Part shown: in pieces, positions 1 to 64,000 of the stretch | Layout of the letters: each line of letters starts with the position of its first letter | Position numbering within the stretch: position 1 is the stretch's first letter | Source of the DNA: Laetmonice hystrix | Lineage: Eukaryota | Direction of reading: 5' to 3' | DNA: 64,000 nt | Assembly (NCBI GenBank): GCA_965235115.1 | Contig: OZ249436.1 | Location: forward strand, 37,512,001-37,576,000 | Program-made: the position numbers and the translations under genes | Notes under the pieces: generated by a model | Database searches by the model: none | What the model was told of the DNA's origin: nothing | What the model saw: the letters and a program-made list of their open reading frames with translations, nothing else

Positions 1-2711
1 CAAATGGCAGCCTATCTTAATTTTAACAACAAATATCAATTCACTAAAGGTCTAGGCATGAATAACTAGAAGTTTTAAATTCAAAATTCGAATCACAAAT
101 CTGTCCTTTTAAATCTAGAAGGATACACTTTCCTTCACTATATGTACGGCATATCTGTTTTGTTCTTTGGATAAGTTACACCCTGATCGAAACCAATCGT
201 CTTTTTATATTCTGTATTTTTCTCAAAACAGCACATCCATATTTGGTGAGGAAGGCATTGTACGTTACATATAGTATATAGTGAAAGGTTCCCTTGTTTT
301 GTTTTCATCAAACTCCTTTTGCATTTCTTTACCATACATCACGGTGTTTATCCACGGTGCCTGACAGCATGGCTCTTGTATAAAGACAAGAAAGTCTGTC
401 AAAAAGTGCCCATAAATAGGGCTTCTCTGTGGCCAGCCCGGTGGTTGGCTTGCTCTGATGCATGTATACGAGTGTCAGGGCCTGTCATATTTGAAATTAT
501 CCATTCTTGGAAACACCTGTCTTAACGTGGGACTCCCAAGGAAAGTGAGAACGTTCCCAGGTGAAGTCCCAGTGATTACTTGGGACACATTGACCCGACA
601 TATATCATCCTTTGGCCACCTACTGCCCGCTAATTCCCACCAAGCACGTGTTTCCATATGCTCAAGATTCGTGCCATTTATCCTGGTCGTGTCCTTGTCT
701 GGCCGCGAACACCAGTGACAGCTGATTAAAGGCGCACCTTGCCGGTGCCATAAATCCAGCCCCGCGCTGTCAGTAAGCTTTTTCACCGTGCTCACGGAGT
801 CTTCAACAACTAAATCCGTCCTCGCCCTCCACATCGAATCTTCCAAAAGGACCGCCGTGCAGATATAAATTACTCGATGCTGTTCACGAGTGTAAGCTAC
901 CGCATTTCTGTGCACTTCAGCATGTCTGAAGCAACGTTGCGTCTATGCCAGACACTTTTATAAGCCTAAGTTACACTGATCTGAGCTGTATCATCACTTA
1001 AATCACCCTTTAAATTTCTCTGGCTTTCTTGCACTTCCTGCATTGAAATTAATTGGTCCTTTCACAAAATTCCCATTCCGTAATCTGCCTTATTGGAATT
1101 TGGGCGATTGGAAACAGAATCTTCGTATTCAATGCAGCTAACTGATTGTAAATGGCCACTTGGAGTTTATGCAATTTGATGGGTTCAACATACGGTAGTG
1201 GCCTTGTTGCTTTCGTAGACACCATACTGGAATACAACGCTATACAAGAAGAAAGATAAGAAATTGTTTGCTGGCACTGCAGTAGTCAATCGAGCCACCC
1301 GTCGAGTGGCATGGCTGGCCACACCTGGGTGTGGTGAACCAGCGGTCGGGACAGCCCGGGGTGGAACCTGAAGGGCCCAGGGAGGACATTGGATTGGCAC
1401 TGATCCCTTTAATCCAATTGAGTGCTGCCATAATCACGACAATTCCATTGGCGTCCAGTGCTGTAATCACTTGGTGAGGCACGGCTACACAAGCCATCAC
1501 CCCCAGACGTGGACACACAACACATAAAGCCAAGCCATCCAATCTGTCATCCTTGTCCCCTCCTTCCGTCTAATCCCTCGAGATAACTCATTTCTACTTG
1601 GTTGATTTAAGTCATGAATACCTCCCATTCCCTCTTTTTTAGAAAACGCATGGGCGGTACCTATACCTTGCGGTATCGACAACAGTGAAAAACGCAAAAA
1701 AATATAAATAAATACCAGAGCAGAAAGCGCTAAGTGTTTCTTTTATTGTTGAGCATGACCATGGGGAATAATTCATTCCAAACCAAGTGCTGGGAGGTCG
1801 CTGTTACTGGTCACTGCTCACTATGAGATCAATCATTACCACCAAGGTCTCCGTGTCACACAATTAATGCGATACCTTTGGCGGCGGCCAGGCCATCGAA
1901 AAAGGGAGAGAGAGAGGAGAGAGAGAATGGCCAAAGACGTTGGAGACTCTCTCGTCCTCATCAAGACCACAGCAGACTGTGTGTAGCCCTTGGCTGGACC
2001 TCTTACCACTGCAGGTGTGCGGACCATCAACTACCCCCCAACCCCCCTCCTCATTCCCCTCCCCAGGTGATTAGTGTAAAAGCCTCAACCCACGATTGCA
2101 ATTGGATTGGATTGAACGGCCGTCCCGCGGAGGGCGCGCGCGGGGGGCGGCGGTGGCTGATCGCAATCTGGCCGCGCGACGCGTCGGTCGGGACCAATCG
2201 GCCAGGCCGTCACCGCTCTGCCACAATGAACGAGAAACTCATCGACAGCACTTGATGCGCCACCTCGCAAGGATACCGATTCAATTAAAGCTGGGCCGCA
2301 AGAAATATAGAGACGCCACAAAACGATCGGTTTCTGTTCATGAAATTTTATGGGGTTAATAAAAGATTTAATAGCTGAGAAACGCTAGGAAAAAAGTTTC
2401 TATCATCTCTGCTTGATGAAGATCTTTATGATATAAAACATGCAAGGTGATTTTAGGTCACGGGGTCTCCAAGAAAGTGGTCAGCTGACTATTCAGTGTA
2501 AATGTAAAGACGTGTGTTAAATTCCTTTATAAATCTCTACCAAACAGATTAAAGTGAAGGAAAACTGGCAAATAATTCTAATATCTTCATAAAACACAAT
2601 TGTATTATACTTCGAGTCGTCAACGATAGAATGCGGCCACCAATTACGTCATTTTTGGTGTATTTCCTTGCGAAATTTCCGGAGAAAATCTGATATTTCC
2701 CATTGATTTGA

Positions 2712-2818
2712 AACAAAGGTCGTCGGTTTCCCGGTTTGTTTGATCTTTTTGACCACCAGTGGCAGAACAAAGGTCGTCGGTTTCCCGGTTTGTTTGATCT
2801 TTTGACCACCAGTGGCAG
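2712..2818. repeat. ~54-bp tandem duplication
   Basis: AACAAAGGTCGTCGGTTTCCCGGTTTGTTTGATCTTTT(T)GACCACCAGTGGCAG twice. Confidence 0.93.
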
Positions 2819-3471
2819 GCTTATGAGAAGAATATCTTATTTGTGATGTTTCCCAACAACCAGATGGTTATACAAACGGTAGAAGTATGTTTCAATACTT
2901 CCAGTACTTTCAATACCGTACACTTTCCTGCTTAACTTTCCCTTTAAGGTAGACCAAATCTGACCCTAATGATGGCAACATCTATATGTTCTAGCCATAA
3001 AAACCATATCAATTTTCATTATTTCCCAAACTTACTTAAGCAGGTATGGTTAGTCTCAACACCATGACGTCTAAGTATACATTTATATTTGTACATATAA
3101 TATAGAAGGGTGGCGTTATCCGGGAGGTGTGTTGGATCACAACCCTAGCCTAGCTGTCTGTCCTTCCCCTTAGCTCCACCTGCGACCCTTGGCCCTAGTG
3201 GACCCTTGAAGGCTTATTGGATATCGATTTCTCCAATTGTGCATCTTGCGTTTGCATGACTGTGTTGCTATGGTGAGGCGACGGGCTTGGATGCGACATG
3301 CAATGGGCTTGGTTAGGTGAAACGTGGGACGAATTAATCAAGGTATAGGCGCCCGGGCTGTGGACAGCGGCCACAGAGCACACGACCCTCAGATCTGACC
3401 ACGCGCGCAGGATTAACGCATACTTGAAAAGTAGAAAAGCGAAAGGACCGTCAACCATAAGATGTACTTAC

Positions 3472-3574
3472 CATGGGCCACCCAGCCATGCTTGCAGCTG
3501 TCACAGGTGCGAAGGTGGGACTTTCCTGGGGAGAAGCATTCACAACGGCAGTTTGGGAGGGTGCACCGGATTGC
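3472..3574 (-). CDS. BNC2: Basonuclin (BNC1/BNC2/disconnected family) N-terminal Cys/His domain exon; gene continues left of the window
   Basis: Minus strand: (CTT)n-TGCAG acceptor, then 103 nt encoding [34 protein letters not shown]+1 nt, then GTAAGT donor. Matches the recalled human BNC2 motif [34 protein letters not shown]. In an invertebrate this is probably the single BNC1/2 co-ortholog. Not in the ORF track. Confidence 0.93.
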
Positions 3575-6500
3575 CTGCAAGAAGAAGAAGAAGAAATGTC
3601 AAAAAGCTCAGAGAAACAGAGCCTGACTTTCTAAGTAACACCAAGAACTGATACCAGAGTCAAGACGGACAAAATCCAAATGATGCAAATATTAAAAGTT
3701 GAAGGAAATCCTAAATATAAAGAATCTAAGGGCAGAGCCCTTCCATGAATACATTCAAGAAAAATAAGCCCAAAAATATTTGTTTTCTATAACTAACCAC
3801 CTTTATGAACTTTAACAATTTTCTATCATTTCTTTACTTTTTCTTCCGATTTCTTGCAGAAGTACATTCATTTCTTTTACAACTGTTGAAAAAGAAAGGA
3901 GGTGGGTACATTATATAAGTCATGCACCTGAAAAATGTGATCGGGCCTACATAATTGATCGGACCAACTCATTACACTGACCCAGCGGGGGAATAGCCTG
4001 CCGAGACCGCCACTCCCCTCCTCCTCGGCTCAACTTAAATCTTGTGTGCACTCAAGGAGAACAGGAACCAGTCATGTGACATTGCCATGGCGACAGTACA
4101 CACAAACAGGGCCTGACCTGATGACATCACAATGGCCGCCCTGCCGCTCACGCTGCAGGAGCCCACCCTTCCCGCCCGGTGACCTTCGGACTCAAGGTCA
4201 ACCTTAGTGTTTCTCCTGTGTTTTCTTCCAAACCGTGACCACAAAGATTAAGACACACTAATATTACATACAGTATGTGACGTAGTTACAGCAGACTCTA
4301 ATATAAAAGCCAATAGTTACGGATTTCTAATAATGGTGTGCAATTAGACGTACTTTATAGCTGGCTCCTATAATGACTGGCCAGAATCTATTACCTGAAT
4401 TCAACCAACACTGATTAAGGTTATAGGGAGTGGTGGGGCGGCTGGATCGGGGTGGACTTGGGAAGATGGACGGTTGTAGCCGAGGTGAGAGTGATGGCCT
4501 GAGGGGTGGGGGTGAGGGTTGGGGGGACGTCCACACCCCCTGCCGTCTTTAGTTGTCTTTATATTACCGCAATGATTCCTTGCTCTAAACTTTGCCAAGT
4601 TTCTGGCACTAGTTTCTTTGACACGGCGACTCTAGGCGGGCCTGCACGCATGCCACATCATCTCATGCTAGACTGATGATTAATGTCTCACAGCCAATTT
4701 TTATTCATTCCTCAACAGGTCAAACAACTCTGGGGGATTACAATAATCACGGGATCATTTGCCGACTATAAACTATAAAATTGTCCTTTTTTTAAATATA
4801 CTGTGCAGTCCCTAAGTAATTAGTATGTTGGTATGATTCTGATATCTAGTTAATCATGGAAAGGATAGTACTACTTCTGTTTTAATGTCCCTTGACAATT
4901 TCACATCACGTAATTACCAAACCCGTGAGAGGGCGGGCTTTTTTCTCTCTCGCTCTCTCTTTCAATTTTGAAGCAGACAGCGTGAGGACTCCTATGTGCA
5001 CCTGCACTGGATTCTACGGGGAAAAGCCCTGCTGGACAGGTGACAAGTTTCAAACATTAAACATTGATCAGATTAATTAAAATAAATCAATCGTCCTGAT
5101 CATTGGTCTGAATAAGTCATGGTGTTGTTTGCCACGCAGTGTTTCGTCCCACAGTGTGTGGCTCCCCCACGGCACAGCCAGCGAAGTCCCATTCATCAAC
5201 ATGGACAACTTTTTAGTTTCACATTTGAAAAAGAAAATCATTCTTTAGGTTGATCCAGAATTACAAATTCCATTTTAGGCATTTATTGTTATTTAGTAGA
5301 CACCTAGAATGTTGTCATTCTGATTGCCCCGTCACTATAACAGTATAAGGCTTATATATTATTATGTTTTACAGTAATTTATGATCTTCGTAAATTTCCC
5401 TACCAGTACGAATTTGAGGGTCTATTATCAGTCTTACTCCAAGAGTAATCATTCATGTTGACAGAATACGATACACTGTCGCCCTCAAAGTTCTACCAAG
5501 ACCTTCAATAACTCCTGTGACATCACTGAGTTTCAGGGACTTTCCAGCCCTTCAATCTTTTTTTCTTCTAAAATTAAAGTACTTTCCAGGACTTGCAAGG
5601 AGCATGCGAACACTTATGATTTGCATGTATAATATACATCTGAGAAGGGACATACCTGACATTACACACCCCTCTCAGACCCTTTTTACTATTACTAAGT
5701 GACTGAACAACTGATTTAGGCTTTATTCATGACGTCAAATACGTTGTCAGAGGATTCCATGGCGACTTTCTGGGAGGCGAGGTTGGTGTTTGTGTGCTAG
5801 CCGTGGATGGCGACGACGCCAGCCGTGCCCCCTCCCACCCTCCTACCCGATCCACTCCCGGCTTCCTCCAGCACCTTGGGACCCTGGAGACCAAGCTTAC
5901 AGGAGGTGATCACACCATCTCCCAATTATTAAAGTGTACCCAGCCAAAGTCGCCCTCACAATACACGTGCATGATTGGTACTGTGCTTGCGATTCATGTC
6001 AACACACCACAAGTACATGTCTCCTTGCCTGACACTAATAAGACCCAGTTTCTCTCTAAATGATGGCAAATACCTTAAACAGACTGTAAACTGCCTCCGT
6101 CATGGAAACCACAAGTAGACGCCAATTAGAGGCCACTCGTATAATATACAGTGAGAACATTCGTCACCTTCCATCTCTGGGACTATATAAATATATATCT
6201 ACATGGGGGTATATATACAACCCTCTGGTGTATTGTTATCAGTGCCGTAATGATGATCGCTGTTCGTGCCAATGCTATCATGTAGACATACCCTCTGACA
6301 ATAGTCGGCGTCTGTATGCTTTAATTCCATGCGGTAATGTTACATGATAGAACAAAGCGAGGCAACATAACGTATCACGGAATAGACTGACTTCTACCTC
6401 CTTTAATCAAATACTCTGAGCCAATACTTCTAGGGCTAAACATATTGTCCTTTATAATACTGAATTTTATTTCAATGTTGTTGTTTTTTTTATAGAAATC

Positions 6501-9500
6501 TAGTTAATGTAGACATATAAAATTTCCATTTTGAAGTCTATGTTATGTTATTATATAATACGTTTGTTTTTCACCATGTCATAAATCTACACTGGAGCTA
6601 AATGCGTTAATTATTTTTGCGGACATAATTTGCTGTACATAGGCCATCCTGGGTTCCATTCAAATCCATCGACCAAAATATTACATGCTGGAGTATAGTA
6701 TGACACAGACTTTTGGAGACAGCATAGAATATGTTAAAAGTGTCAGTCTAATGGCTATGTAATGCATTGTAATGACATTACCATACACGCCATTATCCTC
6801 CTTAGTGGTTCCCACACCATGGGGACTCTGCTGGATGCCACCCTCTATAAACCCCCTCCAGACACCCCCCACCCCCCATCATCGTACCCCCACCCCCTAC
6901 CCAAGGGGACGGTCCCTGCCTGATCCATCCACAATGATAATGATGATTAAACATGCCACTAGTTATATATGGCCAATGAGTCTGCCTCACATGCTACCAT
7001 GGCAACAGCCCAACCTAGGTATGAGCAGGCGATTGTATCATTGCAAACAGCACTCGGGCACAATGGAGTGACACGTTTTGACAATGGGTCGCTTCATCAA
7101 AGCCAAATAAACCACGCAAATGGTATCAACCACCCGTAGCGCTTCAAAGACCTGCCAATCTCAGCGGCCAATCACCTTATACACACGTCTCGTGAAACTG
7201 GTTTTAATTACAGAATCCTACTTCACCATATCTGTCTGGTCTAGCTTTTAACACTTCACATTATAGACATAGCACTTGATCAATTCAAATTTACGTGTTG
7301 TTAAAATGTAAAGATATCACAGCTGTTACTGGATGCACAACCACGATATGTATACATGCTCCTTAAGTTTAATGTATTTGATATAAAACTCTGATCCAAA
7401 TCAGGCTTACCGCAGGGAGGAATAGTTTAATAACATGTGAAGGTAAGTACAGTCTAGCCCTACCAGGAAAAAGTTGATGGCCTGTTTCAAATTTACTGCA
7501 ACCTATAGTACAGTGCCACTTCATTATAGTTGAGGATGGTAAAAAAATGTTGTCAATTAGGTTAAGGCAGCGGGGTAACGCCATCGAATGAGAATCAGAT
7601 AGAAATTATTAATATTCTTGTGCATGAGGTTCTGTGAAGTAGGTTAAACTTTTTAGTACGGTTTCTTCAGGAAGGCCTGCCTACCGCGGGTTACCGCTGG
7701 GGTTTTCTCTTTGCTTCCCCTAGTGGCACTTTATGAAAATGTCTAGAAGTACTGGGAATGAAGAATTAGGTTGGCAACCCGGAGCGTCCCCTCCTTGGGG
7801 TCTCTTTGGGGCCCGAGGGGTTCCTCTGGACATTGCCCTGCGGACAATTCAAATGGGATGCTGCAGTTTGATGGCTGCGGGAGTCACCGTGGTGACCAAA
7901 TACACAGTCCCCGTGGCTGCAGGAAATACCCCATAGATATGTATCTGAAGGTGCCTGCAGGTGGGGACATGGAAATAATGTCAGTACTGGGGGCTGGCTG
8001 TATACCTCTGGTGTGCACTTCCGCGACCACCTTACACCGTAGGGAGAAGTGATCGATGTAATGATACGGCCATGATACACTTCAAAATAGAGCTTACAAT
8101 AACACTGTATTATAGAATGTGACAGTAAACTGTTTTCAGTAAATGTTTCTGTAAGCTCACATTCATTTATAAGCTGATTCCTTCCTTTTAAAATGTTTGA
8201 GAAAATTGATAAAAAATGAAAGCTGTCTTACCATGAAGAATAATCAAATGATCTCTACAAATATGTGGTTATAGGCCTACCACCTTCCATCAATTTACAT
8301 CAAAACTTCCCTGAAGAGCTTTCTTTAACACACGGAAACTTTTAAACCCTCAATCAATTGAAGGTTTACATACGAATCCTTTCCGGGAAAGTTTTAATAG
8401 ATGTTTACGGTATTTTATGTCATCTATTATAACAATGGTTAAATACAGCACACCAAAATTTTGATACTAAAATTTTAGCGTAAAGACCGTAAAACCTCGA
8501 CTTGTGCCAATGAGGAAGTACCTGACCCTTTAAAATGGATAGTGGCAGAGCCAGGACTCATTGGGTTGGCCTTTACTCCCCACTTATTACCTGTACTTGT
8601 AATGTCCCGCTCACATGATATCATAAACATTATTGCTACTAATTTGGCCACTCACACGCCCTGCTACTGTACAGACCTGGCCAGTCTCCCTGCCTTATAA
8701 ACAATTCATGATATTCTAAAACACCCTGCATGGGCCAGTTTATGTTGTGATAAACTGCTCAATATTATCTATTGCAATCGCATAAAAACATTATTGCTAG
8801 TGTCTGTACTACCGGTACAGATAATGTACTAGAAACACAGCCTGGAGATACTGCATCAAAAAGTTTCTCACATTTCTTATTATTATCACGTACCATAAAA
8901 TTTTACATAATTCTAGAAGATAGCAATTATTTTTCTACTACTTTGAAACAAAACGCTTTTGTTCCTAAGGAAACACGGGAGATGCCATTGATACAATATT
9001 AAAGACCAAAATGAACTAAACCTCCTCTGTCTTTACGTTAATCAGGCAAGATATATTTCTGCTAACTCCTTGCGCCTGACGTATGTCTGGCTAATGCCAA
9101 GCATGCCACATTAATTCATTGAGGGTGAGGCTCGTCTCCACAGGCCATGATGTTCGGACAGCCACATACCACTAATTACATCATACCAGCGTCCCATGGG
9201 AAGACCTCAGCAACTTTGTTTTTATGCCACCCTTGCGAGAAAAAAAACAGCCATGAACATCTCTGGCATATGTGGCCAAACATGTATGATGCTCGCCATC
9301 ACAAATGGGATACTTGATTAAAACTTGGTCAATATGTTTCCCCCATTTTCCCCAGGCTCGTTCAATCACCAGAACGTCTTTGTGAGCCGCCGCCCGCCAG
9401 AGCGCGCTGCTCCGCTGACGCAGGCGCACTCCGGGGACTCATCATCGACCAATCAATACGCTTCACTAATCAACGTTCATGTCCTCGTGCAATCTGCGAC

Positions 9501-12500
9501 ACATGGCGGCTTTGCAATCACTAGCAGTGACCACCCACTAATTTCAACTCGCACCAATTTCTGTCCGCTGGAAAAATGTCACTTTAATTTAATTTTTCCA
9601 TTTTTACTTTCTCCAAAAGGAGGCACCTACACGACCCTATAAGATTTGTTTAGTGCTATTATGTTGTTCATGGTGGTATAATTCAAAAACTTTACAAAGA
9701 AGGAACATCTAAGTTCAATCGCGAATGGACTTTGTGACTGTTGACGAGAAACTGCAAGATAAACGGCGGGGACACATTCCTTGCGACAGAAAAAAATATC
9801 AGACCAGGGAAAGTAAGTTAAAAGTGCATACTTGAAAAAAAAGTCGCAAAAAAATAATAAGAAGAAGAAAAGTTTACAACCGGAGAATGAAACTGAGGTT
9901 ACTACATGAATCATATCAGAATTTTGAGTATTCACAGAATGCAAGAGGCGCTGTTGACTTTCGATCTGCATTTTGACCCGGCCTTAACCAAGAACACTCC
10001 AAGATAGATTGTCGATCAAACTTTGAAGGAGCTAATTCAAGCAGGTAATCAGCACGGCAGGAATATTTCTCATAATATCAGCTGGGCCAGGCAATCAGGA
10101 TAATTAATAATAGACAAGAAGTGACAATGAAGGCTGTATGGCTGTTGGCGTGTCCCCCTGCCAACTGTCGTTTCACCTGATTACCCCGCACAGAGTCTGA
10201 TTAATCTGCGAGAACAGGTGAGTTGATCACCTTAATGTGTTCGTCGTATGGGGGCAACGGCGCTGTTTGGACGGTTGGCTGCTCTGGGGACCGCGCGGGT
10301 GGGTGGGGGTTGGGGGTGGGTGGTGCTGGAAGCGGTAGAAAAGGGAGGTCTTCATGGCGGATCTTTAGATGTCATTGTTTGGGCCGGGGAGCGCAGTGGG
10401 GATTAAGGAGTTTGTGGCGATGGTTGGTTAGCTGGGCGCTGTGGGGGCGGGGGTGGGGCGGGACGTGGGGACTCTGAAATCCATACTTCAACGTTTGTCC
10501 ACGCACACACACGACCGTGCCTCAACACTTAATTAAAGGAAGAATGAATGAATGATGAGTGTTTATGACAAATCCAACAGTGACATGATTGGTGGTGATT
10601 CAGGGGACACCGCCCGAGTTGATCTCATTATTACATGTGTGCATAATCTTTTACTCCGTCTGGCACTGCCTGCTTATTGCCACCTGGCAATGACGGCCAA
10701 GGTGAGCGTAACCTTGTGGTCCCTGGGAACAGGTGGTCGGGTGGTGGCGACTAATAAATAGTTGACATGGTCACCTTAACGATAGAGGGACGTCCCTGCC
10801 TGTAGTACGTGCCCTCCCGACTCTATATACTACTTAGAAAACTGAGCACAAACTACTTATTGAGTGGGTGGAGACTATGTGATTACCGGCCTCGGTTGTC
10901 GCGTTAATAAAACTGGCGGTTTGGAGTGTTACATAGATCTATACCTTCGAACTCTTCTACTGTAGGGGATTATTTATGATCATGTATATCGGTATATGTG
11001 TAGGTTTATATAGACAGCTATAAACATTTAGTCTCAATGTAAATTCATCCTAACTTGTATTTATACTTAATTCCTGTAGAGATGCTGGTGTATATACTGA
11101 ACGGCAATGGAAACGCTGAAAATATAGCTCAAATATTTTATTGAAAGAAACAGTCAGATTTTATATTTAACAAGAAACCAGGCATGTCATCCTGGCTTGG
11201 GGTAATAGACTCAGAAAACAACATTTCTCTTCTCAACCAAAACACTTTGCACATCCTACGAGTGATAAAAATATACATTTGGACCCATGCGTTTTCATTG
11301 CCGTTCACTATATGCAAGGCTTGAACTGCTTGGACTGACGTCACCAAGTGTCTCGCCTACACTAACCGTGGGACGTACGTCAAGATAGTTGGGATTCTGA
11401 GTCTGTGACTAACATCCCTGGGGCTGACTGTCGAGGGTGTGGTATACCGGTATACAAAAACAACCCAGAGTCGGTGACTAACCGTACTGCTCAACTGCGT
11501 CAATGTCGTACTTTCACTATCAATAGAGTATGTGCAATGGGCGGGGGTAGGTGGGGTGGGTGGGTGGGGGGGGGGCTGACGTGTCATGGTCATGTCATGT
11601 GGTTATACGTAATAAAGAATGAGCACAAGGCACAAAGAATTGGAAAAGGCGACAATGTCCCGCTTCATGCCACTGCCCCGTTCATACCATTCAACAGGAC
11701 CGCTTCGCGAAACCTGTCCATTTCCCCAAATTATGACAGAAAAACAGAATATCGCATTATCCGTAAGATTTCTTGGTTAATTTCTTCTTAGTCGAGGGCA
11801 AGACGATAGGAGAAGTCTACCTTTCAAGCGGGGCTAATTATATGTAAATATCGGGGCGAAACGATTTTGCCAAGGACTTGTAACCTAAAATACTGCCGAT
11901 GACCCAAAATAACCTTCATAAATCAATCAACCATGAAATCCGTATTGTGGCAACTTCTATCGCCATTTTAACTTGTTGACTGATAAGATCCATTGATTCA
12001 TGTTTAAAATGGGACCTGTATTTCTACCCTCCCGAAAGAGCTGGAGAGTTGAGTTATTATATGACACGGGACGGCCTCTATACCACCAGCATGCCACAAA
12101 AGCTGACCGCATTGGTGTGACTGTCGTGCCACTATTGTGGAGCCAGATGAGCGCCCCTCACTGGGATGTCAATTGACATGCACACAACACCTGTCGCAGG
12201 TAGAGAAAGAGAGAGAGCGAGAGCTAAGGTCATCAACTCAGGACGATTGTCGCCAGATGACATACACACACATAGCCACTACCAGCACCTACCCTTTCAC
12301 GTATACGTCCAACACAAACACAACCCCCTCCCCCTCTCCAACGCTTTTAACACATGACCATGACCAACACAGTCCTCCGCCATCGTTCGACAACCCGATT
12401 AATTCCAGGAATGAACTCATGAAGATTGAATAAAAAGTTCTCAGTTATCTTACTGAACATCAAAACGACTACCTTATACATATCCGTGCAATTGTAATGC

Positions 12501-15500
12501 ATTTATGTAATTGATCGTTGCTATAGGCCTACCTACACCTTACAATCGCTACTCCCCAAACTTGAAACCAGCAGGAACTATAGTTCTGAGTGTTACATGT
12601 GTCATGAATAGTGTGACATGTGTCATATGCATGAGGTTAATGGTATCAGCAACCAGGTGCCACATGTTCACAAACTTCATAACTTTTATTATGTGAGACC
12701 GTGGTGTTTTCAATGCAAGCGCCTGTCGCAGACGCCACTGTATGGAATTGGTGGCACAAAGGGATACATGTATATAGGGGACTGCACTGATCCCTTTGTC
12801 TTCACAGATAACAAAACATGGATTTTTTATATTATATTTGAACGGTGACAAAAATAGAATGCATGGAAGGGGCTGTGTCACCTTATCGCACTTCTGCTAA
12901 TCTCTAGAACGGCTGTTACATATACTTGAATGTGACGTTTATCAACGTTATAGCATGTACGGTGACTGAGATCCAATTGAACACAGAATATGCACCGACG
13001 ATACAATCATAAAGCATGACATATTTTGATAGGAGATAATGATATTTTTATTAGAATTCGTGTTATAAAAAGGAGGGTTGGCTGTCAATACCTGATGGGA
13101 CCATGCCGTAAAATAGTAGGACACATTTCAACACATGTTGAGTGATTCAAAAGCGGGGGGGGGGGGTTATTGGACGGTTTCCCGACAGCAAAGGTTGTTG
13201 ATCTGGTGTATGTTTTCACCAGGAAAGAAGAAAACAATACATTATATTAAAATATGTTAGATGAATGATATTTTGTGTTCTATTCATGTTAACAACCAGC
13301 ATTGGATTCTAAATTAATTACATTTTCGGCCTTACTGTTGGTCAGGCTGTGAAGTCAATGACAAGCTATTCTCAATCTCATATCATCTGAAAATGTAGCC
13401 TAGGCCTATACTAAATTCTAATGGATTTAACATTTGTTACTTATTTATGCTACCGCATTTGCAACAAACAACTCAACTCAAATATAGGCCTCCCTATATC
13501 AAACAAGTTTACGCCTGATAAGCCTATTTCCTCTTCAGTTTTCCAAAGGATATTCCCAATTATTTCAAATATATTTAGTGTAATTTTACTGGCATCAAGG
13601 AAACATACAGGCCAAGCAAAAAGACCTCTACGGCAACACGCAATTTTCTTTAAAAAAAGCTTCATGGTCCCAGTCTTCGTGAACATCCTTCCAGCCTTCT
13701 CGTCAAACGAATACTGCTTAAGGAGCTTCCTCTAAACGAGCTCAAATGTGCTCAAACACATTTCGTCCAGGAGAAGATCTTTAGGGTACTTGTTATTTAC
13801 TTAAAGAAGAGTTTCCTTCACAACACTGAACAAAATCATAAGTCAACACACACTGAACCATTCTTTTCTTGCAGTGGACGGAGTAGAAATAACTAGGGAA
13901 ACTCTAAACGGAAGCACCTGAACGGGACCAGGATAATATCAAGATCATTTTCCAACTTGTCATCATTGATGGTACATAAGGTACCCTTTATAAAAGTGTT
14001 TCCTGCACCTATGAGGGAGCAAGATAAGATTGCCTTTTTCTGGGGTTTAAAGAGACAGTAGAGGAATAAATTGACCACTGCTGTCGACTTGCCCCATTGG
14101 GTTTGCCGTGATGGGTGACAACTAGCGGCATCTGTCTATCACCCTTGCCAATGTGATGCTGCGAACTGTCCCATCTGCCGAGAGCTACAGTCACTTTAAA
14201 CGCTTTAAGGGCCTGCCTCCCCTGTGGAATCAGGTAAAGAGCAGAGGGAACTAGAAACTTCATCACCAAAATGCATGGTCCTGGAGACTTAATTAAATTC
14301 CGGGAAGGACCCTTGACATGACTTGGCAGTGTTATTGGTCAGCGGAGACATTGGTTGGCAATAAGCAAATGGACGGTCACTGTAGATGCAGGGATGGGGA
14401 CATAGCGTCTGACCTCAGCGCGGCCAGCGCCCGACAAGTTGTGGATGGGGCTAGGACACACGATTGTGGTGTGTGTGTTGTGTGTGTGAGGGGCGCAAGC
14501 GTCCGCCACGCAGGGACTGGCCACTTCGGGTCACCTGACCTCCACCAAAACATTCTGGTTGGGTAACACGGAGGTCATGTGACCTCATCAGGACGTAATG
14601 ACTGGTCAATTTGTGGTCACGTGACCTGTGTCCTTTCTTCTGCCGCTAAGTTAATTGTGAAGCAGGATAATACATCACAATTCCAAAGCATTTACATCCC
14701 AGGCTGGCCAAAACCTGAATAAAACATAGCACGAGTGACAAACTTCTTAAGTCTGAGCAGACCTCTCTCCTCTGAGGGACATGCCTCCACGCAATGGGAT
14801 ATCGCTAAGTACAAAATTCATAGGCCTAGTTTAAATTCAAATGAAAGCGCGACTGCATAGAGAGGGCTTTTTGGCTTTGTTTTCTCATGATACACCTACT
14901 GTAGATCAACTTTCTTATGGCTGAAATTAATGAGAATCTTAAAATCACCACAATACGAATGAAAGTTCGCCAATAACATAATAGCAGATTTAAGCTGTCT
15001 GTTGCGTCTTTCCATTACAGTCCCTGCACATGCGGAATTGCTCCAGAAGTCAACGAATAATTGTTCTGGGGTCAACAAGCCACCCAATGACGTAGTCCAG
15101 AGCTGGCGCGGCAGAACCACATCTGCTGTCCACCATGTCGTCCGAGCCAGCTGAAAACGTCACAGGGACAACCCTGACAACCTTTCTGTGTGGGCCCCGT
15201 GCCCTTCCTGCCTGCGCCCTGCTTCGTTGTGCCCAACCTGACACAACCAGCCGCCTTCACAAGGGTCAAGTTGAGGTGTCGCCACTGTATTTCTGGATCG
15301 ACCATTGCCTATAGCACGGCGGGATGAAGAAGTGCCTCTATCAGTCAGTGTCAGGCCCTGGGGGCGTTGTCGACTCTCGACTGGTGTTTGTCAGCCCTGG
15401 ACAGTTTCGAGGAACCACTGGAGCACATGGCTGACACAAGTACCACCACTATAGACACCTACCCCCGACCGAACTGCTCCGGGCGTCTTCTCACTCGACT

Positions 15501-17197
15501 CCTCCTGCACCGAAACCCACTCGAGTCAGCATTATGACTCAAGAAATTAGGATGGACATAAACTTGTTGTCAAGAATGAGGACAACGAACCAGGGGAAAA
15601 CACCGTTTTTATAGTCACTCTAGAGTAATGTGATGATTTGTTTATCATATGGACATCTCACAATAACATATTATTCATGAACAGACCTATAATATAATAC
15701 ACACAAATATAACACACCGGCACAGATTTTCATACGTGTGTAGGGCCTTTACAACTAAAGTGACCCTTAATATTTATCGAACTTTTTACTCAGTTTCTGA
15801 CTTGACTTTCAAGAAATGAATGTAATCCCAAGCCTATGGATGCGATTGGCATCACTTGGTCGTCTTCAGACCAGGCATCCCAATACTAATACAAAATGTC
15901 AACACATCTGGCCAGGCGTGTGCCGGGTACCAGTCCTGAGAGAGGAGGGGGGAAACGTCTACAGGTTTATGTAATCCTGACCAGGTTCTCTGCCCAGTCT
16001 CCTGTAGCTCGGGCCGCCTGCCTCAGGACCCTAGGACAGCCTCCTGGTTACTGTTCCCTGCTCCACCGACAGGCAGGACAGGTCGCACCGCGCCAGATAC
16101 GGGGACAGGCTAATCCACTCCCGCCTGAGTTATCTATGTGCCATTTCACCCCCAGCCTCCCTGGTGTCTGTCACTATTAGAGGCTGCATCGATGAGGCCT
16201 ACCACACCTGCTAACACAGGCCCCTGCCTTCCCCCCTGGCCCCTGGGGCACAAGCAGGACAGCAACTCCTGACACGATCTTTATTCATCTTTCAATATAA
16301 CAATGCGCGTTTTTAGCATTTTCCCCCTGTTTTTATTCAATTAGCGTGAACTGAACATTCCGCAACTTTTTTTTCTGTAAAGTGGCGCTCTTGAACACAT
16401 TGCTCAGTTACAGAACTTTACTTTTCACTTTTCATACATCACTGATAACTTATGGAATCTATAAAACCAAGCAGAACGTCATTAACCTATAATACACGGT
16501 GTTTATGAACTAATCATGTCATAATATATACTACACAAAGCTGATAACTTGGCACTTATATACATATTGTCCTTTTGCTGGCCTTTGGTAATGGAAAAAG
16601 ACTTGCGGCCATGGCAGCCACTCCGGGTCCCGTGCTGGGCCTGGTATCTGACACTGTCCAGGCGTCAGTGCTAACACAGACGTCGCGGCTTGCACACCTC
16701 CAAAAATGTCCCAGGCAAAATGGCCACGGCCTCTGTGGCACATGGCAAGAGCCCTTCACCCGTCCTTACATGCTATCTCTGTCAGGGTTGACAGCTGCCT
16801 TCTGATAGGCTTAGAAAAGCAAGGCTAACGAGGATGAGTCTCTCCTACTCCAATTTATAGGTCAGGGAACGCTTAGTCTCTGTGAGAAGTGGACATTCAG
16901 TGATCTTTCTAAAACGTAATTTACACAAATTCCTACTGGAGCTTTTTCTTTTGCGTCACTTGGCACGAGAACGTAACTGTTAATTAACTTCCTGCAGCGC
17001 TGCGTGTTGAAAGCGATTCTCCGATAAAACAGGACATAAACTGATGAAATGAGACTGATGCAGACCAGATGAGAGGGGGGGGGGTGCATTCTTTTATTGC
17101 GCAACGCAGTTTACATGTTCTCTACGCTTTAATATACGTTGTATCACCTTCAACCGATGTAAAACATTGCTTGTTCTTCTCCGTTCTTATTATAAGC

Positions 17198-17385
17198 AGG
17201 GCCGGTCTGAGCCTCTGGTTGGTGATAACAGGACATCGAGCCACCCCTATAGGCTTGAATCCACAACGTGCTTTGTATGAGAAAACTTTGTAACTTGCTG
17301 CAAGACCGGTCGGGGTTTCCGGTTCCCTCCACCAGTAAAACTGAACGTCTCGATATGGCTTTGCCTGCCATGAGGCGTAAAACCC
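17198..17385 (+). mobile_element. Degenerate tRNA-derived SINE
   Basis: B-box-like GGCTTGAATCC, then GGTCGGGGTTTCCGGTTCCCTCCACCAGTAAAACTGAAC..CGATAT resembling the V-type SINE central domain; a related fragment at ~20670-20725 shares CTTGCTGCA..GGT..CCAGTAAAA. Confidence 0.55.
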
Positions 17386-17946
17386 TGCTCCCTATTCATC
17401 CAAGGTTGATCATTTCGTTTTTGATTGCGATCCTATTTTATAGTAATCGCCATCACCAAAACCCCAAAGAAGATTGAAGAAATGATATTCTTTTAATTTT
17501 CTGTCCATACAATGCTCCTTTATAAGGCCCAGTGATTTACCTGTTATATATTATTTAATTCTTTATTTAAAGATGCATGTTGATGTAAAACTAGAAGCTT
17601 AAGAAACTTGCACCAATTGTTACCATCTGCCGCGGCCTCGTCACTGTTCCTTATGAATGTTACATGACTTTAGTGGCAGTGGTCGAGCCCCATGGCCCCC
17701 CGCCCATCCTACCTATCTGTAGGCTGGCACCACTGGCTCCACAGAGCGCCACAGCGGTGGGGCAAATGGTCCGTAGAAAGCTTCGCAAGCAGTGACAGTG
17801 GAAGTTGAGGGACAGCGGGTTGTAGGCTATCCCGAACTCCTGACAGAATATAGGACAGCTAAGAGTTGGCCATCTTCCGACTTCCGTCTCACAATGGTAA
17901 CAGGCACGCTTACTCTCAACGCTCAGCATCCGTCACTTACATTTAA

Positions 17947-18286
17947 AGGTGCTATTCGTCTCGCACAGAATGGCATTTCTCCTATCATACATTGTGCACA
18001 TAGTACTAGAAAAAATTCCTACCGATACCATTGGCCTGATAAACCTTCTATTAGTTTGTGTGCAGCATTTGAAACCTATCTCGGTGCGCACCGAGATAGA
18101 GCCATTTCCTATGGTGGGGCGTGCCAGGGTCTCCACAGGCCTTCTGAGAGAGCCACATTTGTGCCGTTATCCATGAAAAATTTTGATTTCCTTTGTTGTG
18201 AATCTATTTCCATGATAGGTGGGATCACATAAACGTCAACAAAATTAAAAATAAAAGAATTGAACTTTTTTTCACGAATAGCACCT
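17947..18286. mobile_element. Kolobok-type MITE (340 bp)
   Basis: TIRs AGGTGCTATTCGT / ACGAATAGCACCT flanked by TTAA on both sides (17943-17946, 18287-18290); AG..CT termini with a TTAA TSD fit Kolobok. Confidence 0.8.
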
Positions 18287-20669
18287 TTAACTTTTAAACT
18301 GGGCACGGATTTAACGGCAAAAATTACTTTACTCGCAGGCTTCACTGCAAAGGTCAATTATTATACATTTTTTAACATGGGTATCAAAGTTAATTAACAT
18401 GTTTTAACATTAACATGACATTACACGAGAATTCAGTGGGCCCCTATTGAAAAAATCACACCTCCAGATTTATTTTCATTACAAATAAGTAGCACAGGTA
18501 ATCGTATGTGACATAATGTGAAATACCCTCACATAATGTCACAAAACGACCCTTAACCTTGGAATGTCGATGTCAGGAAACAGTATTTGTCGCGTGTTTA
18601 CGATGTGCGAGGCCAGGTAGGGGTGGGTGGGGGTGGGGGTGAAATGAACCTGGGGGTCACCCTTCCCAGCTCAGCCACCCTCAGGTCGGGGTGACCTTAT
18701 GGTGCGTGGATGTCACACCTGCATTGATTACACCTGCATGGACATCATCACCGACACCTGCTACCGCTGTCCATTATCACTAGTTGTCGTGACACGACCT
18801 CACGGCCACGGCCACCAGTATGGTCGGGATGTCGGCCCAAACTCTCCCGTCCCAAACTGTCGGGCCTGCTATGGTCAATACAGTTTGTATACTCTCGTCT
18901 GTGGACAATATAAATGATATTTACAATGATGTTTCATACACAATAAATATAGCATGGTGCAAACGCGGTGTTTACCATTTATATGTATTTTGTCGGACAG
19001 CCCGGATCCATGTGGAATAGTTAGGTACCGGGTTCGGGGTAAAGTTGTTTTGTGCCCCACTGTATATGTACTAAAACTACCCTCATGACCTCATGAATCA
19101 AATATCAAACCAAGGTGTTCTTTTTGCGCTGTGCGAGGGTTATTTAAGAGGATCTGCACAACAGTTCTCAGTCACTATCTGAAAATGCCTGGTTTCTGCC
19201 AGGCAACCCTACGTAGATGACTTAGACAGCCCGCACGGATGACTTATGAGCCCTGGACCAGTCAAAGTAATGGGGTGCCGTAGTCCCTTGGCCTGCCCAG
19301 TGTCAGCCTTTGCTAGCGGTATGACACTCACACAAAGAGTTAGGGCCGCCCGGGCCACAGCTTACACAGTCGTGGTAACACTGCCTTTTCATATGCTACT
19401 TACAAGTGCTCAAACGACCACTTGCCAGTGTCAATGTCCACCTCGTGTTGTAAAACCTTTAACGGCCATCCCCCAAAAGACTTCTTGGTTATAAGGTATT
19501 AAATGAATAAAGGTTTAAATGGCGGTGGTAAAAATATTCATGCTACACTAGCAAGACCGTTGGGTTGATAAATGATTTAGGAGTCGAAATGAAGCGTTGT
19601 TGGTACACGAGCAGCCTACAGAAAAGTCGACTGCATTCTTGTGGCACGTAGTTTACAGTTAAGACGTTGCATGTCCGCAAGCAAGCTGTCACTTTCATCT
19701 AGTCCATCAGAGACTTATCACCACATTTTCAGGGCCATCACAATGTCACAATATTCGCCATGTCAATGGCCTACACGACATTGCAATAACCCGGCCAAAA
19801 TGGCCCTCAATGTTGGTGCATTAGGAGAGGACCGAGCGACTCTCGCTGAATGACCCTGGGGTTAGTGCCATCGTGTCAGTGCCTTTCGGTCAGTTTTTGC
19901 GGGCGCCATTCGCATACCTTGGGCGCCGCGGCCGGCCTTTTTGGATCCTATTGGCACACAGAGGGGGACAGGAGGAGGGTGTTTGGACAGGGCGACTGAG
20001 TGCAGAGACAGGTCACCCGGGGGTAGGGGGCGGGTTGGAATGTGATCCTAGGGGGGTAAATGATCCCCGGATTGTGCCCGGCTCAGACACAGGTCTGAGG
20101 TAATTGATATGGTGTTGCCGGGTCTATGTGTCGTCCACTCATCCCTCCATTCATTCCTCCTACACCCAGCCTATCTGACCATCATCCCAACCCCTCCTGG
20201 CTCAACATCGGATCCACGAACACACACGTTTCAACGTTATTCACAGGCCCTGCAGGTCGTCCCATAATGACAGGCGGGACCTGCCCTGACTTTTTTTTAG
20301 AGAATGATTAAATTATGTTACCTACTGCTATGAAACTACTACAAATGAATTTTACTTCGTAATTTTTGACGAAGCCCAGTTTGGGTCATTTAGAACTGCA
20401 ACGTTCCATCAGAGCAACATTTCACTTTTGTCCTCTAACACTGTGATAACCCCGACATTATGATAAGGACCCCTCAATCTTACATTACAGTATCAACAAG
20501 CGTACACTTTGGAAACCTAGAGAGTGGAAAGTTAAGAATGTTTCCTATATTTTCGACACCCTGGTCCTATCCCGATTATTACTCTAAGTTTTCTTGATGA
20601 TCCTGACTAGAAAGTTGGGACCTATCACCGGTGGGGGGGGGGGGGGGGGTTTGTCTCAATAAATCAGCT

Positions 20670-20725
20670 ACTTGCTGCACGGTCTGTGGTTTCCCCGGAT
20701 ACCCCGGTCATGAACCAGTAAAAGT
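20670..20725 (+). mobile_element. SINE fragment of the same family as 17198-17385
   Basis: ACTTGCTGCACGGTCTGTGGTTTCCCCGGATACCCCGGT..ACCAGTAAAA aligns by eye with ~17294-17340. Confidence 0.45.
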
Positions 20726-22075
20726 TAATGAAATCCAGACAAAGGTCGCCTCCCTCTATAGCTATAGAGCACGCCACACGCATTGGTCCTGGTTCTGATG
20801 GAGCAGTGATAGCCAGCCGTGACTAAAGTCAAAAGTACATGTCCCGTTCACCAGACGGGCCACAAACTTTCTGCACTTTCTGGCCTCTATGCCGCAACTG
20901 ATGTGACAACAACTGTGATTTGTTCAGTAAATATTTGTCCGATTGCCATGCTTATATCGACCAATCCAGTTCACCGTACCCTGTCCTAGCCTTTTTGCAC
21001 CATCCCCACATTTCATAGATGACTTCCTTTTATCGACCCCAATGGAGCCTTTTCATGTGACAGTTTCAAGCGATCTGTATTTAAGACTGGTATTGACATG
21101 ACATTGATCAATCAGCGAGTATTGGGATGGTGGCCAGCACGCATGACAAGCTTTGCTGGCATCCGGTTGCGACTGTGGAAGATCATAGGTAGTGGTACCA
21201 TTCTCTCATGTCCAGCGTCCTCTACGGCTCTACCACGGAGCGGGTGGGGGTTCGCACAGCATACTGCTATGTCAGTGCTCCCCATGCAAACCCCCGCCCT
21301 CATTTTTACCACGGCTCATCGGCACCGGATCAATAACAGATAATCCCAACAGATCTGGATTCAGGATTAGATCACAACAAATCGCCTGCGCATCCCCAAA
21401 CCAATTCAGATTAAATTTCCATAATCCGCTGACCGATCCATTTCTGTCATTCCTTGCCTCTTATAGCTTCTTGTCCCGTTCCAGCTTCCTATAACACAAA
21501 ACACCACTCCAAACGATTCTCGGTTTCTCAAATGTTATTTTGGTTTTTAATCATATGTAAAGGATTTACGGTCAGTTACTGCGGCAGTTGCGGGCTCAGT
21601 CAACCGTTGACGTCTCCATTATAATCGCTGACCTACATTTCCACAATTGATCCCTGCTCTAACCAAAGACGGGGTCAGCACTTGAGATCTTAATCACATC
21701 AGCCTCAGCTCACTTTGATTTTGATTGGATCAGGGGAGTTTGGCGGTCACAGCTACAGCTTATCGGCGATTGCAAGGGGGGAGGTTAATCGAGAGAGGGG
21801 GAGGGGAGGGGAGTACGAGGGCGACACCGGGTGGTAGAAATGCTAAACAACCGTTGACAGCTTACAGGAAGACGGTGTCGAAAACTCCCGCAGAGCCGCC
21901 ATCCACCCGAACGGGTCACTTGAACAGAGCCACTGATTTCTCGATTTGGTATCGATCCGCATATGGATTGACAATCGATAGGGCTGTGCTGGAATGGTAA
22001 CTCGACCACAATGGTGGCTCTCAACTGGAACGACAGGTATGACATGCAGCCGAGGGTGGCGCCATCGTTATGGAG

Positions 22076-22463
22076 TCCCGGCAGAGTCGGCGTGGCTGTG
22101 CATGGAGTGGGACTCCCGGCAGAGTCGGCGTGGCTGTGCATGGAGTGGGACTCCTGGCAGAGTCGGCGTGGCTGTGCATGGAGTGGGACTTCCGGCAGAG
22201 TCGGCGTGGCTGTGCATGGAGTGGGACTCCCGGCAGAGTCGGCGTGGCTGTGCATGGAGTGGGACTCCCGGCAGAGTCGGCGTGGCTGTGCATGGAGTGG
22301 GACTCCCGGCAGAGTCGGCGTGGCTGTGCATGGAGTGGGACTCCCGGTAGAGTCGGCGTGGCTGTGCAGGGAGTGGGACTCCCGGCAGAGTCGGCGTGGC
22401 TGTGCAGGGAGTGGGACTCCCGGCAGAGTCGGCGTGGCTGTGCATGGAGTGGGACTCCCGGCA
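22076..22463. repeat. 38-bp GC-rich minisatellite, ~10 copies
   Basis: Unit GACTCCCGGCAGAGTCGGCGTGGCTGTGCATGGAGTGG, head-to-tail, with only a few substitutions. Confidence 0.97.
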
Positions 22464-25400
22464 GTCACTGCGGCTCGACATGGAGAGCGAGTCAGCACGG
22501 CTCTGCTTGGGTCCCTTCTTCGGACTGCTCAATCCATTAAAAAAAGGCCCTAACTGGGCCGGAAAGTAAAGATTGAAACGGACAAACCTTTCAGCATTTA
22601 GCATCGGTCCATTCTGTTTTTGTTTTCAATCTGACAGCTTACTTCAACTGTGTAAATAAAATCCCAACTAGGCTGACACAAAAGAAGCAGTTCCTTCCAG
22701 AATCATAGCACATATAAATAAAGATCTCCATAAATGTCCTATATTTATTTGCCTCAGCTACATTACGAAAGGCGTCTTGGTGTTTGGTATAATAACGATA
22801 ATCGAAAGCGACAAAGAAAATGACGAATCTGGCATCCAGGAAACCGTGGCTTTAGTGGTGAGGACACTTTGGAGGTCCGAGCCTGCACTGCTGCCACCAT
22901 CATCATCACCAACACCAAGCACCCCTTACACCCGCACCCCAACCCCACCCCACCCCCAGCAGCCCAGGGCCATCTACCCCCTCTGTGTGCAGGACACACA
23001 TGTTGTTAATATGGCTCCGTATCAGCCGCTTATCGGCCCACTGCTATTTTCAGACCCGCTGCCAGTGCGGGGTGCGGCCCAAGACAGCGGAGACAGACCA
23101 CACCACCTCCCCCACAGACTCACAAACTCGACTTTCATCAAAACTTTCACCTCCATACCCTTTGTGTCCTTTCCTACTATTCAATCCTTTTAGTGGATTC
23201 ATTTTCAATATCTCTCTTCCATTATACTGCCCAGCTCGAGTGTTATGTTTGGTATATCTGCATGATGATACCTTGTGTTGTATATTCACCAAGTATAAAC
23301 AAAAGATAACCGCGACTAATGTTATCGGACGAATCGTCATATAACTCTCGTCGGTTTTATGCTACATCTCAACGACCAAACAAAGATAAAACATAAAAAA
23401 AGTAGAAGATGATATTGTTAGGCTGTTAGATAACAGAATCCATAATGATTGGTACAGAATAACTGTGGCCAGCGAGGTCCTTCCTACGGGGACGACACAG
23501 CAGTCCTGGCTGAACTCTGAGTCATCCGAGAGCAGGGAATTTTATCAAATGTCCCTGAACCAAAGTTGAAAAGGTTCTTTCAGACTTTTCATACGGCTTA
23601 TTCCCCCCAAGGGTCGGCCCTTCTGTCAGCCTGCCTCCGCTGGCTTGAATTCTGGGTCGTTTTTTTTCTGCCCTGCTGCTGATCCGAGGCTGGGACCAGA
23701 GGGACATTTCATGCATTCCCTGTAGCCTTACTTCCTGGCCCGCGACAGCCAGGACAGCAAAGTAACCCCTGTGCCCCGCGCCCTGCGCACCACCCCATGC
23801 ACCCCACCCCGCCCCTCCAACCCCTTCTGGGTACAGATGCTCAACTTCCTGCTGCCTGGCACTGAGCGAGCGACCTGGAAGCGAGGCATCATGCCGTGGT
23901 AGTCATGGTGATCCTGCAAGCCTGGACTTCATGGCAGGCACCGTCAGAGGTCGACCTGACAAGTTCCCAGTCACTCCTCCCACGAGTCTATTTTTGAACA
24001 GGGTGGCTCCAGGAGTCCCAGCATGTCAAGCCGAGTCCCCCTCAGTGGTGCCCGAGACCCCAGAGCTGGATCCAGTGTCTCCAAGGCAACCAGCAACTCT
24101 GACCCCTGGGTCACCACCAGGGGTTCCGGGCGGGCCCGGGGACACACGCTGCCGAGAAGTGAACACGAGGATATCCGATCTTCAAAGACGTCAATGAGAA
24201 TTATTAAGATTTCCGTCGTTGCTATAAAAATAATCGTGGACATGCCGTCCATAGTTAGGGGGTCTGATTTCCCCCGTGCAACTAAATAGGCCAGAGAACC
24301 CAAACTGTCTCCGTTGTTCCTGACATTTAACCATCATTAAACTAATCTCATTTGGAGTTCGAAAAGACTAAAGCTAAACCCCTCTAAAGGTACATCACCC
24401 ATGATAACTTAAAACCCACCAAATTTGGTCGAAAGTAAAGATCCATAACCCGTACCTTAACCCGTACCCCTGTCCAAAGATTCTGTGGGGAAGTTACCAT
24501 GGGGAAATAACCCCTCTAAAAGAATCAGTATTGAAATAAATTACGAGTGCGTGAAGGACTTTACTCCTGGTCCAGGCAAGCTTGTATTGGCTATGGGTTT
24601 GCTATACTTTTATCTCTGCGTGTACACAGTAAACAGACGGTGGGATGTGTTGGTGATGTGGTACAGCAGAGTTCAGTCAGTATGGAGGGGGGGGGGGGGG
24701 GTTAGCATTGTACTGGTACTGGCAGCAGGCTGTCTGTGGGAGAGGGTCCGTGTCCAGTGCGACCAATCACCATCACCGAGTGTCCCCAAGAGCCACTGAT
24801 CCAGTACCGTAGACCTTGCATTGATCCGAATCCATGGACACCGTTGCCTTGGCAACCGGCTCATTGTCAGTGTATGTCTGTGATCCCTAATCCCCCAGAC
24901 AACTGTAACATTGACTTTGGTCCTCGGATTCAGATCCCAGGGGATTGCCTGTCTCTCCTTTGTGTGTGACATGCGTTTGCCCGGCCTAGGTGCCCACAGA
25001 GTGTGCCCCCCACTGGCTGGCATTGATCTACTAGCACCGCCCTCTGTATATACCCCCCTTGTCATCACTCCCCAACATCTTCATCTTAAGCCTCCGCTCC
25101 CGTGGGGATCCCACCCCCTGCTGTGCGATTGGCAAAGATCTTGTGTGACAAGATACCAGGTGTCATCAATCTTGTCCCCAGACTGCCTCTGGTTGCCATG
25201 GTGACGGGTGCAGACACCCCTTGGTCATGGCCCTGTGGAGGTATGCGAGGTATTTCATGGAAGCGTCACCCTAGACCCTTACTGGTATCAGGACCGGCAG
25301 CTGTCGGGTGCACTGATGCCCCATCGTAGCAGGGTACATGAGGCACAGCCGGCACTGCCCCAGTGACAACTGATCTACGTCAGCATCATTTCTACCCTAG

Positions 25401-28400
25401 ACTCAACACCCTCATCATCACCTACATATATACATACATCGGTGCTGATATCTCATCATGTCGGCTAGCGTTACGTATCTCCACGAGTCTAACCAAAGCT
25501 GACAGAAACAATGCTAGAAATATCGAGATGGCACGATTCCCAAGGAATCGCGTCGTCTCGATTCCTCGGGAATCGAGATGACACGAGTTTAGTTTCTTAC
25601 ATAACAGGGCAAATGAAGTGTGGCTTGCAGCAGTATGTTATGTCACTCCCTTGAGTAGGGCAGGCGGTGGGACTCTGCGGCCTCTGTACAAGGACATATG
25701 GTTTCTGTTGGGAGACTGATGTAGTGATAGAGATACGAGAAATACGACCCATGGTCTGATTATGATAAGCGTGGCCGATCTAAAGTAGTATTCAATACAG
25801 CAAGTTCATGAGTCCAACCCCCCTTGGGCAATGCTGCCCCGCCATGTGTGACTGTCGGTCCATTTCCTTTGGCTCTTTTTTTCAGTTGCCGCCCTAACTC
25901 AGGTGTCCAATGTCATACAACCATTAAAAGCACTCCACTGTGGGGGTCCTACCCCTAATACCCGCCCCCTGCTTGTTTTAAACACTCCCGCAATCGCATT
26001 CAATTCCTGGCCATTGTACCATGTCAAATGCGTAATCAGGTCACAATGCTGTCCCGTGGTCAGTGACCCTGGCACGACCCGGCAACAATGGCGCCGACTC
26101 TGCATTCAAGGTGGCCGCCCCGAATGAGTTCCTTACTAACTGCTTTTATAACTGTGCATTGGCGGCGGGCGATCCAGTGCACTATAGGATCGAGCGCTGG
26201 ACTGACTGACTGCGCCTAGCCGAACCACCCCTGGCTTCGGCACCGTGGCTGTCAGAGCCATTGCCATGCGAGTTATGAATGGCCTGCCACAGTCACATGC
26301 AATGTGGAGACAAATTAAATTGCATTTCTAATGCACGGAGACGGCTTTGAAGTATTGACGTGCAGGGTTGCGTGGCCGGTCTGGCCAAGTGCCTTCAAGC
26401 ACCATTTGGCGAGAACTCTCCAGTGCTGGGCACCAGTCGTTTGGGATAAATCCCGGTTGTGACACTGCATGCCAGGAATACAACCTCATTATTGTATTAT
26501 ACACACAGATTAAACATAAATCTATAGGATAATGTTTTGAAATCATAAATCAATGTGTCACCAGACTGCTATATGAAACCGCGTCTCCCCGACTATAACA
26601 GTCAGGTCTGTTCAATCTCTATCTAGACAACATTTTCCGCCCGGTATATACAAACCGTGCTCACAGCAGCTCATTGAATGGCGATCACAAAAAGATAATA
26701 CTAAATATCCTCCTATCTCCTCTGGCCTTACCATGATCTGCCTTAGATCGTGTCACACACGGAGCGCCGTGAGCAGATGTTTTCATCGGAAAAAGGAACC
26801 ACGCTATAGTGCACTACATCAACTTTGGGTACTACCATACATAGAAACAACTTTAGATACCGTATCTCTGGTACTACAATACACTAAATGACTACCACCA
26901 CTTGGATCCTCTGTGAAGGATCACGAATACGGAATACTACATCGATTCTGGACAGATGTCCAATACAAATCATGGATTTGCACCATGAGGTTTTAAAGAA
27001 AATACTAGAAGGAAAAAGTCAACATACTTCATGAATTCTTTGAGATTGAATTTCCTGATAATTTTATGGGGGGGGGGGATGAGAAACGTCGCTGATTACT
27101 CATAATAACGTACCGCTATAGTTCATTTAGCAGTCTCTCTGAGTGCTGATGCTATATGAGTAACGGTAATCACGGGTATCAAATTGTATGATAGGGACAG
27201 AAGTCTATCACAGAAACCGTGACAAAAAGGCCCAGAATCCTTCAATTTAGCAGACGTTTTTAAAGTTTTAAGGAATCGCCAGGGAGCCTCCCCCCCGGAT
27301 TGTCGTGGCTCTTCATGACAACTGGAAATTGTTAATGAAATGTCAACATGATCGAGCTTGAAATCTTATATCGCAATAAAACATAATTTAATTGGGTCTC
27401 TCGAGTTGTAATATCAGCTAAAGTATTTCTTGACGGGTTATCCAATTTAAAAAACTTTCAACTATTTTTAATTCTACTCCTGGTACACTCAATCCGTGAA
27501 CAGATTGATGAGAATCTAGACCCAAACTTTATTCTGTATATAGCAAGTTATATCATTAGTCCTTTTCATTGGAAGAGTGCTCCAAAACTACCAAAACGCT
27601 AAATTCAGTACCACATACACTGAATACGTAATGATACTTATCCACTCAAAGTTTGAATTTAAATACCTAGAATTCTTAACATAAACTTACCGACTGGTTC
27701 CCATGCGACAGAAACTTAAGATCAAGTTCATGCAAAAAAAAAATCCAATTATAAACCAAAGAACTGCACTGAACAATTCCAGCACGCAGTATTGCCAAGA
27801 CATTACCTAACCGCAGCGTTAACTTCCTGAACTATATCTGCCCGACAATTTTCCTTCCTGGGCCACAACGCCTCGTAACCACCCCAGAGATTTACTCACA
27901 GGGAGGCTGCAGCACTGAAACCAAAGCCTCTAACTCTTCTGTCTACACTCACATAAAGAGCATCTATCCCAGAGGCGGTACCGAGTGTCTGACCCAAACC
28001 ACACCGTCAACCGCAAACAAAGCTCCCGGCACGAACTATTGCGATTGTGTAACGCTACCACATCTAGGAAATGTCTAAAGTCTAAACAGATCGACTCTAC
28101 CTCCGTAAAAAAACACTCAATACAACATGATATAAACGGATGCAAAAGTAGCAAGGGGTTTACCTTAAACAGCACAATTCCTCTAGCCGCAAACGACTGT
28201 ATAAGATCCATGTGCACATAAAAGAGTGTAGCTATGTGGGAGAGGTATTGGAAGAGCCCAGCGAGGGCTCCGACTGCTGTCGGTGGGGATGCTTGCAGTT
28301 GTAGCCCGTGTAGCCAGTCTCAAACATAGCGGGCACCATGAGCTAACGAAACCACCCGCTCAACTGGCCAACGCAACTTGCCTTGCTCAACATGCTCATA

Positions 28401-29527
28401 CACATACTGCATCAATCACTGCAATTTATGCAAAATGGGGACCACAGTAGAAGGGGCTGTGGGTGTGGGGGTGGGAGTGGGGGGGGGGGGGTGGTTAGGG
28501 AGGATGGACACTCTGGGGGTGTGGGAGGGTGGGACTATCTACATTTCATTATGGGGATGGTCAGTTACGTCGGGTTTGTGTATGCAGGAACCCGCTTTAC
28601 CCGTTTACAGGCACAATGGGGGTCCTCTTCTGTACCGCTAGGACTGTGTGTATTTCTTAGCCTCTGATCTTGCCTTTGTGACAGACCGTAGATACCGCAA
28701 GTAATTTGTACAATGCTCATTACGTTTTATTCTAGGAAATGAGGATTCACGTTTTGTTCTCAGAAGAAGTGAAACTTTTTCATGAAAAAAAACCCCAGCG
28801 AGTTGTCAAGCAAGAAAACGCGTCTAAGCTACGCGACACAGGACCTGTACAGCACCGGTAAAATTTGTTCTTCAAATTTGGCAAATTGTTATATCATATT
28901 AATTGTGTATCTCATTGACTATGAATTTGTTCTACATTTGTCATAACATACTAGTGAGTTCTTCACGGCTGGAAGAGTAAAAAGCAACACCCTGACTGGA
29001 CACTTGCAAAGAAAAACTTAGAAATCTGCGAAAAATAATCTTTTGGTAATGTTATGTTATAGCTGGAGTGCATGGTCAGTAGAAGAAAGGCTGCTTCGGG
29101 ACAACCCTAACCAGGTTGTCAATGTCTTTCTTCTCCTATAAACAGACCAAATGTCCTGCTCAAGTCGAGAAGTCCTTGTCAACCGCACTGATCATTGATT
29201 GTTTAACACGATAGTACTCGGACGATGTCAAGGATACCTGTACATACAACATATGTCGCCGGGAGTTGGAGTACCTGAGGGACGCGCGGGGACACCATGG
29301 TGCCATTAAACTTTCATGACCAATTGACAAACCGCAAGACTTCATCATTGTGGTATTCCATTGGGGGTTAGGGGGCTGAGGAGGGGGGGCGGAATAACTT
29401 AATCCGGTAATCCAGCCCTTGCCCTGGCCTCTTGGGGTTCGACCGGTTGATCTGACACTGACAGACAGATAGACACACAACATAGGCTATATACTTGGTT
29501 ACAAACATGAGCCACTGTAGCACATCA

Positions 29528-29530
<3 letters not shown>

Positions 29531-29599
<69 letters not shown>
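29531..29599. repeat. (GCA)23 trinucleotide repeat = (CUG)n in the basonuclin pre-mRNA
   Basis: 69-nt pure repeat about 0.8 kb into the basonuclin intron. Confidence 0.97.
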
Positions 29600-30417
29600 C
29601 TGGCCCAAGCCAGATGGCAGGGTGCTACCTACATCTCACAACTCTCTAGAAATGAGACTCTTCCATGCAGCTGGCACGGGACACGGACTAGGGGTGCAGC
29701 CTTGGCTGACTCTTTGACATACACAAACTATCACATACTCCCTCCGCGCCGCGCAACCCCTTCCCTTAGTCCCTCTGTTCTCTCCTTACCTATATTACTA
29801 CCACCGACAAGTACTTGGCATCAGTAGAAACTATCCCCCAGCACCAGTTTCATATTGATTGACCTATAAAACGGTGATCAACTCAATTACATGGAGAGGG
29901 ACAGAGTCAGGCGAGGAGAAATTAATTGCTGTTTCTCCTTCATCACGCATTTGTCAGCCATATGTCTCTTGGCCCCGTAACGGACTACATCGGTAATTTT
30001 ATCCAACAACGTTGGGGGAATAAATCAAATCGCTAATTTTTGCGACGCACCAAAATTTTCCCCATGCGCGGCACTGGATCAATAGAAAATGTCACATACA
30101 TGTATAATATTTTCATGCTCCGTAAAGGACACTTCAAGGCGAGAAGTGAGAAGCTTGTCGCCACATTCTGGATACAAATCAAGTGACACAGAGGAGTGCT
30201 ATTGACAAAACAACTGGAGTTGGTCAGAAATCAATAAAAGATCAATAACATTCATGATTGAGATGCTTGTCTGTCACTGGCCATAGTCCTACAGATCCCC
30301 GACAATTAAGATGGAATCATGAGGCGCTCATTCGTTTCACCTCACTTGCAATGTGAAATTCCATAAAGAATGACCACAGAAATATACGAAATAAAATGGG
30401 AATGAAAATTAACATAC

Positions 30418-30468
30418 CTTAAATATGAGATTGTGGGAAGTGAGCGGAGCTGGCTGCGAGCGAAGCAT
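30418..30468 (-). CDS. BNC2: Probable first coding exon of the basonuclin gene (MLRSQPAPLTSHNLIFK)
   Basis: Minus strand: ATG at 30468, 17 codons, ending AAG|GTATGT (phase 0), compatible with the phase-0 acceptor at 3574. NLIFK resembles NLLFR, which lies shortly before AIRCTL in human BNC2. Preceded by a CT-rich 5'UTR-like tract (plus-strand GA repeats ~30550-30610). Confidence 0.65.
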
Positions 30469-33400
30469 TGAGAGGGATTGGAGAGGTGGAAGTCACATGG
30501 TGCGTTGACGCAGAGCAAAGAAGTTAGGAGACAATAGGTTTGAAGTGGTGAAGAGAGAGATAGCGAGAGAGAGACAGACAGAGAGCACAGGGGAAAGAGT
30601 ATAGAGAGATCCCAGTCAGGTAGCCACAAACACAGACGCACACAGCTCTGCCTTGCATGTGGATCACAGAAGGTCCAATCTAGCGGGGCCTAGCCTGCAG
30701 ACGCATGTGCAGACAAGACGCACAGACACGTGCCGCGTTGAAAGAAGGATGGGGGTTGGAGAGACCGGGGTGGGCACAATGCTGTACCGGGCGTAAACCG
30801 CTCAGCTCACCCAGCTATGTGTGTCTGCCATGGGTTTTTGGACGGTCACAAACTGTACCTCCCCCCCCCCCCCCTAAACTAAAGATCTAAAGGGGGCAGG
30901 CAGTCGGGGGAAAAACTCAACCCGGCTTCATTGAAAGCCTTTGCGCCTCCCTCATTCCCACCTACATCAGCTGTCAGACTCTGTACACAAGACACCAGCC
31001 AATGCCAGACCAGGAATGTCACTGCCCTAAAAATAGATATCCTTGAGTATCGCAAATGTCACGAGTACTCAGGCTGTATGTGTACCTTCAAACTCAAGAT
31101 GATGTTGGGCCGTCCTGAGTCTGACGTCGCCGTCCCACTGGAGGCCTTAGTCACTGCCGCCTTCATTCTTATCTCCTGAGCAATCGTCCTTTGTAACCTT
31201 CGCTTTCGGTGACGAACACAGACTGGAGGCAGGCTGTCCTCCCCCTTACACCAAAACATCAACTACGACTTCTCCAAACCAGCTTCCAGTCATCTGGATC
31301 CATTTGATTTGCCTACCCTGTCTCAAGTCCCGACTCATATGACACAAGTTGTCATAGTTACACCCCCGGCTAAAAGAGGACCAACTGGTAATCTAAGCCT
31401 AATTAATTGAGTCCATGCCCGCTAATTGAATCACATGCTCCCTTCCTGCCTGCATGGCCACCCAGTAAAATCAATTAAACAACTATTGTGTCGGCATTCA
31501 GACTTTTCTGTGTTTATACTAATTTTAAGCACCAGAGGCTTATAGTGGTGGTGGTTCTTTGAAGCGACGTCACCAAAAGGACTCAGTGAGTGTATACTGT
31601 CATATCAGGTAGGAGGCAGGCCGGTCGGTCCCCCTGAATCCTGCAGTCCCCACAGTCCTGTCCAACCCAACCCCTCAGTACGACCACCGCCGACCGCCGC
31701 CACCGCCAACAGCACTAACGCCCCCGCCGCCTCCCGACCGACCGACCAGCATCAGAGCAGCAGCCTCCACCCCCGGCCGGGGTCCGTCAGTGAACATGAA
31801 CACGCTCGCCAAACTTACAGGGGACATCTGTGCCTAGCGCCGAGCTCAGCGACCCAACCGAGCCATCCCGACAAAACACACCATAAAGTTTGGGGTCCTA
31901 CAGGCTGACAAAAGTATTGAGCTTTACCTCTTGGATGGCGGCCATGCCTCCATAACTGGGAAGGTCGCTGGTCGTGGCTGTCATGGTGTCCTCAAAGCCG
32001 CACAGTCACAGTCACCATGTCCTCCTTGCGTTAGTGCCGCCACCAACTCTCGCTCTGTGACACCACCGCTGCCTGCTGCCCCTCAGATGTCCAATTCCTG
32101 GAAGGGCTATTTTTAGTACGGGACCAGGGTGATGCCAAGAAGCGGGTGCGTGGCGGTGGTCGTGGTGATGGAGCGGACCGTTGTGATGCAGTGCATTACC
32201 TCGCACGGCTTGGTGTCTGTGGCGGCGGCGGCTGTCTCCTGAAGCTAATTAAAAGGCCGGCCAGTTGGCTTGTATATAATGGGACGGCACCAACATCCAC
32301 ACACACACACATGCCATGCAGTATGTAAAGCCAGCAGCTGTGGGCCAGAGCTCTGATACCTCTAACGACTCACTTGTGTCACATCTGCTGCACATACGGT
32401 TTTACAGTCGACAAATTCAATTTTCACTGAGCTAGGGAAGCAAACACCCTTTCCACACTCCTGTCAAGGTATCATAGCTGCTAGTGGCTTTACCTTCATT
32501 CGTCAACTGAGATATCATCAGGATATATCATCATAGCGTTCTACATACATGTATCTCTGAGTGTCAAAGGAAATTTGACACTGCAATCCATTTAACTTCA
32601 ACAGGTGAAATGGCTGATTATAAAATAATTTTTTAAAACCTTAAGTTTTAACTAAGTCTTGAAACGACTTTTTAATCAAATCTTTCTATGACTTGACCAG
32701 TTGACAGTATATATGTACTTACTCTGGCCTTTTCACAAGTTATCAGCCTCAATGTCATCTTGATCCTACCAAGCCATGACTGGTGAAACACTCGCTGAGT
32801 GACAGTCACATTATTGGGACATCCAATGCTCAATGACAATTCAATGCTGCGTTTGATGCCATGCGATTCAAGCCCAAATAAATCAATAAAATGGCTCACC
32901 ACACAGCTATAGATACCACTGATAGGCATACGGTTATGTTAATGAGGATGTGTCACAAATATTACAGTCTCTGGGACTTTACAGCTTTGAGTACGTGTGG
33001 GGGGAAATGTCAAGTGCTTAGTCATAAAATGAACCCACAGGGCTGTGTAAAGTCGGTTCTGCTGTTGTAGACGATGCAATTTACTGTTTAATAAATTCAA
33101 ACAACCTAACAGGAGATATTGACTTTTAGTCCTAAACTGTCTAATGGATTCAGGATTATATGTCAAATATTCCCTGGGGATATTAAGGGTATAATACCGC
33201 CGGTACCTGTTTTTATTTTTATAATTAAATGTGCACCATTCAGCCATCATCAAAATAAAATCTAGACTCCAGTGGAGTGCCCTGCTGGGGGTTGATGCCC
33301 GACATCGCAGACACACATACACCCATGCTGCACCAGTGTCATTGAGCCCAGCACACCGAGGCCGTCCTGCATGGATGGTGGCTCACCGACTGCATTGATG

Positions 33401-34645
33401 TGGATTGTGATCGCACTGCACCGCCCAAGCAGGGGCGGTGACAATCATCACAATGCCAATGCTACGGGTCCCGCGCCTGCATGTGCTCGTGCTGTGGGGG
33501 CGCTCGAGTGTGGCTGGATTTCCCGGCTGATTTCCAGCACACACACCGCAATCAAATGGCCATTCCCATGACGTAACTTGGTCTCCAAGCGATCAGCATA
33601 TTTGTCATCCCGCTGCATGAGCACATCTTGTCTCAGCGACAGTACCAGGCGCCCCAGCCCCCTGTCATTGCCGAGTGGCGCTGTGCGTCACCCTGGCTTT
33701 GACACGCCCGGTGTCGGGTTGACAATGACAGTGATGCTGAGACCGAGGCCGGGGTCTGGTTCTGGGAGATGCGGTTATCCCATTCCCTCCCCTATACTGA
33801 AAACCAGAATTTAAAAGCAATGCTGATTCCTTCACTGAGGTTAACATGTTAATAAAGGTGGTGTGGTCGACACCGGGTTGTCTGGCCGGAAAGTGAACAA
33901 ACTCGGTGATTTCTGCCGGGAAATTTGAGTTCTTGAAGTCAATCGCGGCCATGTTGTGTTTGCCAGAAATGGGCTAGTACTGTAAATTACGACATGAAAC
34001 ATGTGTGCATTTGAAACCGTAAACATCGTAGTTACTACTCGTTATTGAGTTCAACTGCCAGGACTTTTGTTATTTTATACTTTGTTTTCTATATTTTTGA
34101 TATAATATGTTGACTTTGTTTATACGGCTTTGAAAGTGGGGTCAGTGCGCATGGACCCGAACGGGATACGATAAGTCGCGGAGCTTTCAAAACATTGCAG
34201 CCAGCTGAGGTTTGTTTTGACAAATTTCTCTAATTTTGGCATAGAGTGTCTGCTTTGGCATGTGTAGCACCCGTAGCAGCATCCCATAGATGACCTGGTT
34301 GTGTGTACATGTAGTTTTACGAGAATGTGAAGCGAGATTTTGTTTATTACGACTTCATGTTTCCCAGTCAGTGTTGCCACTGCCAGCCACACTCACCGAG
34401 ACAGCCACAGCAGACGAACGTGTGCAGGCATGTTGTTTTTGTGCCGAGCTAGGTATGACTGCAGAATGATACACTCAACTCATCTCAAGTCTCCGTGAAC
34501 TAGGCGAAGGCTAACTGCAATGTTTTTACAGTATAGAGATTAGAGGATATTGTATAGAGGACAGAGTAAAATGGGTTATGATGTAACGTAGGTTAGGTGC
34601 TACCAGTACAGTAGTAGTACCACTACCAGAGCAGAGAGTGTAATA

Positions 34646-35134
34646 TACCATTTTGTACCCTAACTTCGCGCATACCCTAACTTCGCGCACTTCCGTTTAT
34701 GTACATTGCAGCTGTTGCCGGGTAGATATCTTGCCTATGTCACATGAATTCTTTAGCTCTTTTTCCGACTGACAACCTCCAAACTGTCCAGAAACAAGAT
34801 TTAGTCAGCTGCTCTCAAATTTTATTCATCTCGCCCCATTGCCATCAAATCAGTCATCACAAGCTGTCTCGCCATAGGAAATTCATTGTAACGTCACAGT
34901 GCGCGAAGTTTGGGGGCACTCATAAATCTTGACACTGCAGACCCTTGACCTGCACCTTGACCTACAACCAAGGTCAACCGGATATAAACATTGCATCATC
35001 GCGATAAAACTAACAAGATTGTTGTTCATTTGATTATTTTCAACAATCAAACCACTGCTCTTGTGCAGCAAAACAGCTAGTTATTCGAGGCCTTTCCCTT
35101 AGGTGTGCGAAGTTAGGGGCCTACAGGATATAGT
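34646..35134. mobile_element. Degenerate MITE with repeated CCCTAACTTCGCGCA subterminal motifs, between the two genes
   Basis: Left end TACCATTTTGTACCCTAACTTCGCGCA with the motif in tandem; inverted copies GTGCGCGAAGTTTGGG (~34899) and GTGTGCGAAGTTAGGG (~35103). Ends approximate. Confidence 0.6.
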
Positions 35135-36086
35135 AGAGAGACTGTGACTGTGAGATGGAGAAGCAAAAGTTGACATGAAACGGCCAGCACTGGCCAATAC
35201 TGCAAAAACAACATGAGGAACAGGCTAGAACCAATTATCTGAGTAAAATATATTAGTAGGCCTATGTACGTATAATTGTAAGTTGTCGGGGGACTTTTAA
35301 TAAAAGATTTTGGGAGGCGTCAGCACTTCCAAGGCTGAAGCCAAGGCCGGCAAGGCCCAGGCTAGCCAGCGCAAGCCAAGGGCGGGCGAGCTGTACTGTA
35401 GTGAGCTGCCCACGCCAACTGGCACTACCGGCTGCTGAGCCGCTGCACACCGGGCTAACGTAGCCACGGAGGCTAGGCCAACTGTAGCGCACATGACCGG
35501 GACGGGGCTTGGCGAGGGGCCGGCCTCATGCTCGGCCGGGTGGACTGGCTTTGAATTCGGGCTAAAGAATGACACCCTTACACAGACACCCCCACATGTA
35601 CATAACGCCAGAAAGTAAATAAAAGTTTACAAAATGACTTATTTACACAATAACTGGGATTGGAATGACTCGTTAGAGTGCACAGACGGATGGTGATAGC
35701 CAAGCCCCAGCCCCAGCAGGGCAGAGGCAACGGCCAAGTCAAGGCTATAACCTTATTTTGAGGAGACCCCCGACCTAATTCATGACATAAAAATATTGCT
35801 CTCAAATGTTGAGAATATTGAAAAAACTCTGCAAGCTTGTTCGCAATGCCACTAGTTGCAATGTAGCGATGGGCATTGTTTACGTTCTCCACCTTTGGGC
35901 CCGCCAGATGGCGGGCGGGTCCATAGTTGTAACGCCAAAATCGCCGAGTGAGGTCTCTCTATTTACTACACTCTCTGGTGCTACCTAGAGTAGAGGGCGA
36001 GTGCAGCGACGGGAGACCTACAATATATACTATATAACAGTATACAATATCAGGACTGGTCACTTAGCAGCACGGACGTCGGGATA

Positions 36087-36273
36087 TTGTGGCGTCACAG
36101 TGAACAAACACTCACGCAACTGTTTGTTCACTGTGACGTCACAAATCACATACGCTCTGCAAGGGTCACGTGACCCTCCATGGATTTCTGCATGGATTTG
36201 CTCCATAGTTTTCCCGGTTCCGGTTTTACGTGATGAAATTTTTTTGTGAGATGGTATATGTCACCTTGGCTAC
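36087..36273 (+). promoter_or_regulatory. Putative CNTLN promoter region: CRE, USF/CLEAR-type E-box, ETS-like and X-box-like motifs
   Basis: TGTGACGTCACA palindrome 36132-36143; AGGGTCACGTGACCCT perfect 16-bp palindrome 36162-36177; TTCCGG; GTCACCTTGGCTAC 36260-36273; 0.6-0.8 kb upstream of the first coding exon. Confidence 0.4.
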
Positions 36274-36936
36274 CCTTTCACACGTGTTGTCATAGAGCTC
36301 GCTTCGCGATCCGCTGCGCGGCTCGCTGCGCTCGCTATTATTCACCCTGGTCCCTGACCTTATCCATGAATTTAGACTATTTAATCTAACTGAATACAAA
36401 AAAAATATGATAGCCTATCATGGTGAGTGCATCCCTGCTTGAGTTCAAATTTTGCATGCCCTGATCTTTGAAACCTGTATAATATTCTGAAGACGAGGAA
36501 CTCTTTCAGACAAAGATGGTGTTTCAACAATAATCCTAGTAATTATCCATAAATAATATCATAAAACAAAAAAGTCTTTGTCTCTTCAACAAGTTTTGTC
36601 GACCAGATAGAGTATCAGAATTATCATGAAAACAGTTGATGAATTTATGATATTTCAGCAGCCCAGTTTCCTTGGCAGACAGGGTTGTATGACTACCTCA
36701 TTTCCTGGAGGCCAGTTCATTCCTACCCTAGTTATAGATATGTTAACTGAGTGTTGGAAACAAAAACATGAATGACCAAAAAACTAAAGTAACCAGCAGT
36801 CAGTGGAACAATGGAAATGAGAAAGTATTTAATTTCAGTTGATAATTTGTTGCGTCATGGATTATATTCTACCCTAAATTTCTCCATACAGGTGAACGAG
36901 GTCAGGTACAGGTGTGTACACCTTGACACCTTCATC

Positions 36937-39900
36937 ATGACTTCCTTACCTTCTGCTGCTCATTCTCACTCTCTAGGTGAGTATTTGATAATACATTGCT
37001 CAAATTATTACTACAGATAGATGTTGGAACTTTTTAAAGTTAAGCAAAGTTTGCACCTTGCTCAAGCTAGATGACAATGCTATCTATATCTTTCCCCATA
37101 GTTGACAAATATACCTTTGAAAGTTTGATCTCGTTTGTGTTGTTTTGTGATACTCTCAGATGGAGAGATGAGTCGACTGCGTTTTGAGAATCAGACACTG
37201 GCTGAAGAACTAGCACAGTGTCAAGTAAGTACAGTTCCCTTATTTTTAATATAAATCTCTTATCGCTGCTACGGAAATAGAAATTTTAGCTTTAAATTGG
37301 CACCCCAAATTCCTCAAATACTTATCTTTGAACCCCAGGGACCCCATGTTAAAGTTTCAGGTTCGAACTAGAACTGAACTAGGATCATACATGTATAAAG
37401 TACTGATTATTTTGACAGGCTGACAAGGAGTTTGTATGGTCGCTGTGGAAACGACTCCAGGTGGCGTCACCAGATATCACTCAGGCCGTAGGCATGGTCA
37501 TTCAAAGGTGGGCTTTTGGTGTCTGTTTCCTGTTTTGAATAATGCTGAACCAATGCTCCATATTGTTCATACAGAACTGGATGATATTCTTTTAATGGCA
37601 ATCTAATTTGTAGGGACGTTTTCTTGTTGCAGAGAGAAAGACAAGGCTGAAAAGAAGGATCGGAAAGTACTCGATATTCTCACTGCCAAAGATGATAAAA
37701 TTGATGAACTTCAAAAGGTTATTGCCAGCCAGAGCCAGGAGGTGTCATTGCTATTATCAAAGTGAGGAGTTAATTAAATTCATTCTTGCCCTTTCTTGAA
37801 AGATGGCCTTCTTTTCGTAAATCATGAATCGTAATTGTAATAAGTTAGCTTTACATAGAGTATAATCAGTGTTTATTTTAGCAGTTTTGAAATTGGGGTC
37901 CCAGGGACCCCAATACCCTATGAAATTTTGGTCCCAAGTAAAATATTGGAGTCTCATGCATAATCCAAATCTTTTCAAGATGGTCTGTTGCGTGGAGGAC
38001 GCACATATACATTTGAATTTTGCGTCCCCGTTCCATATTGTGCCTAAATATGTAAATATGTCGGCAAAATGTTTAAGTTAATTGGCCAATGAAAATGCCC
38101 CAAATGGGATCCGCTGAAAGCCAAATGTTACAGTTCTGGTTACTAACTGTGGCTAAATACATATGATGTGCAACACTAATGAGGACTCCGACTTGCAAGT
38201 ATGGTAGAAGATTCTGAGAGAGACACCACCTTACTATATATAATTTAAGAAATTTATAACATAAAAAGAAATACAAGTAATGAAAGAGAATGGAAGTATA
38301 AATATTTATACACAAAATATTATGACTCTGACAGTAGCCACAAAATCGGTTTCCTTTTTTGAAATGTACAGGAGTTGAGCAGTCCAACTGATCTTTACAA
38401 TTTGAATGATTTGTATCTTGTTTATTCATCTCCATTTGATTGTAAATTTCAGAAAAATTGAAATCTCTGAAAATGTCAGTCATTTGGTAGCAGAAAATGA
38501 GGAACTGAAAGCACTACAAGCAAAGCTCCAACAACAGGTAGAGTGATTTTTCCTGTCTCCAAATTAAACTGTGCACAGGAACTTATAAGGTACTTTTAAC
38601 AAAAATGATCTTGGTTTTAAAAGTGCTGTTCTTGAAGAGTTGAGATCCTGCAAGTTTGAGCATAGATAAAAAAAAATGGTAATCTTACTCTTCAAATATT
38701 GTTTCAACTTTCAAGTTTTAATTTTGCTTTTCTAGCTTGTCGAATTTGAAGCCCGTAGCAAGGAACTAAAGGAAAAAGAAGGTAACTAATTACAATGTAC
38801 ACTTACACTAATTACACTAATTACAACTTTGGTTGTTTTATTTCAATCTGTTGGCAAAAGAAACAATTTTTCCTTGGATCCAGACTGACTGAGACGTATA
38901 ACCAATCTAACATGTCCCGTTTGTATTTTCTCTGTGCAGAGATGGCAAGAACTCTGTCCCGGAAAGAAGAAGAGATTAGTATGCTGAAGAAAGACAAAGA
39001 TGATCTTTCTGCTATTAGAGACACACAAAAACAGAGGATGCAGGTAACATTTTATAGATGATTTGAAAGAGACATACTTTAAAAACGTTTGCAATCCACA
39101 CAAAAATTGAACTATGAGAATGGAAGTATAAATATTTATACACAAAATATTATGACAATTGTGTTGGGATTAGCAGAAATTTCTAGGGATCCCGTCCATC
39201 TGTTCTGCGTAAGATAGTTTGACAACCCCACTTGCCCACGAGACGAATGACCATTCAAATTACACTCGTGGACGGGATCCCTAGAAATTTCTGCTAATCC
39301 CAACACAATTATGAATTTTATACATACATCACTTTTTTTAAAGAAATACAATGAAATTGCCAGTGTATGCGGCACAGACAAAGCAGTTACGTTTTCACTA
39401 CGTTTTCCGTGGAAAAGTTTGCCAAAACAGCTGTAAAAGGTTACCCGCTCAATGGACGAGTACTCCTGAGAGGATCCCACGACGATCCCTGATTACTTTT
39501 TACTACACTCTAAATCAGTGTGTGATTGATTACTCGATTTCCTCATTCCTATTTTGATTAAAACTTGAATATACTGGTACATATTTTAAAGGAAAAATGC
39601 TTGCGTGTGTGTTGGGAAATAGATAAATAGCTCCTATATCCGGATGTCGTACACCTTTTTTCAGGTGATGGAGGAAGATATACAGGCAGAGAGGCAAGCT
39701 AATGCCAAACTGAACATGGAGGTGAGTCTATAACCTGACCAGACACTTAATTTCACTGTACCGTCTGTGAATTTTGCCTGTATTGTACCTCGTCAGTGTC
39801 ATGTCTTCAGTAGGTTATGATATCATTTATTTTAAGACAAACTGAAAAGGAAAATACCTTATTAATAATTTACTATAAGAACTTTCTCAAGGACACAGTG

Positions 39901-42900
39901 CATGTGGCACGTTTCAATCCTACCAAATCCTAGCAAATCGTTAATGGATCTGATATAAATAACTTGTAAAGGGAGTTGCGACAATAATTTTGTTAGGCAT
40001 TGATTAGTTTCTGATTAACCAGGTTGAAAGTCCCCTTCATACATATACTACATGTATCACGTTTCTGATCTCTGTATAGAAGAAATGTAATAATACGTGG
40101 CAAGGATGCGTGTGGTCTGTCTGATGCTTTAAAAAAATCTATCAAGAAGAAAGATAATTTAGAAAAAGATACAGTTAGGAGGCTTAGAATCTTCTGATGT
40201 TTTTTTCTTTCTCTCATTTTGTATTTTCATGATATTTGTTGTTTTAGAAATTCTGTTGGCTAGTGCTCTATTCTATTGAAATATTTGATATAGCCGTACT
40301 TTTGGAAGATTAGAGCTTGTGAGCTCTGAATAAATTATCTGAATGATGCTGGCATATACTGTTAACTGATAAGAAAAAAAGGCCAGTCATTTCTGTTTTC
40401 ATGTACCAACCAGATATATATCATTTTAAAAGTTAAATGTTAGTACCTGCACCGTCATTTGATCATGTAGTAGAGGTGAATCATACAAAAGCAGCTCGAG
40501 TAAGTAAAAAGGGACATATTCCACCAGACAACTGTGTCATTTTATAAACACAGCTGTCTGAGGTAAAACGCAGTGCCAGGAAGGCAGCTGACATGGTGAA
40601 GGAGGTGGAACACAAGAGTCAGGAACTGGAAGTCGTAAGGTCAGTCAGTCTTGGATTGGGCGATGATTTTTCAATTTTTTTTTTATATCCAATGTTTCAG
40701 TGCGATTCACGTCTTTTTCTCAGCCCCAACGGTTGGGGGAACGCTGTAAATAGCGCCCCCTGGTGGATCGAAGTTGACTCTTACCTTGCCCTCTGGTGGC
40801 CAATAATTGCACATTCTGAGGAAGCATGCACCCGGCACCAGTAATATCGTCATATCAGTGTGGATTTTCTCATGGTATCTGTGTACCATTTCCCTCAGAA
40901 TATTTGTTATTTTTCTGTAAAAAGGAAAGAATTTGCTGAGTTATGGGATAACCACACACAGTTGACCGACCACACTAGCCAACAAGCTCATCTCATACAG
41001 CAGCTGCGCTCCCTGCAGGGCGACACACAGAAAAGTGAGTCACCTTCTACACCAAGACAGGAATTAATGAGAGTTTGCAAATACTTTAAAAAACCCAAAA
41101 GTAGTTATTCTTGGTATTTTATATTGAGGTCCAGTAATAAAATATGATTTACTGCAATGTTTTCCAGTTTGCATACTATTACTTAATTTCTATTTTTGTT
41201 CATGGTTTACAATGCATCCACAACCTGAAGCAGGCACACAGCCATGTTATATTGAAAAGAAAAGCCTACTCATATTGAATTTTACTTCAATAATTCTTCA
41301 AACAGTAGATGCCAAGCATGAACCTGATTGCTAGGTGTAATTATAACCTTGTTGATTAATTTAGGTTATCTTTCTTTTCTGATGATATACAGTTATAGTG
41401 CACTTCCAGTTATTTTGGTTTAATTTTTTTAGTGTTAAAAAATCAGGAAGATGCGTTCACAATGGAGTCATCTTCCATAAAGGCTGTAAGTACTCTAAGA
41501 ATTTTTATTTACGATTTGGTTTAAGTAATTCAACTGCGATTCAATCGTTAATTACAGGCTACGATTTACTATTGAGATGTTCTTTCTCTAAAATATAGCT
41601 GTATGAAGATTTGAAGACTCAGTATTCATTAAAGCTCAGTTCTGACAAGACAATGAGGGCGGAGTTACTGTGCTATAAACAGGTGAGAAACTTGTACATG
41701 CTGATTAATTGAAAGAAAACAGAAGTCGGCTCTAATTTATATGGTCATTCTTCTCTGCGGGTGAAGCTGTACCTTTCTACTTCTAGTAGTCACTTGGATT
41801 ATGGAATGTAGTGTCTGCTACAGTAAAACCTAAATTTTCCTGTTTCATTCCTCTGTTTCTTAGCAACTACTGGAACAGGACACACTTATAGCTGACCTCC
41901 AGAGGCAACTTCAGGAAGGACATAACAGAAGTGTATCAACTCAAGCAACTTTAGAGGACAACAAGGTAGGATGAAATGAAAAAAAGCTTGTAATTAACGA
42001 TGGAAATTTTCCCCCTAACATACATCTGTAATACCGTCATACATATAGTAATGTATGTACAGCCCGCCCCCCCCCCCCCCCAAAAAAAAAGAGAATCCAT
42101 GAGAGGAGCAGGATTATGGTATATTTTGTTAATAAATATGTCGTTTATTTGCCACCACCATTTCAGGAGGTACAAACCCTAGACCCTGAAACCCAGATTG
42201 AGTATCGTCTACACAGTATGCAGTCAGAGATCGACACACTCAAAGACAAACTAAAACAGAAAGACAAGTAGGTGGCGGCACCTTCATCTTTAAAGTACTC
42301 CTAGCCAAAATCCACATGACATTAAAGATTTTAAATAAATTAAATCCTTTCATACAATATTTTTATTGAGACAGTTATGTATTCTATTGAATATTCTGTC
42401 ATTACTGATGTTGCAACATCTTTGTTGTTACCTTCCTAGGTTTATTCACACGGTTGAGGAGCCTCCGAGTCCAAGGAGGTCACCTCTCCCACAACCAATG
42501 GACACCAGTACACCGGGCCGTGAGCGACGTCGCCGTGCTCACTCCTCGTCACCAGAACGCACCGGTGACAAACAGGCACTACGCAAACGTTTGAAATACA
42601 CTGAACAGAAGCTGGAGGATACTGAAACTCTTCTTAAACACAAGGTAAAGTCAGGAAAATGGTTTAGAAAATTTCTTGTGATTTTTATAGTTGAAGCCTA
42701 TTTACATGCTATTTTAATTGACTCGTAGTGGTTCAGTAATTTGTCATTCCACTCATTTTAATTAAAGAAGGCCATCATTTGGTGACATGTGGTTTTCTAG
42801 AATTTCCGTACCCATTTCTTTACAATACATGTACCTTCAAATTAAAGGGGAAAAGAAAATGTTGAAAAGCAAAGATACTGCTGGTAAAAATGTTTCTTGT

Positions 42901-45900
42901 GGGATGCAGAATGTGGAGCTGGAGGAAGTGAAAGCAGCCCACAATCGTCGCCTTGAGAGACTGAAGGCTCTACAGGGCAACTACAGATTGTGTCGGAAAC
43001 AGCTCAAAACCCTGGAGGAGGAGGTTAATGGGTACGTGGTCATGAGGAGATTGTTCTTCTCAACTTTCTCTTTGTCTTATAACTAGTTGTTTTCCATATT
43101 TCCTTGCTTGAGCACCCCAACTCATAGATTGTTACCAGTAACTTTCTAGTTGTCCGTTCCGTAGACAGTATCTAGGATATATTGTGTCCATCTGAGTTCC
43201 TAGTTGTTACACCCATTCATATTCCACATTTAGGCCTGCCAAGAAGAAAAAGAAGTTGAAAAGGTCACATCCCAAATCACTGCAGAAGGAGGACAGTGAT
43301 GCAGTTTGGAATGAGCTGACCTACTTCAAAACAGAACATAAAAAACTCTTGGTGGAAAAGTAAGTTGTTGATTTTGACAAGTGACAAATGTAGACAGTAA
43401 AGAGTGAATAAAACACAATTGAATAGGGGACTGTTAATTTCAAGTCAGCGTACTTCAGTATCTCGGTGAGAGATCTTAGGTTTTTTGATATGTTGCTACA
43501 TTTTCTACATTTTGAAGTGTCGTAAAGGTCATTATAAGTGATATTGTCATTTGAAATGCCGTCCTCATAGAGCAGAGTGTCACCATTATGTATATGATCC
43601 CATTTTGTTCCTCAGCATGAACCTACAGGAGGAGGTGGACACACTAAAGGTACAGGCTGCCCAGGACGCGGCCACTGTCCATGAACTACGCACCTGTTTG
43701 GAGCAGGAGAAGGAAGGTGAGATCTCCAAATTATGGTAACTTACCCAAAAAAACAGGAAATTTACAACTAAAGGAAGGAGCGATGTATATATGTGTGAGA
43801 CCGAGACTCTGCCTTGTTTTGACCAGTTATACAATGCTATGGGATTATTTAATACCCTATATTGAATTGATGTATGTTGTGGTTCTGAAGTTGTAAAGCT
43901 CAAAAGTGGTACAACTAATTTTTTAAAGCGCAGGCATTTTGATGTTGCAGAGCTAGCTTTCCTGCTGGAGCAGCAGCGCTGTGCCTCTCCTGAGCCTGAT
44001 TCCCAACAGGAGCTGGAGGCTGCTGTGGCTGAGGCTGACGTTGCCCGTACTGAGGCTGACAATGCCCGACATGAGTCGGCCTCAGACCGGAGACTGCTGG
44101 ATGAGGTCAAGGCTAGGCTGCAGCAGGTGGAAAAAGACAAAAACATAGCGCTCAGAGAAAGGGATGCCTTGGTAGATGATAAGAGGTGAAGTTTATTCTT
44201 GGACAGATTGGGTCGAGGTATAAATCTAATGGTACTCAGATATATGTCAGTCATGAGGTAAAAATGAAATCAAAGAATCATGTTTTTTTTCAGCAAGTGC
44301 TGCATGATGTAAACTGATGCATCTGGAGATTTTGAAAAAGTGAAATTTATCTTTAATACTCCTGGTAGCAATATTGGTGAATCAAAATAATTTAATATTT
44401 AAAAAAATTGTAAATTCTTACAAATGAATAACCAGTACTGTGCCTGCTGTAGGACTTTGAAAAATGATGTGAATGGTCTAAAACAAGAAGTTGCTGACAG
44501 GCGGATAGAAATAGCAGATCTGAAACGTGATCTCCTACGGTAAGAAATGATGATCATTGTGATTCTATGTTGTGATTCTATGTTACACTGTAATGTTACC
44601 GCTGGTTTGAGAAAATCCTTAGAAAAAAATATCTGGAAATGTAACACTACTGGGTTATCATGACAGTTGTTTGAGCAGTTAAGTAGTTTCTTCAAATTAA
44701 TTTCATCAAAATGACTATTGTAGGAGTCATGATTGTAACAAGTACTGGTACTCATATTGTAGACTGCAGCGGGAGATGAAAAAACAAAAAAGGAAAGAAA
44801 AAGCACGGCCAACCTTGGCAAAGCAGGTTTGTTAGTTCATATAATCATAACAGCATTCTTCTATAACATATCAACTAAAACAGACCAACATGGTGGGGGG
44901 GGGGGGGGGGCTTCTTATTTCATTGTACAGTTGTGTACATTTGTTTTGTACTTTCAAAATAATTAGGTCATATTAGAGTCACACGTTCTATGGGCTCGCC
45001 TGCACTTCTGAAGTAAAGATATGCTTAGTTTAATAAATGATCTTAGGTGATAAGTAACTACTTTTATTTGAAATAATCTTTCAGTATCAGCGAGTGCTGA
45101 ACCGTTCCATCCAGACCATGTCGCATGTGTTTGATGACTTTGACAGAGATGGATGGGAGGAGGTGACAGAAACCAGGTAAGGACCGATGTCCAATATAAA
45201 GATTTCTGACTTCCACGTGGGTGGAGCAGGAAGTTGATTAGAAGTAGATGTCACCATGTCCTTAAAAGATTCCTGAAGAGAATCGGAGAAAAAAGTGCTG
45301 ATCATGTATTCATTGAAAATGTAATGTACAAATAGACACCGATACATACCCGTACTTTATATCTTATACCCGTACTTTATATCTTATACCCGTACTTTAT
45401 ATCTTATACCCGTACTTTATATCTTATACCCATACTTTATATCTTATACCCTTACTTTATATCTTATACCCGTACTTTATATCTCATACCCGTACTTTAT
45501 ATCTTATACCCGTACTTTATATCTTAAGTATTCATTGTGGTACCATTTAATTTGGTGAGCTGCAGCTTAGAGTAAAATAATTTAGAAGTTGTAACTAATG
45601 GATCTATTCTTTGAATCAGTATTTAAGTTCGCGTATACCTTGTCTCATTGATGATACTTTCTGCCAGTGGTACCCAGGACACGAGTAACCTAACAGTGAC
45701 GACGACCACCACCACAGATAGTCTGGGGGAGGCGATAGCTCAAACTGCCAGGGTCAACAGTCCACAGAGAAGGACCCATGCAAGTCAAGTCCTCAATTTT
45801 GTCCAACCTGATATGAAGTCCGTCCGAAATTTAAAAAGTGTCCCTGTAGATTTTTAAATTTCTTTTTCTTTTGTTACACTTTGACTGCACTAGGCATGAT

Positions 45901-48900
45901 GTTCTCTGAAAACCAATTGAATCCAGTTTTAGTCAGCCTTGAATACACTGAACTATATTATTGTCTTTCATTGATTAAACTTGATTTTGTGTGATAAAGC
46001 ATTTATATATTGATCAGGGTGAGTCTGAGGACAGATATGACTCTCCACGCCGTGACCGTCAAAATGAGTCTCCAGGTCGTGGCCGTGACCACGTGTCTCC
46101 GAGCCGTGACCGTCAAAATGAGTCTCCAGGTCATGGCCGTGACCACGTGTCTCCGAGCCGTGACCGTCCCCTCCGGCGGGACGTGGCCCTCTCACCCATC
46201 ACAGTCCAACACTCCAACACCAACTCTCCACACCAACAAGTTGCCAGCAGTCGACATGTGGTCAGCAAGAAAGCTGCTCCCAGTCCTGCTGGACGTCAAC
46301 TGATCACACTCCGTCAACGTATCACCAGCCTGCAGAAAGAGGTCCATCGGTTAATTTCCAAAATAATGATCCCTTTACACATCTATTTTATCCAATGAAT
46401 TATTCAGCCATAAAATTAGTAAGTTTCTGCTATAAATGTAGTGTGAGGCGTAGGTTTACCTACAGTACTGGCTTATGTAAAACGGAATAACAGGGGATAA
46501 CAGAAAAACATTGTTATTAGAATTCACGTACTGAGGTACATATTCTGGACTTATGGTTAGATAGGGTGGGCATAAACAAAACTTGTCTAACTTTAACGTT
46601 AAATATTTCAAAAACCCAACGTTTCTGAGAAGTTACAGGAGTAAACACTTTGATATTCTTATCATCTGTTGAAATTTTCAAGTTGATATCTCATAAAGTC
46701 CTTACATTCATGAGACCAAAATGAAAAGTGTGTCCAATTGACCATCGGTTCAAGTAAAACCAGGTAGCACTTTATTACAACTAATTCTGGAACAGCAACT
46801 TTTGAGGCACAAATTTAATTTTGGTCTCACATGTGTTCTTAATAGGTGTTTACTCTTGTATTGTGATTTTTTTTTAGATTTTAGATATTTAACGTCAGAG
46901 CTCGACAGGTTTTTTAGTGCCCATCCGATATATTATGATTTTTAAAATGGTCCTGCCAGAGGACAGATAACATGAATTGAATATATACGTTGTACTGACT
47001 GTTGGCAACTCTACGTACCAGGTGGCCATTCTGAAGGAAGCCAAGCAGTTTGCTGTGAAGCGAGAGACAGATCAGCGAGAGTCGCTACAGCAGGCTCAGG
47101 CTGACCTCCAACTGGCCAATCAACGGTTAGCCACAAACCGAGCTTCAGTACAGGTAAGAATTACCTGCAGTTTCTACCAATTTATTGCTGTCATCAAACT
47201 TTTATTTTCCTGACATGTTGTGAAACTACCATAACCCACTGAGATACACCATAATTTAAAAGAAATTTAAGAGCTTCCAGAGAGAAAAAGGCATAGAAAA
47301 AACGACTTTGTGTTTCCTATTGGCAGAGACTAACAGGAGAGTTAGAGAGGTTACGGGTTGCCAAGGATGACCTGGAAACGCGAGTGGACGCAGCCACCAT
47401 TGATGGAAGCACAGCTCCAGTGTGTACTGACCAAGAGTGGGTGTCACTACAGGCCAGGCTCAAGGTACGCAGAACTCTACACAGGTCCTAAATAATGTTA
47501 GCAGAATCGTTACAGTATGGGGACCTTGCCACTTAATCTATTTGGGATTTTGGAAAACTAAACGGGTGGAAGGGGGGGGGGAGATGGGCTGAAACTCTGG
47601 GTCAAGCCCTCTTAGATTTTCATGTACAATGTATGAAGTAATCCACTGCATACATCATTTAAGTCATTCTTCCCATGTTTTAGTTTCTGTTCGCTATTTT
47701 TTATTACACCAGTTACAAAATGACAAGCCTAAAGATTTATCTGGCGATATTGGTTTAAATAAAAAGTGTACACAATTTTATGTCATTAACGGATCACACA
47801 CAAAAATCATTTCACAAGGTATCAACGACTGAGCTATCCAAGCAGCTGACCCAAATCAAAGATCTAAAGGCCGAAAATAGCAGTCAGGCAGAAAAGATAG
47901 AAACGTTACAGACCAAGTAAGTTTTAAGGGTTTTTCTGCCTTTTCTCAACAGTGATTTGTGTGTGTAATTGTATGACTACTGGTTATTTCACCTTTTGAA
48001 TTTAAGACTCATGGTTCCCATGGGTCCCCTGGAAAACCGGAAAAAAAATGTAAAACTGGAAAAATCCTGTAAATTTTATATTAGAACCTCTGGGGCCGGA
48101 AAAAGTTTGAGAATTTTTTATAAATATGTGCTCCGGTCTGGAAAAAGTCTGGGAATTTAACGAACGGCTGATTCACAGTCAGGGTACCGTTCTTTAATCA
48201 TCATCGATATCCCTTGTGAAGACAAAAATGGAAGGAGACCTGAACATGGTCCTAGAAAAATGTCATAAAGATCTGGGAAAAGCCTGGGAATTTTGGAAAG
48301 CTGATAGCATGGGAACCATGTAGACTGACATTGCCTAGTTATGTAATACTTACCGCATATACATTGTTTTTGTGTCACCTTGAGAAAAGACTGTCAAAAT
48401 CCTATTACATTCTTCAAATCTAAAGTAGCAATAAAGCAGTGTAAATACACGGTAGTGATATGGTTTGCTTACCTTTGTCTCAAGATTAAACCATGTAGAA
48501 CGAGACCTCTCTCAGAAACGCCTCCTCGTGGATGATCTCCGAATCAAAGTCAAGGTTGCACAAGAGAGCGCCCAAACAGACACTGAAGTCATGGTAATGA
48601 AACAATGGAAAACTTTTATAATGAGGAAAAACTACAGAAAACTAGCCATGCCTGCTGTAGTAAACTTTATTATACATCACCAGTGCAGACTTGTAGAATC
48701 CCCATAACACTGCTGTTGAATTGTGTTTTTTTGAAGGGGTTCCCCAATAAGGAAACGTGTAGGAATAGTCATCTGAGCATTTAGAGGACCAATTGCGTTA
48801 AAATATGTACTTCCTTTTGTGCATTTCGAAGAGAATATTGACGTATCTGATGAAGGCCAACTTCATATGCTGAGTTTCTATTCCTTGCAGGTCGAGGCAG

Positions 48901-51900
48901 AAGACAAGTTAAAACAGCTGGCAGAGACAAATTCAAGGTTCAAAACACAGGTAGGCCTACCTTGGCTGTCATGAAACGTGAAAAAAATGCTGACGGCATG
49001 GTACCAATAACCGTACTTTTGTCACAAAATGATATAAAGGCATTTTAAGTCTGTAATAAATCTCCGTAAAATCCACCACTCAGGAGATTGAACCTGGCTG
49101 GTATAGAGCTGCACTGCATGTTGTTGGTTTATTTTTCATTGAAGCAACACAATTTGGTGAATAAGGTAGTTATTGGTATTTAAATGTTAACAACTGCCTT
49201 GTATCTGGTACATTCAGATGGAGTCCACCAGACAGAGAATTGCTGCAGTTTCAAGGGAAAAGCTCGAGAATGAGGACAAAGTCATTAGATTATCTCAGGA
49301 ACTGGAGAAAAAGGTTGTTTTTTAATTATCAATTTTAGCATCAAATCAGGATATGATAACTTGATTATTTTTTCTCTTTAAAACAAAATTGAGTGGCGGA
49401 CAGAAAGTAAACTACTGGTAGACATGAATTAGTTTAGAGATCTTTGCACTTGTCTTACATCTTTCGAGAAAGGATTTGTTTCATCGCCTTTGAATGATTT
49501 TAACACTTATTCAAAGGTTAAACTTTCCATGTGCAATTGATACGCTGAGAGTATTATATGACAGGAATGAGTAATCTTGCGATACTTCTGCCAAGCGCCT
49601 CACACCCTATCCAAGATCTGGAACTGTTTCCATTATTAAACTTTCTGCTCCAGAGTAAGCAGTTGTCAAATGCCCTGCGTAAGAACCGTGAGTTGGAGGC
49701 CGCCTTGACCCAATTTGAAAGGACAGCACAACAACAACTGTCTCGGCTGGCCTCTCAGAGTGAGACGGCCATGCTCAATGCTCACACCCAACTTCAGACC
49801 AGTACCAACAAGTTAGAGGAATTCAACAAATTTGTCAAGGTGCGGGTTTTCACCTGGGTTTGGTCGATTTTGTTTGATAAAATAAAAGGTTGCGATCCTT
49901 GTTCTTCTGTTATTGAAAAAAAAGTTCCACGACTTAGGAAACAATAATCTTACAAATCCAGGGGGAGGGGTTGTTTCTTGTTCCCTTTGAACATATTGTT
50001 TGCACCGTACAGCCCTCCTTGCCCCTCCCACCCATTGATCCGTTATATTTCTCATGATTGGCAGATTCTTGGCCACGCCCTCATCAACAGTATCCACCAG
50101 GCCCAGGCCCTGTTCCGCCAACAGACCTCCCATCGGAAGCAGCAGGCTGCCGACAGTCCTCGGTCAAAGCCGGACCCTGCCCTGGCCAAGGCCCAAAAAT
50201 TGGCTGCTGGAATCCTCAACCTGAGCCAGTCGGACCTCGAGGACCTCATGAGTGTGACAGGCAGCCCAGAGGTCACCAAGGACGAGGTAAGGGTAACGAC
50301 CACACATTACAGGGTTCCCAGCCACTCTGGAAATCGGGGGAAACCTGGAAAGTGAGGTTCCATTTTTCCAGTCAGAAAAAACAGAATTGGGGGAAAACAT
50401 TAAAAAAAAATCAGGAAATTTGGCAGTGCCCCAGAAGGGAAAAGTTTCCATCAGTTAATTAGCCCCCAAACCCATCGGGTTTTGGGGGCTGATGATTCAC
50501 CCTCTGTCCGTCCGTCCGTCCGTCCGTCCGTCCGTCCGTCCGTCCGTCCGTCCGTCCGTCCGTCCGTCCGTCCGTCCGTCCGTCCGTCCGTCCGTCCGTC
50601 CGTCCGTCCGTCCGTCCGTCCGTCCGTCCGTCCGTCCGTCCGTCCGTCCGTCCGTCCGTCCGTCCGTCCGTCCGTCCGTCCGTCCGTCCGTCCGTCCGTC
50701 CGTCCGTCCGTCCGTCCGTCCGTCCGTCCGTCCGTCCGTCCGTCCGTCCGTCCGTCCGTCCGTCCGTCCGTCCGTCCGTCCGTCCGTCCGTCCGTCCGTC
50801 CGTCCGTCCGTCCGTCCGTCCGTCCGTCCGTCCGTCCGTCCGTCCGTCCGTCCGTCCGTCCGTCCGTCCGTCCGTCCGTCCGTCCGTCCGTCCGTCCGTC
50901 CGTCCGTCCGTCCGTCCGTCCGTCCGTCCGTCCGTCCGTCCGTCCGTCCGTCCGTCCGTCCGTCCGTCCGTCCGTCCGTCCGTCCGTCCGTCCGTCCGTG
51001 AACAGCGATATCTCAGAAACGTGCGGAACAATCATTTTCATATTTGAACACAAGATCAGGTACCATCCTGGCATGATGCACGCCAAAAGATTTTTTGATA
51101 CAATACAAGATGGCCGCCTGGCAGCCATATTGGTGAAATACACATTTACAGCGATATCTCTGTTAAAAGAATACCATTTTCATTCAAACTTGGCACAACG
51201 ATAGGGGTTCATGAGGCAAACATACACGTCATTTTGTTTTCAGTTCGGATCCAATATGGCCGATCGGCAGCCATGTTTGTGTTGTTGGCAATGTCATTAG
51301 ACTTTAGTGGCGTATAACTTGACAATGGGGCGAGGTGTGGGTAAAGTTACTATGGGGAGCGAATAGGAAGTCATATATGAGGAATCTTTTGACACCATTA
51401 TATTTGACCTTGGGTTGACATTTCAAGGTCATTTGAGGTCAGGTGTTTATTAAGGATCACTATGTCAGAAATTGTGTTCTTCAAGTCCTTTAGTGCTACG
51501 ATGCATTATGCAGAGAGAGGCTTATATTACAATTCACCATGATCAAGATTTTGAAGAGTGCGTCCAAGATGGCCGCTCGACAGCCATATTGGCAAAATAG
51601 ACATATACAGGCATATCTCTGTTAAAAGAATACCATTTTCATTCAAACTTGGCACAACGATAGGGGTTCATGGGGCAAACATACACGTCATTTTGTTTTC
51701 AGTTCGGATCCAATATGGCCGATCGGCAGCCATGTTTGTGTTGTTGGCAATGTCATTAGACTTTAGTGGTGTATAACTTGACAATGAGGCGAGGTGTGGG
51801 TAAAGTTACTATGGGGAGCGAATAGGAAGTCATATATGAGGAATCTTTTGACACCATTATATTTGACCTTGGGTTGCCATTGTAAGGTCATTTGAGGTCA

Positions 51901-54147
51901 GGTGTTTATTAATGATCACTATGTCAGAAATGGTGTTCTTTAAGTCCTTTAGTGCTACGATGCATTATGCAAAGGGAGACTTATATTACAATTCACCATG
52001 ATTAAGATTTTGAAGAGTGCGTCCAAGATGACAGCCATATTGGCAAAATAGACATATACAGGCATATCTCTGTTAAAAGAATACCATTTTCATTCAAACT
52101 TGGCACAACGATAGGGGTTCATGGGGCAAACATACACGTCATTTTGTTTTCAGTTTGGATCCAATATGGCCGATCGGCAGCCATGTTTGTGTTGTTGGCA
52201 ATGTCATTAGACTTTAGTGGCGTATAACTTGACAATGGGGCGAGGTGTGGGTAAAGTTACTATGGGGAGCGAATAGGAAGTCATATATGAGGAATCTTTT
52301 GACACCATTATATTTGACCTTGGGTTGACATTTCAAGGTCATTTGAGGTCAGGTGTTATTTATAGATTAGGAAGTCATATAATTATGAAGTTTCATTTGG
52401 CGCCATTTTCCATGACCGTGAGCGACCTTGAAAGGTCAATCAAGGTCATGCATTTTTTCAATAGCCTGGATCTTCAAAACAGTTGAGGATGCAGGTCAAT
52501 GACATTTTTGACATCAGTCAAAATGGCCGTGTGGTGGCCATCTTGGATATAAACACATTTGGAGCAATACCTCAGACAAAACGATCCTGATGTCTTTAAA
52601 ATTTGGTGGAAAGAAGGTGCATATGAGGGGCAATGTGCGTGCCAATACATTGCCAGATCAGAGCAAATATGGCGGCATGGCGGCCATATTAATATCCCCC
52701 CCCCCCAATAACACTGTTTTGGCTCATATCTCGAAAACGGTGCAATATAAGGCAATAGTTACTATTATTGACAGATAGAAAGTCATATATGAAGTTTGAT
52801 TTGGCGCCATTTTCCATGACCTTGAGCGACCTTGAAAGGTCATGCATATTTTAATGGCCTGTACCTGCAAACCAGTTGAAGATAACAGCATCTAATCTTG
52901 CCTGAAACATTACATAATAACCAGGGACAGTCTATAGGGAGGACACAGGTCAAACATATCATTAAAAATGGCTGCTTCGTGGCCATCTTGGATATAAAGA
53001 AATTCGAAGCAATAACTCTGACATTTTCTGGATTTCGTTCTTGCTGACAGAAAGCATGAGGGGTAACAAGCGTGCCAAAAGTACACATAGTTCCTGGACC
53101 CACAGAAAATTTGTTCCTACTCAGTTGGGGGCTGTGACTCCGACGGGGTCTAGTTCAATTGGCGTGTGCATCTTAAGTGTACCGGTATCCTAAGTTGTAT
53201 CCACTAATTTGTAGAGTGGCTTTTTAGTGTTTATACAGTGTGAAGAATACACCTCTCCAGACCATTATAGTTGGCTCTGCTACCTATAAAACACAAAATA
53301 TTTCTCATGGCGTTTTGGAAATTTCTCAGGAAAAACTCAGGAATTTTGATTTTTACAAAACGCTGGGAACCCTGCATTAGAAACGGGGTGTTGTTAGATT
53401 TAACCTGAGCAGTGAACCACCAGTCTTTGTCAGAGTACGGTATGTCTTTGCAGATCTAAGACAAAGATATCTTGACCAGTGAAAAGACGATTACATGTAT
53501 CTGTAGCATTAAAGTTTTCATTTTTAGGAATCACCAAGGCTGGATTCTGACAAGAAAAATAAGAAATGGATCAAAAAGTTGGAAAAAATCCTCAGCACTA
53601 AGGTATGCAATTAACCGTTATTTTGTAAGGCACTCGTTTTTAAGGATTGCCAAATAAATAAAGTGTGTGACACTGTTTCGTGCAGTAAGGAATCTACACC
53701 AACAGATGGCGGTAGTAGTACGGTTGGCCATTGGCCTACTGGCGGCAACTGTAACAAAGACAGGTCTGTCTTGAAAAATATAATAAAAATATCGCATTAA
53801 ACCCCGGAGGCTTCAAACAGATGCATGTATCTCAATGCTACAAGTAATGTAATGATGAATTTTGTTTGTAATTCTCGCCTCGAGAGCTACCTCAGGTAGT
53901 CTGGTGGCAAAAGTTTCCCGTATCTTTCAAACTTTGTGGAGATCTTTAACGATGCCTTTGTATGATAAGACATCCCTTATATCGTGTGATGCTGCTTTTA
54001 AGCTATCTATACCTTTCAGCAGTTCTTGAATATGTGAAAGCTTTTATATTTCTTCCTTAGAAGGAGTTTGGCATGGCCCTGGTCGAACTCTTCATGGACA
54101 AAGTCGAAGAACGCAGTCAGCTAGCGGTAACCCTTAGCGCCATCTAG
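36937..54147 (+). CDS. CNTLN: Centlein, centrosomal coiled-coil protein; 34 coding exons, 3822 nt including stop, ~1273 aa
   Basis: Phase-consistent exons: 36937-36976, 37160-37224, 37419-37507, 37633-37761, 38453-38537, 38736-38781, 38940-39043, 39665-39721, 40554-40639, 40925-41034, 41433-41485, 41599-41682, 41864-41965, 42167-42267, 42440-42644, 42910-43031, 43234-43359, 43616-43716, 43951-44185, 44453-44539, 44763-44826, 45085-45176, 45668-45779 (donor uncertain, GC), 46018-46341, 47022-47153, 47327-47464, 47819-47916, 48485-48593, 48891-48950, 49218-49313, 49654-49839, 50065-50286, 53528-53602, 54061-54147 (TAG). Centlein hallmark peptides: CQADKEFVWSLWKRLQ, KDRKVLDIL, QQAHLIQQL, AHNRRLERLKALQ, EDSDAVWNELTYFK, AAGILNLSQSDLEDL. 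Start may be 16 aa longer if an upstream ATG|GT exon (36420-36422 or 36251-36253) splices to the acceptor at 36892. Confidence 0.93.
39157..39310. mobile_element. Foldback/MITE-like element: perfect 42-bp inverted repeats with a 70-nt spacer
   Basis: AATTGTGTTGGGATTAGCAGAAATTTCTAGGGATCCCGTCCA (39157-39198) and its exact reverse complement (39269-39310). Confidence 0.7.
40752..40802 (-). promoter_or_regulatory. Two tandem CTCF-like motifs in a CNTLN intron
   Basis: AGCGCCCCCTGGTGG (40752-40766; reverse complement CCACCAGGGGGCGCT = CTCF core consensus) and TTGCCCTCTGGTGGCCA (40786-40802), same orientation. Confidence 0.55.
45346..45525. repeat. 20-bp minisatellite x9 in a CNTLN intron
   Basis: Unit ATACCCGTACTTTATATCTT. 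Confidence 0.95.
46050..46168 (+). repeat. Exonic 54-bp tandem duplication in CNTLN (18-aa repeat)
   Basis: Two units (46050-46103, 46104-46157) differing at 1 nt, encoding RDRQNESPG(R/H)GRDHVSPS, plus a partial third unit. Confidence 0.92.
46562..46930. mobile_element. Degenerate Tc1/mariner-type MITE
   Basis: ~45-bp imperfect TIRs TAGGGTGGGCATAAACAAAACTTGTC..ACGTTAAATAT versus ATATTTAACGTC..GACAGGTTTTTTAGTGCCCATCCGATA; TA-flanked. Confidence 0.65.
48010..48320. mobile_element. MITE related to the CAGGGTTCCC family
   Basis: Perfect 13-bp TIRs CATGGTTCCCATG / CATGGGAACCATG; flanks AAGACT and TAGACT (imperfect 6-bp TSD); GGAAAA-rich interior. Confidence 0.75.
50506..50999. repeat. (GTCC)n microsatellite, ~123 perfect units
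   Basis: Uninterrupted tetranucleotide run; source of the SVRP/DGRT ORFs. Confidence 0.98.
51107..52360. repeat. ~459-bp tandem repeat, ~2.7 near-identical copies, inside the HINE
   Basis: Anchor CATTCAAACTTGGCACAACG at 51181, 51640 and 52091 (spacing 459 and 451; the third copy lacks 8 nt). Confidence 0.92.
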
Positions 54148-54284
54148 GAGCAACGTCTTGAACTACAACCGAGGCTGCCGATTTGGCCTGTCCGCGTCTG
54201 TGATACGTTTCTACGTGAATCATGTTGTGTGAGTCCAAATAGTGCATGCATCTCCTATAAATAGCGTCGTCTGACTCATGTGAT

Positions 54285-54290
54285 AATAAA
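54285..54290 (+). terminator. Candidate polyadenylation signal of CNTLN (alternative AATAAA at 54511-54516)
   Basis: AATAAA 138 nt after the stop codon, followed by a T-rich tract. Confidence 0.5.
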
Positions 54291-55001
54291 TTTTTTTATG
54301 AATGAGAAGTTTGTGCACGTATGTAAGGTTTCATAATTAATGTATAGTAGGGTATATGGGTTGTATGTGCCAGTACATGTATACATTGTATATTCATTAT
54401 GTTGACATAAGCCTCATTTCTGAGACATTTCTGAATGACAGTTGCGTGAAATAGCATCAACAAAACGAATTCGTGGTATGTTGAAAACACATGGTGATCT
54501 CTTCGATGTAAATAAATGTTTTAACGGTACCGCTCCATATACATGTATTCTTGGTGAGACACTCATCTTTCATAAGTTTGAATCATATTACATGTATTTA
54601 GTGGAGGTGGAATGAAATGTGTAAATAAAAGCATTTAAAGACATCTGCCGATTTGTTGACTACCTGTATGTAGGGGACTGAGGGTTCGTCGTATATAAAC
54701 TGAAAGGTGTCATGGGTGCCATTTTCATGATGAAATGCCGGTTTTCTGGGCGTGCTAGACCCATCAATTTGTGGAATGTTGTATCGGATGACTATCTGGG
54801 CTCTATCCCAGACAACGTAACGTCCCCGCCCAGTTTCTGTCAAATTTACCCCCATTTCTATGTACCTATCTGATTATCATATTGGGTAGGATATGAGCAG
54901 GTCATAATGGTAAGAATGTAGATGTTACAGTAACTGTTTAATAGCATTTTGTGAGTACATCTCAAAAACAATGTATGCATAGATACACATGCATGCATGG
55001 T

Positions 55002-55205
55002 GAACTCGAAATAGGAGAAAAAGGGAGAGAACTTCCCAAAGCTAGAGATTGCTCCTCCGCCATTTCATGCCATTTAGCACACTTTTCCTCACATTCTGAC
55101 CACTTTTGAGGTCAATCGGCGAACTCGAAATGGAAGAAAAAGGGAGAGAACTTCCCAAAGCGAGAGATTGCTCCTCCGCCATTTGACGCCATTTAGCACA
55201 CTTTT
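55002..55205. repeat. ~84-bp direct repeat, two copies 119 bp apart
   Basis: GAACTCGAAAT..GGGAGAGAACTTCCCAAAGC..CCATTTAGCACACTTTT at 55002 and 55121. Confidence 0.88.
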
Positions 55206-55369
55206 GGTATTGTGCCTTGGAGTGTGGTACGAGGGCTGGAATGGTGTTACAATTGGTGCTTGGAGTTGTGTATGACGGCCTGGATTCGGGTTGATTTGGC
55301 TAGGGGGGGGGGATTAGTTCTGGGAGTTGGGTATTCAGGCTCGGGGTGGCGTTACGGTGGTTTGAAGAG

Positions 55370-55498
55370 CAGGACCGTAGCCTGCCCCAGGGGGGCAGCG
55401 TGCGTTATTGCGCCGGTCGAGCGGGCGTCTGGGTTACAAAAAATTGAAAGCCCAGGGGGGCAGTTGCCCCCCCCCCCCCCCCGCAGGCTACGGCCCTG
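55370..55498. mobile_element. Short CAGG-terminated MITE (129 bp)
   Basis: TIRs CAGGACCGTAGCCTG / CAGGCTACGGCCCTG (1 mismatch); G/C-run interior; TSD not evident. Confidence 0.6.
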
Positions 55499-56746
55499 AC
55501 ATTAAGCATGTAGGTCTATCAAGGCTCCATGTGATAGTTCGACACCAGGAAATTGTAGGCCTATATTCGTGTTCTCAGAATATAGGGAAATGAACTTTTC
55601 TTTCAGTGCTTTCTGGTGCTTTGCAGCTTGGGAGATTGCAGGCATTTCATTGCGCCCATACTTTCCTAAAAGCCAACCCTGATGGCTAAATATACGTTGG
55701 CCTATAGATCCACAGGGACCTGCTCGATGTTTCATGCAGGAAAAGCTACGCTACTTCCATTTCTTCACATTTAGTCGCAAAACAGAAGACCCAACAATAG
55801 AGCTTCTAACAATAGTCTACCACGGCGACTGGTACACTTACATGTATTTGCAAATTAAATAGGTATCAAGTGACGTCATGCACACGTGACTGCAATGTGG
55901 CTGAATGGTTTTCAAAATATCTGTTTATGTTCATTGACATTAAAACAACGTAAAATGTCTATCAGAATTAGGTTTTAATCTTTACCAAAGACCTGTAGTA
56001 CTTGAATACTTTTAATTTCGATGGAACTTTGTTTTTATCCTAGCAGAACGTTGGGTGTGGGCCTATGTGCACACCCGTTCTGTGGTTCTCGACCCGGGGG
56101 GATATATAAAGCAATTAGCAACACAGTATAAATGTCTAGGGAAAGGCGAGACTCGGGTCTCCACGTTCGGTCGTAGTCTGGAAACAGACGCTGTTGAAAT
56201 CCTGACAGTACGAAGAGGTCGGCCCGGTTGGTGTGTCCACGAGGTCCATACCAGTTGACTCTCAATGGGCTATCGTGTGTCTCCAGATGCCAGATACGAA
56301 CGTTAGGACTTGCACCCTGTCGAGTCAAACCAATCCCAGATTTTTAGTTGTTCTCAATTTTTCTTGTCCTCAACTCCCATTCATCAGCATTTGGAAGGGG
56401 CTGAATGAACAGGATTCTTGAATATAAACAGGGTCATGGTTGAATGTGCAATATAATGTAGGCCCTATCCTGAATTAAAATATGTGGCCTATCACCAAAA
56501 CGATGTCTACATAGCGCATCTATGATATCAGGTATCATTGCCTTAAAGGAAATCTGGTAGAAAATTGAAATAAACGCAGTCAATTCAACAAAACTTTGAG
56601 TAAAAACCATTATTTTAAGGGGTTTCTAGCAGTCTGGTACCATGGCGGGTCCATATCGACAATATTTTTAATTAATTAATTAAGCGTTTACCTATTTGGC
56701 TAGAGACGAAAGCACGCGAATCAAATCATGCCCTTATGTGGATTAT

Positions 56747-56841
56747 GGGGGAGGGCGGGCGGAGCAATGCGAGGCAACGCATGCGCCCAATCCCGTTGCT
56801 TAGTAACGACCGCCCTAACAATGCTAACGCGGTCATGGCGG
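56747..56841. promoter_or_regulatory. Promoter-like motif cluster of an unidentified gene downstream of CNTLN
   Basis: Within ~95 bp: GC boxes (GGGCGG x2), NRF1-like ACGCATGCGC (56777-56786), CCAAT (56787-56791), X-box GTTGCTTAGTAAC (56795-56807), YY1-like CATGGCGG (56834-56841). Confidence 0.55.
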
Positions 56842-56896
56842 TCGTTCTACGTTCTCAGTCCATTGAGATGAAAAATATGGGATGTATCGCCTCGAA

Positions 56897-57117
56897 TGTT
56901 TGCTCGAGTATAAAGCCAGTCAGTCAATGTGGGCAGCCCTCACGGTAGTGTTTGCTCCAGTCTGAGGCCAGTCAATACATGTAGAAAGCCCTCACCTCAC
57001 TTTAGTGTTCGCTAGAGTATAAGGCCAGTGAGTACATGTGGTGAGCCCTCACTGTAGTGTTTGCTCGGGTATAAGGCCAGACAGTACATGTTGGGAGCCC
57101 TCACTGTAGTGTTTGCC
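56897..57117. repeat. Degenerate ~52-bp tandem repeat, ~4 copies
   Basis: Consensus TGTTTGCTCGAGTATAAGGCCAGTCAGTACATGTGG-GAGCCCTCACTGTAG. Confidence 0.85.
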
Positions 57118-57821
57118 GATTAAGATGTAAATTTCTGGCTTAGCATTGCAGAATCCTTTCTCTCCGGGAAGCGCCGCAGGTGCCCGGTAGCCCGGTCATG
57201 TATGTGGTGATTCCGTCGGAAGCCGGAAGGTGGCAGAGCCCGGCCAGGTGATTCCATCGTAAGGCGGAAGGTGGCACTGCAGTCAGACGCGCCGCTTTAG
57301 TACAGCACAGCGGCGTTTGGCTGCAACATCTCTCTAAAATTCATGCTTGGGGATGGGATATCTCATGTAGAAAAGGCGTAGGGCCATTTCATTTGCCATT
57401 GCTAATTAAACCTTTACGACAAATTGCCATTGGGACTACTTTCACAACGTGGTCGCACGCTTACAGACGGTCTGTAGGGGAAAGAGATCAGGCATAGATG
57501 GTAGGAAATGATCGACCAAACGTATCGCCTGCCTCCTGGGTAGTAATGGCATGGAAACATGAAATGAGGTGACATTAATAAATATGGTCTATGTGTACAA
57601 AACGAGAAGGTTTTATACCAACAATCCCCACGTTTCTGTCAGCTGTGAGAAGCCGAGAGTGTGTGCCAACTTGACATTTGTCCTATGTGTGTCATTGCTA
57701 CCTTCTTCAGTGTGCACAAATATGCTTGTACTGGCCAGGGAATGATTTAAAACGCTAAATACATCTGTTTTGCATAATATTGGGTCCTTATTGCAAAGTT
57801 TGTATGCATATCTGGTATTGT

Positions 57822-59131
57822 AATTATCCCATCCCCCTGTAGGGGGATGGGATCTTGAAATTGTATGGTCTTTGCGTTGTAGTAGTACATGTACTAGTAG
57901 TTAACAGTACGTCTATCTCAGTCAGTTTTCAAGATATCTCCCTCAAACTTGGTAGGCATGTTGACCATGACGAAGTCTCCTCAGACAATTAGTCATGATG
58001 TCACGTGACGTGACGTCAAATTTTTGGGACATTGGGGACCATTTTTAAAGTTCGTATTGGGAATTTACAATATCTATCAAGGCGTTTTGATTAGGCAAGG
58101 GTCTTGCCAAAGACTGACCCTTCGTTTGACCTTTGACCTTTGACGTTAGGGAGAACTGGGTCCCAGATCGTAAATCGGTTAAATCCCTACTTCTTCTTCA
58201 TTTTTTGATAAAACTTGACAATATTTGGCAGAAGGACTCTGTGACAAGAGCTTCTCAATAGTAATCCAAGGATAAGCGATTAGACCGATTTTCGCGGAGT
58301 CACGTGACATTGAACTTTTGAACTTTTAAAATTAAGCCTTCATTTGACCTTTGACCTTTGGGAGAAATGGGCCTCACCTTAGAAATTGGTTAAATCGCTT
58401 CTTCTTCTTCTTCTTCTTCTGCTTCTTCTTCTGCTTCTTCTTCTGCTTCTTCGTCTTCATTTTTTGGTATAATTTGACAATATTGGACAGGAACAGTCTC
58501 TAACAAGAGCTTTAATAGAATCATCCAGGGATAAGCGATTTGACCTATATTTGCTGAATCACATGATCTTGAAGTTTTCAACAGTGGTCAGTTTAGCTAT
58601 CTATGGCTACAACTTCTAAACAGTGCCAGATAGGGCCATAGTTACTATTGAAGACGAATAGGAAGTCCTATATGCTCTTTCATTTGGCACCATTATTTTT
58701 CAGGTCATGTGACCTATGACGTCATAACGATGTCATCCATTTTTTCTGAACGATATAACTTGTAATTGGTTGAAGTTAGAGCCATGGTTACTATTAGACA
58801 CTAATGGGAAGTCATATACTCTTTCATTTGGGACCATTATTTTTTAGGTCACGTGACCTATGACGTCATAACGATGTCATCCATATTTTCTGAGGGATAT
58901 AACTTGTTAATGGTTGAGGTTAGAACCAGCGTTAGGCCTACTATTAAACACTAATAGGAAGTTACATAGGGCCCTATGCTCTTTCATTTGTCAAAATGAC
59001 ATCATTTGCATCTTCTAAGGCTTATAAGTGGTCACGGGTGCATGATAGCACCATTGTTATGGCTTCTCTTAGCATGTTGGACGGGACACCCCGGGGATGG
59101 GATCCATTGTGGTATCACCACAACGTATCTT
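57822..59131 (+). mobile_element. Second HINE-like non-autonomous rolling-circle element, ~1.3 kb
   Basis: 5' hairpin ATCCCATCCCCCT-gt-AGGGGGATGGGAT (57826-57853); degenerate (GTA)n; internal duplicated blocks; 3' subterminal GGGGATGGGAT (59093-59103); hairpin TTGTGGT-atc-ACCACAA (59107-59123); T-run end. Shares GTTACTATT and GGAAGTC motifs with the first HINE. Confidence 0.75.
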
Positions 59132-60074
59132 TTGTCCATAAAAGTTAATTCCAAATCTCAAGTACGGAAGATCAGTGCGTAAAAGAACTCCTATATCATA
59201 CACACCTCTAAAAGGCGTCCTCCCAACACTGACATAATAGGCCTCTTTAGATATTCTGTCTCGAAGTGTGCCTCTGTCTAAGAAGAAACCATTCGTGGTG
59301 TTCAGAAACCTCGAGTCACTATAATTATATACAAAACCAGGCCATCCACAAATAGAAAAGTTTAGAAGAGCAGATCAATCAAACACGAATCTTGCAATTC
59401 TTTTTGTTCTAGACTATTATTCTGACCATACCTTGGGGAACCCGACATTTCTGAATTCCGCTCCTCCCTAAAGGAGCGGAATTCTGAAATGTCGGGTTTT
59501 CAGTTTAATACAACGATCCGATAGATTGCCCCTCTTCTCTTTCATTTGGAATGGGAATCTATTTTTTCTTCTGCATTTTTTTCAACATCTTGCACGGTGG
59601 TGTGTCATTTAGGTAGTTGTAAGGCAATACTCATGACTCCGTGAGTTTCTGAGATATCTTGATGAAATTTGGAGAGGAGATGCCCACCTATGTGCACCTC
59701 AGCAAATCAAGCAATAATTAGGAAAATAGATTGTCCGAAATTTATATCGTTTAAAATAGCAGGAACTTTGGCAGATATGGGTAATTGGTCGTATAGAGAT
59801 CTGTGTGTATCCTTCGCACAAATGGCCTCCCGTCAGTCCATCGACAGCCAGCTGTGTGTCAGCTATGTGCCGCTAGGTGGCAACTCCACGATAGAGGCGC
59901 CTTGAGAGGTATATGTTGATCTCATATCTTTGTCTATCCCTTTATTCGTCTAGAATAAATTAATTCCAAATGTACAGTACGGAAGATGTGCTCTCTCTAA
60001 CCAATATGCCTATGCACTGTTAGGTACAAGTATACTGCAGTCGCCTTTGCTTTTATCCTTTGTTTTTTATCTGC

Positions 60075-60296
60075 GTCCGTCCGTCTGTTCTGTCTGCCTG
60101 TCTGCCTGTCTGCCCATGTCTCTTTCCGTATCTCTCTGTCTCTCTGTCTCTCTCTGTCTCTCTGTCTCTCTGTCTCTCTGTCTCTCTCTCTCTCTCCCTC
60201 CCTCCCTCCCTCCCTCCCTCCCTCCCTCCCTCCCTCCCTCCCTCCCTCCCTCCCTCCCTCCCTCCCTCCCTCCCTTCCTCTCTCTCTCTCTCTGTC
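60075..60296. repeat. Compound pyrimidine microsatellite (GTCY/CTGT/CT/CCCT)
   Basis: Directly visible; source of the REGG/PPSL ORFs. Confidence 0.95.
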
Positions 60297-60504
60297 TTCC
60301 AAGAATCATAGCCATTGAAACCGGTATACGACAGGTTAGGCTTACAAGGCGATATTCTACCAAATATGATTGGCATCTGGAGATGAATTTGCAAACATGC
60401 AGGTAGCTATTGCGGAAATAGTTGGAATGTTTCTAACATAAGATGTAATTGGCTCCCTTTAACTCTTTTGAGAACAGAATCGCGTTAGACTGGGGCAGGG
60501 GGTT

Positions 60505-61929
60505 CAGGCCCGTAGCCAGAACATTCTGTGGGGGGTGACCGCTCGGAAAATGTGGACCTCTACGTGCCCAGTCGGAGAAAAGTTATATATTAATCAAATA
60601 CCAGTGGGCATGCACCCCCCCCCCCCTCCCCCACACCCCCAACACAGGACTATACAACTTTTCTCTTTCGGTGGGGGAAAAATAAATCTAAGTTTTTTTT
60701 CTAAAGTATTAGAGATGGGCAATCATATTGGTCAGCTGAGGATGTGGTGATCTGCCTCGAGTGAAGAGGTTGCAACTGAGGTTGAAGAGATTTTTCAACC
60801 TTGACTCCTTGTTAAATAAAGTTTTTCGTAAAAGTTGGTTTTCTGTCTATGCAGGCTCGTAGGCTAGTCTGAAAATGGGTCGGTTATACCTATCGCAAAA
60901 TGACTAATGAGTTCCATAAATTTGCATGGGGTGGATCCTGAGCTGTTTCTTCACCACTGATATTGAAACTGGTTTCCGATACCAGTGGTGCCAACGTTTG
61001 AGAATGTGAAATGCAGCGGCAAAACCACTGTATACATACGGAGTGCCATACGCGCGAAGCGTTTTTAGGGGGGTCCGGAGGCATGCTCCCCCTGAAAATT
61101 TTTTAAAACTAGGAGTGAAATGGTGCATTCTGGGGGCATTTTGGCCATATTTCAGAAATCTTAGAGCAATTACTGAGGCACATTATACAAAGACTCTCTT
61201 TCAATTTGGGCAGATGATTACCTGAACATATGCTATTCCAACCCAAAATCTGCCTTACAGATTTGATGAATCGGGTATTATGGAGTCCGGTCCAGTAGCG
61301 GAAATAGGATGGGGCTGGGGTGTGGCTGCCCTCCATGACTGACCTGATATCCCAACCGGATTTTAGATAGGCCTATAATCTGCAAATGCCAGAAGCAAGG
61401 AACTTGGGTTGCTAAGGGCCCCTTTTTTCCTTCGCCTGACAATTATTTTTGGGTTGGGGCCCCCTTCATTGGGAAGACACCCTCCAGGTGGTTCTCGCCC
61501 CTTATGAGATAACAGTGTAGTTCTGCCCCTGGTCAGGTCATATTGAATATGGGCGTGGTAGGGGGGTCTGCATCTGAGGCCCGGGCCATGTTCCCCCAGA
61601 AAAAAAAAGAGATATTGGAGGCCTAACAAACATACATCTGGGTATTTTGTTCAGTAGGCGGGGCATATTTTGCCCCCCCCCACCCCCCAACGGTCCCGCG
61701 CCCCTGGGCAGACCTTTTTATCTTGACTAGGCGGACCATGGCTGGCTCTGCGGGTAGGTTACGAGTAACCCAAGTAACTCCCCAAGGCTAGCCTGCTATG
61801 ATTATGTTACATTGGGGTCCTGTTTTTTTTTAACACAGGCCCCCCCCAAAAAAAAAATCCGGACCTGCCACTGCGTGGGGGGGGGGGGGGTGACGCGTAC
61901 CCCACGTCACCCCCCTGGCTACGAGCCTG
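60505..61929. mobile_element. hAT-like non-autonomous element with 5-bp TSD, probably containing nested MITE fragments
   Basis: TIRs CAGGCCCGTAGCCAG / CTGGCTACGAGCCTG; GGGTT on both flanks (60500-60504, 61930-61934); internal GGGGGTCCGGAGGCATGCTCCCCCTGAAAATTTT block; possible nested CAGT..ACTG element at ~61293-61873. Confidence 0.7.
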
Positions 61930-64000
61930 GGGTTGGAAATAGGTCTAGATGCATTTGACCACCTATGTATATACGTGAGCTTAGTATGCACCAATTAATA
62001 ATAGGGGACCTCATTTTTAGCATCTCAATTCAGGGACTCGATCGGGAATCAACCGGGCAGTCGGGGTTCGACAGCATTGCAGACTTATCTTTTTCAAAGT
62101 AAAACATGGAATATTCAGCCCCGCCAATTTCAGGATTTTCGTTTTTTTTTAATTAGAGATAGTCATTGTTTAAACTCTCGTAATAATTTTTCTTTACGCA
62201 AAATGGTGGCATTTCATCACAAATTATAATCAAAAAGGTGGGCTGAAATTAGACATGATATTGTGTCCGTGCAATATAATATGCTGATGGATGGAAACAA
62301 GGCCTTGACAACCTTGAACTTGCAACGTGGTACGGACACCAAAGCGTATCGTGGCACCAAAAGGTGTGTTTACATTCCTTGGACAAGCAGTCTAATCAGA
62401 TTGGCTCTTGAGAACGCTGTGTGGTATGAAAGAGTTATTTGAAGTTCAGCTGTGCTCATTCGAGAGGCGACTGTACACGTGTGCGAATGAAATGTTGAAA
62501 GCAAGGAATTGCGGCAGAGAATTATCGGCATGGTACGTAAAAATGTTGACTGGATAAAAAGGAAATATAATCATCGGTTACTCGATAGGTAGAAGGGGAA
62601 AGCGCGAAAACATGCTTGCGTAAATTTCGGTTCTTATCTTAAACAATTGAAAATGTTTGTGCAACCGTGTGAAAATTTCAAATGAATTGGGAAGTCTTGC
62701 TTACTCATTTATGACCAACTCAGGATTTGCAGATTTAGAAATCTATCTATGGGGGTTGGTCTTGGAGAATTCCACTGGATTTAGTTGAATCTGCACGACT
62801 GCGTACACTACTGGATAAATTTGAACGGCCCAATTCTTTTCCAGTTCCTAGTTTATTCTGAGTTAGGGTACCAGTTTAACTAAGTCTGAAATTTATTTAT
62901 TCTATTTATTGCAGACTTTCCTGAGTCGAACGGCTCTGGTGTATTGGCTGCTGTGATATGCACTACTAAACTGCCCAGCCTCCAGTCATATATCACTACA
63001 GTAAGTCGTGCAGAATACACACTTATGAGGCGCTTTAAGTATACACACCAACCAACCCAAAAATACAGTTCTATAGTCTTTCAGGTATTATCCGCAAACT
63101 TGAGACATTATATGCGTACTTGTTTATTCTGTCCGAATTGGTGAATGTTACAAAACATACCGAGTATACAATGCGCTTCTTTGCACTTGCTTTCCTTACA
63201 TTCGTACATTGCAAGATAACGCCACCTGCCTAGTTGTATTCTTGCTTTGGTTGATGAGTCTATTTAATATGCCTTATTCAGTACTATATATTGATTTTTT
63301 CTATTAACATTACGCCTCCTTGCTTGACAAATTGTAACCGATGGTCACTAGCAACGCCATGTGGTTTTACAGCCCTGTACAACTCTCGGGAAGCTGTTCG
63401 TGAATTAATATGCCCCTAGCTACAGGGGTGTTTTTGGGGCCCTTCAGCTTTCAAAATGTCCAGTGAAGTTCCATGCTGACAAATTAATATACAGGTGGCG
63501 CTAGCAGTCTGTAACTACGTATTGCAGTCGTAAATTATAGGGGAAAAATCAAGGATGGGAATTAGCCTATCTCCCGGAATTCAGCGTAACATTCCCTGTA
63601 ACATCGGGATATGAACCGGGTTATAATTGTAATTTTGTTGTATTTTAATTTTGGTCTTATTTGTAGTTTCAAGGCCAAAAACATTTTTAGGTACAAAATA
63701 CTGTATTGTAATATTTCTTTTTCTGCGAGTCTTCAAAACTTAACTTCGGTTTTGGATTTTCAGGGATTTTTCCTGGATCATCTCCTCGCTCTCCGTGCAG
63801 TTATTTGCAGAAGGGCTTCAGGGTTATCGCACAAGATGTACTTGATGATAAATGTACATTAAGGTAAGAATTTACTTATAATTCAAATCTGTCATATAGG
63901 GTGTTCAAAATAGGTTGTATGGCGACTATGCCGTCATCCGTTGTGGATTGACCATGCCACTGCACAGCCACTGTAACGTGGCTAAAGATATTGCACAGTC

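Follow-up and report, generated by a model that had tools for sequence, protein, structure and literature searches.

A head-to-head basonuclin–centlein gene pair in a probable annelid supports an origin of the BNC2–CNTLN block in the protostome–deuterostome ancestor

The association of basonuclin (BNC) with centlein (CNTLN) as an ancient regulatory block is already catalogued and is not new. Table S1 of Touceda-Suarez et al. 2020 (PMC7530604) lists the pair as GRB 113 (BNC2=CNTLN), an ancient block for which a chordate ancestor is inferred, with a human gap of 264,223 bp and the backing of two non-vertebrate species under the code 30100; GRB 114 (BNC2=CCDC171) adds a second bystander, and BNC1, the ohnologue of BNC2, is described there as unlinked to CNTLN. 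The digit order of the codes is not given in the legend; whether the listed order or an alphabetical one is assumed, each of the two protostomes (Lottia included) scores 0. By eye, the third digit in that table seems the most filled after the first, and Saccoglossus is reported in the same study to share most pairs with amphioxus. The two non-vertebrates behind GRB 113 are probably amphioxus and Saccoglossus, and the published support in this table is apparently confined to deuterostomes. Robert et al. 2022 (PMC8851819) assign BNC2 and CNTLN of Xenopus and Chelonia to block 1643, termed 'Vertebrata novel', and Lottia BNC to block 76, in which CNTLN is absent from the rows listed. A vertebrate cluster of 43 ultraconserved elements (UCNEs) is allotted to BNC2;CNTLN (PMC3436827), and a human risk SNP is located ~200 kb upstream of the CNTLN start, at a distance of ~44 kb from that of BNC2 (PMC5059877). 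From these SNP distances we infer that the human BNC2 and CNTLN starts face a shared gap. At the level of the gene family, BNC has been equated with Disco, with paired zinc fingers and a single copy in Daphnia and C. elegans, and BNC1/2 of vertebrates and disco/disco-r of flies are considered independent duplications (PMC2889900). A word search of the main texts of PMC3514665 and PMC10735318 found neither gene named, and our literature search returned no protostome report of the pair, although supplementary tables might contain one.

Here we describe the pair in a genome that we read as annelid. The window, a stretch of 64,000 nucleotides (G000:C1:37512001-37576000), belongs to an assembly of 627 Mb in 35 contigs. 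We are highly confident that the arrangement is genuine and shares its ancestry with the human one, and its extension to an annelid and to molluscs appears to be new in the literature searched. The pair is one more among >100 catalogued ancient pairs, so that it should surprise a specialist moderately at most; its interest lies in moving a known block from deuterostomes or vertebrates back to the protostome–deuterostome ancestor, and in the fact that this block covers a human disease-risk interval at 9p22. The BNC gene lies mainly to the left of the window and has the following parts:

3472..3574, minus strand: Cys/His-rich conserved coding exon of BNC/disco, 103 nt, entered in phase 0 and left in phase 1
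1..3471, minus strand: first part of the 27.6-kb BNC intron 2; the gene runs on left of the window
G000:C1:37487626-37487864, minus strand: second conserved BNC exon, 239 nt, left of the window
G000:C1:37454480-37457416, minus strand: last coding exon of BNC, carrying the stop and the three C2H2 pairs, left of the window

The exon at 3574-3472 is bounded by AG and GT (acceptor score 8.0, donor score 5.6, with splice-site matrices derived from the CNTLN introns). Its 34-residue product matched 180 representatives at E<=0.001, with identities of up to 88%; it is the counterpart of the N-terminal exon in named basonuclin/disco proteins, and the genomic gene calls of the homologues begin and end at the same edges. 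The 239-nt exon and the last coding exon are separated by a 30.2-kb intron. Joined, the three exons give a 1092-codon frame without stops, in which six C2H2 finger positions form three pairs. The family features (N-terminal Cys/His-rich exon, following conserved exon, paired C2H2 fingers numbering 4-6) are all present. Pfam zf-C2H2 matches fall under the curated cut-offs, and the two short exons gave nothing above them. Among named proteins, the best matches are basonuclin-2-like ones from Lineus, Lingula, Liolophura and Octopus, and a tree of 30 rows places the protein among basonuclin/disco proteins. Each of the two BNC exons checked occurs once in the genome. BNC is thus an intact single-copy basonuclin/disco gene with paired fingers, like its relatives in Daphnia and C. 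elegans. The splice ends, the homologue matches and the two joining exons confirm the minus-strand exon of the original prediction, and the further exons with their stop-free frame rule out that 3472-3574 is an orphan fragment. The gene spans ~88 kb; no gene was found in the ~121 kb beyond its stop, after which comes the first coding exon of an HCN-type channel gene. The locus had been called compact, which holds for the intergenic gap and not for the rest. BNC had also been called invisible in the open-reading-frame track; this is true and trivial, as its 987-codon open frame sits ~55 kb outside the window.

The position of the BNC start is a matter of modelling, and three features concern it:

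30418..30468, minus strand: candidate first coding exon of BNC as proposed earlier, 17 codons, phase-0 donor (score 6.4), no homologue support
31928..31984, minus strand: alternative candidate first coding exon, 19 codons, phase-0 donor (score 5.6)
3575..30417, minus strand: predicted BNC intron 1, 26.8 kb, repeat-poor, GC 0.45-0.46, presupposing the candidate first exon 30418-30468

Between 3700 and 36900 there are seven ATGs followed by a strong phase-0 donor, all of similar quality. The candidate peptide at 30468 resembles none of 133 homologue N-termini; when five patterns (the candidate peptides and MKPLE) were compared with the same 133, only MKPLE matched, twice. A first exon with MKPLE is common in molluscs; a search of 264 kb here found one match, 3' of BNC, and none with a donor. 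The spacing of 6.5 kb between the two starts, given in the original prediction as if fixed, is a model, because the ATG at 30468 is one of seven candidates.

The partner gene lies entirely within the window:

36892..54147, plus strand: centlein gene; acceptor at 36892, ATG at 36937, 34 coding exons, stop at 54147

Centlein is a protein of the proximal centriole and the centrosome linker. As predicted, the full gene is present on the plus strand: 34 coding exons encode 1273 residues without an internal stop, and 32/33 introns are GT-AG, the remaining one being modelled as GC-AG. The acceptor at 36892 implies an upstream non-coding exon. The first coding exon ends in S-L-D-G, as it does in a transcript-sized record of a relative. 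The gene is single-copy, judged from one exon, and occupies ~17 kb, its introns (short, AT-rich and repeat-bearing) totalling 13.4 kb with a median of 258 bp. The predicted protein matches protein P0122 exon by exon, with 58% overall; against most named centleins its identity is 30-41% over almost the full length. P0122 itself has centleins as its top three atlas matches, before CCDC171 and CEP128, with a recognition score under threshold; Pfam searches with eight CNTLN exons returned nothing above the curated cut-off. In a quick IQ-TREE analysis of 32 rows the protein falls among named centleins. Protein comparison and trees thus bear out the identities assigned to both genes.

The same trees bear on the host, which had been called an apparent invertebrate. 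CNTLN groups with Paralvinella and Dimorphilus at an SH-aLRT of 97-98, a grouping in which Dimorphilus has a long branch and from which Owenia falls outside; Paralvinella is also the best named CNTLN BLAST match. In the BNC tree, the protein belongs to a spiralian clade, separate from molluscs, nemerteans and Lingula. Taken together, the two trees suggest that the animal is an annelid.

The structures of both genes confirm the proposed head-to-head layout, with BNC on the minus strand and CNTLN on the plus strand. An exon scan between them detected no exon of an intervening gene and only two weak candidates, one of them within a repeat. The gap contains the following features:

30469..34641, no strand: single-copy intergenic stretch, except for a microsatellite near 30550-30610
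33945-33955: YY1-like motif directed towards BNC, the sole one in the unique part of the gap
34642..36345, no strand: patchwork of dispersed repeats, including 34648-35959 and a CTCF-like site
35901-35914: CTCF-like site within the repeat insertion 34648-35959

The single-copy stretch would likely hold the BNC promoter or promoters and possibly that of CNTLN. A CNTLN promoter at 35.8-36 kb was considered and dropped because that stretch is repeat DNA. Contigs from two of three DNA runs skip 34648-35959 at single-copy depth; this segment is probably a polymorphic insertion, and on the allele without it the gap measures ~5.2 kb. The pair tolerates this 1.3-kb insertion of repeat DNA between its genes, an observation that counts against the explanation favoured below. 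Only ~4.7 kb between the modelled starts is single-copy DNA. Compared with GRB 113, the locus has the same two adjacent genes, a developmental factor and a bystander, whereas the gap is about 5-6.5 kb as modelled here (about 6.5 kb on the assembled sequence), against 264 kb in human. Compared with human 9p22, starts that face a shared gap and very long BNC introns are similar, whereas CNTLN takes up only 17 kb here.

We read gene order in other animals indirectly, from contig size and from the order of accessions or locus tags, with orientation unseen in all spiralians counted. BNC and CNTLN are on contigs of the same size in 19/19 spiralian species in which both are named (18 molluscs and Lineus). 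The shared contig is merely 1-3 Mb in Ruditapes, Ylistrum and Mytilus coruscus, and in an older assembly of M. galloprovincialis both genes sit on one 215-kb scaffold. Accession order is not strictly positional. Among the 15 species from which both genes were retrieved, accessions or locus tags lie within 23 numbers in 10, all molluscs, four of them Mytilus congeners. They are consecutive in Ostrea edulis (XP_056021214-223 / 224-232), Mytilus edulis (XP_071168714 / 715-719), M. trossulus (XP_063434288-291 / 292-296) and Patella caerulea (SNE40_012513 / 012512), and close in M. galloprovincialis (XP_076103915-918 / 920-922), Gigantopelta, Haliotis cracherodii, M. californianus, Ylistrum and Ruditapes. 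The numbers are distant in the other 5/15 (Lineus ~700, Liolophura ~840, Dreissena ~1600, Mercenaria in a different series, and Pinctada), which may reflect numbering or true separation. Saccostrea was excluded from the count, as its two genes came from different species, and Octopus, Lingula, Tubulanus, Owenia, Paralvinella, Aplysia and others are uncounted, having one gene only in the lists of the best 120 matches. Beyond spiralians, the two genes have consecutive identifiers in the sea star Patiria (LOC119740263/264, supplement rows of PMC13317027) and in Xenopus (XP_002935714/715, supplement rows of PMC8851819), and one orthogroup table has centlein without basonuclin for Nematostella.

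The presence of the pair in this annelid, in molluscs by accession order, and in Patiria supports its origin in the common ancestor of protostomes and deuterostomes, and with it the claim that the linkage is older than the split between vertebrates and invertebrates. Block 1643 is dated to vertebrates (PMC8851819), whereas its two genes are adjacent here. Recurrence in bivalves, gastropods, a sea star and vertebrates makes it extremely unlikely that the genes met by chance in this lineage or were joined by an assembly artefact. Such a reading could draw on the unseen orientation in molluscs and on the fact that no single DNA-run contig spans the whole gap; however, each of the 30 bins of 24000-43999 is covered by DNA-run contigs, and the odds of a spacing of 6.5 kb with the right orientation are ~4e-5 by arithmetic even for two genes on the same 73.8-Mb chromosome. 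Over the same interval the three runs behave as DNA: introns are covered, and none of the 15 joints listed, out of 31, is spliced.

Other neighbours have dispersed. PSIP1/LEDGF and endophilin, which we take to be neighbours in human 9p22, are unlinked or distant here, LEDGF being on another contig (C2) and the nearest BAR (endophilin) match 15 Mb from the pair. MRPS30 lies 11 Mb away, and the closest forkhead match 4 Mb; in Lottia, MRPS30 and FOXB share one block with BNC (PMC8851819). CCDC171, the second bystander of GRB 114, was not found beside BNC in 280 kb on its 3' side; this is a weak absence from a home-made exon scan, which recovered 30 CNTLN exons, though these were its own training data. 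A wider conserved block was rejected: that scan did not detect CCDC171, and LEDGF, BAR, MRPS30 and forkhead have no match nearby. The dispersal of LEDGF, BAR, MRPS30 and forkhead indicates that BNC and CNTLN were kept together specifically.

The two genes differ sharply in base composition. Within BNC introns, locally recurring repeats make up 0-2.4% (4-8% in the left flank), tandem repeats 0.8-2.4% (6-14%), and GC is 0.45-0.48 (0.42-0.43); repeats were measured by local self-comparison within 464 kb plus tandem repeats, which is not a genome-wide mask. Together with ~4 kb upstream, these introns form a distinct repeat-poor zone (GC 0.45-0.49) with an edge at ~34.6 kb, as would be expected of constrained regulatory territory. 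The comparison of this zone with the short, AT-rich introns of CNTLN suggests that the regulatory load lies on the BNC side, with CNTLN at its edge. Of the features expected of a regulatory block, the locus has a developmental factor whose microsynteny with an unrelated neighbour is deep (by accession order in the other species) and a large repeat-poor non-coding territory around BNC; a bystander with long introns is absent, as the CNTLN introns are too short, unlike those of a typical bystander that hosts enhancers. CpG o/e is 0.50-0.51 in CNTLN; a value of ~0.5 would suit a housekeeping gene with a methylated gene body. In BNC introns it is 0.62-0.67, below the flanks (0.82-0.86). This depletion is the opposite of an unmethylated developmental domain and does not fit the explanation that we favour.

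That explanation, which we consider probable with considerable room for doubt, is that constraint by the BNC regulatory domain has retained an inherited pair of bilaterian age. BNC would be a developmental transcription factor owning a large non-coding domain, which would comprise three introns of 27-30 kb and ~4 kb of upstream DNA, with probably some of the 3' gap as well. CNTLN, a centrosome gene that is compact and of housekeeping type, would close off the domain at the 5' end of BNC. Breaks would be selected against because a few kb plus the 5' part of CNTLN would hold, tightly packed, the promoters of BNC with its upstream elements, the promoter of CNTLN and probably the domain boundary. 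The selection, the enhancers, the boundary and the separate expression of the two genes are all predicted elements of this account. We infer maintenance in cis, as the original prediction did, though neither of the forms it named fits well. Shared regulation is unsupported: deletion of 5 kb of intergenic DNA in human cells halved BNC2 and left CNTLN unchanged (PMC5059877), which agrees with the independent expression expected of target and bystander in a regulatory block. Enhancers interleaved in the bystander fit poorly with the small total and median size of the CNTLN introns.

Co-regulation from a bidirectional promoter near 34 kb is likewise improbable. The head-to-head layout, the YY1-like motif at 33945-33955 directed towards BNC, and a CNTLN first exon that must lie upstream of 36892 would suit it. 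Pairs with bidirectional promoters have starts within about 1 kb of each other. In human, ~250 kb separates the two starts and deleting the intergenic DNA changes BNC2 alone (PMC5059877), BNC2–CNTLN is filed under GRBs and not in the co-regulated head-to-head set of PMC7530604, and composition changes sharply from BNC to CNTLN.

Alternatively, the pair could be ancient yet passively kept, the gap being short and filled with two promoters so that few harmless breakpoints exist, with BNC not depending on the CNTLN locus. We regard this as possible, if unlikely. The ~4.7 kb of single-copy DNA and the small CNTLN introns agree with it, as does the survival of 460-524 pairs between human and Lottia (PMC7530604). 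The human pair, however, is intact across a gap of 264 kb (PMC7530604), the other neighbours in the present genome have dispersed, and only 11 collinear blocks are common to two annelids (bioRxiv 10.64898/2026.05.18.725834). A bystander with almost no intron space makes the locus a clean case for separating enhancers, a boundary and a short gap as causes.

The place of a boundary was approached through motif matches, with CTCF-like sites scored against a CTCF consensus. The sites of interest within CNTLN are:

40753..40799, minus strand: two CTCF-like sites in the same orientation, with 0 and 1 mismatch, in single-copy CNTLN intron 9
53699..53712, plus strand: CTCF-like site with 1 mismatch, in the last CNTLN intron

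The window contains 7 CTCF-like matches (0.73 expected), one of them exonic and one repeat-borne. The boundary signal in CNTLN is weak because the motif is enriched region-wide (21 matches in 464 kb, ~4.5 expected) and the excess of non-exonic sites in the gene (3 against 0.78 expected; 3/26 bins hold >=3) reaches only P=0.045, post hoc. Four YY1-like motifs in CNTLN were discounted, all lying inside the repeat-filled intron 32. In annelids, TADs are reported to be TE-depleted and enriched in developmental genes, with boundary motifs that are YY1-like and species-specific and CTCF unmentioned in the main text (bioRxiv 10.64898/2026.05.18.725834). A review singles out a CTCF motif as the commonest one in the open chromatin of Dimorphilus (PMC10658182), and echinoderm boundaries are described as CTCF-enriched without orientation rules (PMC13317027). 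The pair in intron 9 suggests, weakly, a boundary. It is rather unlikely that CNTLN is a boundary host instead of an enhancer host, held beside BNC since the bilaterian ancestor by insulator sites that close the BNC domain; the putative insulators would be those at 40753-40799, facing BNC, and at 53699. If true, the regulatory block would take a 'boundary bystander' form, addressable in a 285-bp intron. Further CTCF-like clusters sit close to the two ends of the HCN gene and, left of the window, at a distance of 94-114 kb; the other edge of the domain would lie at the latter.

The body of BNC is set apart by its base composition. In all BNC introns, including the inferred first one (window 3575-30417), GC content is high and CpG o/e is low (0.62-0.67 vs 0.82-0.86 in the left flank), which would not be expected of a developmental gene. 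The candidate BNC first exon is flanked by a (CTG)n tract (window 29500-29600) and a CT/GA microsatellite (30550-30610). In the gap between BNC and CNTLN, a 1.3-kb nested repeat (window 34648-35959) is skipped by contigs in two of three DNA runs, and is therefore probably a polymorphic insertion.

On the 3' side of BNC, the first gene identified encodes an HCN/Ih-type channel and shares BNC's strand:

L025:151-1140 (a stretch with its own numbering, as are L017, L019 and L036), plus exons further left, to ~G000:C1:37.24 Mb; minus; HCN/Ih-type channel gene (Ion_trans_N, E=2e-25)

In human, MRPS30 is a neighbour of HCN1. For Lottia, a published survey places MRPS30 and BNC in one shared block (PMC8851819). 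Given these two associations, BNC, HCN and MRPS30 may be what is left of a more ancient gene neighbourhood. Beyond the HCN gene lie several exons that by eye resemble immunoglobulin domains (L036:1486-1788, minus, and nearby), close to a cluster of four CTCF-like sites.

Within CNTLN, a GC donor gives the best model for one intron (window 45779-45780); weak GT donor alternatives leave the phase unchanged. Intron 32 (window 50287-53527) spans 3.2 kb and contains a (CCGT)n tract of roughly 490 bp, as well as units repeated in tandem, in which four YY1-like motifs occur.

Right of CNTLN, a GC-richer, promoter-like patch (window 56780-56860), unassigned to any gene, contains a palindrome resembling an RFX X-box. 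The first recognisable gene found on this side is the MICU-like EF-hand gene. In L019, a Toll-like gene adjoins two transporter copies:

L017:8938-9876; minus; EF-hand protein similar to the MICU proteins of mitochondrial calcium uptake (Atlas scores 0.89-0.92)
L019:1579-2631; plus; single-exon EamA-type transporter, with a near-identical second single-exon copy 3.5 kb further
L019:6175-8547; minus; single-exon Toll-like LRR-TIR gene

Elsewhere in the genome, forkhead genes form large tandem arrays of near-identical members on three contigs, and some copies of the C18 array carry in-frame stops:

G000:C5:13.98-14.02 Mb; forkhead array, 9 hits
G000:C18:21.43-21.48 Mb; forkhead array, about 16 hits
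G000:C20:1.21-1.23 Mb; forkhead array, 6 hits
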